A stretch of DNA of 64,000 nucleotides from sequence record PQ826431.1, one strand, 5' to 3'. This stretch comes from a phage. Below the pieces are notes generated by a model that was not told where the DNA came from, made no database searches, and was given only the letters and a program-made list of their open reading frames with translations. How positions within the stretch are numbered: position 1 is the first letter of the stretch; each line of letters begins with the position of its first letter. This document shows positions 1 through 64,000 of this stretch, in pieces. The translations under genes and the position numbers were made by a program.

Positions 1-531
1 TCTGTCCCACATAAGTGCTTCAGCAAAACGGTTTTCCTGTGTTTTTGTCATCTTCGAAATGTATTCTGGAATATCTGTTACAGGGAGATATTCCAAAGAA
101 GATGGATACCCACCATGAATAAACGCAAGTTTCATGCCTCTGTAGTTAACAATGAGAACAACAGGTAAATCTTCTGTCATCATTGCTAAGGCTGTAGCTC
201 CTTCTTCACCACATTCTTCAAAGACCGTATATCCTCCATTTTGATACCAACACTCGTAGTAGCTACGATCTCCTTCCAGCATACCTTTAATCATCATGTC
301 TTCATGATTGCCACGAATAGCGTAGCGATTGTGTTTACGAGTAAATTCTAAAACACAACGAAAGTTTTGCTTTCCACGGTCAGTAAGATCTCCTAGAGAT
401 ACAACCACATCTGTATCTCGGATACCTAACTTTGCCTTTCCTTTTTCATACAAATTATAACAACCGTGTAGATCTCCAATTATAAAAAGATCTTGATCGC
501 TTTTAACAGTAATTTCTCTGTGTATGATCAC
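1..531 (-). CDS. Ser/Thr protein phosphatase (calcineurin-like metallophosphoesterase), partial; C-terminus beyond window edge
   Basis: Manual minus-strand translation from GTG at 531-529 gives VIIHREITVKSDQDLFIIGDLHGCYNLYEK...SLGDLTDRGKQ...IRGNHEDMM with the three PPP-family motifs GDxHG, GDxxDRG, GNHE; open to position 1; start overlaps stop of the gene at 528..857 (GTGA). Confidence 0.7.
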   Translation of the reverse strand, partial: MIIHREITVKSDQDLFIIGDLHGCYNLYEKGKAKLGIRDTDVVVSLGDLTDRGKQNFRCVLEFTRKHNRYAIRGNHEDMMIKGMLEGDRSYYECWYQNGGYTVFEECGEEGATALAMMTEDLPVVLIVNYRGMKLAFIHGGYPSSLEYLPVTDIPEYISKMTKTQENRFAEALMWDR

Positions 532-857
532 TTATCCTCCTCAAAATCTAAGAAAATAAAAATATTCACCTTTCCTTCAATCTCTTGTTCTAAAACAAGA
601 TCGGCAAATTCTGCATAAGCTTTCTCTTCAACTTTTTCAATATGTTCTGCGGCATCTTTAAAAGGCGTATCCCCATCCACCTTTACTAATAAGAAAAGAG
701 ATCGCATTTCGACGTTTTTACTGTTACGAGGAAGGAAATCTACAGCTTCAACAATTCTCCAACCCAAATAGCCAGGGGTTTTATGAATCTCCCCTAAATA
801 CTTTTCTAAGATTTTACGACCCTCGTCGATAAGGGCTTGTTCTGTAGTAATTTCCAT
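528..857 (-). CDS. hypothetical protein (109 aa)
   Basis: ORF in tightly packed co-oriented minus-strand gene array; no recognisable motif. Confidence 0.45.
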   Translation of the reverse strand: MEITTEQALIDEGRKILEKYLGEIHKTPGYLGWRIVEAVDFLPRNSKNVEMRSLFLLVKVDGDTPFKDAAEHIEKVEEKAYAEFADLVLEQEIEGKVNIFIFLDFEEDK

Positions 858-867
858 TCCTTCCTCC

Positions 868-1458
868 TCAAATTATTAACGAAACCGCATGACTAAATCT
901 TGGTTCAGATATAACCTCTGCTACAGTCACATATGTATCGTGCAGCCAAAAAGATTCTACTCTACAAACACAAATACCGTTGATAATGAAATCTACACAG
1001 GCTTTATTATTTTCGCACACTTGTTGACTATAAACAACCCCTAAAGAGTCATAAAGTGATCTCACTGTTGCTACCATTTCATCTGTTTCGTCTTCCTGTG
1101 AAACAAAGAAAACGAATACAGACAAGTTATTAGCGAAAGTATTGCTATTCTCTACTTCAACCGACTTACAAGGTAAAAAGGAGTAATATTTACCGTTAGG
1201 TATCAATTTCGCCTCAACCTGGTTAAGTATGCTTTGAGATGGTTTTGTTACATAAAAAAGATTTTCTGTTGGGTTTTCAACATTGCTCCTTACTATGCAA
1301 CGAGTGGGGTTCGAAGGATCAAAAACATGATCGAAATCGACACACACAGGTAAGTTAACAACTTTAAACTTTTTGCTAAGAATGCTTACTGCTGTAAAAA
1401 TCAAACCAGCATTTATTTTGCCAGTGAAAGTTGAACGCATAACTACTCCTCGGATCAT
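868..1458 (-). CDS. hypothetical protein (196 aa)
   Basis: ORF in co-oriented array, start/stop abut neighbours; no motif recognised. Confidence 0.5.
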   Translation of the reverse strand: MIRGVVMRSTFTGKINAGLIFTAVSILSKKFKVVNLPVCVDFDHVFDPSNPTRCIVRSNVENPTENLFYVTKPSQSILNQVEAKLIPNGKYYSFLPCKSVEVENSNTFANNLSVFVFFVSQEDETDEMVATVRSLYDSLGVVYSQQVCENNKACVDFIINGICVCRVESFWLHDTYVTVAEVISEPRFSHAVSLII

Positions 1459-1649
1459 TCTACCAAAGAGAATTCCGCCTCTTCCAGGTAGATTACAGAC
1501 CTTGTTGCATGATATTTAACGCTCCAGAAATTACCTTCGCGCCGTAAAAGTATCTCATTCACATCAAGATTGCTTAGAAAAACCATATAACTTAAAGCTT
1601 GTTGACGCGTTGAGAATTGTTTCTCTAAAAGTTCTTCTCCGCTCTGCAT
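1455..1649 (-). CDS. hypothetical protein (64 aa)
   Basis: Small ORF with ATGA-type overlap to downstream gene; preceded by hairpin plus AGGAGG RBS. Confidence 0.4.
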   Translation of the reverse strand: MQSGEELLEKQFSTRQQALSYMVFLSNLDVNEILLRREGNFWSVKYHATRSVIYLEEAEFSLVE

Positions 1650-1694
1650 AATCCCTCCTTAAAATACTCCCTCCGAAAAGGGAGTATAAGTATA

Positions 1695-1898
1695 TCACGT
1701 AGTTGTTATGTTGTCTTCTTGGATACTAGAATCCACTTCTGCAAACATATCTTCTGCACTGTAATTATTTCCAGTCCAGCGTGATAAAAGGATAGCACCA
1801 ATCTCTTTTGCATGAGATTCGGACTCTGCATAAACGTTAGTCCCAGTGTCACCTTTTTTCTTTTCATGTGCATAAATGCAGTAATAATTGTAAGCCAT
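1695..1898 (-). CDS. hypothetical protein (67 aa)
   Basis: Small ORF in co-oriented array. Confidence 0.4.
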   Translation of the reverse strand: MAYNYYCIYAHEKKKGDTGTNVYAESESHAKEIGAILLSRWTGNNYSAEDMFAEVDSSIQEDNITTT

Positions 1899-2134
1899 TA
1901 ATCTTCCCAGTCATTGCCCTCGGTAGAGTGAACTAAAGCTCGCACGATACCACCGTAATCTACTGCCTGATTTGCAGCATGTTCGGCATAAACTTCAATG
2001 GCTTTTTTGAAGAAAAGAGCAGTAGCTGCTTCAATATTATCCATTTCGCCATCTACGTCAGTAGAAAGTGAAAGGTTGAGGCTTTCATCTACTTCATCAA
2101 AATCAATAGCCACTGTCATAATTAGTTTACCCAT
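1898..2134 (-). CDS. hypothetical acidic protein (78 aa)
   Basis: Small ORF abutting neighbours. Confidence 0.4.
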   Translation of the reverse strand: MGKLIMTVAIDFDEVDESLNLSLSTDVDGEMDNIEAATALFFKKAIEVYAEHAANQAVDYGGIVRALVHSTEGNDWED

Positions 2135-2146
2135 AGTTCACACTCC

Positions 2147-2656
2147 TTAAACAAAATAAAATGGTTGAGAGAGGCCCAAACGATTCTTTGGGTCGTATAC
2201 ATACCAAGCGTATGCTGTCTTATCTGTTCCACCTGCAACAAACGAAGGCCGTTCTGAAAGGACTATAAGGTTTGTTGGTGGATTCTTTTGATGGAACTCT
2301 CGTCGTTTCTTTGACTCCAAGAAGCCCAACCGAAGAAGATAAATACAAACATCCGCCTCTTTTAAGCTCTTTTCCAAGAACTCCATTGCTAACTTAAATG
2401 GAGGATTTGTGATTATAATGTCGGGACGATTTTCCCATTCATGACTAAAATAATCTTTACCTTCTTCAAGTTCGCAATATTCTGAACCTTCAGGAAAATG
2501 GCGATAAATCGCTTCAGCTTCACCTCTGCAAGGTTCTGCAAAAACCCAACCTTCTTCCTTTAGATTTTTGAAATCTATAACACTAAACAAACTATTGATT
2601 GCTTTTTGCGGTGTCGGATAATAATCGCTCGTTGGGCGATCATAATCTAATGCCAT
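2147..2656 (-). CDS. putative DNA N6-adenine methyltransferase (small phage Dam-like)
   Basis: Translation contains 'IIITNPPF' (NPPF/DPPY-type catalytic motif IV of N6-adenine/N4-cytosine MTases); size about 170 aa like small phage Dam enzymes; assignment is motif-based only. Confidence 0.4.
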   Translation of the reverse strand: MALDYDRPTSDYYPTPQKAINSLFSVIDFKNLKEEGWVFAEPCRGEAEAIYRHFPEGSEYCELEEGKDYFSHEWENRPDIIITNPPFKLAMEFLEKSLKEADVCIYLLRLGFLESKKRREFHQKNPPTNLIVLSERPSFVAGGTDKTAYAWYVYDPKNRLGLSQPFYFV

Positions 2657-3152
2657 CTAAAATCTCCTCTTTTGTAATATTATCCAACTCTTTAAAGGAT
2701 GAAATCTCGTTTAATAATCCTATTTGATCAGCTTCTAGAGGATAAGTGTTTTTATCTGTTTTTCTAGACAGAATATCTTCAACAAACTTATCAATAGCCA
2801 AAGAAGAATCATAAAATTTTAAAAGTTGGTAATCCATAGGAGATATTTTGTCATCTCTTAGAAATATTTCTAACATGTTTTCAGGAGTATCATGGTTTAG
2901 TTTATGTTCACCAAAAATATTAACTTCATAAACATCTTTGCCAAACCAACGTTTCTTCTTTTCAACAGTATAGGTTTTTGCCACCAGACCATCTAAACAG
3001 TTTCTTGCCCTCTTACATGTTTGACGGTAAGAGTGGATAGCGCCTTCAACAAACTTAGCAGGAACTTGTAACATTATTAATCTCCTATGTTTAAGAAATG
3101 CCCCCGAAGGGGGCAGTTTGTTAAATAGCGGTTCCTTCGAAATCCGCCACAT
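2640..3152 (-). CDS. hypothetical protein (170 aa)
   Basis: ORF preceded (minus sense) by GC hairpin and AGGAG RBS. Confidence 0.5.
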   Translation of the reverse strand: MWRISKEPLFNKLPPSGAFLKHRRLIMLQVPAKFVEGAIHSYRQTCKRARNCLDGLVAKTYTVEKKKRWFGKDVYEVNIFGEHKLNHDTPENMLEIFLRDDKISPMDYQLLKFYDSSLAIDKFVEDILSRKTDKNTYPLEADQIGLLNEISSFKELDNITKEEILDGIRL

Positions 3153-3813
3153 TTACGAGATTAATATTTTCAGATTTAGAAGTCAAGTTGTTTTCTGCAA
3201 CAGATTTTTCTTCAGTATCCGCCTCGTTACCTGCCACGTTACGAGGTTCTTCTTCACCGTAGGGATTACCGAATTTCAAAAGATTGATCAATTCTTCTTT
3301 GGAGAAGTTTTCTAAATCATCATCTGTTAATTCAATAATCTCGTCTTGTTCTTCAATAAATGTTTCACCACCAGAAAAAGCATCTCGCTTTTTAGCTACT
3401 TCCATAGCCTGTTCTGGTGTTGCTCCTGCATCAAGAGCAGCTAAAGCAAAGTCTGACCCGCTTCCTACCGCATAATATTCTTCATCAATCGGATATGCAC
3501 GTGTTGGGTTGTTACCTTCGTGCAGGAAAATACGTCCATCTGGATGAACAACAAGTGCAATAAACTCTTCATCTTCTTTATCTGGATCAGAGTGAATCAT
3601 CAAACCAGGGACAGCATCACGTGCTGCTTCGCACTGTAGATTTTGTTCAAACCATTGAAAGAAAGAAAGCACGGAGGTCAGACGACCAGCACCGCCTACA
3701 AGGTAATCTCCAATTTTTCGGACCTTTTTGAAATTAATAGAATCTACACGTCCACCAAAAGTTACCTTACCGTCACTCAAAATCTTATTTTTGGTCGCAA
3801 TAATTGTCGTCAC
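3121..3813 (-). CDS. Ntn-hydrolase / proteasome-HslV-like peptidase with acidic C-terminal tail
   Basis: N-terminus 'MTTIIATKNKILSDGKVTFGGRVDSINFKKVRKIGDYLVGGAGRLTSVLSFFQWFEQNL' parallels HslV/proteasome beta N-terminus (Thr right after Met, GxxGxxxD, 'AVGSGSDFALAAL' near C-domain); about 50 aa acidic C-terminal extension. Confidence 0.55.
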   Translation of the reverse strand: MTTIIATKNKILSDGKVTFGGRVDSINFKKVRKIGDYLVGGAGRLTSVLSFFQWFEQNLQCEAARDAVPGLMIHSDPDKEDEEFIALVVHPDGRIFLHEGNNPTRAYPIDEEYYAVGSGSDFALAALDAGATPEQAMEVAKKRDAFSGGETFIEEQDEIIELTDDDLENFSKEELINLLKFGNPYGEEEPRNVAGNEADTEEKSVAENNLTSKSENINLVNVADFEGTAI

Positions 3814-4316
3814 TATTCTTCCTCCTCTGTTAATGTTTTAAGAACCGCTTTCCCGCCATTCACATATTTGCAGATGTATTCTATCGCACGTAGTGTCTCT
3901 TTGTCAACAAAAATTTGATCAGACGTTGCGAGCGGGTTATTAAGAAGATCACTGCAATCACGAACAAGCAGTGCTTTCTTATTAAACAAATTACTTAAGA
4001 ACAGTAACTTCGCCTCTTCTTCTGTTATGTGCAGAAGGCTAGGATCGGAGCCAGCTATTCCTATTATACAATCAAACAAGCTTTCTTTACTATCAGAAAG
4101 TTCTTGAAAATGGTTTAAAAGCCAATCTTCTCCTAGACACCAACATTTAAACATTTCCAGTTTATCTCGGAGGGTCATATTCTCTAAAGTAAGAGCAATC
4201 TCTTTTTCAATATGGTTTACACAAATTTGACGAAATTCGTTAGGTTTTACGAGTCCCGTTTGATAGCACTCATCTATACCGCTTCTTCCGATAGCTATTG
4301 TTGCTACACCCATCAA
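3813..4316 (-). CDS. hypothetical protein (167 aa)
   Basis: ORF abutting Ntn-hydrolase gene; no motif recognised. Confidence 0.5.
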   Translation of the reverse strand: MMGVATIAIGRSGIDECYQTGLVKPNEFRQICVNHIEKEIALTLENMTLRDKLEMFKCWCLGEDWLLNHFQELSDSKESLFDCIIGIAGSDPSLLHITEEEAKLLFLSNLFNKKALLVRDCSDLLNNPLATSDQIFVDKETLRAIEYICKYVNGGKAVLKTLTEEEE

Positions 4317-4348
4317 TCCTCCTTATAAATGGCTTCCCTGCCACATTA

Positions 4349-5107
4349 TTAAATAAACACTTCAGTAATCAGTTTAGACAAACGTCCACGTTTATTATCG
4401 TCCGTTGTCAGTTCAACATATCCAATAAAATCTACAATTGGCTCACGAACACCCTCTTCATTCTCTGGATATAAAAGTTCCAAAATTTGATGCAGACCAT
4501 TGCTACGTTTTTTAATTGCATATGTCTGGCGAACATCGCCTAATACAATAACATGCGTATTAATACCTGCACGTTCAATAAGAAGTTTAAGTGTTTCTGT
4601 TGACATAAGTTGTGCTTCGTCAATAATGACGATTGTATTATCCAGGGTAGCCCCCAACAAATAGTTAGGAATATTCAATTCGATCTTACCTGATCCAATA
4701 TCGTTTTCCAATTTGTTGGCTGTCATGAATTGCTGGAAAATACGTTTTGTAGATTCATAGTGTGCTGCTAGTTTATCTGTTTTATCCCCAGACAAGAAAC
4801 CAATCTGGTCATCTCCGACTTCAGTAGGGTTCTTGATAAAAAGTAGTTTACGGAAGTCTCCTGAACGAAGCATCTGCAAAGCTTTCCATAAAGCAACAGA
4901 GGTTTTACCAGTCCCTGCCGGAGCATTTACAACAGTCAGATCATTCCAAATCATGCTTTGAACAATCTTATTTTGGTCCCCTTCAGGCATAAATTCATCT
5001 AAACGGTAATCGTCATTACCTACCGCTTTTGCTGCATAACGGCTTTCAATCTTTGCTGAATTAGCCAGTTTCTGCCGTTGTGTTTTAGCTGCGGTTTTAT
5101 TTCCCAT
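4349..5107 (-). CDS. phoH: PhoH-like ATPase
   Basis: Walker A 'NAPAGTGKTSVAL' and overall PhoH-family pattern; start moved from track position 5158 to internal ATG at 5107, which is preceded by AAAGGAG RBS and lies downstream of the lysozyme stop and a GC hairpin. Confidence 0.8.
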   Translation of the reverse strand: MGNKTAAKTQRQKLANSAKIESRYAAKAVGNDDYRLDEFMPEGDQNKIVQSMIWNDLTVVNAPAGTGKTSVALWKALQMLRSGDFRKLLFIKNPTEVGDDQIGFLSGDKTDKLAAHYESTKRIFQQFMTANKLENDIGSGKIELNIPNYLLGATLDNTIVIIDEAQLMSTETLKLLIERAGINTHVIVLGDVRQTYAIKKRSNGLHQILELLYPENEEGVREPIVDFIGYVELTTDDNKRGRLSKLITEVFI

Positions 5108-5144
5108 AGTAGCACTCCTTTTAGAAGGGGCCGAAGCCCCTTTA

Positions 5145-5645
5145 TTAGTTGTAAGCATCTAAAGTTCCAGAAGTCAGAACTTTAATTACTCGTTCAGCAC
5201 GGTTTGGCGTCTGGCTATACCATCGGCTTTTACGCATGTTTTTACCTGCTTGAGTATAATATGCATTGCTGATTAAAGTCAAGCTATTTTGAAACCCTTC
5301 AGCACCTTTTAACCCCAACTGGAAAACCATGTTGATTATTCCCAATTTACGAGTATCACTAACCTTATCATAGATTGGTGATAAGATAGTACTGTTTTTT
5401 ATGTCTCTCTTCACTTTTGCAACATCGTCAGCAAAGATTTGACGGGCTTCTTTTTCTGTGATAACTCCATTAGTCTTACGACCAAGAAGATTATCTAAGA
5501 TTTGAATAGCCTTTGCTTTATCTTTTATTTTAGTCAGAAGGTGTCCTATGCCGACTGTCCAATAACCAAGATGGTCTTGATAAACAGTAAGCTTCAGTCC
5601 TTCATCGACTCGTAGCATATCAAACTCATCTACTACTTTAGCCAT
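5145..5645 (-). CDS. e: endolysin, T4 E-type lysozyme (GH24)
   Basis: Translation 'MLRVDEGLKLTVYQDHLGYWTVGIGHLL...NGVITEKEA...INMVFQLG...SRWYSQTPNRAERVI' closely parallels T4 lysozyme ([28 protein letters not shown] ... SRWYNQTPNRAKRVI). Confidence 0.9.
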   Translation of the reverse strand: MAKVVDEFDMLRVDEGLKLTVYQDHLGYWTVGIGHLLTKIKDKAKAIQILDNLLGRKTNGVITEKEARQIFADDVAKVKRDIKNSTILSPIYDKVSDTRKLGIINMVFQLGLKGAEGFQNSLTLISNAYYTQAGKNMRKSRWYSQTPNRAERVIKVLTSGTLDAYN

Positions 5646-5807
5646 TTACTTCCTATTCGTCGTCTCCTACTCCGTGATCCAACTCGTTAAACAACAAATG
5701 TTCTGGAGAAGTTTCACGTTTTGGTTTCGTTTTCTTTATGTTGGACTTCAGCTCATTTGCCAAAGCACGAGAAAAGATCTTACGTTTCTGTTTACTTTTC
5801 ATAATTG

Positions 5808-6068
5808 TTACTCCGCAATTTGAGCCATGAGATCACGCAGTTCGGTAAAACCGCCTACGTATGTTACCTCCCCGTTCACTTCAGACAGAATTTGTGGAAA
5901 TGTGCGTGGAGGAACTCCGGTAAGATCAACAACTGTTTTAGTCATTGATTCTAAATCATAGTCTTGATCAAGACTTAAATATTCAAACTGTTTATTGCGC
6001 ATGGTTAATAGTTGTTTTGACATTTCGCAAAATTGACAGTTAGGTTTACCAAAAATTACAAATTCCAT
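5808..6068 (-). CDS. glutaredoxin/NrdH-like redoxin
   Basis: 86 aa with 'CQFC' active-site-like motif near N-terminus ('FGKPNCQFCEMSKQLL') in the nucleotide-metabolism cluster. Confidence 0.55.
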   Translation of the reverse strand: MEFVIFGKPNCQFCEMSKQLLTMRNKQFEYLSLDQDYDLESMTKTVVDLTGVPPRTFPQILSEVNGEVTYVGGFTELRDLMAQIAE

Positions 6069-6910
6069 TACCTCTCCTTATTAAGTAATACTGCTAAAGA
6101 CTGTTCAATACCTTTATTTAAATCTGATTTTGTAAGATAGTGACTGGTTACTAGTTGTGACTTCACCGGACGTGCTGCTGGAGCATTATAGGTTGAAGCT
6201 GATACCGCCGATATCTTAACAGGTTCTGGCATCTGTGTCAAGATCTTTTCCGCAAACTCCGCCCAAGAAATAAAATGGCTTCCTGCAAAATGGTAAGTCT
6301 TAACAGACCTTGACCAACCTGTTTTTAATACTTCAAAAATAGCTTCTGCTAAATCTGGAGCATATGTTGGACAAGAGAACTGATCAGCAACAACAATAAA
6401 ATCACGTTGTCCATCATTATAGCGAGACAACATGGTTTTTAGAAAGTTATTTCCAAATTCGCTATATACCGAGGCTGTTCGAATAATATATGCATTTGGG
6501 TTAACTCCTCGCACCATTTTTTCACCAAGTTCTTTCGTATACCCATAATTGTTTATTGGGTTAGGTGTAGTATCTTCAAAAATAGGATGAGAATAATTAA
6601 AAATATAATCTGTAGAAATATGCACAAAATCAATTTTAAGTTTGCTGCACACTGCCGCAATATTTGCAGGTCCATACGCATTAACAGCCAAAGCAGTAGC
6701 AAAATCATGTTCTGCTTTATCTACAGCCGTATAAGCGGCGCAATTAATAACACCATCTACATAATCTTCAACAATAGCGTTTCGCACAGCTTCAAAATTT
6801 GTAATATCTACACGTTCTTTAGGATAAATTAAAGATACATTTGAAGGAACCACTTTACGTAAAGCTTGTCCCAGTTGTCCATTACCGCCCAATACCAGAT
6901 ATGTTAGCAT
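6068..6910 (-). CDS. rmlD: dTDP-4-dehydrorhamnose reductase (RmlD/RfbD-like)
   Basis: Rossmann 'LVLGGNGQLGQAL', and blocks 'CAAYTAVDKAEHD', 'HISTDYIF', 'NYGYTKELGEKMV', 'IIRTASVYS', 'ADQFSCPTYAPDLAEA' matching RmlD conserved regions. Confidence 0.8.
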   Translation of the reverse strand: MLTYLVLGGNGQLGQALRKVVPSNVSLIYPKERVDITNFEAVRNAIVEDYVDGVINCAAYTAVDKAEHDFATALAVNAYGPANIAAVCSKLKIDFVHISTDYIFNYSHPIFEDTTPNPINNYGYTKELGEKMVRGVNPNAYIIRTASVYSEFGNNFLKTMLSRYNDGQRDFIVVADQFSCPTYAPDLAEAIFEVLKTGWSRSVKTYHFAGSHFISWAEFAEKILTQMPEPVKISAVSASTYNAPAARPVKSQLVTSHYLTKSDLNKGIEQSLAVLLNKER

Positions 6911-7470
6911 ACACCCTCGCTACGTAACTGTTGAAAAGATTTAGCCATTGCATCTTTTGTTGATAGGATAGGTTTAAAACCTTCGTCAAAAATCATATCG
7001 AAGCCCCAATCGATCCCTATGTCAGGATCATCCCAACGTAAACTTTGTTCACTAGAAGGGTCGTATGGAGTTGTGCATTTGTATTCAAAGATCGCATCCA
7101 TACTCAAAACTATAAAACCATGTGCCAAACCAGGAGGAAGCCAAAACTGCGTATGGTGTCGTGCACGAAGAACAACACCGTCCCAAGCACCGTAAGTTGG
7201 ACTGTCTTTACGTAAGTCTACAGCGAAATCCAATACTTCCCCACTTACACAACGAACAAGCTTACCTTGCGGATTATTTGTTTGAAAGTGCATTCCTCGC
7301 AAAACACCGAAGTTTGATTTAGACATATTATCTTGAACGAAAGTTTGTTTACCAATAATATCTTCGTATTTTTGTTCATTGTATGTTTCTAAAAAGAAAC
7401 CACGATCATCTTTATAAACGTCTGGTTTGATAATTACCGCACCTTCAATTTTTGTTTTTTCTACTTTCAT
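6904..7470 (-). CDS. rmlC: dTDP-4-dehydrorhamnose 3,5-epimerase (RmlC/RfbC-like cupin)
   Basis: 'VLRGMHFQ...GKLVRCVSGEVLDFAVDLRKDSPTYGAWDGVVL...LPPGLAHGF' matches RmlC cupin signature; overlaps rmlD start by 7 nt. Confidence 0.8.
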   Translation of the reverse strand: MKVEKTKIEGAVIIKPDVYKDDRGFFLETYNEQKYEDIIGKQTFVQDNMSKSNFGVLRGMHFQTNNPQGKLVRCVSGEVLDFAVDLRKDSPTYGAWDGVVLRARHHTQFWLPPGLAHGFIVLSMDAIFEYKCTTPYDPSSEQSLRWDDPDIGIDWGFDMIFDEGFKPILSTKDAMAKSFQQLRSEGVC

Positions 7471-7479
7471 TTTCTCTCC

Positions 7480-7806
7480 TTACCAGACATGTTGAGAAAT
7501 AATAGTTTCCGTTTTAATGTTATATTTTTCAAGTAGCTCTGCATAGGCTTCTTTTGCATTCTCATTCAATTGCTCAAGATCTACAGCTATGCTTCCTTCT
7601 CCACCTTCTAAATCAAGGCCATATATGCAATAAGACTCATCTGCATCGTAGAAAGGAGAGATGCGGCTTAAGTCAAGACCTTCTTGTAAGAACCAATTAA
7701 AATCTCCATCAAATTCTTCTTCAATTCTAGGATCTTCTCCTACAGCCTCTTCCCACTTATTAAAAGGTGCACCCTGTAACATACGCCATTCGATATCAAT
7801 ACCCAT
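7480..7806 (-). CDS. hypothetical acidic protein (108 aa)
   Basis: ORF in array. Confidence 0.45.
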   Translation of the reverse strand: MGIDIEWRMLQGAPFNKWEEAVGEDPRIEEEFDGDFNWFLQEGLDLSRISPFYDADESYCIYGLDLEGGEGSIAVDLEQLNENAKEAYAELLEKYNIKTETIISQHVW

Positions 7807-7981
7807 TTTTCATCTCCTCCTCTTCTTGAGCAGCTTTAATAATTGCTTCATAAATATCGTAAGCAATGCCTCCACAACATCTAGCTTCGAAAGCTATTGC
7901 TTCTGCAATGTGATCTGTTAATTCTCGTGGAATACGGACATACTCTTTTTCATTCTCCATCTTCCACCTCTTCTTTTTCAA
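7796..7981 (-). CDS. hypothetical protein (61 aa)
   Basis: Small ORF overlapping neighbour by 11 nt. Confidence 0.35.
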   Translation of the reverse strand: MKKKRWKMENEKEYVRIPRELTDHIAEAIAFEARCCGGIAYDIYEAIIKAAQEEEEMKNGY

Positions 7982-8095
7982 AGACTACTACTCGTCCCTC
8001 ACCATGACAATTCAGGCAAGGAAATGTTACCATAATTTCCACTTCCATCTGTCCAGTCCCACCGCACACAGGACAAAAAATAAGTTTTTCAGCCA

Positions 8096-8305
8096 TTATT
8101 CCTCCTTAATTATTTCAAACTTGGCAACACCATTTACAATAATATGACCACAAGACATAACTCCTAGCCAAGGATCGCCGTTTTTCTTCAGGCGTTTACC
8201 GAATACATCACAAAAACCATTCTTCATTTCGGAGGCTTCATAAGAAGCCCCTTTGTCAAAAACGTCTTTGAATGTGTCGATTATACCAACACATCTCAAA
8301 ATCAT
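8096..8305 (-). CDS. hypothetical protein (69 aa)
   Basis: Small ORF immediately upstream of nrdB (stop overlaps). Confidence 0.4.
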   Translation of the reverse strand: MILRCVGIIDTFKDVFDKGASYEASEMKNGFCDVFGKRLKKNGDPWLGVMSCGHIIVNGVAKFEIIKEE

Positions 8306-9390
8306 TAGAAGTCAAGCTCCTCATCATCAGAGAGATCTTTGTTAGCTGAATTCAATTTGTAGTTAGTTAACTGAATCTCTTGGGCTGCTGACTGAATCAA
8401 ATCAGGATTCAACCATTTTTCCATCCAAGCTAAAGGACTATGTTTAGGTGCTTTAAACTTAGCTTTCATTTTCAATCGACGATAAATAGGAGCAGCATTG
8501 AAATAAACCCACTGTTTAGACAATTCGGCGTTAAGACCTACAATAAAACGACCTTCACTAAACAGGTAGTCACACCACTGTTCCTCTTGTTCAACAACAG
8601 TGTCGAGGATCAAAGTCAACTCTTCAATATTGTCTTCGTAAATTTTACGCCAAATTGGGTCATGCATCAATGCATCAATTACAGCATAATCCATCTTAAC
8701 ATGCAAGATTTCATCTAGCATAATTTTCTGGATCAGTTTACAAGCCCCAACAAACAGTTGTTGTTCTGCCATAGCAAAAGTAGCAGAGAAGGAAGATATA
8801 AACTGAATACCTTCTAATCCAATCAGGGCTACCATCCCTTTAAGAATCAGCAGTCGAAGTTCATCGTTAGCTTCAATCAATCCTAGAGCATACTTATGAC
8901 CAGCTTCTTCCAACTGACCCATGATATCAGCAATGATACCCATACGATTGAAAATTTTATCATTAATCATAATCTGATTGATGACTTCAATTGGATCTGG
9001 AGTACATTGACGGATTATTTCAGAATACGTTAACGCATGGAGAACTTCCATTTCACTCTGCTTCATCATCATAGCACAGGCTTCATTGTTACTCAAGAAT
9101 GGAGAGAACAAAGTGATGATTGATTTTGCAAGAGAATCATTTTCCCATTGGAACGATAAGTTTTTAATCATAACATCATAGTTGTTTTTAGAACAAGCTA
9201 CGAAATCTTTACGTGTCTGATCCAGATTAACTTCGTTTTCATCCCAATCTTGTGCTTTTTGAAGTTTGTAGAGTTTGTGCATTTCTGGATAAGTTACGTT
9301 AACAGAATCAAAGATCCCTAATTGCTCCCCCAAAAATACTGGATATTTTCCTGTTTTGTAAACTTCATTGTGTAAATTAATTGCTGCCAT
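8305..9390 (-). CDS. nrdB: ribonucleotide reductase class Ia small subunit (NrdB)
   Basis: Ferritin-like di-iron blocks ('SEMEVLHALTYSEIIRQ', 'LIGLEGIQFISSFSATFA', 'DEILHVKMD'); acidic C-terminal tail typical of R2; preceded by hairpin plus GAGGAG RBS. Confidence 0.9.
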   Translation of the reverse strand: MAAINLHNEVYKTGKYPVFLGEQLGIFDSVNVTYPEMHKLYKLQKAQDWDENEVNLDQTRKDFVACSKNNYDVMIKNLSFQWENDSLAKSIITLFSPFLSNNEACAMMMKQSEMEVLHALTYSEIIRQCTPDPIEVINQIMINDKIFNRMGIIADIMGQLEEAGHKYALGLIEANDELRLLILKGMVALIGLEGIQFISSFSATFAMAEQQLFVGACKLIQKIMLDEILHVKMDYAVIDALMHDPIWRKIYEDNIEELTLILDTVVEQEEQWCDYLFSEGRFIVGLNAELSKQWVYFNAAPIYRRLKMKAKFKAPKHSPLAWMEKWLNPDLIQSAAQEIQLTNYKLNSANKDLSDDEELDF

Positions 9391-9433
9391 TTAAAATTCT
9401 CCTCAATAAAAAGGGGCCGAAGCCCCTTTATAT

Positions 9434-10087
9434 TTAGCCTCGAAATACTGTTTTTGTTTCCGCCAGGTGCCAATAGAAATCCGCCTTGTTTACAAGAGTG
9501 TTGTACACCTCTGGATAAAAATGTTCTTCCTCTTTGTAACGATCCGCTGTTTCCCTGATTGACTTAGCTTTATCTTTTAGCCAAGCGAAGTGTGCCTCTT
9601 CCTCTGTAGCGAAGTAACCTAAATGCTTTCCTTTGTGTCCAGATGATTTAGAAGAAATCTTACCATCGGATTTTCTTACAGTTACCCCTAAAAGGGATTT
9701 TCTTTCCGTCCTTTTTGAGTAACTTAACAGAGTATTCACATATGCTGGAACAAACCTACAATACGCTGGACAATAGACCGTATTACCTTCAAGTACAAGG
9801 TCTTTGTCCAGAACAAAGTTTGCTACAAAGTTTTCTTGATACCACATGTCGAAGTTTGAAAACATAAACCACTCGTCACAAACCGTCACACCTGTATACC
9901 CAGGTCTTGCTTGTTCCATTTTATAGGCTCTTTCGAACATGTTTTTCCAAGCTTTGTAAGACGGGTCTGGCTTCCCGTCTACAAATAATCGTCTTTCTAC
10001 ATCAACTACTAAGGGGATTTCTCCCCTTTCGGTAGTAACGGTCACTGCACGTTTACCTTTGAGCATTTGACCTCCTACATGCTGCAA
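9434..10087 (-). CDS. free-standing HNH-family homing endonuclease-like protein with AP2-like C-terminal DNA-binding region
   Basis: Located between nrdB and nrdA; shares 'CDEW..F.NF' block and C-terminal 'KGKHLGYFATEEEAHFAWLK' (AP2-like) with the paralog at 20446..21075. Confidence 0.55.
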   Translation of the reverse strand: MQHVGGQMLKGKRAVTVTTERGEIPLVVDVERRLFVDGKPDPSYKAWKNMFERAYKMEQARPGYTGVTVCDEWFMFSNFDMWYQENFVANFVLDKDLVLEGNTVYCPAYCRFVPAYVNTLLSYSKRTERKSLLGVTVRKSDGKISSKSSGHKGKHLGYFATEEEAHFAWLKDKAKSIRETADRYKEEEHFYPEVYNTLVNKADFYWHLAETKTVFRG

Positions 10088-12321
10088 CCCTCACATCCAG
10101 ACTCTTTCAGGTTATCTTCTTGTGCTAAAGAATCTGCTGATTTTGTTCTACTATTAAGGTAATACAATGACTTACCACCCAGTCTAGCAAAGTTCAAAAT
10201 AAATTTCATCTCTTCTTTAACTGATAAACGTCCCCCTACCAATTTAGAATAATCTAACCAAGAATCACAAGAAATTCCTTGGTCCGTAAACTTGGTAAAG
10301 ATACCATACATTTCTGCAAGATCTTTAGCCGGAGTATCCCAGGCAGATTGGTAGAACATTTTCAGTTTTTCATAGTCTGGAACAATAAATAATACACTGC
10401 CTTTCTGACTTTGTTTATACATAATGGTATCACGAACAGGATACAGAGAGTTAGTAGTATTGCTTACCAAACTGCTGGACTCATTAGGTGCAATAGCAGC
10501 CAAGACACTGTTACGGATACCACCTTGTTCAATGATTTCAGCACGTAAGCCTTCCCAGTCCATTTTAAGATCAAAATTACCGATACTATCTACTGTTTTA
10601 GCATAAGTGTCAATTGGTAGCCAACCTTGAGGCCATTTGGTCTTATCGATCCACTCCGCATTACCTTTTTCCTTAGCCAGACGCAGAGAGGCTTTTGCCA
10701 ACCAAAAGTAATGACGTTCTGCAAGTTCATGCATTAATTTTTTAGCATAAGCATCTGAATAATTTACAAAATTACTTGCCAAGTAATGCGCTAAGTTTGT
10801 AATGCCTACACCAATAGATCTACGTGCTTTAGCAGTTATTTCGTTATGTTTAAATGGATAATCCATTGTTTCAATAACGTTGTCAATTGTCAATACAGTG
10901 TAGTATGCAACATCTTCATATTCTTCAGGTAATACACGACCAGCAACAATAGAAGATAAGAAACATAAAGCCAATTCTTGATCTTCTGTATTCTCACCAG
11001 TAAAGAGATCCGGCATACTGTGGAAAGCTTTAGTTGGTAAGAAGATCTCTTGACACAGGTTTGATTGATACACCGTATCCAGGAAAGGTGTATGGTTGTT
11101 AACGTTGTCAGCAAAGAACATGTAAATACGTCCTGTTTCTGCACGTTGAACAATAATCTCTGTCAGAAGATCACGAGCCTTAACAAATTTTTTCTTAATG
11201 CGACGACGGCTTACTTTGTCATAAACTGCATCAAACTCTTCTTCACTTTTATACAAAGCTTCATAAAGTTCAGGAGCATCATCACAACTAACTAACATCC
11301 AATCTTCGTTTTTTGCTGCTCGACGCAAGAACGAACGGTTAACAACAATAGAATAATCCAGTTTGTCTACTCGTTTATCTATAGGTGTTGTTGGATTCTT
11401 CAGTCGAATCAGATCGTCGAAGTCTGGTTCAAGTATGGTAAAGGTAACTGTAGCACTACCTCCACGGCTTGCTTGCTTCGAAGCTCCAACACTATCTTCC
11501 ATCCATTTCAGATACGGAAGAAGACCACCATGAATAATACGATTATTCTTAACACCTTGACCTGTGGCACGAGTTTGAAGATTAACACCAATACCTGCGT
11601 TATTCAACGTATACTCATGAGCTAAGTAATTAGCAATGGCTAAAGATTCTGCCGTATCGTCTGCACGGAATAAACAACAAGACGCACTTCCTTTGATTGG
11701 AGTTCGTAGAGTTGTCAGATACGGCGATGGCAGATTAATCTTAAGATCGCTAACATAAGTATAAAGTTTTTTAATATCTTCTATACGGCGTTCTTTTGGT
11801 TGGATCTCCATAACCTTCATTGCGATACCAATGAAAAGAAACTGTGGAGACTCATGCACCACATCGTTTACTGCATCTCGAATAAGATATTTATCTACCA
11901 TCTGACGTAAAACAGAATAACCATAAGTTAGATTTTTATTATGCTTTACAATCTTACCGATTTCTTTGATCTCTTCATCAGTATAATCCATTTTAGCCCA
12001 ATGTCCACGTTCTACCATATCATGATAAAAGGTATTCAGTGAAGGGATACTGTGGTATCCCCCATGAGCCTGTTTGTAAATCATACCCAGAAGAAGTCTT
12101 CCTGCCATATCACTGTAAGCTTGTGTTTTCTTGTCAATACACGCTGCAATCATTGCTTTATGCAGATCACGTGTAGACACACCGTCATAACACCGCTTCA
12201 CAGCTTCTAATTCAATTTCAGACCAGTTTAGTTTACCTGCTGCAAATTCAGACCACTTGCGAAGTTTTTCTGGATTAAACTCCTCTGTCTTACCGTTAGA
12301 TTTAGTTACAAAACGAATCAA
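10075..12321 (-). CDS. nrdA: ribonucleotide reductase class Ia large subunit (NrdA) with N-terminal ATP cone
   Basis: 748 aa; blocks 'SASCCLF', 'ETGRIYMFFADNVNNHTPF', 'SNLCQEI', 'LALCFLSS', 'GIRNSVLAAIAPNESSS', 'KSLYYLNSRT' and C-terminal 'ESGCEGCSM' parallel E. coli NrdA. Confidence 0.95.
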   Translation of the reverse strand: MIRFVTKSNGKTEEFNPEKLRKWSEFAAGKLNWSEIELEAVKRCYDGVSTRDLHKAMIAACIDKKTQAYSDMAGRLLLGMIYKQAHGGYHSIPSLNTFYHDMVERGHWAKMDYTDEEIKEIGKIVKHNKNLTYGYSVLRQMVDKYLIRDAVNDVVHESPQFLFIGIAMKVMEIQPKERRIEDIKKLYTYVSDLKINLPSPYLTTLRTPIKGSASCCLFRADDTAESLAIANYLAHEYTLNNAGIGVNLQTRATGQGVKNNRIIHGGLLPYLKWMEDSVGASKQASRGGSATVTFTILEPDFDDLIRLKNPTTPIDKRVDKLDYSIVVNRSFLRRAAKNEDWMLVSCDDAPELYEALYKSEEEFDAVYDKVSRRRIKKKFVKARDLLTEIIVQRAETGRIYMFFADNVNNHTPFLDTVYQSNLCQEIFLPTKAFHSMPDLFTGENTEDQELALCFLSSIVAGRVLPEEYEDVAYYTVLTIDNVIETMDYPFKHNEITAKARRSIGVGITNLAHYLASNFVNYSDAYAKKLMHELAERHYFWLAKASLRLAKEKGNAEWIDKTKWPQGWLPIDTYAKTVDSIGNFDLKMDWEGLRAEIIEQGGIRNSVLAAIAPNESSSLVSNTTNSLYPVRDTIMYKQSQKGSVLFIVPDYEKLKMFYQSAWDTPAKDLAEMYGIFTKFTDQGISCDSWLDYSKLVGGRLSVKEEMKFILNFARLGGKSLYYLNSRTKSADSLAQEDNLKESGCEGCSM

Positions 12322-12337
12322 CTTCTCCTCCCTATTA

Positions 12338-12592
12338 TTAATGCATATTCAAAACATCTACATCATAACCGAACTTCATTTCATTAAAAAGTCCATTAGC
12401 ATATAGAAAACCTTCAAAATGAGTTATGTCATCAAACCCTTTTGCTTTTGCTCGACGGTCTGCTTCTTGTCTTTTAGGAGATAAACGTTTTGAAGTGTCT
12501 AGAATTACAGTTACATTACAACCAACAGTTTCATCAAAATAGACTTCGATTTCACAGCCTTCATATTTATTATCAGTCATTGTCCCTCTCAT
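12338..12592 (-). CDS. hypothetical protein (84 aa)
   Basis: ORF directly downstream of nrdA. Confidence 0.45.
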   Translation of the reverse strand: MRGTMTDNKYEGCEIEVYFDETVGCNVTVILDTSKRLSPKRQEADRRAKAKGFDDITHFEGFLYANGLFNEMKFGYDVDVLNMH

Positions 12593-13032
12593 TGATTAGT
12601 ATCATCTGCTTTCGCAGGATCATAAGAGTTACCGAAATCATCCATCTTAATATGTGACGCACCCCAACCTGTAAATTCTTCATCACCAAAATGAAAAATA
12701 TCATTTTCTTGATAGATTCGTTTAAAACCACAATTAGGTGAAACAGGGAAAGTGAAAAGCGTTGTATTTGCAAACACTACTCGCTTATCGTTATTGCTTC
12801 GGATATTCACATTACGCTCAACAGAATAGTGTGAATCTTCAGCCATACCCAGCATTACAAGCGACGCTCTAATAACAGCATTTTGTTTCTCGTGTGGGAT
12901 ATTACCATTGTGTTTATTTGATTCTAGTTTCCAGATAGGGGTAGACATTACAGTAGACATGCTTACGGTAGCCCAAGTTGTAGTATTTACTAATGACATA
13001 TTTTCTCCTTCATTTTGAATGGGAGGACTCAC
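12589..13032 (-). CDS. hypothetical protein (147 aa)
   Basis: ORF with 4-nt overlap to neighbour. Confidence 0.45.
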   Translation of the reverse strand: MSPPIQNEGENMSLVNTTTWATVSMSTVMSTPIWKLESNKHNGNIPHEKQNAVIRASLVMLGMAEDSHYSVERNVNIRSNNDKRVVFANTTLFTFPVSPNCGFKRIYQENDIFHFGDEEFTGWGASHIKMDDFGNSYDPAKADDTNQ

Positions 13033-13097
13033 CTCCTCCCAGTATTGTGCTATATTATACTAAAACTAATACTAAAGTCAATAACTATTTAAACAGA

Positions 13098-14096
13098 TCA
13101 CCATTTAGTATGATTTGTTAAAAGTTGACGATGTTGAATCCAGCCTTTGAAATTGCCAGACCAAAACTTACCATTACGATCTACATGGGTAATGCCTGGC
13201 TCCCAAGAGTTAAAATCCCAAGGAGCATTGATAAACAAATCTTCAAAACAGTTCTCTCCATATTGTTCGTATGTTTCTTGCATTGGAGTGGCTTGATGTT
13301 CAAACGGAGAAGCATGAACCTTGCGCCCAGTCAGCAAACGACCATAGATATCTAAAGCTTTATCTTTAGTTGCATTCAAACGACGATAGCTAACCTGTGC
13401 ACAACACGAAGCTGAAATAGCTTTGGCTTCTTCCAAAGTAAGCACAACAACTTCTCCAGATTCATCTTGAACGTAGTATCCACCAAAAACAAAATGATCG
13501 TCACCTTCTGTGCCAATAGTATCATAGAAATGGTCTACATAAGGTGTGTGCCATTGCCCTGGTTTCAGCACTTCTGGTGTAGATCCTTCATACTCTTTGT
13601 GCATCTCTTTAGCCAAAGCTTCGATAGTAGGATCGGCTTCTTTGTCATCACGCAGCCACCAGAAATTTTCATATTCTGTTGCTGTCAGAACTGTTTTAAT
13701 TCGTTGGAAAGGTTCCAGAAGACGGTTTGCAACTTGTTTGTGGTACCCTGCCAAAGAGAATTCTTCTGCAAAACGTGCTGCACTAAGCGCGGCAAGATCC
13801 CACCACTCTTGAGCAGTATAACCTGCATCAATAAGAGCGTCATGATCAACACCTTTATCCTGCATACCAGGTTGGTTAGCCCCAAAACGATAAGGACGAG
13901 CAGGTTGATTTCGCACCATTTCAATCAGTGTTTTAACAGGTATAGCACGGCTAGAAGCAGCATTACGACTGAACAGGCGGTGAGTCATCAATTCTGAATG
14001 AATAATACGTGGATATTCTAGTTCAAAAGTTACAATCTCTTTTCCGTCTTCAGTGATGGAATGCGCAATAATACTAGCCGAAATCTGTTTTGTCAT
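13098..14096 (-). CDS. thyX: flavin-dependent thymidylate synthase (ThyX-like)
   Basis: 'LMTHRLFSRNAASSRAIP' resembles the ThyX RHRxxxxxxxSxR signature; sits in the nucleotide-metabolism block; 332 aa is longer than typical ThyX. Confidence 0.6.
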   Translation of the reverse strand: MTKQISASIIAHSITEDGKEIVTFELEYPRIIHSELMTHRLFSRNAASSRAIPVKTLIEMVRNQPARPYRFGANQPGMQDKGVDHDALIDAGYTAQEWWDLAALSAARFAEEFSLAGYHKQVANRLLEPFQRIKTVLTATEYENFWWLRDDKEADPTIEALAKEMHKEYEGSTPEVLKPGQWHTPYVDHFYDTIGTEGDDHFVFGGYYVQDESGEVVVLTLEEAKAISASCCAQVSYRRLNATKDKALDIYGRLLTGRKVHASPFEHQATPMQETYEQYGENCFEDLFINAPWDFNSWEPGITHVDRNGKFWSGNFKGWIQHRQLLTNHTKW

Positions 14097-14112
14097 TTTT
14101 TCTCCTTAGTTT

Positions 14113-14715
14113 TTAAAAATTGTTCAAAGTGTTAAAAACATCCAAACATGTTAGCCACTGATCTTCTAAACCTGTGATCACAACATTTGGTTTTTTCTTT
14201 AGTTCTTCTAGATGGTTATCTTTATAAGGCGTATTAAAATATATTTTAACCACTTCATCTGGAAAATATAGTAGGTTATCAGCCCTGTCATCTATTGCTA
14301 TATCACAAGGCAATAAGTATTTTTCTTTCGTAGCAAAAAAGCCGTTGCCAGATCCTTTGCTAAAATCAATCGTATCTAATGTTCTTAAAACATGCTTATG
14401 TTTAGAACTTAAGTGACCACCTTTTGTCACACTTGCGATCAAAAGATTGCTACCTTTCCTTGAAACATACTTTAAGAAATCTGGCATACCTGGAACAAAA
14501 CCCATTGTATCATAGAGATGAGGATTATCCAGAAATCCGTAAGGATCTATATTGAACTCCTCCCTGAAACCAGGAAAGTAGTTGGTAAGATCATAGTCTG
14601 CATTTTTTGTGAATGTGTCTATCTTAACACCAAGTCCACTAATCTTATTCAACCATTCTAACCAAGCAACATCTAATGGAGCCACAACTAAATCCCAATC
14701 ACATACTATCTGCAT
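14113..14715 (-). CDS. putative 5'(3')-deoxyribonucleotidase (HAD-like)
   Basis: N-terminal 'VCDWDLV' (DxD nucleophile motif) and 'IAIDDRADN' (IDDR block) as in 5'(3')-deoxyribonucleotidases; motif-level only. Confidence 0.45.
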   Translation of the reverse strand: MQIVCDWDLVVAPLDVAWLEWLNKISGLGVKIDTFTKNADYDLTNYFPGFREEFNIDPYGFLDNPHLYDTMGFVPGMPDFLKYVSRKGSNLLIASVTKGGHLSSKHKHVLRTLDTIDFSKGSGNGFFATKEKYLLPCDIAIDDRADNLLYFPDEVVKIYFNTPYKDNHLEELKKKPNVVITGLEDQWLTCLDVFNTLNNF

Positions 14716-14753
14716 AAAACCTCCTCTCTCTCTTTTAGTATAGTTATCTTATA

Positions 14754-15329
14754 CTAACTTTCAATTTCCTGCAATAGGATTTTGACTATTTGTTTGCGGC
14801 GTTTTGCTACTGTGCTTTCAGGTTCTATTTTACGCTTCTTCAGCCATGCCTTATCTTTCTTAGCTCTACACAAAGCTATCGCTTCTTTTTCAGCTTTTGC
14901 TTCTTCAAAAGATATGCCTTGCTTGTCTGCATAAGCAAGAATAGAGTTGCACAATTTACAAACCATTCGCAAATCTTCTTCTTTCACATAGATCAAACGG
15001 AAAACAAAAAGAGGAATATCATCAAAACATTGAAGTTGTTTTGCTGCGTGAATATGATCCACTTGGAAGTCTTTCATTCCTCCCCTATGTCCACATATTT
15101 CGCACTCACAATTCCAAACTTGTTTTGGTTTTCCAGTTTTCTTGTCTATCATTACATTGCCGTCTTTATCTACTCGATCAACTTTAAAACGCCTTGCATT
15201 GATAACCTTAATTTTATTAGGGTGTCTCATCCATGCTTTTCTAAAACATCCCCTAAGATAAGTATAAAATTCAGCTTGTGTTTTCCAGGGTGTTCCTTCA
15301 CCCCACATTATTTTTGGTTCACCTGCCAA
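14754..15329 (-). CDS. putative recombination endonuclease VII-like (His-Me finger, zinc-binding)
   Basis: 'CECEICGHRGG...FQVDHIHAAKQ...VCKLCNS' mirrors T4 endo VII 'CLICQREL...HLDHDH...LLCNLCN' architecture. Confidence 0.4.
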   Translation of the reverse strand: MAGEPKIMWGEGTPWKTQAEFYTYLRGCFRKAWMRHPNKIKVINARRFKVDRVDKDGNVMIDKKTGKPKQVWNCECEICGHRGGMKDFQVDHIHAAKQLQCFDDIPLFVFRLIYVKEEDLRMVCKLCNSILAYADKQGISFEEAKAEKEAIALCRAKKDKAWLKKRKIEPESTVAKRRKQIVKILLQEIES

Positions 15330-15552
15330 TATTGCTCACCTTTTTAGCTGTATATTCCCCTGGTGGGATATTGTGTTTAAAAAACAAAAGGCGGTCTAAC
15401 CCCGCCTTGCACATTGTTTCTGGAATAGTCAAAGTTAGTAAAAGTTTATCACCTTTTCGGTTGAATATTTTATAAACTTCTCCTGCTCCATATTGTTTAG
15501 TATTGCTCGCCACTAATACGTTCCTTAAGTTGTTTAATAGCTTCAACTGCAT
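15319..15552 (-). CDS. hypothetical protein (77 aa)
   Basis: Small ORF partly overlapping the 15497..15898 gene; coding status uncertain. Confidence 0.25.
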   Translation of the reverse strand: MQLKLLNNLRNVLVASNTKQYGAGEVYKIFNRKGDKLLLTLTIPETMCKAGLDRLLFFKHNIPPGEYTAKKVSNIGR

Positions 15553-15898
15553 CTACATAAGAAGAGTTATACATGTGTTTCAGTGCCACTCGGATTAAAG
15601 GATCTTTTGTGAAGAAATCAATAAGAAGCATAGCTTGATCATGTTTAGCTGCATTTGTCATAGATGGATAATTTTCACGAACCATATACGTGTTATTTTC
15701 CATAAGGGTTCTTTCTAGTTCAATACAATGAATAGCTTTATCTAGGTTAATCTGACGTTCACCTTTGATACGTGTTGCGTATTTTGCCAATTTGCAAAAA
15801 CAAGGTGTGCCACCAACCAAATAAGCTAGTTCAATAGGTTGCATTGCCATTTTTGTGTAGTGATCACCGTCAACCTGATTATCAAAAGCATTAGACAT
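15497..15898 (-). CDS. DUF3310-like phage protein
   Basis: 'GDHYTKMAMQPIELAYLVGG...CKLAKYATRIKGERQINLDKAIHCIELER' matches the pattern I recall for the DUF3310 family (HY...IE.I...F.KGN.IKY..R); function unknown. Confidence 0.45.
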   Translation of the reverse strand: MSNAFDNQVDGDHYTKMAMQPIELAYLVGGTPCFCKLAKYATRIKGERQINLDKAIHCIELERTLMENNTYMVRENYPSMTNAAKHDQAMLLIDFFTKDPLIRVALKHMYNSSYVDAVEAIKQLKERISGEQY

Positions 15899-16154
15899 AA
15901 TTTTCCTCCTGAATTCCTACTGCGCCGTCTTCTGGGTAGTCTGTATAATAAGCTACCCTACCTTGATAGATAACATCACCATCGCTATTGTAGATTGCTG
16001 TATCTTCTTGAATTGTTATTTCAACGTCAAGTAAATCTGGGTCTTTCTCGATGGTATAGTTCAAACCTAACATTTCAAACAGTTCGAAAATTTCGTTACC
16101 TGTTAATGTAATGCTCATATTTCCTCCTTTTATTGTGGTTAGCAGAGTATACAC
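15891..16154 (-). CDS. hypothetical protein (87 aa)
   Basis: ORF with 8-nt overlap to downstream gene. Confidence 0.4.
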   Translation of the reverse strand: MYTLLTTIKGGNMSITLTGNEIFELFEMLGLNYTIEKDPDLLDVEITIQEDTAIYNSDGDVIYQGRVAYYTDYPEDGAVGIQEENYV

Positions 16155-16204
16155 TAATATAAAATTTTTGTCAATAAAAAAGGGAGCAATAAGCTCCCTG
16201 ATTA

Positions 16205-17164
16205 TTAGATTCCAATAATAGTTGCTGCTCGTTTATCCTTGGATCTGGTGTTTGCTCTACTACGTGACAAACCTCCACAAGATTCACAACGAATGATATC
16301 GAAAGAACTTACCGCAGTGTGGTATTGTTTACCAGTAACAACGTGAACGTGATCACTGCCACAACGAGAACAACGGACCTTCTCATCTGGGTAATAAGCG
16401 GATAAGTTAGGATGCTGTGGAATCCACGGAAGGATTTTCATATACAAATCACGGAGTGAAACAACATCACCATCATTGTAAATCTGCATACGTTCAAAAG
16501 CATCACGATCACCTTCACAACATGCTTTCCATAAAGGGAACCCCTCGTTATCCAGTTTTTCACTTTCTGTTTCGAAATATGCTCCCATTTCTTTAAGGGA
16601 GTTGGAAGGAAGTGCAAATTGTTTCTTAGCTGCCTTCAATGTATCAACGACTACATAATTAGAAGGAGGAGCCATATCGTGATATGCAAATCGTTGGTTA
16701 ATGTATGCACGGTCAAACTTATACCCGTTGTGTGCCACAACTACATCTGCCTCGTTCAGAAGGTTCCAAAGATCTTGGCAAAGCTCCCAATCATCTGTAT
16801 GATCAATATCAAAAAGAGGATAAGAAGACAAGTTCTTACCTTCCACTTCACCTGTATACAAATCAGCAGAAGAGTAAGATAACAAATAACCCCTACGAAT
16901 TACTTGATCTGGAGAAATGAAGGCTTTGAATCGACGGAAAGTATATGCAATCTCTGGTGCAGTTTCAACATCAATAATTTTAATAACTGGTTGTTTCTTT
17001 TTAACTGGCTCTTGTCTACTTGCTCCGAATCGTGCAAGGAAATCGTTCACTGTGCTTTTTCTTGTTGGACTACCTAAAACAATTGCTGCAATATTGCGAG
17101 AAGACATACCCTCTGCACTCATACTAAGGATATCTGCTTTCTGCTCTTCTGTTAATCTGCTCAC
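16205..17164 (-). CDS. DnaQ-like 3'-5' exonuclease (DEDD family) with N-terminal HTH-like region and C-terminal zinc ribbon
   Basis: Exo I 'IKIIDVETAPE', Exo II 'VVAHNGYKFDRAYI', Exo III 'YNDGDVVSLRDLY'; C-terminal CxxC...CxxC. Confidence 0.6.
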   Translation of the reverse strand: MSRLTEEQKADILSMSAEGMSSRNIAAIVLGSPTRKSTVNDFLARFGASRQEPVKKKQPVIKIIDVETAPEIAYTFRRFKAFISPDQVIRRGYLLSYSSADLYTGEVEGKNLSSYPLFDIDHTDDWELCQDLWNLLNEADVVVAHNGYKFDRAYINQRFAYHDMAPPSNYVVVDTLKAAKKQFALPSNSLKEMGAYFETESEKLDNEGFPLWKACCEGDRDAFERMQIYNDGDVVSLRDLYMKILPWIPQHPNLSAYYPDEKVRCSRCGSDHVHVVTGKQYHTAVSSFDIIRCESCGGLSRSRANTRSKDKRAATIIGI

Positions 17165-17850
17165 TCTGCCTCCTGTTGCGAGATGTATGACTGAAGCATA
17201 CTCTCAAATGTTGTATCGTCATTATCCCAGCGTTTCATGTATACCAACTGGAAAATTGTTTCTATCCATTCATCTGTTGTCATATGGACTTCTTCTCCAT
17301 CCCAAGAAGTAAAATTAACACCATCTGGGAACCATGAGTAGTAAGTATCTTTAACTGTTTGGAAAAGTTCTGCTTGAGTTTTACAAGCTGAAAGAAGATT
17401 AAAACAAGTAATATCTCCGAACTTAATATCAAAATCTTGATAAGGTCGGATACTATCTGTTTTATCTCCCATTAGCATCTGGTATGCTAACCAGTAACTG
17501 CCCCAACCTTTAACTTCTTTCTTTTTACCTTTATCTACGATCCATATATCGCCAATAGACTCGTCAATAAGAATTATATCTGGATTTTTAAATACTCCAT
17601 CCTCTTTGTAGAAATTAAAAAGGATACTAGGAGTATGTAAACTATCTTTATCTATAGATACTACGATATAAGAAAATTTACCCGTCCTTTTATAATCTTT
17701 ATAACCTTGGAAACCATACTTCTCTAACTCATCATCAGCTTCTATTACAGTAACAACATCACCATTGTGGAACTCCACAAGATAATCTTTGGTTTCTGAA
17801 AGCTGAAGTGGTTTGATATCTAATCGTTCAGATTTATATTCTACAGGCAT
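17161..17850 (-). CDS. hypothetical protein; the same frame is open for a further 147 sense codons upstream (17851..18291) with no ATG/GTG/TTG
   Basis: Track ORF from ATG at 17850; manual translation shows coding-like open frame up to the TAA at 18292-18294. Confidence 0.5.
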   Translation of the reverse strand: MPVEYKSERLDIKPLQLSETKDYLVEFHNGDVVTVIEADDELEKYGFQGYKDYKRTGKFSYIVVSIDKDSLHTPSILFNFYKEDGVFKNPDIILIDESIGDIWIVDKGKKKEVKGWGSYWLAYQMLMGDKTDSIRPYQDFDIKFGDITCFNLLSACKTQAELFQTVKDTYYSWFPDGVNFTSWDGEEVHMTTDEWIETIFQLVYMKRWDNDDTTFESMLQSYISQQEAE

Positions 17851-18291
17851 TTTGAAGGCGTGTCTGAAAGTTTTTCCTACGCCAATAACTCCGCAATATT
17901 TTTCTAAACGTAGATGTTTTAGAATACCTAAGACTTTTGTTTTAGCTGCTTGGAAGGTGTGTCCGATATCTTCTGGCGGGTATTGCTTATCAATGATTTC
18001 GAACTCTTCCTTTGTGAAGGGACGTTTGTTTTTGGAGGCTCTTTCTGCATTTGTATCTCCTAGCCAACCTCCAATTTTAGTCTTACTTTTACCCCAAAAC
18101 TCTGTCTTATTTTTAAATTCCTTTTGAGCACCTGAAGGGATGTGCTTCGCAATGATTGTTCTTTTCTCTAATGCAGACGCTGCTTGGAAAGCGATCTGAT
18201 CATAATCAATTGCAGCTATTGTTTCTTCGTTGACATATAAATGAAGATCTTCAGGTTTAATTAAAATATAACCGCTAATATTTCCCCCTAA

Positions 18292-18501
18292 TTATTCATC
18301 GTCATCCTCTGTTGAGAATGTTTTAGTATACGGACATTGACGACTTTTCGGGATTGCTATAACTTCATCTTGGTTAGCGTTAGAATAGTAGCAATATTTT
18401 GTATTGCCATTAACTTCAGAATCAGACAAGATTAAAGTAATTTGACCTGCTGCTACTGTGAAACTAAAAGCTAAAAGAACGACTGTCAGAATCTTTTTCA
18501 T
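18292..18501 (-). CDS. small secreted/exported protein (signal peptide)
   Basis: N-terminus 'MKKILTVVLLAFSFTVAAGQ' is a typical Sec signal peptide; two Cys in the mature part. Confidence 0.5.
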   Translation of the reverse strand: MKKILTVVLLAFSFTVAAGQITLILSDSEVNGNTKYCYYSNANQDEVIAIPKSRQCPYTKTFSTEDDDE

Positions 18502-18572
18502 AACGCCTCCTAAAAGCCTACCTCATTAAGTAGGTAGGCATAATATCATAACTAATCCCGCAAGTCAAGAAC

Positions 18573-19451
18573 TTATTTAAGGATTGTTGCTTTGGTTAAA
18601 TCTTCCATCAGACCTCGAATCTCATTGAAGCACAGAAGGACCGAAGCTTCAATACTACCTTCTTCGTCTGCAAAATATTTCGGAAAACGTAGTTTAGAAA
18701 GTTTAAACTCTTTATCCACTACAAAATCTACAACACCATCATATTCAAGACCGATTGCAACAACATTTTTACCATCTTCTTTTAGTTCGACAGCTTTAGA
18801 CTCATATAAGGATTCTTTACTCCAAACAACAACGCCCTCGCTATCCTCCATTTTGATATAATTTCCGAGAGTAATACGATCTGCTTCGTGATTCTCCAGC
18901 AATTCACCAAAACCTTTTACAATAGCTTCTTCATGCACACTAAAACCTACTGAAGGGAAAGTCCCCAGAACGGAACGGAGGAAAGAAGTAATCTCTTCTG
19001 CAACCTTTTTACTTCCATTAAGAACATAAAGAAGATTCGTAGTTTTATCCAAGACAACATAGTTAAAGAAATCTTCAGGTTCTGTTTCAGGCAATAGTGC
19101 AAATTCAATATCTTCCTTCATTGCTTTGACTACTTCTTTATCGACATAAAACTCTTTACCTTCGCTCTCCATGTCCTGACGCATTTCTTCTAGACGTTCA
19201 TTCAGAATACGTTTAACTTTCTTTTTATCTACCTTCTTCACAGATTGACCTACATTAAGTAGTTCAAGATCTGAGAACTCTTTTACAAATTTAGAGTCAT
19301 CTTCGAAACGAACAAGACCGATAGTGTGTGACTGGGAGCCTTCTGCTGTTACAAATTCCAGAGGAATATCTGTAATGCTGTTAAGGGATGCTACAGAAGC
19401 ATCGTCACCAACAACCATAGGCAGAGCGGATTTAAAAGATTTTACAAACAT
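18573..19451 (-). CDS. hypothetical acidic protein (292 aa)
   Basis: ORF followed (minus sense) by GC hairpin; no motif recognised. Confidence 0.5.
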   Translation of the reverse strand: MFVKSFKSALPMVVGDDASVASLNSITDIPLEFVTAEGSQSHTIGLVRFEDDSKFVKEFSDLELLNVGQSVKKVDKKKVKRILNERLEEMRQDMESEGKEFYVDKEVVKAMKEDIEFALLPETEPEDFFNYVVLDKTTNLLYVLNGSKKVAEEITSFLRSVLGTFPSVGFSVHEEAIVKGFGELLENHEADRITLGNYIKMEDSEGVVVWSKESLYESKAVELKEDGKNVVAIGLEYDGVVDFVVDKEFKLSKLRFPKYFADEEGSIEASVLLCFNEIRGLMEDLTKATILK

Positions 19452-19507
19452 GTTTCCTCCTATTTAATACATCTCACATTACCGCCCGTAAAGGGCGGCT
19501 TACAACA

Positions 19508-20233
19508 TTACTTGTTAATAATACCTGCGATATTAGGTTTAATGAAACCTGACCACTTCATGATCTTACCTTTATCATCAAAGAACACATACACTTTCTG
19601 TTTTTCATTATAAACGGCATGAACACCAGTGTATGCCCCTTCTGGACGATTGGCATTTCGTTCTTCAATTGAAGCGCATTCTTGTGCAATGGCTGAATCG
19701 ATATCTGAAGTTTTCCAAGTTTTCAGCAACTGTTGTTTAGTTGGATACTTGGAATCATTACTTTTCAATACCTCTTTAATAACTTTCTTTTCTGGATATT
19801 TTGAACGGATTAGAGTGTCACGAGACATACGCATGATACCAGCAGCCATTAGTGCCATTTGAACTGGCTCTGTAAATGTTTGTTCCAAAGCATCAAAATC
19901 AGTATACACAGTTGGAGTAAAAACATCGCCTACAGCATAGTCCAAGAAATTCATCGTATGTTCTTCACCAAAGAACATGTAAGTAAGATAACTGGATACT
20001 ACAAAAATATCCGCTGCTGCATCCAAGAGTTCTACATGATCGTTTACTTTCGCGGCTGTTTCATACTCTTTAAGCTCTTCACGAACGAACCCGATTTGGG
20101 ACATAAATAGCTCTTGAGTGAATTCAGGTTGTTCACCACCTCGTGCTTTGGCATTCCAATCAATTACGTGCTTTGCTGCATTTTTGAAAAATTCAGTATC
20201 GAATTTAATATCTTTAAAAAAATTCTCGATCAT
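19508..20233 (-). CDS. hypothetical protein, possibly MazG-like all-alpha NTP pyrophosphohydrolase
   Basis: 'REELKEYETAAKVNDHVELLDAAADIF' resembles the EExxE...ExxD metal-binding pattern; weak. Confidence 0.3.
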   Translation of the reverse strand: MIENFFKDIKFDTEFFKNAAKHVIDWNAKARGGEQPEFTQELFMSQIGFVREELKEYETAAKVNDHVELLDAAADIFVVSSYLTYMFFGEEHTMNFLDYAVGDVFTPTVYTDFDALEQTFTEPVQMALMAAGIMRMSRDTLIRSKYPEKKVIKEVLKSNDSKYPTKQQLLKTWKTSDIDSAIAQECASIEERNANRPEGAYTGVHAVYNEKQKVYVFFDDKGKIMKWSGFIKPNIAGIINK

Positions 20234-20242
20234 TGTTTCTCC

Positions 20243-20434
20243 TTATTTAAAATATTGTTTTGTAAATTCCACCAGATATACAACAACTGCACCCATTTGT
20301 GTACCTGCTGCACCGTAGACAATAATTAGACTAACCTTCTGCCACCATGTTGGGTGAGGGAAAGTTGATGCGCCAATTATACCACAAGCAACAATAGAAA
20401 GGAACACAAGAACCAGAATAACTTCAATGCTCAC
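20243..20434 (-). CDS. small membrane protein (two predicted TM helices), holin-like candidate
   Basis: 63 aa, hydrophobic stretches 'VILVLVFLSIVACGIIGA' and 'VSLIIVYGAAGTQMGAVVVYLV'; function not established. Confidence 0.35.
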   Translation of the reverse strand: MSIEVILVLVFLSIVACGIIGASTFPHPTWWQKVSLIIVYGAAGTQMGAVVVYLVEFTKQYFK

Positions 20435-20445
20435 TGCAACCTCCT

Positions 20446-21075
20446 TTATGTTTTAATCTTGCCAAAATACAATACTTCAGCTTCCTGTCTTGCTGATATA
20501 GCATCTTCAATATCAGTAAATGCTCCAAGACGGATATCTTTTCCTTGATAGGATATACGAGCAATCCATCTTTTTTCTTTCTCGCTCCACACAACACCTG
20601 TTTTACCAGAAGTGTTGTTTTTCTGTTTTCGTGTATTGTATGACTGGACAGACCTTGTAGCCCAGCGACAATTTTCTTTACTGTAATCTTTTTCCGAGTC
20701 TATTCTGTCAAGAGATAAACCTTTAGGTCTATCTCCCATATCCTCAAAAAATGCAGAGAATGAATTTCTCCAAGCATCGCAGACCTTAATACCACGACCA
20801 CCGTAGTATTCAAAGTGAGTATTGTTTTTGTTATAGCATCTCCCTAACATAGCTTCCCACGATTTGTATGCTCCTGTTTGTGTTGTTTGCGGTCTACACT
20901 TCGAACAATAAGAACTTTTATTCTTCCTAAGTGTTGCCATAGTTACCGTGCAAATATTACCACAATCACAAGAACAAGTAAAACGTCTTTTGCCATGCTT
21001 GTCCCTTTCAATCTCTTCTAAGACAGTATAACAACCACATTTCTTACCTACAAGGTCTACTCTCTTGGCTCCCAT
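20446..21075 (-). CDS. HNH homing endonuclease with N-terminal zinc finger and C-terminal AP2-like domain
   Basis: 'LSLDRIDSEKDYSKENCRWATRSVQSYN' (HNH_3-type motif), 'YYGGRGIKVCDAWRNSF', C-terminal 'GVVWSEKEKRWIARISYQGKDIRLGAFTDIEDAISARQEAE' (AP2-like). Confidence 0.7.
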   Translation of the reverse strand: MGAKRVDLVGKKCGCYTVLEEIERDKHGKRRFTCSCDCGNICTVTMATLRKNKSSYCSKCRPQTTQTGAYKSWEAMLGRCYNKNNTHFEYYGGRGIKVCDAWRNSFSAFFEDMGDRPKGLSLDRIDSEKDYSKENCRWATRSVQSYNTRKQKNNTSGKTGVVWSEKEKRWIARISYQGKDIRLGAFTDIEDAISARQEAEVLYFGKIKT

Positions 21076-22184
21076 GTTCCCTCCACCATTTCCCGTAAAC
21101 GGACACCTGTTGGTTTAGTAGGTATTCCACCATCAGAAAACTCTTCATACTCAATCTCAACAAATTTACCAATTAACATTTCGGCATTCTCTGCTTTACG
21201 ATAATTGATAGTCTCATGAGCATCTTTACGCATTAAGAATTCGACTACTTTACCATTTTCCATCTCACCTGTCAACACTCCATCGCCATTTTTATCACTT
21301 TTTGAATTTGTTACTTTAACTTCAAGGGTGTGGCGAGGCTTACGTTTAATAACGTCATAAGAACGTTTATCAAATTCGTAAACTCCGTGAGCATTACGAT
21401 ATACTACACCTTCAGCTTTCTCAAGTAAAGCTTTTTCATAGAAAGCATCAAACTGTTCTTGGTTTTCAATATACTCTGTATGAACTACGCAAATAAGCTC
21501 GTCAAGACCATAATCTTCAACTACTGCCTTAAGAGCAGTAAGAACATCAACACGTTTTTCAAACGGTAGATCTGGAACTGGAATATCGTATACGTAATAG
21601 TTCAGCAAAGGTGTATTTGCATTATGCTTCTTCCAGGCACTGTTAATTTGTTGTAGACTAAGGACACCTAACCCAGCAAACACTTCACCATCAAGAGGAT
21701 GACCAACAACTTCACTAATAAAGTTTGGAATACCTTTCCAATGAGGTGGCAGGTTGTACACTTCCCCAGCTTTTGATAAACACTCTCCTTTCATGTTAAT
21801 CATAGAACGTAACCCGTTCAGTTTGTATTGTGCATAACCAGGGAACACAACCCTTTCAGGATAATCTTTATAATCCTGGCATTTCATTGGTGTGGAAGGA
21901 ACATGGTTTTCAGCTTCTTCTTTTGTTTTATAATAGCCATTCTTTAACTGTTTTGTCCATTTGGCAAAAGCTTCAAGTTCAGCTTGTTCTTCTGGTGTTG
22001 TTTCATTGGAACGACCAATGTTTTTTGCTTCTGCTGTATAAGATTTTTCTGTGATTTTTCCACCTACCCTTCCATGAGCTACAGTAACAACTGCACCATC
22101 TGTATACACTGTCCACTGTTTAAGTTTTCCTTTTGAATCTTTACCATACAGCGTTTGATTTGTTTGTTGCATTAGTCCTCCCAC
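21057..22184 (-). CDS. nucleotidyltransferase-superfamily ligase (DNA ligase-like)
   Basis: Motif I 'KLNGLR' (KxDG-type with N), motif III 'DGEVF', motif IV 'EGVVYR', motif V 'VIKRK'. Confidence 0.6.
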   Translation of the reverse strand: MGGLMQQTNQTLYGKDSKGKLKQWTVYTDGAVVTVAHGRVGGKITEKSYTAEAKNIGRSNETTPEEQAELEAFAKWTKQLKNGYYKTKEEAENHVPSTPMKCQDYKDYPERVVFPGYAQYKLNGLRSMINMKGECLSKAGEVYNLPPHWKGIPNFISEVVGHPLDGEVFAGLGVLSLQQINSAWKKHNANTPLLNYYVYDIPVPDLPFEKRVDVLTALKAVVEDYGLDELICVVHTEYIENQEQFDAFYEKALLEKAEGVVYRNAHGVYEFDKRSYDVIKRKPRHTLEVKVTNSKSDKNGDGVLTGEMENGKVVEFLMRKDAHETINYRKAENAEMLIGKFVEIEYEEFSDGGIPTKPTGVRLREMVEGTWEPRE

Positions 22185-22393
22185 TTAAAAACTGAAATTT
22201 TCAATCTGTTACACACTTCATCCAAATCTGCGTCGAGTAACGTTGTAGATGTTGCCAACATATAATCAATGCTTGTGAAACCTTGCCCTTTGGCATAGTC
22301 AAGCATATCTTCATACATATCTTCAAGATCACCGTCATCAAAAGTAGCTAGAAAATCCTCGTCCCCGCTACGAACATAAAATGCAGTACTCAT
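22172..22393 (-). CDS. hypothetical acidic protein (73 aa)
   Basis: Small ORF in array. Confidence 0.4.
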   Translation of the reverse strand: MSTAFYVRSGDEDFLATFDDGDLEDMYEDMLDYAKGQGFTSIDYMLATSTTLLDADLDEVCNRLKISVFKWED

Positions 22394-22578
22394 TCATCTT
22401 CATCCCAAGATTCACAAGCACAACAATCATAGATTTCTATAATACCAGTACGTCCACAAGAAAGGCAAGTGATTTTATCACCGTAGAATACATAATTCTC
22501 GTCTCCGTTGGTATTCACGGAAATCAGATCACTGCCACAGGGACATTCCAACCAAGGCACAATGATATCTTTCTTCAT
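22390..22578 (-). CDS. hypothetical zinc-ribbon protein (62 aa)
   Basis: CxC...CxxC pattern ('ECPCGSD...CLSCG'). Confidence 0.4.
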   Translation of the reverse strand: MKKDIIVPWLECPCGSDLISVNTNGDENYVFYGDKITCLSCGRTGIIEIYDCCACESWDEDE

Positions 22579-22749
22579 GTTTTCTCCTTAACCTTTAGGT
22601 GTGCAGAATCCACGATCAAATACATTCTTACGGATGCCTTCTGCTAAAGCCATCTCACAAGCCCCTTGCGATCCGAATTCTTGTGTATAATCATTACTAC
22701 CATGACTCCAAAGAGCAAACAAAATATAGATTGTTGCCATTTTTCCTCC

Positions 22750-23076
22750 TTAAGCATTCAGTTCGCTGTTGAGTTCATATATCTCCTCTTGAAGAGAATA
22801 GATCTCTTCCTCCAAACGGGAGATCTCTTCTTTTAGATATACCATTTCGGATTCTTTCTCTTCTAATTCATTTTCAAATTTTACTTTATTAGCCTCATTT
22901 TCATAATGCAGTTCAGCGTAATCATCACGCATTTGTTCAATAAGATGAATCAGAGACAAGATATAATTGTCTCCCGTTTCATCACACCACTCTTCACCGT
23001 GACGGAGAACGGTAATTCGTCCAGTATCTTCATCTAAAATTGTCTCATATTTACAATCATCTGTATAAATCTGCAT
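22750..23076 (-). CDS. hypothetical coiled-coil protein (108 aa)
   Basis: C-terminal heptad-rich region 'EEISRLEEEIYSLQEEIYELNSEL'. Confidence 0.45.
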   Translation of the reverse strand: MQIYTDDCKYETILDEDTGRITVLRHGEEWCDETGDNYILSLIHLIEQMRDDYAELHYENEANKVKFENELEEKESEMVYLKEEISRLEEEIYSLQEEIYELNSELNA

Positions 23077-23085
23077 TATTTCTCC

Positions 23086-23490
23086 TTATTGAAGTTTAAG
23101 TGAACCACGAAGACGTTTCTCTTGCTGATCACGGATATATTGTGGAACCTCGTGAATTGAATCATTACCGTGCCTATTTTCAACAACTAAAGAGATAACT
23201 TGATAACCAAACTCTTCAGCAAGAGCTAGATAAGGTTTAAGTTCTTTCTCTGTGGTTGAAGTATTAGAAACAATAATCTTGTTAAGATTAGATGCCATAG
23301 CATCACGAACAATACCCTGACACCATGCGTGTGCTTTACCTACATTTTCTGGCTTCCAATCGTAAACACCACTCTCTGTGTAATGATATTGATCTGCCTC
23401 ACAGATAGGCCAATAACCTTCAGAAATAATTTCTGCTACTGTAGATTTACCAGCACCTGAAACACCACGTAAAATGATAAGTTGTTTCAT
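23086..23490 (-). CDS. P-loop polynucleotide kinase-like protein (Pnk kinase-domain-like)
   Basis: Walker A 'ILRGVSGAGKST' at N-terminus, small size (134 aa), adjacent to ligase and phosphoesterase. Confidence 0.65.
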   Translation of the reverse strand: MKQLIILRGVSGAGKSTVAEIISEGYWPICEADQYHYTESGVYDWKPENVGKAHAWCQGIVRDAMASNLNKIIVSNTSTTEKELKPYLALAEEFGYQVISLVVENRHGNDSIHEVPQYIRDQQEKRLRGSLKLQ

Positions 23491-24423
23491 TTATCCTCCA
23501 AAAAAGTTTTCGATTTTTTCACGTCGCTCTTGCTGATTTAAAGCAGCCCATTGAATCTTCGTAAAATTATTTCGAATCCATTCTAACAAAGCGTAATATT
23601 CTTCGTCAACCATTTGTTTGGCATTTTTTGGATTATCCCAAATCAGATCCCACTTTTTATCTCCACCGCGCATAAGAAACTTCTTAGTAAGATAGTGTGG
23701 TGATTTAATTTTTAAAAGTAAGTTGAACGGATAGTTTGTTTCACGAACTACAAACCCTTCGTGTTTACAATGTTTAGACATTTCAACAACATCTGAAAAC
23801 TTAACCATTGGATGAACTTCAGGACGCTTAAATTTGGTGACAGAAGCAATTCCATCAAGAGCACCTTCAGGTAACATAAAACTTGTCCCATCAGGATTTT
23901 GAATTCTGGCACCAATTAAGTATGCACCTGGTTCTTCTTCGACAATATGCGGATCAGAAGGATCACAGATTTCAAAAAGGAAAGTTGCTTTTGCACTCTC
24001 TGTCCATTTGATGAAATGTTCTATGTCATCACACTCTGAAATAATATGATTCTTTGCAATACTTGCAAAATCTGATTCAAGGCTTCCTGTTGTCGATACA
24101 ATAAGTTGACCTTTATATACACCTACAGAGGCCATAAAACCATTTACTTTACGAACCACATCTACAAGTTCATCCGCTGGTAGATCTGTGCCATTCTCAA
24201 AACGATTAAAAATCTTAGTGAAAGGCCAAATAACAACATTGTCATCAGCATCAACAACGATTCCGCGACATTCTAGAAGACGAGAATCAATGCTCCATAA
24301 GTTATCCCAGAAAACTTTGTTCTTATACTTAAGAACAGATAGACCAGAATACTCTCCTTCTTTATATGTTTTCTTATGAACTAAACCTTTTTCAACCAAA
24401 TCGTCGCAATTAAATTTAGCCAC
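23491..24423 (-). CDS. RNA ligase-like nucleotidyltransferase
   Basis: Motif I 'KVNGF', motif IV 'EGFVVRET', motif V 'LLKIKSP'; 310 aa; start abuts kinase gene. Confidence 0.6.
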   Translation of the reverse strand: MAKFNCDDLVEKGLVHKKTYKEGEYSGLSVLKYKNKVFWDNLWSIDSRLLECRGIVVDADDNVVIWPFTKIFNRFENGTDLPADELVDVVRKVNGFMASVGVYKGQLIVSTTGSLESDFASIAKNHIISECDDIEHFIKWTESAKATFLFEICDPSDPHIVEEEPGAYLIGARIQNPDGTSFMLPEGALDGIASVTKFKRPEVHPMVKFSDVVEMSKHCKHEGFVVRETNYPFNLLLKIKSPHYLTKKFLMRGGDKKWDLIWDNPKNAKQMVDEEYYALLEWIRNNFTKIQWAALNQQERREKIENFFGG

Positions 24424-24424
24424 A

Positions 24425-24976
24425 TTATTCTCCTTTGATTATTTTGTGATGGTCTACAGTCACGATATCTCGTTTACTCATCATAGAAATTATCTCATCA
24501 AAATGCAAGATTTTTCCGTGTGCATCCCAACCCACATCTAACATTTTACCATAAGCTTCATCAGGGAAAGATCCGTGGGAATGCCCGTGTAGCATGATTG
24601 ATCCACGACCTTGTTTATTCCAGGAGGCCATAGGGTAATGGCTTAAGACGAAGAACAGCTTCTGATATTTCACTTCGTCATAATACACCACTTCTCCATA
24701 CTCTGCAAGCACTTCTCGGTGTTTGCTGTAGTCATGGTTCCCAACACAGTAGGTGATATCTCCTTGGAGACGGGAAGCAATTTTACGGGTATCTTCTTCA
24801 GTTCCGAAACAGAAGTCGCCCAAATGCCACATCTTAACACCAGGAGTAGTAGCACATTTGTTCCATGCTTCGATCAAGGCTTCTGTCATGTGGTCCATAT
24901 CTTCCCACGGACGATATTCAGGAGCAAACTCTCGAATACGTTTATGCATAAAATGCAAATCGCTTGTAATAAACAT
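24425..24976 (-). CDS. calcineurin-like metallophosphoesterase (candidate RNA end-healing phosphatase)
   Basis: 'MFITSDLHFMH', 'HLGDFCFG', 'CVGNHDY', 'LHGHSHGS' metal-ligand motifs of the metallophosphoesterase fold. Confidence 0.7.
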   Translation of the reverse strand: MFITSDLHFMHKRIREFAPEYRPWEDMDHMTEALIEAWNKCATTPGVKMWHLGDFCFGTEEDTRKIASRLQGDITYCVGNHDYSKHREVLAEYGEVVYYDEVKYQKLFFVLSHYPMASWNKQGRGSIMLHGHSHGSFPDEAYGKMLDVGWDAHGKILHFDEIISMMSKRDIVTVDHHKIIKGE

Positions 24977-25332
24977 TAGTATAATCCCTCGCTAAATAAT
25001 TCATGGTCGTGACCATTACGCTCATGGTCGATCTGGTCAGCATTTTCCGCGATAATGTAAGCATCCGCACGACTCCACCAATTGTAATACTGATCGATAA
25101 AGCCTTGATTATCTGGTGTGCACAAAGTTTTGTTGATTACACCTGCTTCTTTCAACACGTTTAACTGTGCATATAGTACAGGATTTGCATGTCGAACACA
25201 AGGAATAATTAATTCTTCACCATTATTCAAAATATACTTATTTGCAGCACAGACGATAACACGTTGCGCATAATGCCCCTCACCAATCCAGGTAAGAGGT
25301 TGGTAACAAATGTTGTTTTCAATACCACTCAT
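24976..25332 (-). CDS. hypothetical protein (118 aa)
   Basis: ORF in early array. Confidence 0.45.
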   Translation of the reverse strand: MSGIENNICYQPLTWIGEGHYAQRVIVCAANKYILNNGEELIIPCVRHANPVLYAQLNVLKEAGVINKTLCTPDNQGFIDQYYNWWSRADAYIIAENADQIDHERNGHDHELFSEGLY

Positions 25333-25491
25333 TGTTTCCTAATCCTCCTCTCTTAAGTTATCCTCGAAAAAACTAGTATCTGGAAGTAAAAGATCATTGC
25401 TTGTGTCGGGCCAATCCTCTTCTTCTCTGTAGATAAAGTAACCTTCGTCCTCTTCTTGTTCCGACCAAACCGAATGATGCATGTTCTCTCC

Positions 25492-25848
25492 TTAGTAGTG
25501 CACACGAATCATTTTAATACCATAACGCTGCATGGATTCTTTTGCAAGCATGAATTTATCCCCAGCGGCGGGATTAGAAGTATGCACGAAAATGGTAGGT
25601 GAACCAAAGCAAGGTTTACCAAACGCCAGAAGTTCTTCCAGATGCAGGAAAACATCATACCCATCTTGGTCTGACTCCATACCCAAATCGTTGTCAAAAT
25701 GCCACTCGTCTACAAAACGATAACCCTTCTGCACCTCATTCATGTAGTGAGAGGCAAGAAGTTCCTGTGATGTTTTAAACCAGATTGCATCTGGACAACC
25801 ATAATCTTTTGGATCACGTAAATCATCAAGCCAAATAATAGTACTCAT
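25492..25848 (-). CDS. hypothetical protein (118 aa)
   Basis: ORF in early array. Confidence 0.45.
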   Translation of the reverse strand: MSTIIWLDDLRDPKDYGCPDAIWFKTSQELLASHYMNEVQKGYRFVDEWHFDNDLGMESDQDGYDVFLHLEELLAFGKPCFGSPTIFVHTSNPAAGDKFMLAKESMQRYGIKMIRVHY

Positions 25849-25858
25849 ATAACCTCCT

Positions 25859-26329
25859 CTAAGCTGGCATTATTAAAAAAGAACTCTCCACTTCAAAATG
25901 CCAATCGTCAACAAGCCCTGATTCCCAATCCTTCTCTTCATGGAAAGAGCAAATCCAACGGTACATACCTGGCGGTGTATTATCAACATCTTCTGGCAAC
26001 CCGTAATCCAAAGCTGTCAAACCGTTCTCTGTAAAACTAGGATGGAGATTAGGAGCTTTCAATACAGAAACCCTTCCTCCAACATCTACAGCCACAATCC
26101 ACTCTGTCATGTATGGGCTGTCATATTGAGGTTCATCAGAACCTACCTCAACAGCCTCTGTGCGTAAGATGATAATAGCCTGCTCTGTGATTGGGGCTTT
26201 GACAATATACCCGTGATCCTCAAAAAGATCGATAACCTCGAACTCATCGCCGTTTTCGACACCATAACTCTTATTCAAAGAGATAAACTTCGGGTTATCA
26301 TCGTAAGCTTTAGTTACTTTAATTCTCAT
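25859..26329 (-). CDS. hypothetical protein (156 aa)
   Basis: ORF in early array. Confidence 0.45.
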   Translation of the reverse strand: MRIKVTKAYDDNPKFISLNKSYGVENGDEFEVIDLFEDHGYIVKAPITEQAIIILRTEAVEVGSDEPQYDSPYMTEWIVAVDVGGRVSVLKAPNLHPSFTENGLTALDYGLPEDVDNTPPGMYRWICSFHEEKDWESGLVDDWHFEVESSFLIMPA

Positions 26330-26550
26330 TTTTCCTCCTTCACTTTAACCTCAAATTCTACAGGCTTACCCTCAATGTAAAAACAATGATACTCTGCCTT
26401 ATCATCCTCATCACGAGGCCAAGTTACCAAGGAGTTATAGCAATCTTCTGGTGCTTTGAAGATGGTTTTAGTCTCCACAGTAACATTCCCATTAAGTGTT
26501 GCCAATACCACCCACCCAGTTACAGGGATCATAGTGCCTCCACTTTCCAC
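26326..26550 (-). CDS. hypothetical protein (74 aa)
   Basis: ORF with 4-nt overlaps to neighbours. Confidence 0.4.
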   Translation of the reverse strand: MESGGTMIPVTGWVVLATLNGNVTVETKTIFKAPEDCYNSLVTWPRDEDDKAEYHCFYIEGKPVEFEVKVKEEK

Positions 26551-26711
26551 GTTTTACCCTTATCAACCAAGGTCTTTGCTACAGCATACTCCTTCCCATT
26601 AACAAGGAAATAATAAACGATAAAAGATTTCCCGATTGTTACTGTCTTAGTAACCTCTACACGTTTAACACCTTGCATGTATTTTGCCTTACCGGAATAG
26701 AGTAAAATCAT
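26529..26711 (-). CDS. hypothetical protein (60 aa)
   Basis: Small ORF in array. Confidence 0.35.
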   Translation of the reverse strand: MILLYSGKAKYMQGVKRVEVTKTVTIGKSFIVYYFLVNGKEYAVAKTLVDKGKTWKVEAL

Positions 26712-26989
26712 TTTGCATTCCTCTTGTTGTTGATAACATCCATAGCAGTATATGGTTTATTAGTGCCATGATACTCCAGAATCATTGGAGAGCCTTCTTG
26801 CACTACTTCAAAGATACCATAAACAGAACTTTCAGCAAATACCATTTGCTTCGTGCCTTCATCGTTTACAACGAGAGAAAACTTCTTGCCTGTCCCGTTG
26901 AGGATCTCGTATTTCTTGCCAGCAGTGAATAATCCAGAGTACCACTCATTATCTGTTGCTTTTACACACTTCAGGAAAGTCTTGATCAT
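26708..26989 (-). CDS. hypothetical protein (93 aa)
   Basis: ORF in array. Confidence 0.4.
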   Translation of the reverse strand: MIKTFLKCVKATDNEWYSGLFTAGKKYEILNGTGKKFSLVVNDEGTKQMVFAESSVYGIFEVVQEGSPMILEYHGTNKPYTAMDVINNKRNAK

Positions 26990-33148: not shown

Positions 33149-35224
33149 GTGGCAAAGAAAAAGGCAGCAGGTAGTTTAGCTGGAGTAGATATTGAAGTAA
33201 AGGCTCAACCAGGTAAACAGACTCTTGCAATGGATTTAATGCCAGAAGTTATGATTTATGGTGGTGCCGCTGGATGTGTTTCTGCTGAAACGGAATATCT
33301 TACAAAAGATGGTTGGAGGCAGATTAGTGAATATTCGGGAGAGGATATTTACCAATACAATCCTAAGAATAAGCGTTTAGAATTGGTAACACCTTATTTT
33401 GTAGAATACGATTTAAATGGAGATAACCTATACAGAATAACAAATGGTGTAGGATTATTCCAAGAACTTAGTATGGAACACCGTTTTGTATTCTATAAGA
33501 AAAAGAAATCAAAGAAACATTTCGAGATTCTTGTAGGAGATCTTATTGCATTACAGCAAATAGGAAAACCCCTGCAAGGTTATGTAGAAAATCCATTCGG
33601 TAAACGTGTTCCTTTTAACATACCTGGTAAAAAGAGCACTTACTTAAAAATACACGAGGTTATTTCAACAGATGATAAGAAATATTGTTTTGAGACTCCA
33701 AGCAGTTATATTGTCTTTAGACGTGGCGATCACTGCTTCGTTACTGGGAATAGCGGCAAGTCTCGTCTGCTATTGCTGAAAGCTTTAAAATACGCCTACA
33801 AAGACCCTTTGTTTGGTGGAATACTTTTCCGTAAGAACACCACTGCTCACCGTAAACCAGGTGGTCTGTTTACAGAAGCAAAACGTTTGTATCTTCCTTT
33901 ACAACCACACGTAAAAGAAAGTACAATGGATATCATTTTTGAAGCCACTGGTGGTGGAACCCTCAAATTTGACCATTTGGAAAATGATAACGTAACAGCA
34001 GAAACAAACCATCAGGGTACACAGTATTCAATGGTAGGTTTTGATGAGTTAACCCACTTCACACAATATGAAATGCTCTATCTTCTGGGACGTATGCGTT
34101 CAGAGTCAGAAACAAGTTTCATGTTGTGCACATGTAACCCTGACGCAGATAGTTGGGTTTTGAATTGGGTGTTACCTTATCTTGATGAGGGTGGTTATCC
34201 TAGAGAAGATATGTGTGGTAAACAAAAATATTTCATCATTGTTAACGATGAACCTGTTTTTGCTGACACACCTGAAGAACTGAAAGAAAAATATCCAGAA
34301 AACTGTTTCATGGAAAACCCTAATACAGGGGAGACAGTTGTTATTGAACCACAAACTTTCGTATTTATTGGTGGGACAATATTTGATAACCCAGAACTAA
34401 TTAGGCTTAACCCTAATTACTTAGCACAGCTTAAATCACAAACAGCTATCAAAAGAGCACAGCTTCTGGACGGTTGTTGGTTTGCACGTATCCAGAAAGA
34501 ATCTTTCTTTCAACGTGAATGGTTACATAAAATATCTTATAAAGATGTTCCTAACAATCTTAAACTAATGCGAGCATGGGATAAAGCTGTTTCAGTTCCT
34601 ACAGAAACTTACCGTTATCCAGACTATACAACATCTGTCAAAATGGGTAAAGACCAAGATGGTAATATCTACATCTTTGGCGACTATGATTATGATGCTG
34701 TGGATGAGAAAAGTAAAATTTTCGGAAGGTTTCGAAGACTACCTGGGGAAAGGGATAACCTGATTCTAAATCAATGTAAGATTGATGGACCAGAAGTTAC
34801 AGTAGTTCTTCCTAAAGACCCATCTGGTGCTGGGACAATAGAATATACAGAGTCTGCAAAGAAACTTATTCTAGAGGGTTTTGTTGTTAAACCAGATGCT
34901 ATGCCAGGCAACAAGAAAAAGCTTCAGCGTTTTATGCCTTTTAGTAGTGCGTGTCAAAACGGTTTTGTTTATATTGTTGAAGATTCTTTCCCTAATGTGG
35001 AAACTTTAACCCACTTTTATAAAGAATTGGAATCTTTCAATGGTGAAAGATCTACAGCCACTATTAAAGATGACATTCCCGATGCTGCTGCCTCTTGTTT
35101 TAATACTCTGTCAAAAGAGAATACTTTCAAAGCAGTAGCTATCCCTACAACAACAAATGCTCCTACAGGATACAGTAGAATGAACAGCGGATTTCACCAA
35201 CCGTATAGTGTCCGTAAAAGATAA
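33149..35224 (+). CDS. terL: terminase large subunit (TerL) interrupted by an in-frame mini-intein
   Basis: Walker A reconstituted across the insertion ('YGGAAG' + 'SGKS' = GGAAGSGKS), Walker B 'MVGFDELTHF'; 691 aa, 532 aa without insert; position before portal. Confidence 0.8.
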   Translation: MAKKKAAGSLAGVDIEVKAQPGKQTLAMDLMPEVMIYGGAAGCVSAETEYLTKDGWRQISEYSGEDIYQYNPKNKRLELVTPYFVEYDLNGDNLYRITNGVGLFQELSMEHRFVFYKKKKSKKHFEILVGDLIALQQIGKPLQGYVENPFGKRVPFNIPGKKSTYLKIHEVISTDDKKYCFETPSSYIVFRRGDHCFVTGNSGKSRLLLLKALKYAYKDPLFGGILFRKNTTAHRKPGGLFTEAKRLYLPLQPHVKESTMDIIFEATGGGTLKFDHLENDNVTAETNHQGTQYSMVGFDELTHFTQYEMLYLLGRMRSESETSFMLCTCNPDADSWVLNWVLPYLDEGGYPREDMCGKQKYFIIVNDEPVFADTPEELKEKYPENCFMENPNTGETVVIEPQTFVFIGGTIFDNPELIRLNPNYLAQLKSQTAIKRAQLLDGCWFARIQKESFFQREWLHKISYKDVPNNLKLMRAWDKAVSVPTETYRYPDYTTSVKMGKDQDGNIYIFGDYDYDAVDEKSKIFGRFRRLPGERDNLILNQCKIDGPEVTVVLPKDPSGAGTIEYTESAKKLILEGFVVKPDAMPGNKKKLQRFMPFSSACQNGFVYIVEDSFPNVETLTHFYKELESFNGERSTATIKDDIPDAAASCFNTLSKENTFKAVAIPTTTNAPTGYSRMNSGFHQPYSVRKR
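33275..33751 (+). other. mini-intein (Hint domain, about 159 aa, no endonuclease domain) inside terL P-loop
   Basis: Begins 'CVSAETEYLTKDGWRQISEY' (intein block A-like), ends '...YIVFRRGDHCFVTGN' followed by Ser; excision restores a canonical Walker A. Confidence 0.65.
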
Positions 35225-35227
35225 TTG

Positions 35228-35256
35228 TTGACAAAAGTCACTTTAAAGTGTATTAT
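35228..35256 (+). promoter_or_regulatory. sigma70-like promoter (TTGACA-N17-TATTAT)
   Basis: Read from sequence between terL and portal. Confidence 0.45.
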
Positions 35257-35325
35257 AACTAGATAGGTGAGGTTGTATATAATACAGCCTTGCCTTAACG
35301 ATTTTATACCTGACTGGAGGAACAA

Positions 35326-36891
35326 GTGTCAACAGGAAAAAGAACGTACACTAAAAAGTCAGAATACTGGGACAAAGGTGCTGCAAATAAAGCTGCTCTC
35401 TCTCCAACAAAAGAGGCAGAGAAAGAGAAAACGTTACTCCTGTCACCTGAAATAGGAACGATCGGATTAAACTCAATCAAAGCATTTACGAATTTCATGC
35501 AACCTTATGAGACTCGTTTCCCAGAATGTATTCGCACTTTTAAAGAGATGGGTGAAGACCCTGATGTAGCTACTGCTCTTGACGCTACATATATCTTTGT
35601 AGATAGAGCATTCTTTGATTTCAAGATAAAATACAATGTAAACTCGGCAAAGTCAAGAAAAGCTGCTAAGTTTATTGATTACATGTTGCGCAATATGCAA
35701 GCCCCTCTACGTCAATATGTTAGATCACTTTTGACATATAAGCAATATGGTTTTGCATTCGCAGAGAAAGTTTATGAGTTGGATGAAGATCCTAAAAGTC
35801 CTTACTTTGGGTATTGGCGATTAACCAAACTGGCTTTTAGACCACAAGACACTCTTCACATGGCTCAACCTTTTACATATTCGGCAGACGGACGTTCTAT
35901 TCTATCTGTTAACCAGAATATCACCAATACGATGTTAGCTCCAGGCAATACAACTTTAGAAACTGGTATTAAAGAAATTCCTTTCAGTAAAGTTTTATTT
36001 GTTGGTAGCAACATTACAGAGAATAACCCACTAGGAGTTAGTCCGCTTTTAGCTGTATATCGTAGCTGGCGTGAAAAATCTCTTATTCAGGAATTTGAGG
36101 TTATTGGGGTATCTAAAGATTTAGGTGGTATGCCAGTTCTTAAGGTTCCAAGTGACATTCTAAACAGGGCATCTTTAGATCCTGCTGGGGATGAAGCACA
36201 ATCTCTTCGAGTTCTCCAAGCCAACATCGCTAACCTGCACTCTGGTGAGCAAGCCTACATGGTATTGCCTTCAGACGTTTATGAAGGCACAGTGATGCGT
36301 CAATACGATCTTGTATTCCAAGGTGTTGATGGCACGGGTAAACAGTTTGACACTCAAGCACTAATCAAACAACGCAAGCTAGATATTTATAACCGCTTTG
36401 GTGCGGGTGTGTTGATTATGGGTGATGGTGATGCAGGAAGTTTTGCGCTTTCTGACAACAAACAAACACTATTGTCTCATTTTATTGAGCGAGATGTAGA
36501 TATTGTTGTAGAAGCTATAAACTCTCAACTGATCCCTCAAACACTACGACTAAACAATATCTTCCTTTCTGATGAAGATATGCCTAAGTTTGTCAGTGGT
36601 GAAATGGGTGATCCTGATATTGAAGTAAATGCTAAAGCTATTCAGCAGTTGGTAGCCTCTGGTGCAATACCTTTAACCCCAGAAGTTATTAACGAATTCC
36701 TTGAAAAAATTGGTTTTGAATATCGCATCCCTGACGATATTGTTGCCAATAAAGAGAAATTCTTTGAATTCATGGATAACTATATGCCTGACAAAACTTC
36801 ACGATCAGGAGATGGTTTAGCTACAGCGGGAACTGGAACGTCTGATACTGTTTATGCTCTAGATCCTTCAGCACAAAACCTGTCGAATTAA
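35326..36891 (+). CDS. portal protein (putative)
   Basis: 521 aa ORF immediately downstream of terL; GTG start with GGAGG RBS; assignment by size and synteny. Confidence 0.6.
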   Translation: MSTGKRTYTKKSEYWDKGAANKAALSPTKEAEKEKTLLLSPEIGTIGLNSIKAFTNFMQPYETRFPECIRTFKEMGEDPDVATALDATYIFVDRAFFDFKIKYNVNSAKSRKAAKFIDYMLRNMQAPLRQYVRSLLTYKQYGFAFAEKVYELDEDPKSPYFGYWRLTKLAFRPQDTLHMAQPFTYSADGRSILSVNQNITNTMLAPGNTTLETGIKEIPFSKVLFVGSNITENNPLGVSPLLAVYRSWREKSLIQEFEVIGVSKDLGGMPVLKVPSDILNRASLDPAGDEAQSLRVLQANIANLHSGEQAYMVLPSDVYEGTVMRQYDLVFQGVDGTGKQFDTQALIKQRKLDIYNRFGAGVLIMGDGDAGSFALSDNKQTLLSHFIERDVDIVVEAINSQLIPQTLRLNNIFLSDEDMPKFVSGEMGDPDIEVNAKAIQQLVASGAIPLTPEVINEFLEKIGFEYRIPDDIVANKEKFFEFMDNYMPDKTSRSGDGLATAGTGTSDTVYALDPSAQNLSN

Positions 36892-36919
36892 AAATATTTA
36901 ATATTTTTTAATTTTTCTA

Positions 36920-36948
36920 TTGACAAAACAACAAATATCCTGTAGACT
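36920..36948 (+). promoter_or_regulatory. sigma70-like promoter (TTGACA-N17-TAGACT)
   Basis: Within 'CTATTGACAAAA' box upstream of head genes. Confidence 0.4.
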
Positions 36949-36984
36949 AAGATTTATGGGATATCTGTTTTTAAGAGGTTTCAA

Positions 36985-37464
36985 ATGGAACTCAATAAAG
37001 ATACACTGTGGGAACTCTTCAAAACCTTCGCTGGTTTTAAAGAGAATTCTGAATCCCAACAAGATTCTATACCATCTCAAAAACCTGAAACTCTAGTCAA
37101 ACAAAATAAATTTGATGAAGAAAAGATGCAGGTTATTGAGGTCTTGTATTGTCCACCTGAAGAAGACGATCTCCACGGAGAGCGCATGTCTGATTTGGAA
37201 ATCAGGAAGATGGTTGACAACTTCAATGAGAATATTACCAATATTAGTGGTAATCTTGGTCACATGAAGAACACCGATAAGTTTGCTCCAATTAAAGCTT
37301 GGGTAAATGAAGTCGATTGTTACATTGGTGACGAACTCGTTGTGGAAGGAACTCCCCTCGTTAAAATCCAATTCAACGACCCTGAATTATATCAAGCTCG
37401 TAAAGACGGCGTTCTTAAAGGTTTGAGTATAGGCGCAATGGGCGTTAAAGTCAAGAAGGACTAA
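36985..37464 (+). CDS. head morphogenesis protein (possible prohead core/protease component)
   Basis: 159 aa between portal and scaffold; function by position only. Confidence 0.35.
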   Translation: MELNKDTLWELFKTFAGFKENSESQQDSIPSQKPETLVKQNKFDEEKMQVIEVLYCPPEEDDLHGERMSDLEIRKMVDNFNENITNISGNLGHMKNTDKFAPIKAWVNEVDCYIGDELVVEGTPLVKIQFNDPELYQARKDGVLKGLSIGAMGVKVKKD

Positions 37465-37466
37465 TC

Positions 37467-38582
37467 GTGGCAAATACATATTTAACTAACGTAGACTTTT
37501 CAGGAAAAGCTACGGAAGAGTCACTAGGTGCTCATATTGCTTACACTTTTGATTTTCAAGGTGGAGCGGCATCTGGTTATAATACCCCCCTTTTATTTAA
37601 GTCAGACGGATCTCCAGACATAACTTTTGAAAAGTTAGAAGCTCTCACTAAAATGGGAGAAGATGTTACAGAGTTACGTAAAAGCTATATTCAACAAGTA
37701 ATGGATCGCATTTCTGAAAAAGTGCGTGAAAAATTTGAAGCTGGTTGGGATTGGGTTTACGTTATTGATGCTGACTTCGATGCGAACGTTGCAATTTTCT
37801 GTTCAGATAACGGTATGTTCTCTGTTGGCTTTAAAGTTGACGGACTGAATGTTGAAGTTGAAGAGGTTGCTAAACCTGTTGTTCGTGTTACTGATTATCA
37901 AGTTGTTGATGGTGATGTAATGATCTCCATTGATTTCTTTGAGGACGTTTTAGACGATGCTTTGAGTAATCTCGTTAAGAGTTCCTTGAAACAAAGTCAA
38001 GTTAAAGATTATTTAGTGAAAGCTCACGCTAAAGCTAATACAAACTCTGTGGATGCAGAGGCTAACCCCGCAGGTGATAAATCTGCAAACACAACTGGAA
38101 TCAATAAAGGAGAAACCCCTTTGGAAAATATCAACAAAGAAGAATTCCTGAAATCTGCTGAATTCCAAGAACTGATGAAAGCACAGATCGCTGAAGCTGT
38201 AGAAAAAGCAGCAGCAGATGCACGTGCAGCCGCAGAACTTGAAGCACAGGAAAAAATCGCTAAGGCAGAACAGGAAGCAGAAGAACTTCGTAAAGCTGAA
38301 CAAGCTCGTATCGAAGAAGAATATACAACTGTTGTTAAATCCTATTCTTTCGTAGAAGAAGACAAAGTTGAAGCTCTCGTTAAATATCTGGTAGACAATA
38401 AAGATATCGCTGAAACTATCGTCAAAGCATTCGAAAAAGCACGTGCAGAAGTGGACGCAGTTAAGAAAGAATTTGGAACAGAACGTGGTGTTGACGTGAT
38501 CAATACTCAACCTGTAGCTAAATCTTCTTCTGAACTGATTAGTCAGAAAGCTGCTGAACTTAAAAAAGCCCAGAAACAATAA
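37467..38582 (+). CDS. scaffolding protein (putative)
   Basis: 371 aa, acidic, long Ala/Glu/Lys-rich coiled-coil C-terminal region ('AAELEAQEKIAKAEQEAEELRKAEQARIEEE'); position between portal and capsid. Confidence 0.55.
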   Translation: MANTYLTNVDFSGKATEESLGAHIAYTFDFQGGAASGYNTPLLFKSDGSPDITFEKLEALTKMGEDVTELRKSYIQQVMDRISEKVREKFEAGWDWVYVIDADFDANVAIFCSDNGMFSVGFKVDGLNVEVEEVAKPVVRVTDYQVVDGDVMISIDFFEDVLDDALSNLVKSSLKQSQVKDYLVKAHAKANTNSVDAEANPAGDKSANTTGINKGETPLENINKEEFLKSAEFQELMKAQIAEAVEKAAADARAAAELEAQEKIAKAEQEAEELRKAEQARIEEEYTTVVKSYSFVEEDKVEALVKYLVDNKDIAETIVKAFEKARAEVDAVKKEFGTERGVDVINTQPVAKSSSELISQKAAELKKAQKQ

Positions 38583-38601
38583 TCTTAGGAGATTAAATTA
38601 A

Positions 38602-39000
38602 ATGGCTAAAGGAATTACTTTATCTAACTCTCGCCAGGAATTCGGACACCTGGTTCTGGGTGGAGTGTTTAGCTCTGACCTTGGACACTGTGTACGTGAA
38701 GTTAACCTGGTTAAAACAGCAACCATGAAAATTGGTTCTATCCTGAAAGCTGACAACACTGAAGCTGCTAAAGCTGAAGCTGCCGATGCTGCTAAAGTTC
38801 TGATTTGGACTGATGCTCTGTTCGGTATTGACGATGTAGCAGTAGGTGACACTTTCACCGCAGTTGTTGGCGTACGTGATCTTACTCTGAACCGCTTTGC
38901 AGTATACTACAAAGATGGCTCCCTTGTAGATGAAGCTGGCGTAGCAGCACTGGAAACACATGATCTGAAACTGACCGAAAAAGTCGTTTTCACTTCTTAA
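38602..39000 (+). CDS. head decoration protein (putative)
   Basis: 132 aa immediately upstream of the major capsid gene (lambda D-E-like arrangement); host-optimised codon usage. Confidence 0.45.
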   Translation: MAKGITLSNSRQEFGHLVLGGVFSSDLGHCVREVNLVKTATMKIGSILKADNTEAAKAEAADAAKVLIWTDALFGIDDVAVGDTFTAVVGVRDLTLNRFAVYYKDGSLVDEAGVAALETHDLKLTEKVVFTS

Positions 39001-39021
39001 TTTTAATAGGAGATTAATATA

Positions 39022-40023
39022 ATGCCAGCAGTAATTTTAGATCAGGTTGTAGATTTCAGCCCTATGATCGAACTTCAGGATTCCCCTGATACACTGATTG
39101 CCAGCCTGAATCTGTTCAGTGTTGACTATCATTCAACTACCGCTATTGAAATCGGTAAAGAAAAAGCTGAAGATGCTCTGATCTCCGCTCGTGAGCGTGG
39201 TGGTGAGCGTAACTTCCTGAGCATGAAAAATCCAGAACTGAAAGCGTTCCGCATTCCGTTCTTCCCTCTGGATAAAAACATCAAAGCTCAAGATATTCAA
39301 TCTTTCCGTAGCTTTGCAATGGCAGGAATCAATGACTCTCTGCGCACAGACGCTGAAGTTGTTAACCGCTATATGTCCCAGATTCTGCGTGACGTAGCAA
39401 AAACCAAAGAGAAAATCTTTGCAGAAGCAGTTATGGGTCGTGCCTATAACGGCGTAGGTGGTGCAGCTAACTCTGCATACAACTGGTATACCGAATGGGG
39501 TGCTACCCAGAAATCTGTTGCTGTAGACTTTGCTTCTACCACTGTTTCTCCAGCAGCCACTATCGAGAAAGAAGCTCGTGCTTACATCATCGATACTAAA
39601 CAAGATGGCTCTACCGCTACTCGTATCGTAGCTCTGTGTTCTCGTGAATTTTTCGCATCTCTGGTTAACTCTCCATTTGTTCGCCAGGCATATCAGTATT
39701 TCCAGGGAACTCCTAACCTTCTGCGTGATCGCCTTAGCGGTAACATGGATGTTCAGGTGTTTGAATGGAACGGTGTAACTTACATTGAAGATATCCACGG
39801 TAACATCCCTGCTGGTGAAGCATATGTTCTGCCTATGGGTATCGAAGGTATGTTCCAGGCGCACTACGCTCCTGCGGATACTCCAGAACTGGCTAACACC
39901 CAGGCTCGTGAACTGTATACCTTCATGATCAGCCAGCACCGCACTATTCAGCTTCAGTCTGAATTCTCGCTGCTCGCAGTTAACACCCGTCCAGAACTGG
40001 TAGTTAAACTGACTACGGCTTAA
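39022..40023 (+). CDS. major capsid protein, lambda gpE-like family
   Basis: 333 aa; C-terminal 'VLPMGIEGMFQAHYAPADTPELANTQARELYTFMISQ' parallels lambda gpE 'NTMVLGNTQARGLRTYGCIQ'; followed by terminator. Confidence 0.75.
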   Translation: MPAVILDQVVDFSPMIELQDSPDTLIASLNLFSVDYHSTTAIEIGKEKAEDALISARERGGERNFLSMKNPELKAFRIPFFPLDKNIKAQDIQSFRSFAMAGINDSLRTDAEVVNRYMSQILRDVAKTKEKIFAEAVMGRAYNGVGGAANSAYNWYTEWGATQKSVAVDFASTTVSPAATIEKEARAYIIDTKQDGSTATRIVALCSREFFASLVNSPFVRQAYQYFQGTPNLLRDRLSGNMDVQVFEWNGVTYIEDIHGNIPAGEAYVLPMGIEGMFQAHYAPADTPELANTQARELYTFMISQHRTIQLQSEFSLLAVNTRPELVVKLTTA

Positions 40024-40044
40024 TAGAACTCTGTTAAGATTAGA

Positions 40045-40080
40045 GGCTCGTCCGTGATGGGCGAGCCTTTTCTGTTTACA
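40045..40080 (+). terminator. rho-independent terminator after capsid gene
   Basis: GGCTCG...CGAGCC hairpin followed by TTTTCTGTTT. Confidence 0.6.
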
Positions 40081-40107
40081 ATAAGAGTTTACAACGAGGA
40101 GATTGAT

Positions 40108-40452
40108 ATGTCAAACCCAGAATTGAAACGTTACTTTAGTTATCACGAAATGATTCGTGATTTCGAATCGCTTTCACCACTGATCGATGCTGATAAAACA
40201 TTAGTATCTGCGCCACCAATGTCTTTCTATCTGAAAGATGGTCGTATTGCATTAGGTGGAAACTTCATTCACTTCCTCACGCGTTTGAGAGAAGAAACAG
40301 GTATTCTTGTGCATCCTTTTGCAAGTGAAGAACACATGGGTTACTATCTTGTAAGTTACGAAGACTATGCGCCTGTAAAAATCAAAGAAGAAGTTTTAAA
40401 AGTAGAAGCGGTAGACACTCCAGCTAAAAAACGTTCCCTTCGTAAAAAATAA
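40108..40452 (+). CDS. hypothetical head-tail protein (about 114 aa)
   Basis: Start placed at ATG 40108 (MSNPELK) after GAGGAG RBS; track start 40054 overlaps the terminator. Confidence 0.45.
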   Translation: MSNPELKRYFSYHEMIRDFESLSPLIDADKTLVSAPPMSFYLKDGRIALGGNFIHFLTRLREETGILVHPFASEEHMGYYLVSYEDYAPVKIKEEVLKVEAVDTPAKKRSLRKK

Positions 40453-40461
40453 GGTGGGCTT

Positions 40462-41010
40462 ATGCTGAATGCGGTAGAGTTGGCACCACTGATCCGAATT
40501 CTTGTTTATAACCCTTCTCAAGAAGTATTGCCAGATGCAATGCTGATTCAGATCATCCAAACTTGGATTGATATTATAGGGAATGAAGATAAGGATAAGT
40601 GTGCAGTATTGTGGAACAGCTTGATTTCTGTTTTAGAGTATTTATGGAACAACGATGTTCTTAACAACAGTACTCAAACAGGAGGAGCTATGTCCCGCAG
40701 AGAAAAGATGGGTGAAGTCGAAGTTGAAGTTAAATTTAACAACGGTCAAGTCACTTATAAGTCTCCGTGGGAAGATATCTATCATAACTATTTAAATGGT
40801 CTTATGGTCATTCCTGGGTGCACGGCAGGACGAGGAGCAACCAGTAAAGTTCTTATTGGCGGTGTGGATGCTCGTGAGATTGATCGAGTAAACAGCGATC
40901 CTAACTCTGTGAATGGTCTTGGTAATGTTGCAAGTGTTGATCGTAATACCCGCAACGTTAATTATTTGCGAAATTACGGACCTGTTTCTTTTTATCGTAG
41001 GGACAAATAA
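40462..41010 (+). CDS. head-tail connector/adaptor protein (putative)
   Basis: 182 aa, position after capsid gene. Confidence 0.4.
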   Translation: MLNAVELAPLIRILVYNPSQEVLPDAMLIQIIQTWIDIIGNEDKDKCAVLWNSLISVLEYLWNNDVLNNSTQTGGAMSRREKMGEVEVEVKFNNGQVTYKSPWEDIYHNYLNGLMVIPGCTAGRGATSKVLIGGVDAREIDRVNSDPNSVNGLGNVASVDRNTRNVNYLRNYGPVSFYRRDK

Positions 41011-41498
41011 TGGAAAGTGAGATCTTACCAGGTGACGATACAGATTGGGAAACCATTATCAAAAAGATGATGGATCTTGAACAAGTTCAAATCGAAGCTG
41101 GTTTTTTAACAAACAAAAGGCATCCTGAATCAGATCTCACTATTCCTGCAATAGCAGCTATTCAACAATATGGTAATGAAACAAACAACATACCTGCTCG
41201 CCCTTTTATAACAGATGGTGCTGTTATCTCACAGAACAATATAGCTAAAAAGATGAAGCAGGTTTTTGCAAATTACCTAATGAACAATGTTGGGTTGGCT
41301 GTTTTTGAGCCTATAGCGAGAGCCTCTAGAGAAGGAATAGCTCAAGCGATTGCAATGCAACGTTATCGTCCTTTATCTCCTGTGACAATTAAGATACGAC
41401 AAGATAAAGGCAACTATTCTAATCATATCTTAATAGATACGGCATATATGATAAATGCAATCGAAACAAAAATCACAAAAAGCAAGTCTAAAAAATAA
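41010..41498 (+). CDS. head-tail joining protein (putative)
   Basis: 162 aa, start overlaps previous stop (ATAATGG). Confidence 0.4.
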   Translation: MESEILPGDDTDWETIIKKMMDLEQVQIEAGFLTNKRHPESDLTIPAIAAIQQYGNETNNIPARPFITDGAVISQNNIAKKMKQVFANYLMNNVGLAVFEPIARASREGIAQAIAMQRYRPLSPVTIKIRQDKGNYSNHILIDTAYMINAIETKITKSKSKK

Positions 41499-41499
41499 C

Positions 41500-41528
41500 T
41501 TGCATAAACTTTGTTTTTGATGTATACT
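41500..41528 (+). promoter_or_regulatory. sigma70-like promoter (TTGCAT-N17-TATACT)
   Basis: Read from sequence; overlaps the track-annotated start of the next ORF. Confidence 0.4.
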
Positions 41529-41960
41529 AAAAAGGAGATACAAGTGTTACTAGATCAATTTACTCTCCTTGATCTAACTGAATACCAAGGCCGTAGACGA
41601 GTCTACAAAGAGGCAGTTGGTTCAGTTATTGCTAACTTAGAAAGTAGTGTAGAATATGAACCATTTACTATTGAAGCGGCAAGCTTACAACCGATATCTG
41701 GTAAAACACTGAATGCACTACCTGAAGGTTACAGATCTAAGGCTCAATATAGTTTCTGGACTAAAACAGAAATGAAGGGGTTACAACAAGGAACAGAACA
41801 GTTATCAGATCAGATATTGATAGATGGTAAATGGTATTCTGTTTATTCCCTTAAAGATTGGACCAGAACATCTTTCTTAGTCCATCATCACTGTGTTGCG
41901 ATATTAGACGATCAAAACAACTCCTGGTCTTATGGAACAGAAGGAGGAAACTTTGGCTAA
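41511..41960 (+). CDS. tail completion/neck protein (putative); true start probably GTG near 41544
   Basis: AAGGAG RBS precedes the GTG at about 41544; the track start lies inside the promoter-like sequence. Confidence 0.4.
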   Translation: MFLMYTKKEIQVLLDQFTLLDLTEYQGRRRVYKEAVGSVIANLESSVEYEPFTIEAASLQPISGKTLNALPEGYRSKAQYSFWTKTEMKGLQQGTEQLSDQILIDGKWYSVYSLKDWTRTSFLVHHHCVAILDDQNNSWSYGTEGGNFG

Positions 41961-42591
41961 TATTTACCAACAAATAGAAGCATACGAAAATGCCATCTAC
42001 TTAAATATAGGTGGCTTCCTTCAAGAATTAGTGGGGTTGCCAGTCTATGTTATGGATAAGCCATTCATTAAACCGGATACTCCTTACCTAGCACTACGTA
42101 TTATCACTTCCAGCGATTCTGGAGGTTGGTCTTACCGAAGCTCTATTCAAAATGATATGTATTCCTACGAGATGGATAATACCTACGAGATTGAACTTGT
42201 AGCCTATCGTGGAAGACCTACCACTTTGATGAGCTATGTTCTGGCTGCTCTCCGTGGTGCAGAGGAATTAAAATACAAACATCTCTATTCTAAAGGTCTT
42301 GGTTTTTTAGGAGCCTCTAATATAGCTCAAGCCAATACAATTGTAGACGGAGATAAGACTGAATTAAGAGCGCGTATGGTTATGACGTTCAACACTCGTA
42401 TGAGTATTGAAGATATTGCTACTACACCAATAGAAGCAATCAACATGCACATCCGTTCATTCAGAGATAGTTACAATGATCCTATCCCTTTAGATTTAAT
42501 TCTAAACAGGGTTTATGCAATTACTTTGGTTCCAGGCGAATACTCGTCAGTTAATCAAAATGGATCATTATTTAACAACCCTACCGAATAA
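41932..42591 (+). CDS. tail/neck protein (putative)
   Basis: 219 aa; start uncertain (GAAGGAGG then TTG about 41953). Confidence 0.4.
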   Translation: MEQKEETLANIYQQIEAYENAIYLNIGGFLQELVGLPVYVMDKPFIKPDTPYLALRIITSSDSGGWSYRSSIQNDMYSYEMDNTYEIELVAYRGRPTTLMSYVLAALRGAEELKYKHLYSKGLGFLGASNIAQANTIVDGDKTELRARMVMTFNTRMSIEDIATTPIEAINMHIRSFRDSYNDPIPLDLILNRVYAITLVPGEYSSVNQNGSLFNNPTE

Positions 42592-42625
42592 ACTCATTGG
42601 AATTAAGTTTCTAACAGGAGCATAA

Positions 42626-43999
42626 ATGGCAACTTTTCGTGAAAAGGTAGCAACCGTAACTTTACTGTATGGTGCTACATCAATTCGTGAAACCCAGTTC
42701 GATATTCCCCTGATCCTTACAGGTCAGAACGTAACTGGCGAAGCGATTCAATATTACTCTTCTTCCGATGCACTTTTGGAAGCAGGTTATGGATTAAATG
42801 ATCCAGCGTATATTATGGCAGTCAAACTGTTTAACGGTTTGTTCCCACCAGATCAAGTCATGGTTGGTAAGCGTGAAGTTACAAACTTTACTCTAACTCC
42901 AATCGTAGAAGATAGTGCAACTTACACAATTACCATCAAAAATGGTACCAAGAAAAAAGAATTTAAATTCATTGCTGATGACACTGCAACTGCACAAGAG
43001 ATTGTAGTTGGTCTGACTGAAATGATCAATGCAGATCTTGTTTATGGCCCACTGTTTACAGTAGCTAACAACGGCGCTGCAATGACTTTCACTCCAGTAG
43101 AAGGTAAGTTTGGTTCTATTGACAGCACAGGTTTCACTCAAGAAACTGTCTATGCTAATGCTATTACGGAAGATATTGCTGCTCTGCATGATATTGATAG
43201 TAGCTGGTTCTGGACCCTTTCAGATTCCCATGAAACAGAAGATGTTCTAGCTTTGGCTGCATGGGTAGAAGAGAATGATAAAGTTTACTTCTTCTCTAGC
43301 TCTGAACCTGGAATTAAAACGAAAGCAGAAGATAACGTTCTGGAACGACTGAATGACCTCGGTTATAATAACACTTGCTTTGCTTTGTGGATGACCGATG
43401 CAGATTCTGTATTCCCAGAAGCAGCAGTTGTTGGTGCAATCTGTTCTCGTCAGCCTGGTTTAACTACTCTTCACGGTAAAACACTGGTAGGTGTAGAGAT
43501 CGAGAAACTGGATCAGACTTCGGAAAACAATATTGTTCAACAGAACGGTAACATCTATCGTAAAGAGCATGGAACTCTGTTCTATCGTGATGGATTGATG
43601 GTTAGCGGTTTCTTTGTTGACTATGTTGTTCATGCTTTGTGGTTTAAAGCTCGCACAGAAGAATCACTGTTTACACTGTTTAAACAACAGTCTATGCTGG
43701 GTGGTGGTGTTCGTGCTACTTCAAACGGTCTGGCTTTGATTCGACAAGCTGTTCTGGCTAACCCGATCCAAGTAGGTATCCTCAACGGTTCCATCGCTAA
43801 TGAAGTTGTTACTTCTGAAGAGACTGGTTTGCGTGTCGATCTGAAACCTATTGTTTATATTCCTTCTCGTGCTGATATGACTGATGCGCAAATCAATGCT
43901 CGTCTGGTCGATGGGATGAAGATTGAATATGTTTACGCTGGCTTCTTCCATTACGTTAAAGTTCAGGTCAACGTCCTGACTAACCGTACTGCAAACTAA
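42626..43999 (+). CDS. tail sheath protein (putative)
   Basis: 457 aa ORF immediately followed by a 159 aa ORF, chaperone pair and tape measure, i.e. sheath-tube-chaperone-TMP order of contractile tails; no motif-level proof. Confidence 0.5.
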   Translation: MATFREKVATVTLLYGATSIRETQFDIPLILTGQNVTGEAIQYYSSSDALLEAGYGLNDPAYIMAVKLFNGLFPPDQVMVGKREVTNFTLTPIVEDSATYTITIKNGTKKKEFKFIADDTATAQEIVVGLTEMINADLVYGPLFTVANNGAAMTFTPVEGKFGSIDSTGFTQETVYANAITEDIAALHDIDSSWFWTLSDSHETEDVLALAAWVEENDKVYFFSSSEPGIKTKAEDNVLERLNDLGYNNTCFALWMTDADSVFPEAAVVGAICSRQPGLTTLHGKTLVGVEIEKLDQTSENNIVQQNGNIYRKEHGTLFYRDGLMVSGFFVDYVVHALWFKARTEESLFTLFKQQSMLGGGVRATSNGLALIRQAVLANPIQVGILNGSIANEVVTSEETGLRVDLKPIVYIPSRADMTDAQINARLVDGMKIEYVYAGFFHYVKVQVNVLTNRTAN

Positions 44000-44045
44000 T
44001 ACGGCGGGGGTTAAGCCCCCGTTATCAAAATAAAGAGGATCTATA

Positions 44046-44525
44046 ATGGATAAAATGCTTACTGGCGTAATGGCCTACGACCCATCTCAAGTTATCCTTT
44101 CATTAGGTGGTTGGGAACCGTGGGGTTTTGCGGCTGATACTAAAATCGTTATTGCTAAATCTAACGATATTATCAACCCTTATTCAGGGACTGATGGTGA
44201 CGTTTCACTAGCTTTGAGTCGTAACCGTTTGGGAACACTCACAATGTCTTTGCAACGCACATCTCCAGCTAATGAAGTACTTGCAACATATGCACAAACA
44301 ATGTATTCTACTCGTCAAGTAGCATTCAGCGTTTACTTGGAAGACCCACGTGGCTATTACATTAGCACGATTGGATGGATTCAAAGTCAGCCTGAAGATA
44401 CTATTGGCGAAATGATTACAGAGAACCAATGGGTTATTGGTCTTAAAGATGCAAGCCTTCTGCGTAATGAAGTTGGTGTAGGTTTGAGCACCCTTAACTC
44501 AATCTCTGCTCTGACAATTCAATAA
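44046..44525 (+). CDS. tail tube protein (putative)
   Basis: 159 aa, position; followed by terminator-like hairpin. Confidence 0.5.
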   Translation: MDKMLTGVMAYDPSQVILSLGGWEPWGFAADTKIVIAKSNDIINPYSGTDGDVSLALSRNRLGTLTMSLQRTSPANEVLATYAQTMYSTRQVAFSVYLEDPRGYYISTIGWIQSQPEDTIGEMITENQWVIGLKDASLLRNEVGVGLSTLNSISALTIQ

Positions 44526-44531
44526 TAAATA

Positions 44532-44555
44532 AAGGGCAGAAATGCCCTTTTTATC
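44532..44555 (+). terminator. rho-independent terminator/attenuator after tube gene
   Basis: AAGGGCA-GAAA-TGCCCTT hairpin followed by TTTTAT. Confidence 0.6.
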
Positions 44556-44570
44556 ATTAGAGAGGAAAAT

Positions 44571-45053
44571 ATGTCACAAGAACAAGATAACACAATTCAA
44601 AAATATGCTCGACCAGAAGAAGTAGTTGAGATTCCGTTAGATGGAAACAGATCTGTTACTTTCCGTATTATGAAGTGGAGTCCATCTAAAGTGTTTGACA
44701 GGATTCCAGAATTGGGTAGTGTTCTGGTTGTTCCTATGACTATGTACAGCACAGCAACAATGTCCGCAGACGAAGACCTTGAGTCACGTATTGCTATGGC
44801 ACTGATCCAACTTTTTGCAGGTTTGGAAGAAAAGAATTTAACTGTCTTTTTGCGTAAAATTTTAGATGAGGTTTATACTCAAGACGGTTATAACGTTGCA
44901 GAAAATTTTGACGAATTATTTATGGCTCACCCAGAACTAGTGTTAGATCTTACTGCTAAAGTTCTGGAGGTAAACTACGGCCCTTTTTTCAAACGAGGTT
45001 TCGGAAAACTGTTCACACAGCTTCAGGCGATGACGAGTTTAGCAGCAAATTAA
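44571..45053 (+). CDS. tail assembly chaperone (G-like), zero-frame product
   Basis: 160 aa between tube and tape measure; contains slippery U_UUU_UUC near its 3' end. Confidence 0.55.
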   Translation: MSQEQDNTIQKYARPEEVVEIPLDGNRSVTFRIMKWSPSKVFDRIPELGSVLVVPMTMYSTATMSADEDLESRIAMALIQLFAGLEEKNLTVFLRKILDEVYTQDGYNVAENFDELFMAHPELVLDLTAKVLEVNYGPFFKRGFGKLFTQLQAMTSLAAN

Positions 45054-45319
45054 CACCTGCGATTGAACATGCTATCGACACAGCAACGAAAACCCTTACT
45101 TTGAAGTGGTATGAGGTTATTCTTTGCAAAGTCGTTAAAGATACCTCGGAAACACTGAAAACATTGGATAACTACGGTGTAGATTATCTTTTAAAACTAT
45201 ATGAGTATTTAACATACGAAGAGTATGTTGAAGCCATGTATGTTAAAGACACTTCAATAAAGAGAAAACATCAAAACCAGACAAATAAAATGTCAGATTT
45301 GTTTAAGAAACTTGTTTAA
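44984..45319 (+). other. predicted -1 programmed frameshift site (T_TTT_TTC at 44984-44990) and -1 frame extension giving a GT-like chaperone fusion
   Basis: The -1 frame is open from the heptamer through the 45101..45319 ORF (which has only a TTG start in the track). Confidence 0.5.
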
Positions 45320-45339
45320 TCCAACACGAGGAACATACT

Positions 45340-47328
45340 TTGTTAGAAATTAACGCCTCCAAAATTAGTAACGTGGTTACGTTTAAGGTGGACAAGAACA
45401 GTCTCAAGGAAGCAAAAGATGCCGTGTTGAGTGTTCAGAAGTTTGCAAATAAAATGCAACCCACTATGAACATGACCAAGTTTAGACAACAAATGAAAGA
45501 GATTGAGCGTGAACTTAAGAAAGCTCAAACTCAAAGTCAAAAACCTATGCGAGCACCTACTCCCGCTGGAGCGGGTGCTCCTGTAGGTGGATCTGGCAGA
45601 CCAAGAACTCCTAAAACCCCGCAAGGAAGAGAAGAAGAAAAAGCTCGTAAAGCGGCTGAACGCGAAGCTAAAGCAGCAGCACGTAGGGAAGACTTAGGTA
45701 ATCTTCGTTTGCAAAACTTTAACTACCGAGCAAAAGCATTTAGTAAAGCCAGCCCTGGCGCTATACAAGAAGCTAGAGACGTTATGGGTAAAGCTGTAGA
45801 GCAATACAAAAAGGGTGAAATAACTCTTCAACGTATGAACCAAGCTCTTGCTCACCAGTTAGATGCCTTACGCAGATCTCATCGTGAAAAGAATGCTGAA
45901 ATAGAAGACGAGGTTCGCGGTCGTCGCCGTATTCGTAGAGAGCTAGAAGCAGAAGCTAAAATGCGTATACGTATGCGAAATCGTGAACTTAGAGATATAG
46001 AACGCAACCGTAAGCGTGAATTAGCTCAACAAAAACGTGATCGTGATCGTCGATATGGACAATTAAAAGAAGGTGCAGCAGGTCTTAATCCACGTATGAT
46101 TGCATCCTCTTTGATAGGTGCTGGGCTGTTTGCAGGTGGTTCTGTAGTTGGTAACACGTTGATGAATACTAACGAAAGAATTAAACTTGTAAGTCGTGGC
46201 GCTGAAAACGTTCAGACAAACGCCAACGCTATTTTGGCAATGACAGCTTGGGGTGAACAGAACGGTGTAGACTCTGCAAATATTATTAAATCAATAGATA
46301 ATATTAAAGACGTTCGTGAACGTCTTGGTAATACAGTTTTAGCCTCAAAATGGAATGAGAAAGAAGGGAAGTGGAAAGGCGGTGATAATGGCATAAATGA
46401 CATTATGAACTTGTTTGGATGGAATCCAGAACAGCTTAAACCTTTACAGAACGACCCTTTAGCTTTTATTCAGGCTACTGTTAATGAAGGTGAGCGTCGA
46501 GGTATGAACTCTGCTCAAATCGGGCGACTTCTTGAAAACCTTGGTGACGACCTTATGCACTACCAGCGCATGTTTAGTAAAAACGGCGAAGGGTATAATG
46601 AGGTATTGAAAATGCTTCAAAGAACAGGTGCAACATTAACTCAAGAACAAATAGATGCTTCTAAAGAGTTTACTCGTTTTGCTGCAACAGTTCAGCTTGT
46701 AGGTCAAGGTATGCAGAACCATTTCTTAGAGGGTTTTGTGAAAGCCTTACCTAAAGATGATTCTTGGTTGGATAACGTTAAAGTGCTAGATCAGTTTGCC
46801 AAAGATTTAGGTGAAGAACTTGGTAAAACAACAGTTCAACTTGGTGGTTTTGCTAAAGAATTGGGAGATGGTTTCGGATCTTTTACCAATTGGCTTAAAG
46901 AAACATTCCCAGATACCTTCGGAGACAACACAGATCCTAATAAATCTATGGCACAAAAAGCATACGAGGCAACGCAAAGTGGAGACAGTAACCCTGTAGC
47001 AGATTGGTTGTACAATTTAACAGGTATTGATACACAAGATATTGGTCGTATGTGGAGAGGAGAACAAACAAGGACACGTGCTTTTGGATTTGGTAATCCT
47101 CTTGAAGATTTACGTGAATCAGCCTATACACCTAACGTAAGTTTGGCTCGTAATCAACCTGTTGTTGAGAATACGGTAGCAATACCAAGTGATCTTATCA
47201 AAGTTACGATCAGTCCTTCTTCCGAGTTTGGAAATATTCTTGATGCAAGAATTCAAAATAGCGGAAATAGCATTTTCCAACGTTTGTCTCTTTCAACTCT
47301 AAGTGGACAATCTAGCACTGGTGGTTAA
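45340..47328 (+). CDS. tail tape measure protein
   Basis: 662 aa, N-terminal charged coiled-coil region, Gly-rich and TM-like central segment, position after chaperone pair; TTG start. Confidence 0.65.
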   Translation: MLEINASKISNVVTFKVDKNSLKEAKDAVLSVQKFANKMQPTMNMTKFRQQMKEIERELKKAQTQSQKPMRAPTPAGAGAPVGGSGRPRTPKTPQGREEEKARKAAEREAKAAARREDLGNLRLQNFNYRAKAFSKASPGAIQEARDVMGKAVEQYKKGEITLQRMNQALAHQLDALRRSHREKNAEIEDEVRGRRRIRRELEAEAKMRIRMRNRELRDIERNRKRELAQQKRDRDRRYGQLKEGAAGLNPRMIASSLIGAGLFAGGSVVGNTLMNTNERIKLVSRGAENVQTNANAILAMTAWGEQNGVDSANIIKSIDNIKDVRERLGNTVLASKWNEKEGKWKGGDNGINDIMNLFGWNPEQLKPLQNDPLAFIQATVNEGERRGMNSAQIGRLLENLGDDLMHYQRMFSKNGEGYNEVLKMLQRTGATLTQEQIDASKEFTRFAATVQLVGQGMQNHFLEGFVKALPKDDSWLDNVKVLDQFAKDLGEELGKTTVQLGGFAKELGDGFGSFTNWLKETFPDTFGDNTDPNKSMAQKAYEATQSGDSNPVADWLYNLTGIDTQDIGRMWRGEQTRTRAFGFGNPLEDLRESAYTPNVSLARNQPVVENTVAIPSDLIKVTISPSSEFGNILDARIQNSGNSIFQRLSLSTLSGQSSTGG

Positions 47329-47335
47329 TAAAATA

Positions 47336-47358
47336 CCTCGCTTCGGCGGGGTTTTTTC
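47336..47358 (+). terminator. rho-independent terminator after tape measure gene
   Basis: CCTCGC-TTCG-GCGGGG hairpin followed by TTTTTT. Confidence 0.7.
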
Positions 47359-47365
47359 GTTTCCC

Positions 47366-47395
47366 TTGACACGAAGTTTCTATATGTGTTACAAT
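47366..47395 (+). promoter_or_regulatory. sigma70-like promoter (TTGACA-N18-TACAAT)
   Basis: Immediately after terminator, upstream of baseplate genes. Confidence 0.45.
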
Positions 47396-47454
47396 AATCA
47401 ATATGGGAAGATCTTGCATCTTCCTTTTGGCATTATCATTACTACGAGGTTATC

Positions 47455-48156
47455 ATGGCAGCAATGACTCCACAACAGTCGGTGAGAGCCGTCTATAAGG
47501 CAGAACAGGAAATCAACTCTACCGAGAATAAAAATACCTCGGCATCTACTGTAAAGGGTGATAATGGTTTCTGCATTTTAGCAAGTGTTTATAATAGTTC
47601 AAGTGATCAATACATTCAAAACTTTAAAGCAATTACTTTCGATTCAGTCCCTGAAGTAGGTGTAACTCGTGAGGCAGATGTTACAAGTTTTCCAGTAGAA
47701 TCGGGATCGGATGTAAGCGACCACGTTCAAATAAAAAACAACAGATTTAAACTTTCAGGTATAATTACCGAAACACCAATTCGGCTCATGCGAGATCAAT
47801 TATACAGTGCAGGTGTAAATGGGGCAAGGATTTCTCAAGCAATAGAATATCTAGATCAAATATTTGAGTCAAGACAACCAATAGTTCTTTTGACAGAACA
47901 CAGAACTTTTGAAAATGTTATTCTCAAAGGTTATTCGTATGATTATAAATCTGAATTTGCTATGCAATTTGATTTAGAGTTTGAACAAATCCGTCTCGTT
48001 TCTAAGGCCACTACTAACGCTATTGCTGTAAAAACAGCACCAAATAAGTCAACTGGTGGTGATGTGAAAGGTCAAGTTGCTTCTAATGGTCCTAAGTCAG
48101 ATATTACAGTAAGAACTGCTGAAGCTACTAATACCCCAACAAACAATGGAGGTTAA
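47455..48156 (+). CDS. tail/baseplate assembly protein (putative)
   Basis: 233 aa, first gene after tape measure. Confidence 0.4.
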   Translation: MAAMTPQQSVRAVYKAEQEINSTENKNTSASTVKGDNGFCILASVYNSSSDQYIQNFKAITFDSVPEVGVTREADVTSFPVESGSDVSDHVQIKNNRFKLSGIITETPIRLMRDQLYSAGVNGARISQAIEYLDQIFESRQPIVLLTEHRTFENVILKGYSYDYKSEFAMQFDLEFEQIRLVSKATTNAIAVKTAPNKSTGGDVKGQVASNGPKSDITVRTAEATNTPTNNGG

Positions 48157-48158
48157 TA

Positions 48159-48572
48159 GTGACAACTTATTCTAAAACAACAAGGTCTACAAGTAATACT
48201 GGCTACAGTGCAGTTTATCTGGAGGACCATTCTACTTATTTTGCATGGTATCTGAAAACTGAAGAGTACCCTGATCAAACATATACAGTTACATTGGATG
48301 GAGTTGATTATGACATTCGTTTAAGGTGGAACACTAGGGACGAATCTTGGCAATGTCAAATGGGATTATCTGGAGATGATCCGAGTATAAGTTTCAAAGT
48401 TACAAATGGTTTAGATCTTCTTAAACCTTATAAATATCTTGAAAGTGTACCAGATGGTCAATTGTATATAGTAGATACAGTTAAGATTAATGGTCGTCCT
48501 GGGTATACAACTACAGGTCGAGATAAACGTTTTGTATTGGTTTATATTGATAACAAACCTAATCAGGCGTAA
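48159..48572 (+). CDS. tail protein (putative)
   Basis: 137 aa, position. Confidence 0.4.
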   Translation: MTTYSKTTRSTSNTGYSAVYLEDHSTYFAWYLKTEEYPDQTYTVTLDGVDYDIRLRWNTRDESWQCQMGLSGDDPSISFKVTNGLDLLKPYKYLESVPDGQLYIVDTVKINGRPGYTTTGRDKRFVLVYIDNKPNQA

Positions 48573-48581
48573 GGAGATAAT

Positions 48582-49592
48582 ATGGCAGAAAGAGAGTATA
48601 CAAAAGCTCCTGCCCCTAATTTAAACAGGGCATACAAATTATTAATTGGTTCTGCCACAAACACAATACAGAAGAGAACTAAGAACTCGGCATTTAAATC
48701 TACAGTAGATTTGGATACCAAGTTAGGGACAACAGAAAAATCCTCTTCTAATTTGTATTTGTTGCAAGACCATCAAATAACCTTCAGTATTAAGAAAGAT
48801 AATAACAAAGATCCTAACCAAGCAGAGATTGTAGTTTATAACCTTTCAGATGATACTGTTAACTATATAAACCGTGGTATCCGAAATAACTTGGCTGTTG
48901 CTTTAGCGGTAGGATACGAAGGTGAAGAGTTGGTTATGATCTTCAAAGGAACTATCCAGTGGGTTAGTGATACTTTTGACTCGGTAGACAGGAAAACCAC
49001 TTTACACTGTTTGGATGGTGGTATTAACATTGCAGAAGCAAGAACAAGCCGCAGCTATCCAAAAGGAACTAAAATCAAACGTGTTGTGACAGATTTGGTA
49101 AAGGATTTAGGGACTACAGAAGGTAATATACATGTAGACAATGACCAAACACTGTCTTCAGCAACAGCTATGTGTGGAAACACTTCACATTACCTAGAAC
49201 ATATTTGTAAGAGTATTGATCACAATGTGTCAATACAAGACGGATCTGTTTATGTTACTCCACGTTCCCAAATGTCTAGTGCACGTAGCGCCTACATTAG
49301 TCCTGAAACTGGTTTAATAGGAAGCCCAGAACCATTCCACAATGATATTAAACCTACTAAAAAAGTTACCAAATCCTCTAAGAAGGCAAAGAAACCTACA
49401 GATGGTGTTAAATTCAAATGCCAAATGAATGGTGCAATATTACCAGAAAAAACAATCTGGTTAAAAAGCCGAGATTATGATGGTCCATTTAAAGTAGTTT
49501 CTGTTTCTCACAACGGAGATAAAGAAGGTAAAGAGTGGGTTACTGAAGTGGAGTGTGTATCCGTGTCTGAAATAATGACTAAGGAGAAATAA
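48582..49592 (+). CDS. baseplate hub-like protein (putative)
   Basis: 336 aa, position. Confidence 0.4.
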   Translation: MAEREYTKAPAPNLNRAYKLLIGSATNTIQKRTKNSAFKSTVDLDTKLGTTEKSSSNLYLLQDHQITFSIKKDNNKDPNQAEIVVYNLSDDTVNYINRGIRNNLAVALAVGYEGEELVMIFKGTIQWVSDTFDSVDRKTTLHCLDGGINIAEARTSRSYPKGTKIKRVVTDLVKDLGTTEGNIHVDNDQTLSSATAMCGNTSHYLEHICKSIDHNVSIQDGSVYVTPRSQMSSARSAYISPETGLIGSPEPFHNDIKPTKKVTKSSKKAKKPTDGVKFKCQMNGAILPEKTIWLKSRDYDGPFKVVSVSHNGDKEGKEWVTEVECVSVSEIMTKEK

Positions 49593-50326
49593 TGGATGCA
49601 TTGAATTTTGTCACAGCAATGCGTGGCTTAATGACAGAACAATTAGCAGAAGTCCATACAGCCTTGCCAGTCCGTGTGACTGGCGTTAATTATGGTGCTA
49701 AGACTGTCACCTTAGAATCTATTGTTAAAAACACACGATCTAGTGAAGATGAAATAGATTATCCTACTTTTGAAGATGTTCCTTTCATGGTTAATGGTGG
49801 TGGGACAGGAAGAATCTCATTCCCTATTAAATCAGGAGATTTAGGGACCGTTATATTTTCTGAACGAGATCCTTCTAATGCACTGCAAACTAGTGGGGAA
49901 ACTTCTTCATCATCCACTTTTATGCAGCCTTGTGGATTATACCCTATTTGTTTTATTCCCAAAATAGCTACAGGAACAGATTCAACAGAAGCTGTAGATT
50001 CTGAAAAGGTAGTTATTTCTAATAACAAAAACACGTACGCTTCTTTCGACCCTACAGGTAATATTTCAATATGGAATAGTCAAGGGATGAAAATAGACAT
50101 TACTACCTCCGGTATTACTATTACAGATGGCACAGGGACTTTGGATCTAAAAGGTGGTAATTTAACTTTCAAAGGCGGCGTAGCAGATATTAATGGTCTT
50201 AAAATAGATCAGAACGGTTTGATGACAGATGGTAATGGCATCGGATTCCATACTCACACGCACACGGTTCGTAACATTCAGAGCGGTAGCTCAAGTGCCG
50301 AGTCCTTAAAACCAACAGGAGCCTAA
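49592..50326 (+). CDS. baseplate central spike-like protein (putative)
   Basis: 244 aa with Gly/Thr-rich beta-rich C-terminal region ('KIDITTSGITITDGTGTLDLKGGNLTFKGG'); position. Confidence 0.4.
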   Translation: MDALNFVTAMRGLMTEQLAEVHTALPVRVTGVNYGAKTVTLESIVKNTRSSEDEIDYPTFEDVPFMVNGGGTGRISFPIKSGDLGTVIFSERDPSNALQTSGETSSSSTFMQPCGLYPICFIPKIATGTDSTEAVDSEKVVISNNKNTYASFDPTGNISIWNSQGMKIDITTSGITITDGTGTLDLKGGNLTFKGGVADINGLKIDQNGLMTDGNGIGFHTHTHTVRNIQSGSSSAESLKPTGA

Positions 50327-50327
50327 C

Positions 50328-50954
50328 ATGGGAATCCCTTTTGACTTAAAACTTGGACCAAACAACGACCTCATCATGGATGATGGGGATTTGGTCCTCA
50401 CCACAACCAGAACAGAAATTGCAGCACAAACTCTTGGGATAACTCTGAACACGTATCGTGGGGAGTGGTTTTTAAATACTAACTTCGGTGTTCCTTACTT
50501 ACAAGAGATTATTGGTGTTGCTAGAAAGAAAGATATTGTAGACAGAATATTTTTAGCAGAGATTGCCAAAAACGTTTACATAGATACAATAAACAGTTAT
50601 AAATCTGCTTATGATATGGATCAACGTTATTACTCAATGACAGTTATGGTCACAGTTGGAGCAGATACAGTAACATCTATATTCAATACTCAACCTTCTG
50701 AAGAGTTTATTTACCCTGAAGCTGGTGAAGACAATGCAGCGATCATTTGTGAAGCTTACAGTATTGTTGAGAATTCGAATAGACTTTATCGCTTTATCAA
50801 CTTTGTTGGTTTGCCACGTGATACCTACTCTACTTGGTGGAATGAATGGTCTACAGAGTCAGCAGTGGAAAGAATCATGGTTAACGAAAAAGGTGATGCA
50901 TTAGCTACAAACAATGACTTCGGTATAACAGCTATGACAGGAGTAGAAGAGTAA
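50328..50954 (+). CDS. baseplate protein (putative)
   Basis: 208 aa, position. Confidence 0.4.
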   Translation: MGIPFDLKLGPNNDLIMDDGDLVLTTTRTEIAAQTLGITLNTYRGEWFLNTNFGVPYLQEIIGVARKKDIVDRIFLAEIAKNVYIDTINSYKSAYDMDQRYYSMTVMVTVGADTVTSIFNTQPSEEFIYPEAGEDNAAIICEAYSIVENSNRLYRFINFVGLPRDTYSTWWNEWSTESAVERIMVNEKGDALATNNDFGITAMTGVEE

Positions 50955-51427
50955 TGGCAGATTTAACTACGATCAAAATTTCTGATCTTACACAAACAAC
51001 CTCTGTGTCTGATACAGATTTCTTTGTAACAGATCAGGCTGGAATAACAAAGAAAACTTCTTTGAAAGTGCTGTTGAGTGGTGCAGGGGTAACTAGAAAC
51101 CGTCTGAATGCACGGGGAACAGTAACTAGCACCTTGGCATTAGATATTAGTTCAGCAGAATATTTTTCAGCAACTTTATCTTCTGCAACGTGCACAATTA
51201 GTTTTACTAATATTCCAGTAGCAACAAATGCAGTTTTAAACTTTACTTTAGCTTTGCGTCAAGGAAGTGGTGCAAATAAAGTCGTATGGCCTTCTTCTGT
51301 AAAATGGAGTTTTGGTCGCCCCCCAGTTTTGAGTTATCGTCAAGGTGCAACAGACACTTTTGAGTTTATCAGTTATGATAATGGAGCAACTTGGACAGGT
51401 AGCTTAGTTTTAGCAGGAGTTATTTAA
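50954..51427 (+). CDS. baseplate/tail protein (putative)
   Basis: 157 aa, overlapping start/stop. Confidence 0.4.
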   Translation: MADLTTIKISDLTQTTSVSDTDFFVTDQAGITKKTSLKVLLSGAGVTRNRLNARGTVTSTLALDISSAEYFSATLSSATCTISFTNIPVATNAVLNFTLALRQGSGANKVVWPSSVKWSFGRPPVLSYRQGATDTFEFISYDNGATWTGSLVLAGVI

Positions 51428-54303
51428 TGTCAAGAGTTAAGCACAATATTGACAACACGTTTCAGTTGATTGAAGGGTTGGTTCAGTTTTTGGAAAGAAA
51501 TACTGGTCTTACCATAGATCCTACGGTTCAGCATTACATTATCAACCCACAAAACGTATTGGCGAACAACAGACACTTTATTAACTGGACAGCGCAGGAA
51601 GGGCAACCAAACGGTGACGCTACTACCGAAGGTCAATCTGTGCTTATCACTGGTTTTGCTTATGCATATTTGGCTACAGGGGATAAAAAATATCTTGAAT
51701 CTGCCGAGAAGTATTGGCAAGCTTATATAGATCACTTCTTCGGGGGCCAACCTATTCCTGATCCTCCGGCTAAATATCGTCCCAACTGGATCATCAATGG
51801 TAAAGAACCACGTTTAGCACATTACCCTCTCACAGATGATGGGTATCCTACGCACGGTGGGTTCAAAGGTAGCATGATGACTTGGATTAACGGAAGGACT
51901 ATTATTCCTAAAGGTGCGCCACACTGGGGAGAATACTTAGATAAAGCTTGGTTTGCTTTCAATGGTAATCTTGGTTGGAACTCTGTTAACGCAACAGTGT
52001 ATGCAACTAACCCAGATGGTTCAACCAACTGGAAAGAATATGGAGATCAGTGGGACGTTGAATGGATTATAGACCGTCTAGGACGTAAAGTTGATTGGGA
52101 TGGTAACATTTTATCTACTGGTCATAGCTTTGCAGAATATGGAACAGTGCAACTTAAAAACGCTTCTGTGAACGGTGACTATAAATTCAACTACGCTACA
52201 TGCAACCCTGTAGAACACGGTGGGTATCTACTTAAACGTAATGAGATGTGGCATAACCGTCCTGTAAACGTTCCGGTAGAGTTAGGTTATCAAGATAATG
52301 CTTCCGATGCTGAAACGTGGTGGTGTGATGCAAACTACTTGATGTATCAGATCACAGGAGAGAGAAAATACTGGCTTTGCTGGCAATCTTCTTTATTGCT
52401 GTGTCAAGACTACTCAAACATCGATATGTTTGATAAATTCTTCCGTAGATCTACGACAGCAATAATTCCTTTTACAGATGGTATTTCTTATGATTACTCA
52501 TACCCATCTACAGCAATACCTAAATATTCTCGTGACGAATTAGGATACACAGTAATTCGCCAAGATGTTGCAGCACAAACAACTCTAGAACAACAGGCAG
52601 TTTGGTTCAGAGTGGATCAGAATTCAAAACTACGTATTGAGTTTCAAGGCGTAGATGATGCAGGGGAAGGTGTTCTTTTCCGTCCAGAGTTAGAATTAAG
52701 CAAGACTAAGAGTGAAACAGACACAGTGACATATCGTTGTGGCTTACCTCTTGGTGCAGCTAATATGACTAAGATGGATATACCTTTATCCAGTTTTATG
52801 CGCACTGAACCTCCTGGAGGTGGTGTATATATTATTGCCGAACCTAGAATCATTGTTGACTGGGGAAGCAATACTGTGATACAATATAAATATGCAACTG
52901 GTATTGCTGGGACAAATAGTGATCAGATAGTTTCTGCTAATATGGATTCAGATGGTGGTTTTACTATTGGGTTTTGGTTAACACCAACTAAAACAGCCAA
53001 TTTAAAATCTATTACGTATCGTTCATACGCAGATGATTTTAACATCACTATTACGGATTCCGCAGGTTGGAGATGGTGGGCTATGTTAGAAAAAACAAAT
53101 TCTGCATGGGTTACTAAAGCTTTAAGTCCTGCTGATTTCAAATTAAGTACTTGGCAACCTAATCACGATGACACAGAGACAAAACCTTCGTCAATAAACC
53201 TGACTGCTGTTGATCAGATCAACATTGCATTGGATTCTGAACCTGCAAATGGCTTGACAGGGGCAATCGACTTTTATTGCGTTAACGATATCCCATCTTT
53301 GTATTCTTCAGCCGCTGGCGATGATTACACAATGTATTTCAGGGTTACAGTTTCATCTGAAAATCCTTATACAGCAAAACTTGGAGATTGTACAATACTG
53401 GACTACAAACTTGACAGTTTGAATTATACTCCAGGAATCATTCCATTTTCCAATATTAGTGATCCTAATACAGCATTATATGACGGTTGGCGTGGTATTC
53501 CTTACCCAGGTTATCAATACCCATCCTTATATTGTTTTAAAGGGAGAGATATTGACTGGGTTCGTATGAACAACAGTATAGACTTTTTATATGATTCACA
53601 AATGTGGTTTTATAATAAGTTTGCCCCTGTAATGCCTGGGCCAATGGCACAAGCTTATGTTTGGGATCGTTGGGATGCTCATAAATATGGAAACAAAAAT
53701 GAGTTCACAATGTATCATTGGAACGATAAAGCTTGGGATGGTTATGAAGCACGAGCATTCTTCTGTGCGTGTCATACGGTATACGAACTAAAGCGACGAG
53801 GAGCCGAAGTTCCTGAAAAACTTTTAACAGTTTGTAAAAACTGGATCAACTACCTGAAGTGGTTCCAAGATAACAACGAAGGAAGAACACCAACAATATT
53901 TTATCCCAACGGAGAAGTGGCTGCGCCTGTAGATGACTTTACAAGTCACATGTCTGCGCTCTTTATGGCGGGATGTGCTATAATGGGGATGGCTGGATAT
54001 GATTCAGAAATTCCTAACATTAAAATAGTAGCAGACCGCTGTTTTGAACTTATTCAGGAAAACTATATTGTTCTTGGTCCTAATCACGTTATGAATGGTT
54101 GTTGGAGTGCTGCTCCTAGACCAGACAGTGATAACGGAGTCTTCTTTGGCTTCCACGCTGGAGAGTTGTTACGTGGTTTTGGGTTGTATGCTTTATACAA
54201 AAAACTTAATCCCCAAAATGCATTACCTGTTTTGGATTCGAGCAATATTCCTGCACTTACTGTTTTGACAATGGCAAACATTAGTGTGGACGTTACCGAG
54301 TAA
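51427..54303 (+). CDS. large structural protein (958 aa), possibly carrying a glycan-degrading domain
   Basis: Largest ORF in tail module; enzymatic role is speculative. Confidence 0.4.
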   Translation: MSRVKHNIDNTFQLIEGLVQFLERNTGLTIDPTVQHYIINPQNVLANNRHFINWTAQEGQPNGDATTEGQSVLITGFAYAYLATGDKKYLESAEKYWQAYIDHFFGGQPIPDPPAKYRPNWIINGKEPRLAHYPLTDDGYPTHGGFKGSMMTWINGRTIIPKGAPHWGEYLDKAWFAFNGNLGWNSVNATVYATNPDGSTNWKEYGDQWDVEWIIDRLGRKVDWDGNILSTGHSFAEYGTVQLKNASVNGDYKFNYATCNPVEHGGYLLKRNEMWHNRPVNVPVELGYQDNASDAETWWCDANYLMYQITGERKYWLCWQSSLLLCQDYSNIDMFDKFFRRSTTAIIPFTDGISYDYSYPSTAIPKYSRDELGYTVIRQDVAAQTTLEQQAVWFRVDQNSKLRIEFQGVDDAGEGVLFRPELELSKTKSETDTVTYRCGLPLGAANMTKMDIPLSSFMRTEPPGGGVYIIAEPRIIVDWGSNTVIQYKYATGIAGTNSDQIVSANMDSDGGFTIGFWLTPTKTANLKSITYRSYADDFNITITDSAGWRWWAMLEKTNSAWVTKALSPADFKLSTWQPNHDDTETKPSSINLTAVDQINIALDSEPANGLTGAIDFYCVNDIPSLYSSAAGDDYTMYFRVTVSSENPYTAKLGDCTILDYKLDSLNYTPGIIPFSNISDPNTALYDGWRGIPYPGYQYPSLYCFKGRDIDWVRMNNSIDFLYDSQMWFYNKFAPVMPGPMAQAYVWDRWDAHKYGNKNEFTMYHWNDKAWDGYEARAFFCACHTVYELKRRGAEVPEKLLTVCKNWINYLKWFQDNNEGRTPTIFYPNGEVAAPVDDFTSHMSALFMAGCAIMGMAGYDSEIPNIKIVADRCFELIQENYIVLGPNHVMNGCWSAAPRPDSDNGVFFGFHAGELLRGFGLYALYKKLNPQNALPVLDSSNIPALTVLTMANISVDVTE

Positions 54304-54311
54304 GGGGTAAA

Positions 54312-56465
54312 ATGAAACAAGCTATATTTACTGTCACGCGAGACAAGAGAGTAAATGCGAGTTCATTTAACTACACGACTGTTGACGGAACAGCAGTCGC
54401 TGGTAGAGATTATATTGCAAAATCGGGAACACTTGTGTTCCCTGATGATGCTGATTCTGCTACTATTGTGGTTGAAGTATTTGAACGACCAAAGAACTCA
54501 ATAGATCTTAACTTCTCCCTCCAAGTTTCAGGGATTAGTCAAAATAACATGATGGTTGAAACAACCATCAATTGTATTATAACTACTATCCAAGAAAATA
54601 CTACTCCAATAACTTGGACTACAAAAGACGTTAAAATGTTCTCTCCTATGTATTGGACAATAGATTCTCAAGCAACGGAAAGTTGTTCTATTGTATCTCA
54701 TGGAGACTCTTTTACTGCAAGATTTGTAAACAGAACAACAGCAGGTTTGGCAGGGGTTATCTGGAGCACAGTTGACAAATATGACCATAAAGGTGTTGGG
54801 TATTTGCCTCACACAGATTTAAGTTCAGAGAAACTTTGGTTTAAAATGGAAATTAGTCAAAACATGCCAGGTTTTAAAGAAGAACCTTTGGTGCCGACTT
54901 TAACTGTAACTCTCCTGGATAAAAGTGTTCATTATGTCAGTTTAGGATTCTACGCTTCAGATATTTCAGAAGATGGTAAAACAGCCACAATCAAGTTAGA
55001 TTTTGGTAATATCTTTTCTGGCCCTAATAATGATATTCCTTTGGATATGAGTGCTGTAGATAATATTTTCTTCTCTTTGATTACAGCAAGGTATGAAGAA
55101 ATAGAAGAGATTGTGCCTATTGATAGTCAAGAGGCTTGGTTTACTTTCACTCTTCTTGAACCTACTTCTGGTTACAGTATGATGAAAGTCAGCAACCTTG
55201 TCCAGCCTGAACATGATATTCGTATGTGCACATCTTATGATGATATGTATAACCTGACTCCAGAGAGAGTTATTTATAATACATATGCGCTAGGTTATCG
55301 TGGGATGATTAACCATTATAACGGAATGTCCCATTATTATGAGTTCTCATGGAATGGAACATCTTGGGCTTTAAATAGATCTGTCTTCCTGAATCCTGCT
55401 ACAGAAGCTTGGCTAAATAGTTTCCATTCTATAGCAAACGAGAAGGGCTACACAATAATGAACTCTTTAAGTTTTGAATTGATGAGCACAGTTTGTCCTG
55501 TAGAATGGGTCCAGCATGATTGGAACGATGCTCTTGCAGCAACAGGGTATAAGCCTCCTAGTTACGTGTTGTCTCCAACTATTGACGAAGGCATGGAATA
55601 TTTGCAAAATGTTATTAACAAAATAGCATCTATTTCTCAAGCTAATAACATTCCAGTCGTCATTCAAATTGGTGAACCTTGGTGGTGGTATAATACAGCA
55701 AGTAAAATGCCTTGTATATATGATTACACTACCAAACTGGCATTCAATACAGAAACAGGCTTATTTGCACAAGATGCAGGAACAATAGATAATTATAAAA
55801 CAGGAACGCCATTTGACGAATACTATGCATTTTTGTCTCGTAAACTAGGGTTAAGAGTTACAAAGTTTGCAACAGACACCAGAGCAACTTACCCAGGAGC
55901 TAAAGTAACATTGCTTCCGTTCTTACCATCGATTATCGGCAACGGTTTGATGGAGAAAGTTAACTTTCCGTCTGATTACTACATTCCTGAAGCTTTTGAT
56001 TTTTACTGTTCAGAGTGTTACGACTGGCTTCTGGAAGGTAAGATGATGAAAGCATTTGATGCAATTACCATACCACATGAAAAATTAGGTTTTGAATATT
56101 CTGATATTCACTATCTTTCGGGTTTTGTTCCAGATGCTACTCTTGCACCTTTGTATGGCTTCGATCCTGAATCAAACTACCGCACGTATCTTTGGAAAAT
56201 GATTATAGGTAATATAGTGTTGAACGCCAATAAGTTCAATGGGCTTACACAATACATATGGGCCTATCCTCAAATAATGCATGATTCTATCACGGTAGTT
56301 AATTCTCAATCCCAAGTTTTCTATATGGGTAACGTGCCTTTGAACGTTTATTTACAGGATATCACTCTTAAACAGGTAAATGTTGAGATTGCCACCATAA
56401 GTGGAATTACATTAGCCACTAAATCTGGAGAAGATTTAGTAACAACGCAAAAATTTTATATATAG
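54312..56465 (+). CDS. tail fiber/baseplate structural protein (717 aa)
   Basis: Large ORF in tail module. Confidence 0.4.
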   Translation: MKQAIFTVTRDKRVNASSFNYTTVDGTAVAGRDYIAKSGTLVFPDDADSATIVVEVFERPKNSIDLNFSLQVSGISQNNMMVETTINCIITTIQENTTPITWTTKDVKMFSPMYWTIDSQATESCSIVSHGDSFTARFVNRTTAGLAGVIWSTVDKYDHKGVGYLPHTDLSSEKLWFKMEISQNMPGFKEEPLVPTLTVTLLDKSVHYVSLGFYASDISEDGKTATIKLDFGNIFSGPNNDIPLDMSAVDNIFFSLITARYEEIEEIVPIDSQEAWFTFTLLEPTSGYSMMKVSNLVQPEHDIRMCTSYDDMYNLTPERVIYNTYALGYRGMINHYNGMSHYYEFSWNGTSWALNRSVFLNPATEAWLNSFHSIANEKGYTIMNSLSFELMSTVCPVEWVQHDWNDALAATGYKPPSYVLSPTIDEGMEYLQNVINKIASISQANNIPVVIQIGEPWWWYNTASKMPCIYDYTTKLAFNTETGLFAQDAGTIDNYKTGTPFDEYYAFLSRKLGLRVTKFATDTRATYPGAKVTLLPFLPSIIGNGLMEKVNFPSDYYIPEAFDFYCSECYDWLLEGKMMKAFDAITIPHEKLGFEYSDIHYLSGFVPDATLAPLYGFDPESNYRTYLWKMIIGNIVLNANKFNGLTQYIWAYPQIMHDSITVVNSQSQVFYMGNVPLNVYLQDITLKQVNVEIATISGITLATKSGEDLVTTQKFYI

Positions 56466-56473
56466 GAGTAAAA

Positions 56474-58150
56474 ATGTCAACTACAATTACTAATTTACCC
56501 GAAACATCAAAAGTTAACGGTTCAGATTACCTGGTTTTAGATCAACCTGATAAAACTGTTAAAAGCACAGTTTCCAATTTTCTTGCTGACACTGGGGTGG
56601 TTTTAGCCACCCAGTTGAAAGATACAGATGGAGCAGATTCAGGTTTATCCATTATCGGCACTAACCACCGGGGGACTTTACAGGAAGATTTAGATGCTAT
56701 CGACCGTCGTCCTGATGGGTATTCCAATAATATCCAAACAGTTCTATCGAATGGCCAGGATGTGCAGATTGCAAAAGATATTAATATCACAACAGTAATA
56801 TCGCCTGTGGCTGACTACCAAGTAATTCAAGGGGTAGGTGGTTTAGTCTCCAATACTACAAAAACGCAAGCTGTGAATATTAATGGAAAAAACGGGGTTA
56901 AAGTAAGAGATATACGTGTTTCTGGTTTAATTGTGAATGCCCCTACAACTGGGGGTAATGTGGCGTATGCTGTTAATGCTAATGACTGCTCAGATATTTC
57001 AATGATTGGTATTAATACATTTGGCTATACAGGCTCTGTGCAGCTGACAAGAGTTGCAGACTCAGTTGTTAGGGATGTGTATTCTAGAGGTAATAGATAC
57101 CATTCTGATGTTGTTGCTGGCGGGTATGGAGTTCTTCTTGGCGGGTGTAAGAGAGTTCTCATTGACGGTATTAATTTTGAGGCTGACCATGCAAAGGGCG
57201 ACTTAGGTCGCCATGCTCTGTATGTGTCCGTAGTACAGTCAGATGGTTCGTACTGTGAGGATATTATTGCAAAAAATATTATAGGTCGCTATTCAGGTGT
57301 CGATGACCGTAATATGTGGTTTATTAATATTCGCCATAGTAAGCGAGTATTGGTAGATGGGTTACTGCTGCAAGGTGGTAACGGTGGTGTAGCACTAAAC
57401 ACTGATGACGGAGAAGTTAGAGATACTCAAATAAAGAATGGGCATTTGCAAGTTCTCCAGTATGGAAGCGACACTGTCTATGGCATTAGTGGTACACCTG
57501 CTGATAGTTCTCTTCTTAACAACCTCCTGATTAGTGGTGTCTCTTTTGATATGCAAACCAAACTCGGGGTTACAGCCACCACAAACGGCATAATTCCGAT
57601 ATCTCTGAGTTGTCAGCGTTCACGTATCGAGAACATTAAAATAGCAGGTAACGGTGCGTCTACACCAATATTGCTAGGCTCCTGCTCACAATTAACCATT
57701 GATGGGGTCACTGATACGATAAACGCTGGTAGTGTTACCCAACCATTCTTGCGATTTCAGGGAACTTGCTCTGATATATCAGTGCTGAACATAGATACCC
57801 CTAGAGATACTATGTTCTTTGGGCTGGATAATGTAACTAACCTTACTGTCAACTGGGAGCGGTTTGGTCGTATTGTGAGTAACAACGGAACCATCAACAT
57901 ATCCGATAGCAACTCACTATTCAGTTCTGTCACTAGTACAGGTACTGGTGAGATTACTGTTGTATTCAAAAATCACGTTACCATTGATGCGGTCAGGAAT
58001 TGCACTGTAACCCCAGCATCGACGGCAGGATTTGTGTGTCTGCCAGAGGTTGTTGGTCGTAACTTAATTTTACGTTTCTATAATAGCAATGGTACGTTAG
58101 TTCCCCTTGCTTCTTCCATTGTATCGGCTGATGTTAGGTTACATTCATAA
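56474..58150 (+). CDS. tailspike-like protein with predicted right-handed parallel beta-helix (pectin-lyase-like fold)
   Basis: Repetitive beta-rich segments 'VRDIRVSGLIVNAPTTGGNVAYAVNANDCSDISMIGINTFGYTGSVQLT...VLIDGINFEADHAKGD'; N-terminal region similar in composition to other fiber N-termini in the module. Confidence 0.5.
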   Translation: MSTTITNLPETSKVNGSDYLVLDQPDKTVKSTVSNFLADTGVVLATQLKDTDGADSGLSIIGTNHRGTLQEDLDAIDRRPDGYSNNIQTVLSNGQDVQIAKDINITTVISPVADYQVIQGVGGLVSNTTKTQAVNINGKNGVKVRDIRVSGLIVNAPTTGGNVAYAVNANDCSDISMIGINTFGYTGSVQLTRVADSVVRDVYSRGNRYHSDVVAGGYGVLLGGCKRVLIDGINFEADHAKGDLGRHALYVSVVQSDGSYCEDIIAKNIIGRYSGVDDRNMWFINIRHSKRVLVDGLLLQGGNGGVALNTDDGEVRDTQIKNGHLQVLQYGSDTVYGISGTPADSSLLNNLLISGVSFDMQTKLGVTATTNGIIPISLSCQRSRIENIKIAGNGASTPILLGSCSQLTIDGVTDTINAGSVTQPFLRFQGTCSDISVLNIDTPRDTMFFGLDNVTNLTVNWERFGRIVSNNGTINISDSNSLFSSVTSTGTGEITVVFKNHVTIDAVRNCTVTPASTAGFVCLPEVVGRNLILRFYNSNGTLVPLASSIVSADVRLHS

Positions 58151-58350
58151 TACTTAGCCCCTCTTTGTAGGGGCATTACTTAGAAAAACAAAGAGGTTGT
58201 TATGAACGAAATGTTCTCACAAGGCGGTATTGCCCCAGGTACTACTGCCATTAGTCTTAGTGCTGCCGGAGTATTAGTTCACTCTGCGGGTAATGTGGAC
58301 CTTGGGGAATTAGCTGCATATCGTGATTTAAAAAGTAATGAGAACGCACT

Positions 58351-58593
58351 ATGAGAAAATTTTTAATAGGTATGTTCTGTACATATCCTGATAATAAAGT
58401 CAGTTCTACGAAAGTCTGGAACGCTGTAGGCATGTCGGTTATGACAGGCATGTTTATCTTTTTAGGAATAGAAAAAGAAATTCCTGAATGGATGGGTTGG
58501 GCTTTTGTTTTCATGATAACTCCTTCTCGCCTCATGAAAAATCTTATTGATTTACGCTGGGGCAGATCACAATCTACCAAAGAGGATGACTAA
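58351..58593 (+). CDS. small membrane protein (80 aa)
   Basis: Two hydrophobic segments; embedded in the tail fiber region; an unlisted 50-codon ORF (about 58201..58353) precedes it with ATGA overlap. Confidence 0.4.
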   Translation: MRKFLIGMFCTYPDNKVSSTKVWNAVGMSVMTGMFIFLGIEKEIPEWMGWAFVFMITPSRLMKNLIDLRWGRSQSTKEDD

Positions 58594-60080
58594 TGGACGA
58601 ATATGGTTTGACAGATGCGGGATTTGTAATCCCGACTTTTGACGATGTTTTAAACAACTACATGACAGCAGTAAAAAACACATTTGGTGCAGATGCAGCC
58701 ACTTCGGAAGATACTGTGATCGGACAACTGTTTAGAATAATTGCATACACAGATTACACATTGTGGGAAGGTATGCAAGGTGTTTATAATACTCAAACAC
58801 TGGATGGTGCAGAAGGTATTTATCTTGATGAAATCTTTTCTAAACGCGGTTTCTATCGAGCAGGGGCAGCAGCAAGTACAGGTTATGCATATGTTAAGAG
58901 TAATAACAAAGCAGCTTGGACTTATGAGCTAGGCACGGATATTTACTTCAACTCTGATAGTGATATGAACTACTATGTTAGCACACCAACTATGTTGAAT
59001 GCTAAGATTGCAGCTTATCAAATCTCTCGTGCTAATGCAACTGCTACAGGTGTTCCAAATATTACTTTTTATGCACAAAGTGCGGTCGATGGAGGACTAA
59101 ACAGTAAAACACTTGCACCTGGTTCTTCTACATTTATAACCGATCTTGAAACTTTTATCAAGGCGAATTTAACAGAAGCTGATCGTAGTCTTGTATTTTC
59201 TGATTCAGGTAACTTATCAATTGGTTTTACTTCTTTAACCAGTGATACTCCAGTGGGGCTGGTAACTCCTATTAAATTTTATGCTAGTGTTCCGGTTGGA
59301 ACCAAGTGGAGTGAGATTCCGGTAGTTGCAGCAGAGAAAGGATACAATCCTGTTGGTGTGGAGTCTATTACAGGGATATCTTCTACCTTTACAGGTTATC
59401 TTGATAGTGGTAACTTCTATTCATTTTCCCCTGGTCGAGATGTTGAGACAGACGCAGAATTCCGCTCTCGTTTCAATGACAATGTTGACGAAGCTAACGC
59501 AGGGACACGAGCAGCTATTGTGAAAGCTCTGCTACTTACAGATGGTGTTACTAAGGTGAAGATTTATGATAACCCTACGTTACATGATCAAGAACACGCT
59601 CCAGCTATGACTTTCCAGACTATAGTTTATGGTGGCAGTGCAGAAGAAATTGCAAATGTTATCTATAAAACCAAACCAATCAACACTTTGACACACGGAA
59701 CAACTAACATAACAGTTACAACAGAAGATGGAGGACAAGAAATTATTCGCTTCTCTCCTGGTGCTTCTGCTATGTATTCCGTAAAACTTGTTTATCAAAC
59801 TGTCAACGGAACAACTTTAAGTGGAACAGAAAAACAAAACATCGTAGAAGCTTTACAAAACCTGCAAGCTTACTTTGAATTAGGTTCTTCAGTAACGAAC
59901 GATCAAATCAAAGGTGTTATTTATGCAGCACTTGCTTTTGGACGCTTGACTTCTCTTCGTGTTTATGTTAAACTTAATACTGAGGATGACAGTAAATATA
60001 CAGAGAATAATATAGTTCCTGCTTATAATGTTGTCCCTTCTTTTGACCTTGATAACATTTCTTACGAGTATGGAGTGTAA
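58593..60080 (+). CDS. tail fiber/baseplate protein (495 aa)
   Basis: Large ORF in tail module. Confidence 0.4.
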   Translation: MDEYGLTDAGFVIPTFDDVLNNYMTAVKNTFGADAATSEDTVIGQLFRIIAYTDYTLWEGMQGVYNTQTLDGAEGIYLDEIFSKRGFYRAGAAASTGYAYVKSNNKAAWTYELGTDIYFNSDSDMNYYVSTPTMLNAKIAAYQISRANATATGVPNITFYAQSAVDGGLNSKTLAPGSSTFITDLETFIKANLTEADRSLVFSDSGNLSIGFTSLTSDTPVGLVTPIKFYASVPVGTKWSEIPVVAAEKGYNPVGVESITGISSTFTGYLDSGNFYSFSPGRDVETDAEFRSRFNDNVDEANAGTRAAIVKALLLTDGVTKVKIYDNPTLHDQEHAPAMTFQTIVYGGSAEEIANVIYKTKPINTLTHGTTNITVTTEDGGQEIIRFSPGASAMYSVKLVYQTVNGTTLSGTEKQNIVEALQNLQAYFELGSSVTNDQIKGVIYAALAFGRLTSLRVYVKLNTEDDSKYTENNIVPAYNVVPSFDLDNISYEYGV

Positions 60081-60082
60081 AA

Positions 60083-60712
60083 ATGGCAGTGAGTGTTGAC
60101 CATGTAACAACTTGGGCCAGTATCAATGAAGATGTTAAAAACCTTCTGATTGAAGATTTTAAATCTTCTCCTAACATTGTCAAGCTCCTCTACATCGTAT
60201 CCAGTGAAAAGCAAAAGATAGATCAGGCAATGATCTATCTTGCTAAACACCGCTTGATCTCTACAGCCACAGGCAAATACCTAGATATTCTAGGGGAAGA
60301 AATGGGGATCGAACGTAATGGCTCTGATGATGAAGAGTATAGAACAATATTAAAAATCAGGGCTTACCGCGTAGCCTCATCGGGGACTCGTGGTGACATA
60401 ATTGATATCTTCGCCCGTTTCACAGGAACAGAGCGTGAAACGCTTAATACTTACGTAGGTTTGAATAAAACCTTTGATGTGTTTTTCTACAACCTGTGTC
60501 TTCAATCTGATCAAGCTTTAGAGCAGTTGCTAAGTGTTTTCCCTATTATTAGTAGCTACCGTCTTGGAGCAAAAGCAGGATCAGCTTTTGGTTTTAGTTC
60601 TTATTATGCTACCAAACCGCCTCATGGTATTGGTGGTTTAGGTTCCCTGTACATGGAATCTACTGGGGATGAAACAGGACGCATGTGTACGCTTCTCAAG
60701 CAAATAGATTAA
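60083..60712 (+). CDS. tail protein (209 aa)
   Basis: ORF in tail module. Confidence 0.4.
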   Translation: MAVSVDHVTTWASINEDVKNLLIEDFKSSPNIVKLLYIVSSEKQKIDQAMIYLAKHRLISTATGKYLDILGEEMGIERNGSDDEEYRTILKIRAYRVASSGTRGDIIDIFARFTGTERETLNTYVGLNKTFDVFFYNLCLQSDQALEQLLSVFPIISSYRLGAKAGSAFGFSSYYATKPPHGIGGLGSLYMESTGDETGRMCTLLKQID

Positions 60713-60721
60713 GGAGTTTAA

Positions 60722-61783
60722 ATGGCGAAGCCAATATATTATCCTGACTGGGCTACACAAACTGTAACGCTCCCAGGAACTTTAAACACAAACAAAATTA
60801 GACCTAAAGAAACCATCCGCACAGTTGGTATGGATTATGGTCAAATCATGACTTGCGAAGAAATGAACTGGATTCTTAATAATATCGGTTTATGGATTCG
60901 CTATTTGGTGGATGATTTTCTTCCAACTTTACCTAATACCTACTTGCCTTTAGTGGGAACTAAGATTACAATGGCAGGTGATGCTACTGGTGAGGCCACT
61001 TGGAACGGTAACAAAGAAGTTACTTTATCTATCCAAGTTCAAGATAACAGTCATAATCACTTGTCAGCAAACATTACAGATGCCACTAGTTCAACAGTAA
61101 CACCAAACGTGCTGGTAAAACGTGATGCGGGTGGTGCTATTTATGGTGGCGATGTTTATGTTAACGGTACTTCCACAACAGATCCTGCAACACTGTTCTT
61201 CAAAAACTTTGCAGGACAAACAAATGGTGAGATTTCTGCCGAGTATCAAAGCGGAGGTCAGCTTTACATCTATCGTAGAAATCCTAGCACAGGTAGTGTA
61301 TCGGCAGGTATTCGTTTATATGACGCAGGTTATGTTCTAATAGATAATCCAAGATCAAACAGTGGACAAGATACTTCTAACGGAAATGCTTTAGTTCGTT
61401 TAGATTATCTGAACTCTCGTTTGACTTCCCTTCAGAACACATTGCAGACGAATATTAACACTGTTCAAAACAACTTGAATAATGTTAACAACAACCTCTC
61501 TTCTCGTATAAACAATGTAGAAAGTAATCATCAAAGTCAGATTACAAATAACTACAACTATGCTAACGGAACCTTTGTAAGAGATATTCGTTATACTAGC
61601 CAAGGTGTGTATTATCCACCAGGGAACGAGGTTTCTTGGACTTATATCTGTTCTTCTGGTTATGTTCTTTCTGGTATTATCGTACAGGAAACAGGACGTA
61701 GCTCTGCGGATAACATCGGTGGGGTTTACTTCAAACGCCTCCAGCGCAACGTTAACGGAAACTGGTACGATATTGGAGGCTAA
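60722..61783 (+). CDS. tail fiber protein with trimeric coiled-coil-like Asn/Gln-rich repeats
   Basis: 'LQNTLQTNINTVQNNLNNVNNNLSSRINNVESNHQSQITNNYNY' heptad-like repeats typical of fiber shafts. Confidence 0.5.
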   Translation: MAKPIYYPDWATQTVTLPGTLNTNKIRPKETIRTVGMDYGQIMTCEEMNWILNNIGLWIRYLVDDFLPTLPNTYLPLVGTKITMAGDATGEATWNGNKEVTLSIQVQDNSHNHLSANITDATSSTVTPNVLVKRDAGGAIYGGDVYVNGTSTTDPATLFFKNFAGQTNGEISAEYQSGGQLYIYRRNPSTGSVSAGIRLYDAGYVLIDNPRSNSGQDTSNGNALVRLDYLNSRLTSLQNTLQTNINTVQNNLNNVNNNLSSRINNVESNHQSQITNNYNYANGTFVRDIRYTSQGVYYPPGNEVSWTYICSSGYVLSGIIVQETGRSSADNIGGVYFKRLQRNVNGNWYDIGG

Positions 61784-62329
61784 ATGATATTTACAAACTT
61801 TAAAAAATATATTCCTGAAGACCCTGAACTAAAAGAATTGGTAGAAGCAGAGAACATTCTTTTTCTTCGTTGCGATCAAGGTTACGATTGGTATGATTTA
61901 CGTAGCACAGAATTCAATAACGATAAAATGAAAGTCGTTTTTGATGATCAAAATCGTATTGTGTTTTGGAATACTGATCCTACACTACTTTGCCCTGAAG
62001 ATCTTTCTATAGCACAAGTAGACTTTAATATAGATACTTTTGAGGATATTAGGAACAAGGTTCTGGATTTAGAAACCTTAACTCTTAAGGATAAAGAGTA
62101 TTCCCGTGAAGAGTTGATGACACAAGCTAGTGCAAAAATTCGCTCTTTACAAGAAACAGCGGTAGCACTTATAACACCTTTACAGTATGCTAAAGATTTA
62201 GAAATGGCTACTGAAGACGAATTAGCTTATCTTAAAAATCTTCAAGTTTATGTAGTTAAACTAAATCGTGTTCCGCTTCAAAAAGACTATCCTTACGCTA
62301 TAGATTGGCCTACATTACCGACAGAATAA
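61784..62329 (+). CDS. tail fiber assembly/chaperone-like protein (putative)
   Basis: 181 aa directly downstream of fiber gene; by position. Confidence 0.35.
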   Translation: MIFTNFKKYIPEDPELKELVEAENILFLRCDQGYDWYDLRSTEFNNDKMKVVFDDQNRIVFWNTDPTLLCPEDLSIAQVDFNIDTFEDIRNKVLDLETLTLKDKEYSREELMTQASAKIRSLQETAVALITPLQYAKDLEMATEDELAYLKNLQVYVVKLNRVPLQKDYPYAIDWPTLPTE

Positions 62330-62338
62330 GGGATCACT

Positions 62339-62674
62339 ATGGAATTTCAAGAAGCATGGGGACTTGCAAAGGATGCAATAATCCCTTTAATCGGAGTCAT
62401 CTGGTTCTTTTTCAAACAAAAAATGGATAAATTCGGCTCTGATCTTGAGGAAATGGAGGAGAAAAGTCGAGAGCTAGAGAAGAAGTTGGTCTTTGTTGAA
62501 TCAACTTATGCAACTAAAGCCGAACTTACCCAGATGCTAAATCAAATTAACTCTACATTAATGGCAAATAATAACACCCTTGAGCAAAAAATTGAAAAGA
62601 TTATGGACCTCAAGAATGCGACTATCCAAATGATGCTAGATGACATAGTTAAACGTACACAGAATAAGGGGTAA
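62339..62674 (+). CDS. small membrane-anchored coiled-coil protein (111 aa)
   Basis: N-terminal hydrophobic segment 'AIIPLIGVIWFFF' then coiled coil. Confidence 0.4.
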   Translation: MEFQEAWGLAKDAIIPLIGVIWFFFKQKMDKFGSDLEEMEEKSRELEKKLVFVESTYATKAELTQMLNQINSTLMANNNTLEQKIEKIMDLKNATIQMMLDDIVKRTQNKG

Positions 62675-62677
62675 TTA

Positions 62678-64000
62678 ATGGCAACATTCCCAACATATCC
62701 AGCAACGTCTCTCGAACAGGGCGTAGACCTGGTTATTTTCTCATCTAACCAACTCCATGATGTTATTAATGGAAGTGCTACAGAGAGTATTGAAACAGAA
62801 TCAGGGTTGATACCAACCCTGAGAAAAGCCCTTGTTGACAACTTTTTCTTTAAAAGCCCATTGGATTGGGCGCAAGGCACAAACGAAACAGTTTTTAACC
62901 AACTTCGTTATTTCCAGAATGGAGTATTGAGCGGTTATTACTATGCCCCTAACGCTACATTGGTTAACCCAATCCCTATGCAAGGGACTCCAGTAGGAGA
63001 TAACAACTGGGTATTGTGGGGACTGAAGACAGAACAATTGGCAACAGAAGTCACCCCTTGGGTATATTCTGGTGCAACTGGTTATGAAACAGTAATTAGT
63101 CCTCCTTACATCTTTGATAGTGCTATTGTTACGATCAATGGTGTTATTCAGGTTCTGGGGGAAGCTTTCCGTATAGAAGATAGTAAGATCATCTTATCTG
63201 AACCTTTGGGACACGATCCTGCAACAGGACTGCCAAACAAACTTTTTGCTTATATTGGCAAAATCGTAGCTTCAGCAGATACAGATCCTAATCTAGAGAA
63301 CCGTCTTGTTAGTTTAGAAACAAAAACGGAAGAACTAACAGAAAGCATGGATAAAGTCCCTCTGCAAACTATTGCTCGTAAGTATGGTTTGTTAGATGAT
63401 GAGGTGGCTTACGCAACAGCAGGTCAATCGTTAACAGGGATTAAAGCTCTGTATGATCCGGTAGCGCAGTCTTCCTACACATTACCTCCTAACATTACAG
63501 GCACTTTAACATCCTTGTCTGTTTCTGGAGTAATGACTTATTCTGGAGGATCTGTAGACCTTTCTGCACTGGCTGTTGAGCGTGGACAGTTTGTTCATTT
63601 GCCTACAAGCTTTGGTAATAATGTAACTCTGACAGCTAAAAATCAGACGATTGGACGTGGCGCTGGTCGTTATCGTTGGGCTGGAAGTTTACCAAAAAGT
63701 ATTTTGGCTTCCGATACCTTGGAGACGAGCGGAGGATTAGGTCCAAATGCATGGGTTCTGACTAATACAGAAGGACTGTTAACCCCTCGTGGTGGAACAT
63801 ACAACGATTTATTCGATGTTGTCTACTTGTCCGAATTTGCTAACAATATAACTACCTATACCACACCAGAAGCAGCTTTCCAAGCGGCACTGTTAGCAGC
63901 AAAAGCTTCGAAAAGCAAGATTCTCGATGCTTACGGTTGCGATATGACTTTCACGACAAGCTCTTTTGATATTCAAGGTATCACTTTGCGTGGGGGTGTG
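62678..64000 (+). CDS. tail fiber/tailspike protein, partial (continues beyond window)
   Basis: Manual translation from ATG at 62678 (MATFPTYPATSLEQG...) appears open to the window end; N-terminal region resembles the N-terminus of the 56474 tailspike-like protein in character; not in ORF track because no stop is reached. Confidence 0.45.
   Translation, partial: MATFPTYPATSLEQGVDLVIFSSNQLHDVINGSATESIETESGLIPTLRKALVDNFFFKSPLDWAQGTNETVFNQLRYFQNGVLSGYYYAPNATLVNPIPMQGTPVGDNNWVLWGLKTEQLATEVTPWVYSGATGYETVISPPYIFDSAIVTINGVIQVLGEAFRIEDSKIILSEPLGHDPATGLPNKLFAYIGKIVASADTDPNLENRLVSLETKTEELTESMDKVPLQTIARKYGLLDDEVAYATAGQSLTGIKALYDPVAQSSYTLPPNITGTLTSLSVSGVMTYSGGSVDLSALAVERGQFVHLPTSFGNNVTLTAKNQTIGRGAGRYRWAGSLPKSILASDTLETSGGLGPNAWVLTNTEGLLTPRGGTYNDLFDVVYLSEFANNITTYTTPEAAFQAALLAAKASKSKILDAYGCDMTFTTSSFDIQGITLRGGV

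Follow-up and report, generated by a model that had tools for sequence, protein, structure and literature searches.

Short intercistronic hairpins with a C(UUCG)G loop have been described on phage T4 mRNAs (Tuerk et al., 1988, as related in PMC4371310 and PMC8948821), and the roles proposed for them are mRNA stability, termination and, in the gene 32 leader, 5′ stabilisation. In E. coli, the ribosome represses a terminator almost completely when 8–17 bp separate it from a stop codon, and termination is maximal beyond 30 bp (PMC4824070). Further comparable stem-loops are the REP elements (malE-malF), the 5′ stabilisers of the ompA and T4 gene 32 leaders, and the PeSL cassettes of T4-like phages, in which a stem-loop is directly followed by a sigma-70-type early promoter (PMC2839356, PMC4122927).

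We analyzed a window of 64,000 nt (PQ826431.1), which is from a Phapecoctavirus, a coliphage of the phAPEC8 type. The literature yielded no transcriptomic study of Stephanstirmvirinae or Vequintavirinae; Rfam identified tRNAs only in the sequence, and single proteins scanned against IMG/VR gave 1 and 7 loci, each of them from a close relative. The relatives compared were EF1-1, phiWec190/186, phi92, FKP3, KP2025, PaulScherrer and Seunavirus. Conservation was assessed by an independent hairpin search at each orthologous junction instead of formal pair counting, because MAFFT misaligned the 13020–13041 orthologues structurally (phi92 was shifted by one). The hairpins found are an ordinary kind of element, with precedents since 1988 in the T4 CUUCGG hairpins and in intrinsic terminators, and they probably constitute a three-class set acting on the sense mRNA, ordinary for a large virulent coliphage using the host RNA polymerase. 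The eight minus-strand hairpins (J1–J8) and the promoters near them are as follows.

1664–1687, minus strand: J1 hairpin AUACUCCCUU-UUCG-GAGGGAGUAU, beginning 7 nt past the stop codon of a 67-aa gene and followed by UUUUAAGGAGG
3099–3115, minus strand: J2 hairpin UGCCCCC-UUC-GGGGGCA, then UUUCUUAA, 3′ of the HslV-like peptidase gene
5125–5142, minus strand: J3 hairpin AAGGGGC-UUCG-GCCCCUU, 2 nt past the lysozyme stop codon, with the tail CUAAAAGG
9410–9429, minus strand: J4 putative canonical intrinsic terminator GGGGC-UUCG-GCCCC, then UUUUUAUU, between an HNH ORF and nrdB, 19 nt upstream of the nrdB start
13081–13054, minus strand: sigma-70-type promoter TTGACT-16-TATAAT (11/12 matches), upstream of J5
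13020–13041, minus strand: J5 hairpin UGGGAGGA-GGUGAG-UCCUCCCA, 10–12 nt 3′ of the −10 box
16181–16199, minus strand: J6 putative canonical terminator AGGGAGC-UUAUU-GCUCCCU, then UUUUUUAUU, 3′ of the DnaQ-like exonuclease gene
16174–16146, minus strand: promoter TTGACA-17-TATACT (11/12 matches), adjoining the J6 terminator
18568–18540, minus strand: promoter TTGACT-17-TATTAT, upstream of J7, its −10 box being of the TGn extended type
18516–18539, minus strand: J7 inverted repeat GCCUACCU-N8-AGGUAGGC, then UUUUAGG, adjoining the extended −10 box
19481–19499, minus strand: J8 hairpin GCCGCCC-UUUAC-GGGCGGU, 8 nt past the NTP-pyrophosphohydrolase stop codon, with the tail AAUGUGAG

All six hairpins of the original prediction were recovered on the minus-strand mRNA with small corrections of coordinates and loops, including that at 19481–19499, whose predicted stem was off by one base, and each of the six has a stop codon before it and the next gene's Shine-Dalgarno sequence after it, in agreement with what had been proposed. 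Two hairpins within the same range, at 13020–13041 and 16181–16199, had been missed, and the description as nearly identical applies to 5125–5142 and 9410–9429 only, the others differing in sequence. At 18516, a conserved promoter separates the hairpin from the stop codon. All eight have stems of 6–10 bp with 4–6 G-C pairs. Terminator scores were approximately 44 for J6, 41 for J4 and 32 for J2, each with a U tract; 10 for J1, 9 for J3 and 8.5 for J7, with marginal U tracts; and −1 for J5 and −13.5 for J8, both without a U tract. J4 was missed by the promoter/terminator scan, which demands at least five U in 8 nt, because its maximal stem takes up three U of the tract.

Hairpins of this kind occur in marked excess. 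Those of −11 kcal/mol or below gave 20 strand-hits in 5,784 intergenic nt versus 18 in 58,216 coding nt, approximately a tenfold density, and 12 of the 26 short same-strand gaps contain a sense-strand hairpin that pairs perfectly and reaches −10 kcal/mol or below, compared with 0.45 ± 0.61 (maximum 2) in 200 dinucleotide shuffles; both the existence of the hairpins and their excess are thereby demonstrated. GGGGC-UUCG-GCCCC is present in exactly two copies in the window (5125–5142 and 9410–9429) versus 0.01 expected. The 19 CTTCGG/CCGAAG hexamers in the window are about as many as base composition would give, and four of them form stems, all intergenic and all in sense orientation. The J1 hairpin (ΔG −13.2) was equalled by 0/200 shuffles, and region 5108–5147 was matched by 26/200. 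Since the whole-region MFE z-scores of single junctions are modest (−1.1 to −3.9), the case rests on the collective excess together with conservation. Shuffling leaves runs of G and of C intact.

Among lineages with 35–86% protein identity, a hairpin was found at the orthologous junctions with stems or loops differing, the exception being J2, for which the orthologous-junction search found no hairpin in PaulScherrer (phi92 is not among the J2 rows). In phiWec190/186, the UUCG loop of J1 tops another stem that is longer, and the J2 triloop of the window is replaced by UGCCCC-UUCG-GGGGCA in EF1-1 and phiWec190/186. The J3 stem is unchanged in all lineages sampled, with UUCG, GCAA, GAAA or GUAA as the loop, and this exchange of UNCG for GNRA on a fixed stem points to selection for stability and not for a specific sequence. 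The nrdA-nrdB hairpin, GGGGC-UUCG/GAAA-GCCCC, was found in every relative examined, Seunavirus included, with the variants GGGGU in phi92 and GGGGGC-UUU-GUCCCC in PaulScherrer. J5 has a different stem in each lineage at the same position 3′ of the promoter; at J6 every relative, Seunavirus included, has a terminator with another stem or loop; J7 pairs in phi92 through a U-G wobble and has one mismatch in FKP3; and J8 shows five different stems with mostly UUCG loops. Position is thus conserved while the sequence turns over, which these comparisons demonstrate. The sequences also show where U tracts and promoters are present or absent, and U-tract status is itself conserved per junction: the tails of J6 and J4 are U-rich throughout, J3 tails contain 2–4 U, and J8 tails across relatives are never clearly U-tract-like (judged by eye, only the tail of the window being scored; the phiWec190 tail would pass the 5-of-8 rule).

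A sense bias was likewise demonstrated. Outside ORFs, tetraloops in sense orientation comprised 22 UNCG and 14 GNRA, together 36, and the same classes in antisense numbered 1; these counts cover the window and the loci of six relatives, which are partly redundant, so that 36 to 1 overstates the independent events. The two classes represent 36/56 of the tetraloops outside ORFs, and the summed ΔG is −206 in sense versus −164 in antisense. This bias indicates selection on the mRNA. G-U wobbles that pair on the mRNA only were present at 19481–19499, in phi92 J4 and J7, and at 35265–35295, where ΔG is −17.7 in sense and −2.7 in antisense.

The hairpins resemble those of T4 in their G+C stem, C-G-closed UUCG loop, mRNA strand, mostly intergenic location and host, a large virulent coliphage, and the roles proposed for them are likewise the same. 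On the mRNA strand, C-G closure applies to 5125–5142 and 9410–9429 in the window, to J2 in EF1-1 and phiWec190/186, and to J8 in phiWec190/186, phi92, FKP3 and KP2025, and the UUCG loop of J1 is closed by U-G. They differ from those of T4 in belonging to Stephanstirmvirinae and in the free exchange with GNRA and non-tetraloop variants. Intrinsic terminators of E. coli and coliphages are matched by 9410–9429, 16181–16199 and 3099–3115 and by late sites at 31761, 44531 and 47335; UUCG and GAAA loops are said to be common in E. coli terminators, a finding of 1990 attributed to d'Aubenton-Carafa and colleagues. Unlike those terminators, the phage sites are situated inside gene arrays, 2–8 nt past stop codons, and must leak because the downstream genes have no promoter room; moreover, 19481–19499 and 13020–13041 have no U tract and that of 5125–5142 is marginal.

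The minus-strand array had been viewed as a single leftward operon, which does not hold because three junctions carry conserved sigma-70 promoters with TTGAC and −10 elements (13081–13054, 16174–16146 and 18568–18540). The −35 and −10 boxes of the J5 promoter are kept in phiWec190/186, phi92, FKP3 and KP2025, and among the relatives it is kept in Stephanstirmvirinae, its status in Seunavirus being unclear; the J7 promoter is conserved in all Stephanstirmvirinae relatives examined, and phiWec190/186 have TTGACA-17-TACAAT 3′ of their J6 terminator. In the window, 16199–16146 is a composite terminator-promoter. At nrdA-nrdB, all relatives examined have a terminator-like hairpin ahead of nrdB and too little space for a promoter (the Seunavirus spacer is 48 nt), so read-through must occur there. 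The idea that the hairpins are partial terminators is supported by anatomy and conservation for some of them, which look like terminators and must nevertheless be read through; one uniform class is not supported, since there are at least three.

Termination, leakiness and mRNA-stability effects are predicted throughout from sequence features, and the most likely roles would be those of ribosome-suppressed leaky terminators and exonuclease barriers. In the first class, a G+C-rich stem with a U tract would make an intrinsic terminator (9410–9429, 16181–16199, 3099–3115 and, weakly, 1664–1687); because these hairpins begin only 2–8 nt past the stop codon, suppression by the terminating ribosome is expected, which would leave them leaky and make them attenuators between cistrons. 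In the second, equally stable hairpins have a marginal (5125–5142) or missing (19481–19499) U tract and would terminate inefficiently; J8, in particular, is not a terminator. After read-through or endonucleolytic cleavage, such a hairpin would stay as the 3′ end of the upstream cistron and block 3′-to-5′ exonucleases, raising the relative yield of that cistron. The suggestion that the hairpins stabilise mRNA would suit these members without a U tract, and resembles REP elements, which are also stable intercistronic stem-loops without a U tract: by analogy, the phage hairpins could guard the mRNA upstream of them against 3′ exonucleases and determine differential expression. At 14–24 nt they are much shorter than REP elements; they are also phage-encoded and not a dispersed repeat family. 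The third class is promoter-proximal, comprising 13020–13041 and possibly 18516–18539, and its hairpins would lie at the 5′ terminus of a newly started transcript or close to it, where they may shield that transcript against 5′-end-dependent decay. J5 is predicted about 5 nt (3–6 nt) past a typical start, reckoned from the −10 box, and is probably a 5′-UTR stem-loop comparable to the ompA and gene 32 leaders; it is conserved in structure and not in sequence, and 35265–35295 is similar. The role of J7 is ambiguous, as transcription likely starts inside its 5′ arm, which makes it a poor fit to either a 5′ hairpin or a clean terminator.

The same kind of hairpin extends into the plus-strand late genes, and another is found within a minus-strand coding region.

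8232–8251, minus strand: hairpin GGGGCUUC-UUAU-GAAGCCUC, inside a 69-aa ORF downstream of nrdB
31761–31779, plus strand: late-region hairpin
40042–40070, plus strand: late-region hairpin
44003–44023, plus strand: late-region hairpin
44531–44550, plus strand: late hairpin AAAGGGCA-GAAA-UGCCCUUU, then UUAUCAUU, 3′ of a tube-like structural gene
47335–47352, plus strand: late-region hairpin with a UUCG loop
58157–58174, plus strand: late-region hairpin

The late-region hairpins are located 3′ of major head, sheath, tube and tape-measure genes; those at 31761, 44531 and 47335 have a G+C stem, short loop and sense U tract 3′ of a stop codon, and 47335–47420 is a composite of stem-loop and early promoter. 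The proposal that hairpins tune stoichiometry would fit those 3′ of the genes for the major head protein, the tail sheath and the tube. It is unlikely, in our estimate, that hairpins abutting stop codons without a full U tract (5125–5142, 19481–19499, 44003–44023 and 58157–58174) form a dedicated ‘punctuation’ layer, in which every hairpin would flag a processed 3′ end that resists exonucleases and would, quite apart from termination, determine the half-life of the cistron it belongs to. In that case thermodynamic stability would be the sole target of selection, and this would account for UUCG-to-GNRA swaps on a fixed stem. The hairpin at 8232–8251, whose stem stays paired relative to phi92 through two double compensatory changes, all synonymous at the codon level, is a possible member of such a layer. 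A terminator-like hairpin at 15388–15408 was excluded from the system, being inside a conserved 64-aa ORF and not conserved in relatives; it served as a negative control for conservation.

The original prediction tied the hairpins to the downstream RBS, and they might be translation elements that fold the spacer away, leaving the RBS unstructured or promoting translational coupling. Each hairpin ends 4–20 nt upstream of a strong Shine-Dalgarno sequence, and T4 hairpins, for example at gene 25, improve RBS geometry (work cited in PMC3014915). The hairpin nevertheless tracks the upstream stop codon: the stop-to-hairpin distance stays at 2–10 nt (J1, J6, J8) where the downstream gene is replaced, J8 persisting 3′ of the same gene, and the hairpin is retained even across an intervening promoter and a spacer of ~75 nt, whereas the hairpin-to-start distance varies from 14 to 75 nt, which leaves the proposed link unsupported and a translational role improbable. 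Quite unlikely, too, is action at the DNA level, as protein-binding palindromes or operators, or as PeSL-like recombination sites for cassette shuffling. In its favor, 18516–18539, which covers the probable start of transcription and adjoins the extended −10 box, is a perfect 8+8 palindrome, an 18-nt hairpin occurs as two identical copies in direct orientation with a distance of 4.3 kb, an HNH ORF is located between the nrdA stop and the conserved J4 hairpin, and the composite 16199–16146, like 47335–47420, has the PeSL arrangement (PMC4122927). However, the sense-strand tetraloop bias and the mRNA-only wobbles argue against it, and the 18516 palindrome occurs once in the window, on which ground an operator family was rejected, its phi92 copy being imperfect as DNA and still pairing as RNA. 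A PeSL-type repeated cassette was rejected as well, as the window has at least 60 direct-repeat families, of which the 20 largest held only tRNA-derived and weak repeats and no extended cassette family; and no hairpin borders the rmlA/rmlB indel seen in comparison with EF1-1, although the HNH ORF does adjoin the 9410 hairpin.

As happens in T7, RNase III or another specific endonuclease could divide the polycistron into mRNAs of one cistron each, and the hairpins are indeed intercistronic and adjoin AU-rich single-stranded stretches. RNase III needs ~20 bp, roughly two helical turns, of double-stranded RNA. Because the stems have only 6–10 bp, with no internal loop and no coaxial extension upon folding of the flanks, the predicted processing by this enzyme appears very improbable, and the free exchange of stems and loops among relatives speaks against sequence-specific recognition. 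RNase E prefers AU-rich single-stranded stretches, and its cleavage beside the hairpins is compatible with the three-class reading and not a rival to it. Compositional chance, that is, runs of G and C pairing by accident in short AT-rich spacers, draws some support from single-junction dinucleotide shuffles, which often fold nearly as well (as at 5108–5147). It is effectively refuted by the comparative data, with position conserved across two phage subfamilies, and the 12 observed against 0.45 expected, the tenfold density and the prevalence of UNCG/GNRA tetraloops leave it an almost negligible probability.

Conceptually, the three-class hairpin set adds nothing new to the T4 and E. coli precedents. 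If confirmed, it would show where transcription units and zones of mRNA stability begin and end in therapeutic phages of the phAPEC8/phi92 type, and would provide natural short terminators and stabilisers as well, with their strength set by U-tract content and stop distance, which would be useful for phage engineering.

All six hairpins reported in the original prediction were found in the window, on the mRNA strand; the last stem spans 19481-19499 rather than 19483-19499. At 3099-3115, the hairpin was present but its loop had been misassigned: a UUC triloop closes a stem of 7 bp, since the window carries one C more than EF1-1 and phiWec190/186, which converts a 6-bp C(UUCG)G tetraloop hairpin, the form found in close relatives at this site, into the triloop form. 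The hairpins had been called nearly identical, but true likeness is limited to 5125-5142 and 9410-9429; GGGGC-N4-GCCCC occurs exactly twice in the window versus 0.01 expected. Two additional hairpins in the same range had been overlooked (13020-13041 and 16181-16199), and similar sense-strand hairpins were found among the late genes (at 31761, 35265, 40042, 44003, 44531, 47335 and 58157).

The first 20 kb of the window is matched at 97-99% identity by ~60 Phapecoctavirus (phAPEC8-like) E. coli myoviruses, and at ~76% across conserved genes by phi92-like Justusliebigvirus. The leftward array had been regarded as a single operon, which it is not. The gene layout is as follows:

1-28143, minus strand: nucleotide metabolism and replication genes, including PhoH, rmlC/D, nrdA/B, thyX, DnaQ-like exonuclease and RdgC
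29603-31645, plus strand: tRNA cluster of 10-11 genes, between the divergent gene arrays
31761-31779, plus strand: canonical terminator AGCCUCC-UUAUU-GGAGGCU followed by UUUUUGC, 3′ of the tRNA cluster
From 31853, plus strand: structural genes

The window keeps rmlC and rmlD only; rmlA and rmlB (glucose-1-phosphate thymidylyltransferase and dTDP-glucose 4,6-dehydratase), located between rmlC and a 108-aa ORF in EF1-1 and most relatives, are cleanly missing at 7470-7480.

As a set, the hairpins exceed chance, while the case for any single junction is weaker. Of 26 gaps of 20-160 nt between genes on the same strand, 12 contain a perfect hairpin of ≤ −10 kcal/mol in sense orientation, versus 0.45 ± 0.61 (maximum 2) in dinucleotide shuffles, and the density of hairpins of ≤ −11 kcal/mol in the window was ~10-fold higher in intergenic than in coding sequence. 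Whole-region MFE z-scores of individual junctions were modest (−1.1 to −3.9), because G and C runs survive shuffling.

Outside ORFs, 22 UNCG and 14 GNRA tetraloops were counted on the sense strand and only 1 antisense equivalent, the loci being partly redundant, and G-U pairs in several stems are mismatches on the opposite strand. This indicates that the coding-strand RNA is the object of selection. The distance from the upstream stop codon to the hairpin is 2-10 nt, even where the downstream gene differs (1664-1687, 16181-16199 and 19481-19499), which assigns the hairpin to the 3′ end of the upstream cistron and argues against an element of the downstream RBS. A negative control was provided by 15388-15408 (minus strand), where a hairpin resembling a terminator, with UUUUGUUUUUU, falls within a conserved ORF of 64 aa, ~60 nt upstream of another HNH endonuclease gene (14754-15329); this hairpin is lost in relatives by synonymous changes, and so appears to be lineage-specific or due to chance.

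Homologous regions were compared in EF1-1, phiWec190, phiWec186, phi92, PaulScherrer, the Klebsiella phages FKP3 and KP2025, and two Seunavirus phages, which belong to another subfamily than Stephanstirmvirinae; orthologous junctions were placed via flanking proteins (35-86% identical), and the best hairpin was sought independently at each. Nearly every orthologous junction holds a stable hairpin, whose sequence turns over, and each junction keeps its own U-tract status across the phages. Among these phages, the GGGGC/GCCCC stem 3′ of the lysozyme gene is invariant with a UUCG, GCAA, GAAA or GUAA loop, and five distinct stems, most with UUCG loops, follow the NTP-pyrophosphohydrolase gene. A hairpin with a U tract follows the DnaQ-like exonuclease gene in every phage, Seunavirus included. 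In the Stephanstirmvirinae relatives, thyX is followed by a conserved TTGAC..-10 promoter and, 10-12 nt beyond it, by a lineage-specific purine-rich stem; the hairpin is also kept in Seunavirus, there beside a doubtful promoter. Between nrdA and nrdB, all phages carry a GGGGC-UUCG/GAAA-GCCCC-type hairpin (GGGGU stem in phi92, GGGGGC-UUU-GUCCCC in PaulScherrer), followed by a clear U tract in all except PaulScherrer.

Several further features were observed around these junctions. An HNH endonuclease ORF (9434-10066, minus strand) separates the nrdA stop from the conserved nrdA-nrdB hairpin, resembling mobE between nrdA and nrdB of T4-like phages, and contains another, GAAA-looped hairpin (10011-10028) shared with phi92; other lineages have a 109-125-aa ORF 3′ of the hairpin, and Seunavirus only a 48-nt spacer. 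Just downstream of nrdB, within a 69-aa ORF (8096-8305), the hairpin GGGGCUUC-UUAT-GAAGCCUC (8232-8251, minus strand) encodes KGASYEAS; phi92 has the identical peptide with two double compensatory synonymous changes (U-A to C-G and G-C to A-U), thus preserving the stem, which may be a functional RNA structure in a coding region. In phi92 and PaulScherrer, the junction 3′ of the 67-aa gene homologue holds a recombinase/invertase gene preceded by a promoter (TTGACT-17-CATACT) and the hairpin CUUCCUGU-AACAGA-ACAGGAGG, which may sequester the RBS, the Shine-Dalgarno lying within its 3′ arm. At 17851-18291 (minus strand), the 5′-3′ exonuclease ORF, whose annotated length in close relatives is 229 aa, continues without a stop and with homology for ~115-134 codons further upstream (over 342-360 aa, 78-82% identity to the phiWec190 exonuclease and phi92 gp085). 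No ATG, GTG or TTG was found in this extension, and a conserved GGAGG/GGGGGA-AAT-AT(T/C) right past the upstream stop codon suggests that the extended protein begins at a non-canonical AUU/AUC.

These hairpins are another instance of a well-known kind. The phenomenon was first described in T4, where C(UUCG)G hairpins often occur between the cistrons of an mRNA and have been associated with termination, with stops of reverse transcriptase and with mRNA stability (Tuerk et al. 1988, as relayed in PMC4371310 and PMC8948821). Predicted terminators are already listed in genome papers on related phages, with 20, beside 33 promoters, for rV5 (PMC3606486) and 55 for Phapecoctavirus ASO2A (PMC10612097). 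At 16199-16146, terminator and promoter form a composite similar to PeSL, the cassette of T4-like phages (PMC4122927), but no extended cassette was present among the 20 largest of at least 60 direct-repeat families in the window, and Rfam gave no family matching the hairpins. Modestly notable are the conserved hairpins without a full U tract, the compensated coding-region hairpin and the swaps of tetraloop class seen at one and the same junction.

A d'Aubenton-Carafa-type score, serving as a ranking only, placed 9410, 16181 and 3099 as clear terminators (31-44), 1664, 5125 and 18516 as marginal (8-10), and 13020 and 19481 as non-terminators. The hairpins do not form one uniform class. The terminator-like sites begin 2-8 nt past a stop codon, and since nrdB, for one, lacks the space for a promoter of its own, RNA polymerase must pass them. 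When an E. coli terminator is 8-17 bp away from a stop codon, the terminating ribosome represses it almost completely; its full strength is regained at distances above 30 bp (PMC4824070). From these considerations we infer three roles: the terminator-like hairpins would be leaky, ribosome-suppressed terminators, those whose U tract is marginal or missing would be barriers to 3′ exonucleases, and 13020-13041 would be the 5′-proximal hairpin of a new transcript. The promoter-hairpin architecture of the latter is matched at 35225-35325 (plus strand), where TTGACA-17-TATTAT is followed after 8 nt by a 14-bp hairpin (35265-35295), stable on the sense strand only because of G-U pairs (−17.7 versus −2.7 kcal/mol antisense), preceding a 521-aa gene located after the large terminase gene. 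The role of the hairpin at 18516-18539 is ambiguous. An extended −10 box lies directly against it, and most of its 5′ arm would be missing from a transcript initiated at this promoter; the hairpin may be a weak terminator of upstream transcripts or a DNA operator. Among the functions originally proposed, partial terminators and stabilizers are plausible, while RNase III sites are unlikely, the stems being too short. In the late region, hairpins come after the major head, tail sheath, tube-like and tape-measure genes, a placement that fits a tuning of stoichiometry.

Follow-up and report, generated by a model that had tools for sequence, protein, structure and literature searches.

In HslV and the proteasome, helices H1 and H2 make up the cap-bearing face, and Proteobacteria encode HslU. 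Some eukaryotic 20S beta subunits have C-terminal extensions that make inter-subunit contacts, and BPH is said, from its published structure, to form heptameric double rings. Absence of the second helix, H2, is a hallmark unique among proteasome homologues to PPH and RPC (Fuchs, Alva & Lupas 2021, PMC8665760). PPH proteins have ~140 residues, and RPC, which are more divergent than PPH, are reported from proteobacterial genomes only; some of the new proteasome homologues may not form stacked rings, and C-termini point outward from the presumed rings, where they might serve for interaction (Fuchs et al. 2021, PMC8665760). Here we analyse a phage gene whose product is probably best explained overall as an HslU-independent PPH-type Ntn peptidase with an accessory role.

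The window, a 64,000-nucleotide stretch of phage DNA (PQ826431.1), is from a phAPEC8-like Phapecoctavirus and has 99.8% nucleotide identity to phage anhysbys. An earlier note on this DNA had described a 230-aa protein at 3121-3813 that begins MTTIIATKN (MTTIIATKNKILSDGKVTFGGRVDSINFKKVRKIGDYLVGGAGRLTS) and carries its acidic extension at the C-terminal end. Interval, length and N-terminus are all as described, but the strand needs correcting: the plus-strand reading is riddled with stops, and the ORF, which starts with GTG, is on the minus strand (Table 1). This start is supported by a closely spaced Shine-Dalgarno sequence and by the orthologues, all of which have an ATG-ACA-AC(N) (M-T-T) start and an AGGAG-type site. 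The hairpin downstream of the stop codon resembles an intrinsic terminator or an element that stabilises the 3' end. The sigma-70-like site upstream of the gene is weak evidence for a promoter, since the region is not enriched for such sites.

Table 1. Features of the protease gene and its flanks in the window
Feature	Coordinates	Strand	Remarks
CDS, 230 aa	3121..3813	-	GTG start, TAA stop at 3121-3123
Thr2 codon	3808..3810	-	predicted catalytic Thr1 after removal of initiator Met; no propeptide
Catalytic core, residues 1-155	3349..3813	-	active-site residues, dN/dS
Non-helical acidic segment VPGLMIHSDPDKEDEE, residues 68-83	3565..3612	-	replaces helix H2 and pore loop
Acidic linker EQDEII, residues 156-161	3331..3348	-	follows last core strand
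Conserved C-terminal motif LTDDDLENFSKEELINLLKFG, residues 162-182	3268..3330	-	two short predicted helices, 164-169 and 172-181, pLDDT >90
Variable disordered acidic tail, residues 183-230	3124..3267	-	pLDDT ~46-55
Upstream ORF, 167 aa, PHROG 14834 'GLVKPNEF' family	3813..4316	-	TAG stop overlaps GTG (TAGTG)
Shine-Dalgarno GAGGAGG	3821..3827	-	7 nt 5' of GTG
Sigma-70-like site TTGACA-18-TAGAAT, 11/12 matches	3878..3907	-	~65 nt 5' of GTG, within upstream ORF
GC-rich hairpin TGCCCCCTTCGGGGGCA, then TTTCTT	3099..3115	-	begins 5 nt past stop codon

The gene had been presented in the earlier note as a discovery, which it is not: the same protein already carries the label "peptidase HslV family" in phAPEC8 (gp175) and phi92 (gene_058), which hold the orthologues, and in dozens of other records, and some public records call it 'ATP-dependent protease subunit HslV'. 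With the gene annotated and the family described in 2021, the finding adds little as a discovery. Our literature search found no experimental (biochemical or genetic) paper on phage HslV or PPH. What we contribute is the reassignment from 'HslV' to a PPH-type protein, a dissection of its tail, a conserved and coupled upstream partner, and a natural deletion.

Sequence, profile and AlphaFold/Foldseek evidence agree with the earlier proposal of a proteasome/HslV-like Ntn hydrolase. The protein matches PHROG 1040, 'peptidase HslV family', with E=1.6e-63, and scores 25.6 bits against Pfam PF00227 (Proteasome), above the gathering score of 22.4 (E=1.1e-5) that serves as threshold for the superfamily. 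It matches T. maritima HslV (1m4y) with E=4.9e-9, or 4.9e-15 when the family profile is used. By these measures, homology to HslV and the proteasome is far above chance. The AF2 model has a mean pLDDT of 85.4, with values >90 over residues 1-185, and a Foldseek search with it returned HslV, BPH and 20S beta subunits with probability 1.0 and E ~1e-10; the model and its matches have the alpha-beta-beta-alpha sandwich. Thus, the structure-prediction check suggested for this protein gave the expected fold and not an unrelated one. The core superposes on the small phage proteasome homologues of CcrBL9 and CcrColossus with TM scores of 0.80-0.85 (target-normalised), above the 0.67-0.70 obtained for HslV, and the nearest relatives in a deep search are phage-type proteins of 130-300 aa. 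We conclude, from profiles and model together, that the protein has the proteasome/HslV Ntn fold.

The active site is conserved throughout the family. Thr2 does not vary among the aligned homologues (56/56), and an M-T-T start is present in 121 of 150 deep representatives, as would be expected from the suggestion that the Thr following the initiator Met occupies the position of the nucleophile. Asp14, Lys30 and Gly43 correspond to proteasome Asp17, Lys33 and Gly47 (oxyanion hole), Gly117-Ser118-Gly119 to Ser129, Asp144 to Asp166, and Ser147 to Ser169, so that equivalents of Thr1 and all six further residues are conserved. M1, T2, T3, D14, K30, G117, S118 and G119 are invariant in the 56 sequences; the same residues, together with G43, D144 and S/T147, are conserved in 44 tailed and 61 'mini' representatives, and the active-site positions align to E. 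coli HslV. The dN/dS of the core against the phi92 orthologue is 0.105, which indicates strong purifying selection. We lean towards a catalytically competent N-terminal-threonine peptidase of the PPH branch. 'Peptidase' is only the most likely chemistry, because proteasome-fold enzymes can be ligases (connectase).

Assignment to the PPH branch turns on helix H2. In the model, H1 spans residues 45-67, no helix follows over 68-119, and a strand begins at residue 84; hhalign confidence collapses across residues 68-119. Hence, both the lack of H2 and the origin in a tailed phage, by which PPH is recognised, are found here. The protein also resembles PPH in its proteasome-like beta-sandwich core with Thr1/Asp17/Lys33/Gly47, in lacking a propeptide, and in coming from a tailed phage of Proteobacteria, and both deep sequence searches and BFVD structure searches place small phage proteins of the PPH kind nearest to it. 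It differs from the ~140-residue PPH, among which we place it by description, in having a core of ~155 residues with the extra residues 63-73 and a 70-residue C-terminal appendage, for a total of 230 aa. The compact PPH description, which has no S12/H5 C-terminal elements, fits 61 'mini' relatives of 130-165 aa; the two-helix C-terminal motif of the 230-aa protein differs from S12/H5. Residues 63-73 are an insertion of the tailed clade that most 'mini' forms do not have. The insertion tends to be found together with the tail motif (Fisher p=5e-8), which is a clade signature and not an independent sign of physical coupling.

The protein shares with HslV the MTTI N-terminus, the Thr1/Asp17/Lys33 and GSG motifs and the absence of a long propeptide, and HslV is the closest solved structure. 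It differs from HslV in an N-terminal hairpin with a 4-residue deletion, a shortened H3 region, the lack of H2 and of an adjacent hslU, and the added C-terminal extension. It scores 32.2 bits against the NCBIfam HslV equivalog PRK05456 (cut-off 137) and 31.4 bits against TIGR03692 (cut-off 157.75), and thus falls outside HslV as these models define it. A tblastn search with E. coli HslU detected no homologue in the 64-kb window (best E=7.4), with 50 kb of phAPEC8 also inspected; HslU matches occur in only 4 Escherichia phage records, and phage HslU homologues are confined to other groups. We considered whether the protein might nonetheless be a genuine HslV (ClpQ) orthologue that docks on host HslU, so that a hybrid ATP-dependent protease would divert host proteolysis during infection. 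HslV provides the best solved-structure matches by both sequence and fold, E. coli HslV aligns with the protein at the MTTI N-terminus and at the KKVR and GSG motifs, and the hosts of relatives, all Proteobacteria, could supply the unfoldase that the phage does not encode. However, equivalog scores of ~32 bits against cut-offs of 137-158, ~27% identity to E. coli HslV, the missing H2, and a non-conserved Ser at the position of E. coli HslV Lys28, which we take to be the partner of the HslU C-terminal carboxylate, make this reading unlikely. We favour, on balance, a member of a phage-specific, H2-less PPH branch over an HslV orthologue, and partnership with host HslU is weakened by that placement: canonical HslU docking is unlikely after loss of H2, and there may be a non-canonical contact with host HslU, ClpX or another factor.

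Other members of the superfamily fit less closely. Like RPC, in which a C-terminal extension or domain follows the core and with which we compare it by description, the protein combines an H2-less core with a C-terminal extension, but it comes from a phage, and a short helical motif with a disordered acidic tail stands in place of a domain. It resembles BPH (PDB 5ovs/5ovt) in the Foldseek match (E ~3e-10) and in the acidic 74-83 segment, which sits at the position of the pore loop; unlike it, BPH has H2 and no C-terminal tail, and its TM score to the model is 0.51-0.54, below that of HslV. With 20S beta subunits it shares the PF00227 match and the equivalents of Ser129, Asp166 and Ser169, but it is much smaller and lacks a propeptide, an alpha-subunit partner, H2 and S12/H5.

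The earlier note was right that an acidic extension reaches beyond HslV, but this extension is ~70 residues long (161-230) and not ~50, and it is composite: a conserved two-helix motif at ~162-182 precedes a disordered acidic stretch that covers only ~186-230. The motif, with the family consensus LT[KRE]E..[LA]..[ML][ST]KEE[LI][LI]..[LI]F[GP], is retained down to ~30% identity. The distal tail has a dN/dS of ~1.5 against phi92; therefore, its acidic composition is kept and its sequence is not. D/E outnumber K/R by 20 to 5 in residues 156-230, by 11 to 3 in residues 186-230, and by 45 to 21 in the whole protein. Relatives bear alternative C-terminal modules, and for the long modules Pfam gives the Proteasome domain only. 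So acidic a protein, with a disordered acidic tail resembling known mimic proteins, could be a decoy in which catalysis is irrelevant: an HslV look-alike, or a tail mimicking DNA or protein, would act without proteolysis by titrating a host factor (HslU, a defence sensor or a DNA-binding protein). We regard this as very unlikely, given that seven active-site positions are invariant or nearly so in >100 diverged representatives, and that the core has a dN/dS of ~0.1 whereas constraint is weakest in the distal acidic tail.

The gene lies within a leftward RNR-glutaredoxin-lysozyme-PhoH block, with a methyltransferase gene also in this early/middle neighbourhood of nucleotide metabolism. Judging from the overlap of stop and start codons, the protease gene is translationally coupled to the 167-aa upstream ORF, which lies directly 5' of the protease gene across the clade. 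The model of the 167-aa protein is confident and mostly helical, and a search with it returned no fold match. This partner is missing from relatives in Vibrio, Aeromonas, Caulobacter and Rhizobium phages that keep the protease. PhoH is encoded 1-2 genes upstream in relatives from E. coli, Vibrio and Aeromonas phages and in metagenomic contigs. We considered PhoH as a surrogate ATPase partner and rejected it: it is not nearby in the Caulobacter and Rhizobium phages, and its C-termini are not conserved, so that it has no HslU-like activating tail. We read its proximity as shared backbone synteny. PADLOC gave no matches for the protease or its neighbours that would link them to defence or anti-defence, and neither the literature nor the coupled partner offered a lead for the earlier note's proposal that the peptidase could target host defence or regulatory proteins.

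The same context bears on a morphogenetic role, in which the protease would mature the prohead or tail, either packaged into virion precursors or working on them. Maturation proteases are required by large myophages, and the protease annotation invites this reading; however, the gene sits among those for RNR, glutaredoxin, PhoH and the methyltransferase and not in the structural module, and Foldseek relates the fold to no known prohead protease. In addition, a deletion in the viable phage VEcB takes out Thr1, Asp17 and Lys33 of the protease. This natural deletion, from a single record that could in principle be an assembly artefact, indicates that the gene is dispensable. A morphogenetic role is accordingly the least probable of the alternatives, and we give it almost no weight.

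For the HslU-independent PPH-type peptidase that we prefer, the following course of events can be envisaged. Host methionine aminopeptidase would strip fMet to expose Thr1, and the subunits would build HslV-like rings, for which the model keeps H3 and H4, the ring-ring contacts of the proteasome. The enzyme would act without the canonical HslU cap because H2, part of the cap-carrying H1/H2 face, is missing. The C-terminal appendage would point outward as a gating module or one that recruits partners or substrates, possibly working with the co-translated upstream protein; in relatives it is extended or swapped for other modules. The role would be an accessory one in the infection phase, neither essential nor structural.

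Ring formation is the step on which a further alternative departs: a monomeric or small-oligomeric, sequence-specific Ntn enzyme, be it a processing protease, a self-cleaving amidase or a connectase-like transpeptidase/ligase, that acts on one phage or host protein, perhaps the upstream partner. One member of the superfamily, connectase, is a ligase that is monomeric and highly specific, and stacked rings are incompatible with features of several new homologues (PMC8665760); PPH lacks H2, and tight coupling links the gene to a conserved partner ORF. Nevertheless, the model retains H3 and H4, S3 and S4 are not separated by an insertion of the connectase type, and phages of Vibrio, Aeromonas, Caulobacter and Rhizobium keep the protease without the partner. 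We therefore judge such an enzyme improbable. A bolder extension of the PPH reading is that the tailed PPH and the coupled helical protein form an undescribed, unfoldase-independent viral proteasome-like machine. The two-helix motif would fill the place of H2 or crown the pore, the acidic tails and the partner would form a gate or substrate receptor that replaces HslU or the alpha-ring, and the machine would clear specific host defence or regulatory proteins early in infection, as the earlier note had surmised in part. We hold this to be speculative and quite unlikely. If the protein does form a ring, the gene also raises the question of how gating works in the absence of H2 and HslU. Since phAPEC8/phi92-type phages grow easily on E. 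coli K-12, it is a handy entry point to the role of viral proteasome homologues, and phages of this type are under development for therapy.

All close relatives of the protein are phage-encoded. Among 139 pattern sites in representative bacterial genomes, found with narrow patterns, we confirmed no bacterial or prophage relative; A1 and A3, two broad alignments, proved too divergent to yield usable search patterns. The gene is carried by >100 Escherichia phage records, and relatives were identified in 234 phage records and 48 BFVD clusters; the hosts of the phages that carry them are all Proteobacteria. A second proteasome-like peptidase family is present in 199 phage records. Large phages thus commonly carry proteasome-like peptidases.

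The earlier note had placed a 230-aa protease at 3121-3813, and both these coordinates and the quoted N-terminus (MTTIIATKNKILSDGKVTFGGRVDSINFKKVRKIGDYLVGGAGRLTS) agree exactly with the ORF listing of the window, in which the gene lies on the minus strand with a GTG start; the plus-strand frame over the same interval contains many stops. A Shine-Dalgarno sequence, GAGGAGG, is located 7 nt upstream of the GTG, whose first G is also the last base of the TAG that ends the preceding ORF (TAGTG), and orthologues start with ATG-ACA-AC(N) (M-T-T) behind AGGAG-type sites. The start codon call is well supported by these sequence features; the protein therefore lacks a propeptide and carries the Thr as residue 2. 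Over bases 2000-6000, the window shares 99.8% identity with Escherichia phage anhysbys and at least 99.5% with many phages of the phAPEC8 type (genus Phapecoctavirus, Stephanstirmvirinae). For the protease, identity is 99.6% with phAPEC8 gp175 and 66-77% with phi92 gene_058. These two proteins are labelled 'peptidase HslV family'; the gene_058 record also carries the note 'putative 20S proteasome', and other records of the protein read 'ATP-dependent protease subunit HslV' or 'putative proteasome component'. Since public records already name HslV or the proteasome, the identification in the earlier note repeats existing annotation. The protein already bears an HslV-family peptidase annotation in RefSeq, and a phage-specific family without the second proteasome-fold helix (H2) was described in 2021. 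Our analysis adds modest new elements: reassignment of the protease from HslV to the PPH type, a structured conserved motif within the 'acidic tail', a conserved coupled partner ORF, and a natural deletion of the protease module in phage VEcB.

PHROG 1040 ('peptidase HslV family') matches protease residues 1-229 (E=1.6e-63), and the Pfam Proteasome model gives 25.6 bits, which exceeds the gathering threshold of 22.4. The top PDB sequence matches are all HslV, with T. maritima HslV (1m4y) at E=4.9e-9, or at E=4.9e-15 using a 56-sequence profile. An AlphaFold2 model from a 56-homologue alignment has a mean pLDDT of 85.4 (>90 for residues 1-185). Foldseek against the PDB returned HslV (6kui, 1m4y), BPH (5ovs) and 20S beta subunits (E ~1e-10, probability 1.0), so the structure prediction that had been proposed as a check recovers the HslV/proteasome fold. 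M1, T2, T3, I4, D14, K30, G117, S118 and G119 are invariant among the 56 homologues. We searched 1.84 billion cluster representatives exhaustively (2334 matches at E<=1e-3) and compared conservation in 44 tail-bearing and 61 'mini' representatives; both groups conserve the same positions together with G43, D144 and S/T147. The conserved positions correspond to proteasome Thr1, Asp17, Lys33, Gly47, Ser129, Asp166 and Ser169, with T2 aligned to Thr1, as expected from the proposal that the Thr after the initiator Met is the nucleophile. Because the active-site positions are conserved and dN/dS of the core (residues 1-155) relative to the phi92 orthologue is 0.105, there is little doubt that the protease is a catalytically active Ntn threonine hydrolase; we consider a non-catalytic decoy very unlikely.

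The description 'HslV-like' holds for the fold but not for HslV proper: the protease reaches 32.2 and 31.4 bits with the NCBIfam HslV equivalog models, whose cut-offs are 137 and 157.75, and it shares ~27% identity with E. coli HslV. Relative to HslV, the N-terminal hairpin is shorter by 4 residues and another 9 are missing after the GSG helix. The difference that we rank as the most important is the absence of H2; in the model, H1 occupies 45-67 and the next helix occurs only at 120. The H2-less groups PPH, the phage branch, and RPC were named in a survey of proteasome homologues by Fuchs, Alva and Lupas 2021 (PMC8665760). The closest deep-search relatives are phage-type forms of 130-165 aa (35-40% identity) and longer tailed forms, and in BFVD the modelled core fits small Caulobacter-phage homologues best, with target-normalised TM of 0.80-0.85, whereas HslV gives 0.67-0.70. 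Because the equivalog scores are low, H2 is absent and the nearest relatives are small phage-type forms, we file the protease, following the published description of PPH/RPC, as a putative PPH-type homologue with a C-terminal extension. That it is an active PPH-type Ntn hydrolase is highly probable; a genuine HslV, which would commandeer host HslU, is improbable, given the same scores and the missing helix.

No HslU-like gene was found within the 64-kb window. Phage HslU homologues come from groups other than this one, chiefly jumbo phages of Erwinia and Salmonella, and only 4 Escherichia phage records have HslU, compared with >100 that carry the protease gene. In HslV and the proteasome, the H1/H2 face carries the cap; since the H2 part of this face is missing, the protease would function without canonical HslU docking. 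In HslV, Lys28 partners the HslU C-terminal carboxylate; the aligned residue of the protease is a non-conserved Ser. HslU-independent working is narrowly favoured.

The extension had been described as an about 50-residue Glu/Asp-rich tail. It is indeed acidic (20 D/E and 5 K/R in residues 156-230) but continues ~70 residues past the last core strand, in three parts (table). The central motif, with family consensus EEPEE-LT[KRE]E..[LA]..[ML][ST]KEE[LI][LI]..[LI]F[GP]-EEEE, is kept down to ~30% identity; its strict pattern is present in 33 of 150 representatives, and 57 of the 150 have alignments extending to residue 175 or further. AlphaFold2 predicts two short helices here (164-169 and 172-181, pLDDT >90). 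The distal tail stays acidic across the family (mean 24% D/E versus 11% K/R), with dN/dS of ~1.5 relative to phi92, indicating no sequence constraint. In the tailed clade, H1 is also followed by additional residues (63-73) and then by a conserved acidic DEDF. This segment and the tail occur together (Fisher p=5e-8), which marks the clade but does not count as independent evidence for contact. Distant relatives lengthen or swap the C-terminal end, and some (P0061-P0063, P0074, P0075, P0092, P0093, P0110 and P0130) keep the helical motif and add other modules. One type consists of a Cys-rich insert and a beta-rich domain that ends in KWRLHNA, the other of a terminal helix-loop-helix similar to HeH/SAP motifs; neither is recognised by Pfam.

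Features of the protease and its surroundings
Feature	Position	Strand	Remarks
Acidic linker	protease residues 156-161		first part of extension
Conserved motif LTDDDLENFSKEELINLLKFG	protease residues 162-182		second part of extension
Distal tail	protease residues ~186-230		disordered (pLDDT 46-55); length and sequence variable
ORF with 'histidyl tRNA synthetase' label in related phages	868-1458	-	PHROG 4806
Mechanical ORF, 170 aa	2640-3152	-	apparently over-extended; overlaps protease 3' end
GC-rich hairpin TGCCCCCTTCGGGGGCA + TTTCTT	3099-3115	-	5 nt past protease stop, in 46-nt spacer before next gene
Sigma-70-like TTGACA-18-TAGAAT	3878-3907	-	11/12 matches; 3' end of upstream ORF, ~65 nt before protease start
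PhoH-like ATPase gene	4349-5158	-	lysozyme and glutaredoxin genes precede it
RmlD-like gene	6068-6910	-	
RmlC-like gene	6904-7470	-	

The protease gene sits in a long leftward block of DNA replication and nucleotide-metabolism genes, in the order RNR, dTDP-rhamnose genes, glutaredoxin, lysozyme, PhoH, 167-aa ORF, protease, 144-aa ORF and DNA methyltransferase. The order RNR-glutaredoxin-lysozyme-PhoH-[ORF]-protease is shared with metagenomic phage contigs in which protease identity falls to 47-49%, and a looser version occurs in Vibrio and Aeromonas myophages (~35% identity); it was not found at the loci of Caulobacter and Rhizobium phage relatives. PhoH is 1-2 genes upstream of the protease here and at syntenic loci L002, L005, L006, L009 and L031-L033 (E. 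coli, Vibrio and Aeromonas myophages, metagenomic contigs). We rejected PhoH as a partner; its C-termini are not conserved, and the proximity therefore likely reflects shared synteny. In phage VEcB (locus L034, NC_052663, 2165-2968), an in-frame deletion joins PhoH (1 to ~113) to the protease from ~63, so that the C-terminal half of PhoH is lost along with the coupled upstream ORF and protease Thr1, Asp17 and Lys33; the fusion product is labelled 'peptidase HslV family'. Since both the ORF and the catalytic residues are removed, this module is dispensable for a viable isolate.

The mechanism that we propose builds on an intact proteasome-type active site on a predicted HslV-like fold, the lack of a propeptide, of H2 and of an unfoldase encoded by the phage, a C-terminal appendage that is modular and conserved, dispensability, and an early/middle non-structural context, beside which a morphogenetic protease is scarcely credible. 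Host deformylase and methionine aminopeptidase would strip fMet and bare the Thr, which is a permitted P1' residue. Subunits could assemble into a ring via the retained H3/H4; a non-compartmentalised alternative, either a sequence-specific processing enzyme or a connectase-like ligase, is unlikely. In the ring, an outward-facing C-terminal module would recruit partners or substrates or gate access, and the co-translated helical product of the 167-aa ORF may act together with it. This picture as a whole (ring, HslU-free, tail module) is reasonably probable. The specific role proposed for the tail is doubtful, and a viral proteasome-like machine in which tail and partner serve for gating or as receptor, independently of any unfoldase, is quite unlikely.

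The hairpin behind the protease gene is absent from the phAPEC8 annotation and could be a terminator, attenuator or 3' stabiliser inside the leftward operon. The protease could be transcribed from a separate promoter at the sigma-70-like site, but the region holds no excess of promoter-like sites (43, versus 35 +/- 5.6 expected). The real start of the 170-aa ORF is most likely an ATG at 3074 behind AGGAG, giving a 144-aa form that matches phAPEC8 gp176; the PHROG 15078 alignment begins at residue 27. The PHROG 4806 product, at 196 aa, falls far short of a complete HisRS and is probably fragment-like or a HisRS-related domain protein. Upstream, phAPEC8 annotation includes an RmlA-like thymidylyltransferase and a further nucleotide-sugar epimerase; with the RmlD- and RmlC-like genes, much or all of a dTDP-rhamnose pathway therefore lies within the nucleotide-metabolism block, where it may serve to modify DNA or the surface.

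Phages commonly carry proteasome-like genes (48 BFVD clusters), and our literature search found no experimental work on any phage proteasome-like protein. The family of this protease is represented in 234 phage records, and a second proteasome-like family in 199, including T5-like Salmonella and Escherichia phages and 121Q/G17 jumbo phages. Aeromonas phage 2L372D (L006) encodes, at 3432-3983, a second, different paralogue directly upstream of its tailed PPH; this paralogue starts MTCIIAL and matches BPH 5ovu at E=4e-5, and the adjacent pair hints at hetero-oligomers.

Follow-up and report, generated by a model that had tools for sequence, protein, structure and literature searches.

The phage DNA analyzed here, a stretch of 64,000 nucleotides (sequence record PQ826431.1; the window), encodes RmlC and RmlD of the dTDP-L-rhamnose pathway but neither RmlA nor RmlB, and both genes are under purifying selection. 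We find it reasonably likely that the pair is what has been retained of a larger phage operon, that the host complements it, and that its product passes to the phage's own glycosyltransferase (GT) cassette for transfer to an acceptor other than DNA. On this account, the pair represents a four-gene operon cut down to two genes, maintained and complemented by the host. The rml genes, the idea that they serve DNA glycosylation, and the variant lacking rmlAB have all been published, so the finding as such is ordinary: these are auxiliary metabolic genes, correctly recognized and already annotated. Phapecoctavirus and phi92-like phages are nevertheless frequent broad-host-range therapeutic candidates, and their rhamnose genes are conserved.

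The rmlC and rmlD genes and their surroundings

The window belongs to a phAPEC8-like Escherichia coli myovirus (Phapecoctavirus) and is 99.3% identical to Mt1B1_P17. Three features are central to the analysis.

6068 to 6910, minus strand: rmlD, dTDP-4-dehydrorhamnose reductase, 280 aa (TIGR01214, PF04321, motifs)
6904 to 7470, minus strand: rmlC, dTDP-4-dehydrorhamnose 3,5-epimerase, 188 aa (TIGR01221, PF00908, motifs)
7475 to 7479, minus strand: GGAGA, serving as the rmlC Shine-Dalgarno sequence and marking the deletion junction (comparison with phAPEC8)

The two open reading frames (ORFs) overlap by 7 nt, and base 6068 is both the last of rmlD and the first of the glutaredoxin ORF. Scored against NCBIfam equivalog models with curated cut-offs, RmlC passed TIGR01221 with 225.3 bits (cut-off, 155.75) and RmlD passed TIGR01214 narrowly with 239.5 bits (cut-off, 224.05); RmlD fell below the cut-off of NF007440, the enterobacterial-type RmlD model (118.6 versus 308 bits). 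PF00908 matched RmlC over profile positions 1 to 167 of 168 (E = 7.8e-67), and PF04321 matched RmlD (E = 1.5e-73). The closest solved relatives of RmlC are RmlC structures, 1dzr among them (E of about 1e-55), and those of RmlD are the RmlD structures 3sc6 (E = 2.5e-44) and 1vl0. The catalytic motifs of RmlC are intact (RGMH61FQ, QGK70LVR, FEY130KC, and STKD173A); we take H61, K70, Y130, and D173 to be equivalent to H63, K73, Y133, and D170 of the Salmonella enzyme. In alignments with 3sc6 and 1vl0, RmlD has kept the GxxGxxG motif as GGNGQLG (residues 8 to 14) and the Thr/Tyr/Lys triad as ST100D and Y122xxxK126. Both ORFs are therefore predicted from sequence to encode functional RmlC and RmlD, which bears out the identification made in a preliminary description of this DNA. 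Because RmlD cleared its equivalog cut-off narrowly, the product of the reduction at C4 could be either rhamnose or 6-deoxy-L-talose.

The phage pair has families, folds, and catalytic motifs in common with bacterial RmlC (Salmonella, 1dzr) and RmlD (Bacillus anthracis, 3sc6). It differs from the bacterial pathway in lying in a lytic phage, where a nucleotide-metabolism operon surrounds it and RmlA, RmlB, and a neighboring rhamnosyltransferase are all lacking, and its identity to the E. coli K-12 enzymes is 50% for RmlC versus RfbC and 31% for RmlD versus RfbD. A scan of viral contigs for RmlC relatives returned two loci only. Downstream of rmlCD are genes for PhoH, a T4-type lysozyme, and glutaredoxin; upstream are those for NrdB, NrdA, a ThyX-like protein, and an NT5C nucleotidase. 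The placement described earlier, between lysozyme/glutaredoxin and NrdAB/ThyX, is thus correct. A promoter and terminator scan of positions 3,000 to 13,000 gave no excess over shuffled expectation (31 versus 27.9 and 6 versus 5.4, respectively).

The absence of RmlA and RmlB, previously noted for the window, was confirmed by tblastn with phage RmlA and RmlB and E. coli RffG, RffH, and RfbA as queries: neither the window nor the remainder of the closest relative's genome gave a match at E ≤ 1e-3. The phage does not carry the RmlA and RmlB of its own that make the dTDP-rhamnose pathway of the phAPEC8/phi92 type self-sufficient.

Loss of rmlB-rmlA and selection on the remaining genes

A complete rmlB-rmlA-rmlC-rmlD operon is found at the equivalent position in phAPEC8 and in Justusliebigvirus alia, with gene order and neighbors alike, and the sister genus of phAPEC8, the phi92-like phages, also has all four genes. 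The operon of phAPEC8 and phi92-like phages (Stephanstirmvirinae) is orthologous to the pair in the window, has the same orientation, and is likewise flanked by a conserved 108-aa ORF and glutaredoxin. The rmlCD genes of the window and phAPEC8 are 98.6% identical in nucleotide sequence, but a 1,876-bp rmlB-rmlA segment present in the phAPEC8/phi92-type operon is missing from the window. The deletion is precise (1,876 bp) and lies between two GGAGA ribosome-binding sites. On the transcribed strand of the window, the junction reads ...TGGTAAGGAGA followed directly by GAAAATG; in phAPEC8, the start of rmlB reads ...TGGTAAGGAGA followed by ACTGATG and that of rmlC reads ...TTAGCGGAGA followed by GAAAATG. 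The ribosome-binding site and spacing of rmlC are exactly preserved, and all 10 genomes lacking rmlBA that were examined share one and the same junction.

Among published genomes, the rmlCD-only variant also occurs in nepoznato, ESCO37, Mt1B1_P17, ZCKP1, and anhysbys, and it had already been remarked on for ESCO37 (PMC10269720). Phapecoctavirus-type rmlCD is present in about 65 records and rmlBA in only 42, so that rmlBA is absent from about one third of Phapecoctavirus records. The genomes without rmlBA come from Denmark, France, Thailand, Egypt, and Indonesia, with the other sources unstated in the records. We propose that a phage rmlB-rmlA-rmlC-rmlD operon, embedded among the early/middle nucleotide-metabolism genes, was the ancestral state and that rmlCD is the half of it that survives. 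A single recombination event between the two GGAGA sites would have excised rmlB-rmlA and left the rmlC ribosome-binding site intact, and the deletion allele would later have spread through Phapecoctavirus genomes by recombination.

The rmlCD genes are still under purifying selection. All 17 Phapecoctavirus genomes compared have both genes intact; dN/dS is 0.02 to 0.03 for rmlC and 0.11 to 0.13 for rmlD, and the values within the group lacking rmlBA (0.03 and 0.13) equal those of the group that has it. Alleles private to the former group comprise 18 synonymous and 8 nonsynonymous changes (P = 3e-7 against neutrality); the 8 are conservative, and none affects a catalytic residue. The force of this argument is weakened by recombination of rmlCD alleles between genomes with and without rmlBA; the rmlCD genes of ECML-183-2 and ESCO13 differ at 4 nt.

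These data bear on the idea that rmlCD has been functionless since rmlBA was lost and has merely not yet disappeared. Erosion of the operon has been repeated: besides the loss of rmlBA, RmlB is fused to RmlD in the Justusliebigvirus phage "cardinal" and both rmlA and rmlC are gone, which destroys the pathway, and yet this phage has kept its GTs and is viable. Moreover, K-12 MG1655 served as isolation host both for phages with rmlBA and for phages without it. A decaying remnant would, however, hardly be expected to be intact in 10 of 10 genomes of varied origin, to show the synonymous excess given above, or to have kept the rmlC ribosome-binding site and spacing exactly, and its substrate would be available from host RffH and RffG. 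We rejected pseudogenization on the basis of the intact ORFs, dN/dS, and synonymous excess, and consider decay of this kind quite improbable.

Probable supply of the RmlC substrate by the host

Without RmlA and RmlB, a host-made substrate for RmlC, dTDP-4-keto-6-deoxy-D-glucose, would keep the phage pathway running. This intermediate would come from RffH and RffG of the enterobacterial-common-antigen (ECA) pathway, supplemented by RfbA and RfbB where present. Of 5,426 complete E. coli genomes, 5,309 carry rffG-rffH, whereas rfbC was found in only 2,348 (43%, a lower bound from blastn). RmlA of the related phages is 65% identical to E. coli RffH, and their RmlB is 50% identical to RffG. Since the genes for making the substrate are nearly universal and most E. 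coli genomes show no rmlC of their own, the two phage genes would secure dTDP-L-rhamnose in any host. The host thus probably supplies the RmlC substrate in vivo. The earlier suggestion that the phage relies on intermediates made by host RmlA and RmlB is well supported, both by near-identical phages that differ only by the clean rmlB-rmlA deletion and by the near-universal RffG and RffH paralogs.

The same branch point allows for a role without any glycosyl transfer, in which RmlCD divert the ECA intermediate or in which dTDP-rhamnose inhibits RmlA/RffH and so spares dTTP. RmlA is feedback inhibited by dTDP-rhamnose, and the rml genes lie in a dNTP-supply operon, as dTTP sparing would have it. 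Diversion could lower the synthesis of ECA, a reported primary receptor of related phages: ECA synthesis branches at the RmlC substrate, ahead of WecE in the K-12 cluster, and Vequintavirinae and phi92-like phages have been counted among the bona fide ECA-targeting phages (PMC8594841). However, the ancestral and still common form of the operon adds RmlA and RmlB, which consume dTTP and make more of the intermediate, and this speaks for synthesis of a product and against sparing or draining. An obvious sink for the sugar also exists in the four conserved GTs. We therefore regard a drain or regulatory role as unlikely.

The glycosyltransferase cassette and candidate acceptors

Four PHROG glycosyltransferase families are encoded outside the window, at positions 45,046 to 48,190 of Mt1B1_P17, beside primase/helicase and DNA polymerase. 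The preliminary description had suggested a search of the rest of the genome for RmlA/RmlB, glycosyltransferases, or base-modifying enzymes; of these, the glycosyltransferases of this four-gene cassette were found. The cassette is most probably the consumer of the sugar, and dTDP-rhamnose made with host help would feed it and lead to glycosylation of a non-DNA acceptor. Cassette and rmlCD share roughly 130 records, a co-occurrence confounded by common ancestry because these records in effect represent a single subfamily. Two distant syntenic contigs, L025 and L026, carry the cassette as well (sequence around the cassette only). The link to rml is weakened by copies of the same cassette in lambdoid/P22-like phages and a Serratia prophage, where the retrieved flanking sequence contained no rml genes, and by "cardinal," which has kept the GTs although its pathway is destroyed. 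Confident structure models were obtained for a GT-B/GT4-like enzyme and a GT-A enzyme with a DDD motif. Fold searches with these two models against PDB and BFVD returned generic GT4 and GT-A neighbors only, with no DNA glucosyltransferase among the best 50 matches.

A role in DNA hypermodification, in which a phage GT moves the sugar of dTDP-rhamnose onto a modified base and thereby evades restriction, had already been proposed for these genes by Olsen et al. 2020 (PMC7552041), and the co-location with dNTP enzymes had been read as a hint of it in the preliminary description. Besides the position of rml within the nucleotide-metabolism block and that of the cassette next to replication genes, this reading can draw on gp103, the GT-A enzyme. 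Its similarity to TET-associated GT (TAGT) is faint and below threshold (19.5 bits; cut-off, 27.5), as is a likeness over about 40 residues to the T-even beta-glucosyl-HMC alpha-glucosyltransferase PHROG (phrog_842). In phage RL38JI, cytosine glycosylation is attributed to a GT4-like enzyme (PMC13326640), so the fold by itself is compatible with a DNA acceptor.

The enzymes that would prepare a base for glycosylation were nevertheless not found. A tblastn search of the composite genome with E. coli ThyA at E ≤ 10, which could miss a very divergent homolog, returned only noise for a ThyA-family hydroxymethylase or hydroxylase, and genome-wide annotation contains no TET/JBP enzyme. The phage thymidylate synthase is of the ThyX type; this ThyX-like protein had no sequence match in PDB. 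The glycosylated DNAs of T-even phages, RB69, and DLP3 (glucosyl-5hmC and arabinosyl-5hoC) resemble the present case in that a nucleotide-sugar supply, encoded or exploited by the phage, is combined with phage GTs amid DNA-metabolism genes. Those systems require a ThyA-family 5hm/5ho-pyrimidine synthase, however, and their DNA is restriction resistant (PMC13326640), whereas the present group has no ThyA homolog, cleavable DNA, and restriction-sensitive phages. In the ESCO collection, HincII (GTYRAC, a site with all four bases) failed only on ESCO10, ESCO47, and ESCO58, which are Tevenvirinae, and it follows that the sequenced Phapecoctavirus isolates, including the rmlCD-only ESCO37, were cut. 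Among relatives that carry the orthologous operon and GTs, the phi92-like phages have been called "exceptionally susceptible" to restriction-modification systems (PMC8594841). Restriction sites are also strongly avoided in the genome (observed versus expected: PstI, 0 versus 31; BamHI, 0 versus 25; NcoI, 0 versus 16). The literature on relatives and this in silico avoidance both indicate virion DNA that is not restriction resistant. The pathway is also dispensable in "cardinal," and the best fold matches contain no DNA glucosyltransferase. Bulk DNA rhamnosylation is therefore unlikely, and the hint taken from gene co-location is unsupported. We give very little credence to restriction evasion through a rhamnosylated base, and scarcely more to DNA as an acceptor of any kind. 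The question is thereby narrowed, with the GT cassette as the candidate consumer.

For the non-DNA acceptor that we favor, a host envelope glycan or a lipid-linked intermediate is a tentative candidate, and a virion protein is a more doubtful one. A role in surface polysaccharide is possible; LPS and ECA are reported receptors of related phages. RmlCD might, though we hold this to be doubtful too, tap the host ECA branch point so that the cassette builds a rhamnose glycan on virion proteins or on LPS/ECA. If true, this would be an unrecognized glycosylation system in widely isolated therapeutic coliphages. The structural proteins encoded in the window have no Ser/Thr-rich stretch or tail, and a 2026 cryo-EM paper on phi92 makes no mention of glycans, rhamnose, modification, or extra or unassigned density. 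Virus-encoded glycosyltransferases are likewise known from cluster F1 mycobacteriophages such as Che8 and Rita and from giant viruses with fibril glycans. Unlike in Che8-type virion glycosylation, the GT and rml genes here sit outside the structural module. More than 300 mycobacteriophages, cluster F among them, have distant homologs of gp103 (about 26% identity) in their right-arm GT genes, and capsid glycans are reported in this group (PMC11256854, citing Freeman 2023). The natural series of rmlBACD phages, rmlCD-only phages, and the "cardinal" null provides isogenic-like material for the search for the acceptor.

The rmlC and rmlD genes and the missing half of the operon

Two overlapping open reading frames (ORFs) on the minus strand, with exactly the boundaries first assigned to them, encode the last two enzymes of dTDP-rhamnose synthesis.

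6904-7470, minus strand: rmlC, 188 aa; PF00908 end to end (E = 7.8e-67); 225.3 bits with the NCBIfam equivalog TIGR01221 (cutoff, 155.75 bits)
6068-6910, minus strand: rmlD, 280 aa; PF04321 (E = 1.5e-73); 239.5 bits with TIGR01214 (cutoff, 224.05 bits, a narrow margin)

Phage RmlD scored below the threshold of the enterobacterial-type model NF007440. The nearest solved structures are RmlC for the former protein (E of about 1e-55, Salmonella 1dzr included) and RmlD for the latter (3sc6, E = 2.5e-44, and 1vl0). Catalytic motif residues are kept in RmlC (H61, K70, Y130, and D173) and RmlD (GGNGQLG, T100, Y122, and K126), which we take to match the Salmonella residue numbers. Family models, solved structures, and catalytic motifs thus confirm the homologies proposed in the preliminary description and, on sequence grounds, place the phage proteins in the RmlC and RmlD families. 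The neighbors are also as described: PhoH, a T4-type lysozyme, and glutaredoxin are encoded downstream, and upstream lie four small ORFs and the genes for NrdB, an HNH endonuclease, NrdA, a ThyX-like protein, and an NT5C nucleotidase. RmlA or RmlB homologs were found neither in the window, as had been claimed, nor in the remainder of the genome of Mt1B1_P17, the closest relative. In the same gene array, downstream of PhoH, lies a gene for an HslV/proteasome-like peptidase homolog (3121-3813, minus strand; weak PF00227 match) with an acidic C-terminal extension.

The HNH ORF between nrdB and nrdA (9434-10087, minus strand) encodes a 217-aa homing endonuclease (phrog_953, E = 2.8e-57). Nepoznato and Mt1B1_P17 lack it, with only 44 nt separating nrdB from nrdA, and phAPEC8 has a different ORF of 135 aa there; in T4, mobE is similarly placed between nrdA and nrdB. 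Further HNH endonuclease ORFs on the minus strand lie at 14754-15329 (phrog_1985) and, between a MazG-like gene and a ligase gene, at 20446-21075 (phrog_374), a position taken in Mt1B1_P17 by two small hypothetical ORFs.

Escherichia phage Mt1B1_P17 matches the region at 99.3% identity, and many further genomes of Phapecoctavirus (phAPEC8-like myoviruses, Stephanstirmvirinae) match it at about 99%; their records already annotate both genes as dTDP-4-dehydrorhamnose epimerase and reductase. At the same position, phAPEC8 carries rmlB-rmlA-rmlC-rmlD-grx, and this full rml gene order, with the same neighbors, recurs in Justusliebigvirus alia, a member of the sister genus (phi92-like). The arrangement in the window is this known Stephanstirmvirinae operon minus rmlBA: a stretch of exactly 1,876 bp (rmlB-rmlA) is missing from the window and from nepoznato, among others. 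The window junction, on the transcribed strand, reads TGGTAAGGAGA followed by GAAAATG, while phAPEC8 has, at the rmlB start, TGGTAAGGAGA followed by ACTGATG and, at the rmlC start, GCGGAGA followed by GAAAATG, which places the deletion breakpoints within two GGAGA Shine-Dalgarno sequences. The rmlC ribosome-binding site and its spacing stay normal after the deletion.

This junction is common to all 10 genomes examined that lack rmlBA beside rmlCD (rmlBA-minus), which argues for a single event. The rmlCD alleles of these genomes are not monophyletic, and those of ECML-183-2 differ by only 4 nt from those of ESCO13, which has rmlBA (rmlBA-plus). Hence the deletion, or else its flanking alleles, spread by recombination, a process documented in this genus for REC (ESCO5 x ESCO37; PMC10269720). 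Phapecoctavirus-type rmlCD (at least 95% identity) was found in 65 phage database records versus only 42 for rmlBA, counts that include GenBank/RefSeq duplicates, so that about one third are rmlCD only. In PsgM04F (OR584014), phiWec181, and phiWec188, rmlBA is 86 to 94% identical to that of phAPEC8 and rmlCD only about 67% identical to that of the window, which points to mosaicism that breaks between rmlA and rmlC, the boundary of the deletion itself. Near-identical Phapecoctavirus and Justusliebigvirus genomes are labeled in the databases as phages of Campylobacter, Acinetobacter, Pseudomonas, Klebsiella, and Serratia; either these host names are wrong or the host range is exceptionally wide.

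Proposed host supply of the first two steps and probable maintenance of rmlCD

RmlC shares its substrate, dTDP-4-keto-6-deoxy-D-glucose, with enterobacterial common antigen (ECA) synthesis, in which this sugar nucleotide is the branch-point intermediate. In K-12 it is the product of RffH and RffG, whose genes directly precede that of the transaminase WecE; identity to RffH is 65% for phage-type RmlA, and identity to RffG is 50% for RmlB. K-12 rffG-rffH was matched in 5,309 of 5,426 complete Escherichia coli genomes versus only 2,348 for K-12 rfbC (a lower bound, given blastn sensitivity), which supports reliance on host intermediates, the less favored alternative of the preliminary description. 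The first two steps would be available in any E. coli host and the last two would vary with the host, and a phage needing dTDP-rhamnose in every host would require only rmlCD.

All 17 genomes compared have rmlC and rmlD intact. The dN/dS ratios for rmlC and rmlD were 0.03 and 0.13 in the rmlBA-minus group and 0.02 and 0.11 in the rmlBA-plus group. Because recombination blurs this comparison, we counted alleles private to the rmlBA-minus group, as judged against seven rmlBA-plus genomes only. There were 18 synonymous and 8 nonsynonymous changes (P = 3e-7 under neutrality, with 78% of sites nonsynonymous); the latter were all conservative, and none fell at a catalytic residue. This is evidence that the remaining rmlCD half is probably maintained in rmlBA-minus genomes.

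In Justusliebigvirus cardinal (PQ567651), recombination between paralogous SDR genes of one operon has deleted 2.3 kb and, with it, rmlA and rmlC.

L032 (the cardinal locus) 3387-4295: chimeric SDR gene, an RmlB N-terminal part (about 125 aa) joined in frame to an RmlD C-terminal part

As read from its sequence, cardinal shows a second, independent erosion of the rml operon, so that phage-encoded rhamnose synthesis is accessory, not essential.

A glycosyltransferase cassette as candidate consumer

The rmlCD-only variant is already known, having been deposited for many phages and noted for ESCO37 (PMC10269720). Added here are the way in which the deletion arose, a quantitative rationale for host complementation, the maintenance evidence, the second erosion, and a candidate glycosyltransferase (GT) cassette. 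A check for glycosyltransferases beyond the window found the cassette in the closest relative.

Mt1B1_P17 45,046-48,190, outside the window: four adjacent GT genes

The cassette is flanked by a Ter-type cluster plus endolysin on one side and primase/helicase and DNA polymerase genes on the other. GT homologs and rmlCD occur in the same record set (65 at 95% identity or more, with about 66 more from the sister genus and Klebsiella-infecting relatives). The same cassette also occurs in late regions of lambdoid/P22-like phages and a Serratia prophage, and no rml genes were found in the flanking stretches examined for these. The link between the cassette and rhamnose is circumstantial.

AlphaFold models of two cassette proteins, gp105 and gp103, were confident (pLDDT of 93.6 and 87.7). 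The gp105 model is GT-B/GT4-like (nearest folds, PglA, BshA, MshA, Gtf3/GtfC, TarM, SdgB, and PimA), and the gp103 model is a small GT-A in which a DDD motif is invariant (nearest folds, STIV A197, TarP, and the LH3 GT domain). The acceptors of these neighbors are lipid-linked glycans, teichoic acids, small molecules, and Ser-rich proteins, so the fold does not fix the acceptor.

In the lambdoid/P22-like phages and the Serratia prophage (L027, L028, and L029), the homologous small cassette encodes proteins of about 180 and 210 aa and then a GT-B of about 310 aa and adjoins lysis and terminase genes. The Ter-type cluster of Mt1B1_P17 (33,000-44,000, outside the window) encodes TerD, vWA-TerF-like, TerC, TelA-like, ComF-like PRTase, and HAD hydrolase proteins directly upstream of the endolysin and GT cassette, an arrangement kept in distant metagenomic relatives (L025 and L026). 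NADAR-domain and Sir2 proteins are encoded elsewhere in this genome.

The acceptor of the sugar

The preliminary description favored a glycosylated or hypermodified DNA base, an idea raised for exactly these phages by Olsen et al. in 2020 (PMC7552041). Sub-threshold matches of gp103, over about 40 residues, to a TET-associated GT and the T-even beta-glucosyl-HMC alpha-glucosyltransferase family are in its favor, as is the assignment of a GT4-like enzyme of phage RL38JI to cytosine glycosylation (PMC13326640). However, all characterized glycosylated phage bases start with a ThyA-superfamily 5hm- or 5ho-pyrimidine nucleotide synthase, and the DNA is restriction resistant (PMC13326640). An E. coli ThyA query had no match, even at an E value of ≤10, in the composite 151-kb genome (the window plus Mt1B1_P17), no TET/JBP is annotated, and the thymidylate synthase is ThyX type. 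In the ESCO collection, only three Tevenvirinae isolates (ESCO10, ESCO47, and ESCO58) were uncut by HincII, which indicates that the sequenced Phapecoctavirus isolates had cuttable DNA, among them rmlCD-only ESCO37, whose rmlCD is 99.6% identical to that of the window. Phages of the phi92-like group, in which the operon and the GT cassette have orthologs, are described as "exceptionally susceptible" to restriction-modification (PMC8594841; also PMC10844046). Several restriction sites are purged from the composite genome, the strategy of a phage with restriction-exposed DNA: observed versus expected counts were 0 versus 30.6 for PstI (CTGCAG), 0 versus 25.2 for BamHI (GGATCC), 0 versus 15.8 for NcoI (CCATGG), 1 versus 18.9 for PvuI (CGATCG), and 1 versus 16.6 for PvuII (CAGCTG). 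GTAC, GGCC, and CCGG stood at observed/expected ratios of 0.32 to 0.37, and GATC was not avoided (1.02). Together with the dispensability of the pathway in cardinal, these results make DNA, even with a sparse or nonprotective modification, a very improbable acceptor.

The ThyX-like protein (13098-14096, minus strand) is long (332 aa), with a weak Pfam Thy1 match (33 bits), no PDB sequence match, and a strong match to the phage thymidylate-synthase family phrog_85. It has THR...S...SSR where the canonical ThyX motif, RHR, is expected.

The candidate acceptors are non-DNA ones, on the virion or in the host envelope. Transfer of the sugar to virion proteins is a candidate because gp103 homologs (about 26% identity) occur among the right-arm GT genes of >300 mycobacteriophages, and two cluster F1 members, Che8 and Rita, reportedly carry glycans on their capsids (PMC11256854). 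Against it, glycans go unmentioned in a 2026 cryo-EM study of phi92 that built atomic models, and the structural proteins in the window have no Ser/Thr-rich stretch or tail. Remodeling of the host envelope by the phage GTs, equally a candidate, is compatible with the GT fold neighbors, and related phages are described with ECA and the LPS core as receptors (PMC8594841).

Follow-up and report, generated by a model that had tools for sequence, protein, structure and literature searches.

A probable homing endonuclease gene of the IPA-HNH class in the nrdA-nrdB spacer of a Phapecoctavirus coliphage

The stretch of phage DNA analysed here (sequence record PQ826431.1, 64,000 nucleotides, referred to as the window) carries the class Ia RNR genes nrdA and nrdB on its minus strand, separated by an additional reading frame. 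The source phage is a phAPEC8-like coliphage of the genus Phapecoctavirus. As described in the initial annotation, an uninterrupted ORF runs on the minus strand over 9434..10087, inserted between nrdA and nrdB and comprising 217 aa if started at TTG; its statement that the two genes are normally adjacent also holds, with 44 bp between them in most relatives. On sequence grounds, the ATG at 10064-10066 is a better start than this TTG and gives a protein of 210 aa, because it follows a GGAGG RBS at 10071-10075, because phage EF1-1 encodes a 100% identical protein annotated from the same ATG, and because all alleles known from the nrdA-nrdB locus can be aligned from M[LK]KGKR onward. The features of the locus, and of one related gene elsewhere in the window, are as follows.

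8305..9390, minus strand: nrdB, class Ia RNR small subunit, with its own RBS GAGGAG at 9399-9404.
9405..9426, minus strand: backbone intrinsic-terminator-like hairpin (9413-9426) with U-tract (9405-9412), between the inserted gene and the nrdB RBS; from folding and relatives.
9428..10113, no strand assigned: whole variable cassette relative to relatives without the gene, 686 bp in place of ~40 bp; from the junction alignment with Mt1B1_P17 and mismatch maps.
9434..10066, minus strand: putative homing endonuclease gene (HEG), IPA-HNH class, 210 aa plus stop; from the ORF, PHROG 953, ICP1 Gp59, EF1-1 and dN/dS.
9437..9550, minus strand: predicted C-terminal helical hairpin, residues 173-210; AF2 helices 155-178 and 185-203.
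9551..9694, minus strand: AP2 DNA-binding domain, residues ~125-172; from family profile matches to solved AP2 domains and AF2.
9701..9985, minus strand: putative divergent, His-less beta-beta-alpha-metal-like (His-Me finger) domain, residues 28-122, with invariant D87-K88-D89, Y98, C103 and N111.
9986..10066, minus strand: predicted N-terminal beta-hairpin, residues 1-27; AF2 strands 6-12 and 15-21, pLDDT 54-82.
10071..10075, minus strand: HEG RBS GGAGG, by sequence, overlapping the nrdA stop codon TAG (10075-10077) as TAGGAGG.
10075..10113, minus strand: allele-specific nrdA 3' end, last 12 codons (NLKESGCEGCSM) plus stop, travelling with the HEG; candidate target-site or immunity segment.
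10075..12321, minus strand: nrdA, class Ia RNR large subunit, directly upstream of the HEG.
20446..21075, minus strand: putative second HEG, distantly related, of the same superfamily, with a Cys-rich N-terminus, an LDRID...Y...NCRW core and AP2.

The HEG protein matches PHROG 953, 'HNH endonuclease', with an E value of 2.5e-57. IPA-HNH, the class to which we assign it, is the AP2-associated family of divergent-HNH homing endonucleases of which ICP1 Gp59 is a named member (PMC10448857). The overlap of RBS and nrdA stop codon is also annotated in phi92 (AGGAGG RBS). Promoter-like sites number 15, no excess over the 13.6 expected from shuffled sequence, and base composition does not point to a foreign source, the HEG having 40.8% GC and the window 38.7%.

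The GC hairpin or terminator that had been reported at 9413-9426, just before the nrdB RBS, is indeed present. Its sense strand reads GGGGC-UUCG-GCCCC, followed by UUUUUAUU and the nrdB RBS GAGGAG, and it folds with -17.9 kcal/mol in a 61-nt context. A consensus terminator scan does not list it, probably since the T-tract is taken up by the A-U pairs that extend the stem; it was confirmed instead by folding and by the Schickermooser phage, where the same hairpin is annotated as a terminator. Since relatives without the HEG have this hairpin too, it is an element of the phage backbone and not of the insert, and import along with the insert is ruled out. That the AP2 domain would dock on the G4/C4 hairpin is unsupported speculation; the paralog at 20446..21075 has no such hairpin beside it.

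Database comparison yielded 72 records matching the nrdA-nrdB junction and 128 matching the wider nrdA-nrdB region. A full HEG is found in ~22 phage records, and a remnant in one phage, ZCKP1 (two database records). Most relatives have an empty site instead, consisting of nrdA, 44 bp with the same hairpin, and nrdB, which spans 305 bp vs 951 bp when occupied. Between the window and Mt1B1_P17 the flanks are 99-100% identical, and ~40 bp are replaced by the 686 bp of the cassette, which comprises the recoded last 12 nrdA codons, the RBS over the nrdA stop and the 210-aa ORF, and which is inserted immediately upstream of the terminator hairpin. The comparison with relatives proposed in the initial annotation therefore shows that most close relatives lack the ORF, at a site whose position is precisely conserved, and that it is not a fixed neighbour of the RNR genes in all of them. 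In ZCKP1 the HEG has decayed through an internal deletion of ~500 bp, and DE16 retains a deletion footprint with only 7 codons left; such decay and loss fit the HEG life cycle. Furthermore, an unrelated, polymorphic 112-aa ORF (phrog_17458) occupies the same spacer in many relatives.

At least four HEG allele lineages occur at this site. They are 71-84% identical to each other, with flanks that are 96-99% identical within Phapecoctavirus. Conversely, iGC_PHA_EC001, a Phapecoctavirus, and VEcB, a Justusliebigvirus, share 96.8% nt identity in the HEG, vs 77.8% and 79.5% in the flanks. The window and EF1-1 differ by 3 mismatches across the 686-nt cassette vs 15 in the adjacent nrdA stretch 10132-10285, and in the mismatch maps the cassette boundary is sharp. 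The HEG has thus passed from one phage backbone to another and across genera, and its mobility is well supported. Between HEG alleles dN/dS is 0.05-0.15 with synonymous divergence saturated, which shows long-term and strongly purifying selection on the HEG protein itself. The window copy is, judged from its identities, a mosaic gene: residues 173-210 are encoded by a stretch ~97% nt identical to the iGC_PHA_EC001-type allele, compared with ~65-70% for the rest of the gene. Compared with the other alleles, its N-terminal linker is also shortened by two small deletions of 4 and 5 aa.

Each HEG allele carries its own recoded version of the last 12-13 nrdA codons. Among 21 loci compared for tail and occupancy, with three tail alleles, SDGGCEACKM goes with the loci that have neither HEG nor HEG remnant (7/7), and SEDEGCSACKM with the ESCO5/iGC/phi92-type HEG carriers (8/8) and with both decayed derivatives. 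The window tail differs from the tail of the HEG-less ESCO25/ESCO13, which encodes the same protein sequence, by 9 nucleotide changes over 39 nt, 8 of them synonymous, plus the stop codon (TAG vs TGA); tail C is found recoded in loci without the HEG. Moreover, the divergent N-terminal/AP2 part of the HEG co-varies with the nrdA tail allele, and the C-terminal part is common to the alleles. In HEG carriers, the sequence next to the HEG at the presumed target is thus a variant one, the tail alleles tracking occupancy (a correlation only, over 21 loci), and this could reflect linkage by descent and not immunity.

The AF2 model of the protein has a pLDDT of 86.6. Residues 1-27 are conserved only among alleles of the nrdA-nrdB locus. 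The AP2 domain is indicated by the family profile, which matches the PDB sequences of WRI1 AP2 (E 2e-6) and TEM1 AP2 (0.004), and more weakly those of ERF096 and AtERF1, and by a three-stranded sheet (128-152) with a helix from 155 in the model; in the homologs P0013 and P0015, the Pfam AP2 match is just under threshold. The AP2-like region of the initial annotation is therefore real, but it lies centrally (~125-172) instead of at the C-terminus, where a helical extension follows it. A direct profile match is lacking: scanning the ORF and the 20446-21075 paralog against Pfam and NCBIfam, with HNH_3 and AP2 included, returned nothing at E<=1, so that the profile check proposed at the outset is negative for both proteins. 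Searching PDB sequences with phmmer and with profiles gave AP2 domains and chance matches only, with no HNH structure, and none of 18 ORF relatives has a precomputed Pfam HNH domain. Because the Pfam check for HNH_3 and AP2 is empty for both proteins, the assignment as a nuclease draws on remote evidence.

In canonical HNH or His-Me finger domains, strand beta-1 ends in a catalytic histidine, and an Asp/Asn pair binds the metal. In the window protein the position of the histidine is taken by Lys88, and a DKD triplet is found here in 163/165 relatives. D87 and N111 are invariant where sequence and predicted secondary structure would place the metal-binding Asp/Asn; Asp, Tyr and Asn are invariant across two subfamilies, 285 sequences in total, and the window copy retains all family-invariant residues (D87, K88, D89, Y98, C103 and N111). 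The closest match to the predicted fold of the N-domain is PacI, a His-Me finger nuclease. That Asp, Lys, Tyr and Asn are conserved together suggests a mechanism like that of PacI, independent of His. It had been noted earlier that this copy lacks an obvious intact HNH motif and may be degenerate. The former is borne out, but the canonical motif is absent from the whole family and not from the window copy alone; the latter is contradicted by the dN/dS values and by the retention of every family-invariant residue.

The protein encoded at 20446..21075 is a genuine relative of the HEG (family HMM E 3e-22; BLASTP 24% identity, E 3e-5) and matches PHROG 374 with an E value of 1e-72. It does not, however, have the clearer HNH motif attributed to it, as its LDRID has Arg at the position of the catalytic His. 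This Arg is found in 112 of its best 120 relatives, none of which has a Pfam HNH domain that could form a bridge to canonical HNH_3. The gene is likewise polymorphic, with 6 of 121 matching records covering at least 80% of the region.

Taken together, we consider it likely that the gene in this 44-bp nrdA-nrdB spacer of Phapecoctavirus is a functional, free-standing HEG of the AP2-associated, His-less IPA-HNH class. The earlier description of a free-standing, HNH-AP2-type, HEG-like insert is upheld by the polymorphism of the site, the movement across genera, the AP2 domain and the homology with Gp59. As a mobile HEG of an already described family, it adds one ordinary case to a known phenomenon. 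The HEG would be transcribed on the nrdA message and translated by coupling. Upon co-infection with a HEG-less phage, its AP2 domain and accessory parts would bind the empty region formed by the nrdA 3' end and the terminator, where the N-domain would nick or cut, and repair templated by the HEG-carrying genome would bring in the HEG plus the linked nrdA tail. Owing to the recoded tail, the carrier genome would then escape cleavage by the enzyme that it encodes. Catalysis would probably be PacI-like, with Asp87 and Asn111 holding the metal, Tyr98 of the omega-loop replacing the His, and Lys88 assisting.

A further-reaching proposal, which we put forward only tentatively and think rather less probable than the above, is that the IPA-HNH proteins are catalytically distinct, PacI-like homing endonucleases that use an omega-loop Tyr (Y98) in place of the His, with an invariant Lys/Arg assisting, and that the allele-specific, mostly synonymous recoding of the nrdA tail constitutes a self-immunity co-evolving with the nuclease/AP2 half. 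If true, several mutually incompatible pairs of HEG and target compete for one site, and a Tyr-dependent mechanism extends across tens of thousands of IPA-HNH proteins of phages and bacteria.

Could the protein instead be a domesticated, non-catalytic descendant of a HEG, for example an AP2-type DNA-binding regulator of the nrd operon or of competitor genes? In that case its His-Me-like domain would serve in DNA binding alone, and the gene would owe its spread to ordinary recombination or to a benefit for the phage. K88 at the position of the catalytic His and the lack of a Pfam HNH match would agree with this, as would the view that some His-Me finger groups with neither His nor Tyr are inactive (PMC5714182), the annotation of the phi92 ortholog as a 'potential transcription factor', and the known use of domesticated HEG DNA-binding domains as repressors in ICP1/PLE (PMC10448857); the strong purifying selection equally fits a useful host function. 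However, the invariant Asp, Tyr and Asn of the 285 sequences stand exactly where a PacI-type metal site needs them, and the gene is dispensable, being missing from most relatives, and it decays and gets deleted. Furthermore, it crosses genera at an identical site along with a recoded piece of the essential nrdA, which is the signature of break-driven gene conversion and not that of a regulator. We therefore regard such a regulator as unlikely.

Less probable still is a passive passenger with no activity bearing on its own spread, moved in trans by another phage nuclease or by frequent recombination during co-infection at a permissive spacer. A defunct element mobilised in trans by a HEG next to it is on record for mobE and I-TevIII (PMC2790892), these genomes contain other HEG-like genes, and the phrog_17458 ORF in the same spacer suggests a permissive or hot site. 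A passenger would not, however, account for the maintenance of at least four old allele lineages at one site, for the co-variation of the N-terminal/AP2 part, unlike the common C-terminal part, with the nrdA tail, or for the low dN/dS at saturated synonymous divergence. A decaying pseudogene heading for loss is largely refuted and the most improbable by far, as the lack of a canonical H-N-H motif, the 4- and 5-aa linker deletions and the truly decayed copies of ZCKP1 and DE16 are outweighed by an intact frame with a good RBS, a protein 100% identical in EF1-1, family-invariant residues that are all kept, a His that is missing family-wide and a confident AF2 model.

One 44-bp spacer in coliphages used for therapy and biocontrol offers a clean natural example of the full HEG life cycle, and the three nrdA tail alleles are ready substrates for the first biochemistry on the very large IPA-HNH family. 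For annotation, it should be noted that the label 'HNH endonuclease' on IPA-HNH genes is an inference; no curated profile covers the domain.

How does this gene compare to known systems? PacI (His-Me finger group 20; PDB 3m7k/3ldy) has no catalytic His; a Tyr in its omega-loop is used instead, and the metal is bound by Asp and Asn (PMC5714182, PMC4081073). The window protein likewise misses the His, and in its predicted fold the omega-loop Y98, D87 and N111 are invariant. PacI, however, is a homodimeric type II restriction enzyme with two Cys4 zinc sites, whereas the window protein has two conserved Cys only (C63 and C103) and an AP2 domain, and belongs to a mobile element. The modular combination of a ββα-metal nuclease with an AP2 DNA-binding module is shared with HNH-AP2 homing endonucleases, which occur in cyanobacteria, ciliates and phages (Magnani et al. 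2004, as cited in PMC10448857), and with I-HmuI-type HNH_3 enzymes; those have a canonical HNH_3 with His, in contrast to the D-K-D here and the D-R-x-D of the paralog family.

T4 mobE lies between nrdA and nrdB, is promoterless and co-transcribed with nrdA, and nicks nrdB of T2 (Wilson & Edgell 2009, PMC2790892). The likeness in position that the initial annotation had pointed to is confirmed as an analogous niche between the two genes; the HEG may likewise be promoterless and dependent on nrdA transcription, and in both systems a terminator hairpin is associated and neighbouring RNR sequence is inherited along with the gene. None of the tests made here links the two proteins by sequence. The domains described for MobE are a canonical HNH_3 and a zinc finger (PMC10448857). 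Compared with MobE, taken here by its description, the window protein has no HNH_3 match or catalytic His but does have AP2, and its C-terminal part consists of AP2 and helices with no Cys cluster, as opposed to a zinc finger. Moreover, MobE nicks nrdB, while the polymorphism in the window points to the nrdA 3' end.

The closest counterpart is the IPA-HNH family, whose nuclease activity is inferred in the paper that named it, and 18% of which lies near RNR genes (both PMC10448857); at E<=1e-3 we count 47,168 cluster representatives. BLASTP against ICP1 Gp59 (L005:2243-3061), the one compared of the founding proteins Gp59, Gp115-116 and Gp209, gave 32% identity over 164 aa (E 9e-25), and tblastn also reached ICP1 records, where the match is annotated 'previously called GP59'. 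Gp59 has no Pfam match at E<=1 either. An LDKD...Y...C...N core is common to both proteins, but that of the window has a shorter N-terminus and an extra C-terminal helical hairpin. As in the family at large, the N-terminal domain is too diverged for Pfam HNH_3, AP2 lies downstream, and the free-standing gene adjoins an essential gene. The present host lineage is Stephanstirmvirinae coliphages, which did not turn up in the supplementary tables consulted of that paper (Barth et al., PMC10448857), where phi92, phAPEC8 and ESCO5 go unmentioned. What sets the present case apart is that one locus is resolved in its empty, occupied, decayed and deleted states, together with cross-genus transfer and linked nrdA tails.

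The window comes from the genome of a Phapecoctavirus (a phAPEC8-like coliphage, subfamily Stephanstirmvirinae). Its match over positions 8000-12500 is 98.5% to Escherichia phage EF1-1 and 95-99.6% to dozens of phapecoctaviruses. RNR genes are a well-known niche for homing endonuclease genes (HEGs), and here the nrdA-nrdB region reads, in minus-strand order:

10075..12321, minus strand, nrdA, first in order
10071-10075, minus strand, GGAGG ribosome-binding site (RBS) of the HEG, overlapping the nrdA stop (TAGGAGG)
9434..10087, minus strand, HEG ORF called mechanically from a TTG, between nrdA and nrdB
9413-9426, minus strand, hairpin GGGGC-UUCG-GCCCC, downstream of the HEG
9405-9412, minus strand, U-tract after the hairpin
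9399-9404, minus strand, nrdB RBS, after the U-tract and ahead of the nrdB ATG
8305..9390, minus strand, nrdB, last in order

The real start of the HEG is almost certainly the ATG at 10064-10066, giving 210 aa, because the GGAGG overlaps the nrdA stop codon, EF1-1's identical protein is annotated from the same ATG, and every allele aligns from M[LK]KGKR. The region is no richer in promoter-like matches than shuffled sequence (15 against an expected 13.6); the HEG thus seems to have no promoter of its own and to be coupled to nrdA.

The initial annotation took this ORF to be inserted between nrdA and nrdB, which is borne out by relatives such as Mt1B1_P17 that lack it at the junction. In Mt1B1_P17 and many others the spacer is 44 bp and already holds the hairpin, annotated as a terminator in Schickermooser; the hairpin, although indeed downstream of the ORF, is thus a backbone feature and not the insert's own. 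The HEG ORF lies between the nrdA stop and this hairpin. The variable cassette (9428-10113, 686 bp) stands in place of ~40 bp in empty genomes, a stretch that takes in the last 12-13 codons of nrdA. Comparison with related phages, as had been proposed, found the junction empty in many: in the phage collection 72 records match the junction, 128 the wider nrdA-nrdB region, and about 22 carry the full-length gene, counts that are inflated by GenBank and RefSeq duplicates. A remnant was found there in one phage, ZCKP1 (two database records), and among records matching the region the window's allele recurs only in EF1-1. The junction was extracted from 21 loci (window and relatives).

States of the nrdA-nrdB site
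Empty, 44-bp spacer: Mt1B1_P17, Schickermooser, anhysbys, vB_EcoM_01
HEG only: window, EF1-1, iGC_PHA_EC001, nieznany, VEcB, phi92, VivaForever
HEG plus 112-aa ORF: ESCO5, vB_Ec-G1, ECML-183-2
112-135-aa ORF only: phAPEC8, dw-ec, DIJ07P1, ESCO25, ESCO13
HEG with internal deletion of ~500 bp: ZCKP1
HEG almost wholly deleted, 7 codons left: DE16

In DE16, whose spacer is 68 bp, all that remains of the HEG is its RBS and 7 initial codons, joined to the hairpin through a TAAAG microhomology, while ZCKP1 (~2217-2424 of its locus) keeps the first ~10 codons and last ~130 nt; by sequence, both are natural decay products of the HEG. The 112-135-aa ORF (phrog_17458, E 4e-62) is a second, independent polymorphic insert of the spacer. 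It lies between the hairpin and nrdB, overlaps the nrdB start, and occurs in many relatives, both with and without the HEG, as two divergent alleles (MSTLIVLPGV... and METLIVLPGA...); the window lacks it, the equivalent place being ~9391-9404. Its positions in four relatives' loci are:

L002, 1878-2216, phrog_17458 ORF
L003 (ZCKP1), 1878-2216, phrog_17458 ORF
L008, 1878-2216, phrog_17458 ORF
L010, 1878-2285, phrog_17458 ORF

The HNH_3 and AP2 profiles suggested for the protein were not recovered by a Pfam scan, and NCBIfam likewise gave no match. PHROG 953 and 374 ("HNH endonuclease") do match it (E 2.5e-57 and 5e-41), and of the 1,409 phage records in which tblastn found relatives, 810 are of Vibrio phages and 115 of Rheinheimera phages (barba-type). 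Its ICP1 match is Gp59 (direct BLASTP, E 9e-25, 32% identity across 164 aa), a founding member of the AP2-associated divergent-HNH (IPA-HNH) family that Barth, Dunham and Seed described (PMC10448857). When 1.84 billion representatives were searched with the profile, 47,168 proteins came back at E<=1e-3, and the family is therefore very large. With a confident pLDDT of 86.6, the AF2 model predicts:

First element, N-terminal β-hairpin
Helices 35-48 and 64-79, strand 84-87, long loop, strand 104-107, helix 108-114, helical/ββα module
128-178, three-stranded sheet plus helix
185-203, final helix

Full-length fold searches gave nothing informative on the nuclease-like domain. The sheet-plus-helix part is, by its profile, an AP2 domain: the family profile matches solved AP2 domains (WRI1, E 2e-6; TEM1, 0.004), and two homologs match Pfam AP2 just under threshold. 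The AP2-like C-terminus of the initial annotation thereby stands, except that in the model the final helix follows AP2. The canonical catalytic His is absent, its motif being L-D87-K88-D89 (invariant in 163/165 relatives), and Y98 in the omega-loop, D87, N111 and C103 are invariant in IPA-HNH relatives. PacI, the known His-Me finger nuclease likewise without this His, relies on an omega-loop Tyr and places Asp and Asn on the metal (PMC5714182, PMC4081073). As the HEG family shares these residue types (Y98, D87, N111), we infer a putative PacI-like active site. The missing His would also suit a catalytically dead, domesticated AP2 DNA-binding protein, a reading that we consider unlikely beside the invariance of these residues.

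HEG allele classes within Phapecoctavirus share 71-84% nucleotide identity while their flanks share 96-99%; conversely, iGC_PHA_EC001 (Phapecoctavirus) and VEcB (Justusliebigvirus) share 96.8% in the HEG and 77.8% and 79.5% in the flanks, pointing to a HEG phylogeny incongruent with its surroundings. The cassette is also a discrete unit: the window and EF1-1 differ at 3/686 cassette positions but at 15 in the adjoining 150 nt of nrdA (10132-10285), where EF1-1 is ESCO5-like and the window Mt1B1_P17-like. Linked to it is the C-terminal tail of nrdA (10075-10113 and homologous positions, 20 loci), which we take to be the CxxC reductant-shuttle region and which keeps CxxC throughout, in three protein alleles:

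Tail A, ...SDGGCEACKM: all 7 sampled loci without HEG or remnant
Tail B, ...SEDEGCSACKM: 8/8 carriers of ESCO5/iGC/phi92-type alleles, plus decayed ZCKP1 and DE16
Tail C, ...NLKESGCEGCSM: window and EF1-1, also HEG-less ESCO25/ESCO13

Both decayed loci thus still have the HEG-linked tail. Within tail C, the window and ESCO25/ESCO13 versions are separated by 9 nucleotide changes across 39 nt, made up of 8 synonymous ones in the 12 codons plus the stop codon (TAG versus TGA). The HEG itself is a mosaic, its last ~60 codons (9434-9610, ~180 nt) being ~97% identical to the iGC-type allele and its nuclease-like and AP2 parts only ~65-70%. This indicates recombination inside the gene; the specificity-determining half and the linked nrdA tail therefore vary together. 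A similar internal switch is seen in vB_Ec-G1. Taken together, invasion, flank co-conversion, a variant carrier target, decay and loss are what a free-standing homing endonuclease gene classically shows; that the HEG is a passenger with no part in its own spread, moved in trans or by general recombination, seems to us quite improbable. Least credible, and very improbable, is a decaying pseudogene: such remnants exist at this site, but the suspicion that the window's copy is degenerate is contradicted by a dN/dS of 0.05-0.15 between alleles, with synonymous sites near saturation: the protein is under strong purifying selection.

The window's second HEG-like ORF (20446..21075, minus strand) lies between a DNA ligase gene (21057-22184) and, on its downstream side, a nucleotide pyrophosphohydrolase-like gene (19508-20233). 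It had been described as a paralog, and is a distant relative (family HMM E 3e-22; PHROG 374, E 1e-72) with a Cys-rich N-terminus, an LDRID...Y...NCRW core and AP2. Its supposedly clearer HNH motif did not hold, as Arg occupies the His position, likewise in 112/120 of its closest relatives. Of 121 matching records only 6 span 80% or more of the region, the best among those listed being Justusliebigvirus phages (VEcB, muut; 89%). This further HEG of the superfamily is itself present in some phages and absent from others, most phapecoctaviruses lacking it. A small hydrophobic ORF (~60 aa, GTG at 20433) follows it.

Elsewhere in the window, two adjacent ORFs have translations resembling dTDP-sugar pathway enzymes (6068-7470, minus strand); the neighbouring gene in phi92 carries the annotation nucleotide-sugar epimerase or dTDP-glucose dehydratase:

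6068-6910, minus strand, putative RmlD-like reductase, from the look of its translation
6904-7470, minus strand, putative RmlC-like epimerase, from the look of its translation

Among the records searched, Campylobacter phage B15 and Acinetobacter phage vB_AbaM_ABPW7 match the coliphage lineage at 99% identity, and Campylobacter phage C3 and Serratia phage KKP_3264 at ~79%. These host labels may be wrong, or the phages may be unexpectedly broadly distributed.

To the established cassette structure, polymorphism, horizontal transfer, purifying selection and domain architecture we would add a homing cycle. Expressed from the nrdA transcript, the HEG protein would, in a mixed infection, bind the empty nrdA-3'/terminator region through AP2 and accessory parts and nick or cut there; recombinational repair would then copy in the HEG together with its nrdA tail, and the recoded tail would protect the carrier genome. 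GenBank relatives, among them EF1-1, phi92 (gp074) and nieznany, already have the gene labelled "HNH endonuclease", and the IPA-HNH family was named in 2023 (PMC10448857). This analysis contributes a single locus whose natural history is well resolved, and a conserved residue set that appears to resemble PacI's His-independent site. The closest functional precedent is T4 MobE: its gene also sits between nrdA and nrdB, has no promoter of its own and is transcribed along with nrdA, and the enzyme nicks nrdB in T2, which lacks the HEG (PMC2790892). No search run here showed the two to be sequence relatives. The window's HEG occupies the same position and, like MobE, looks promoterless.
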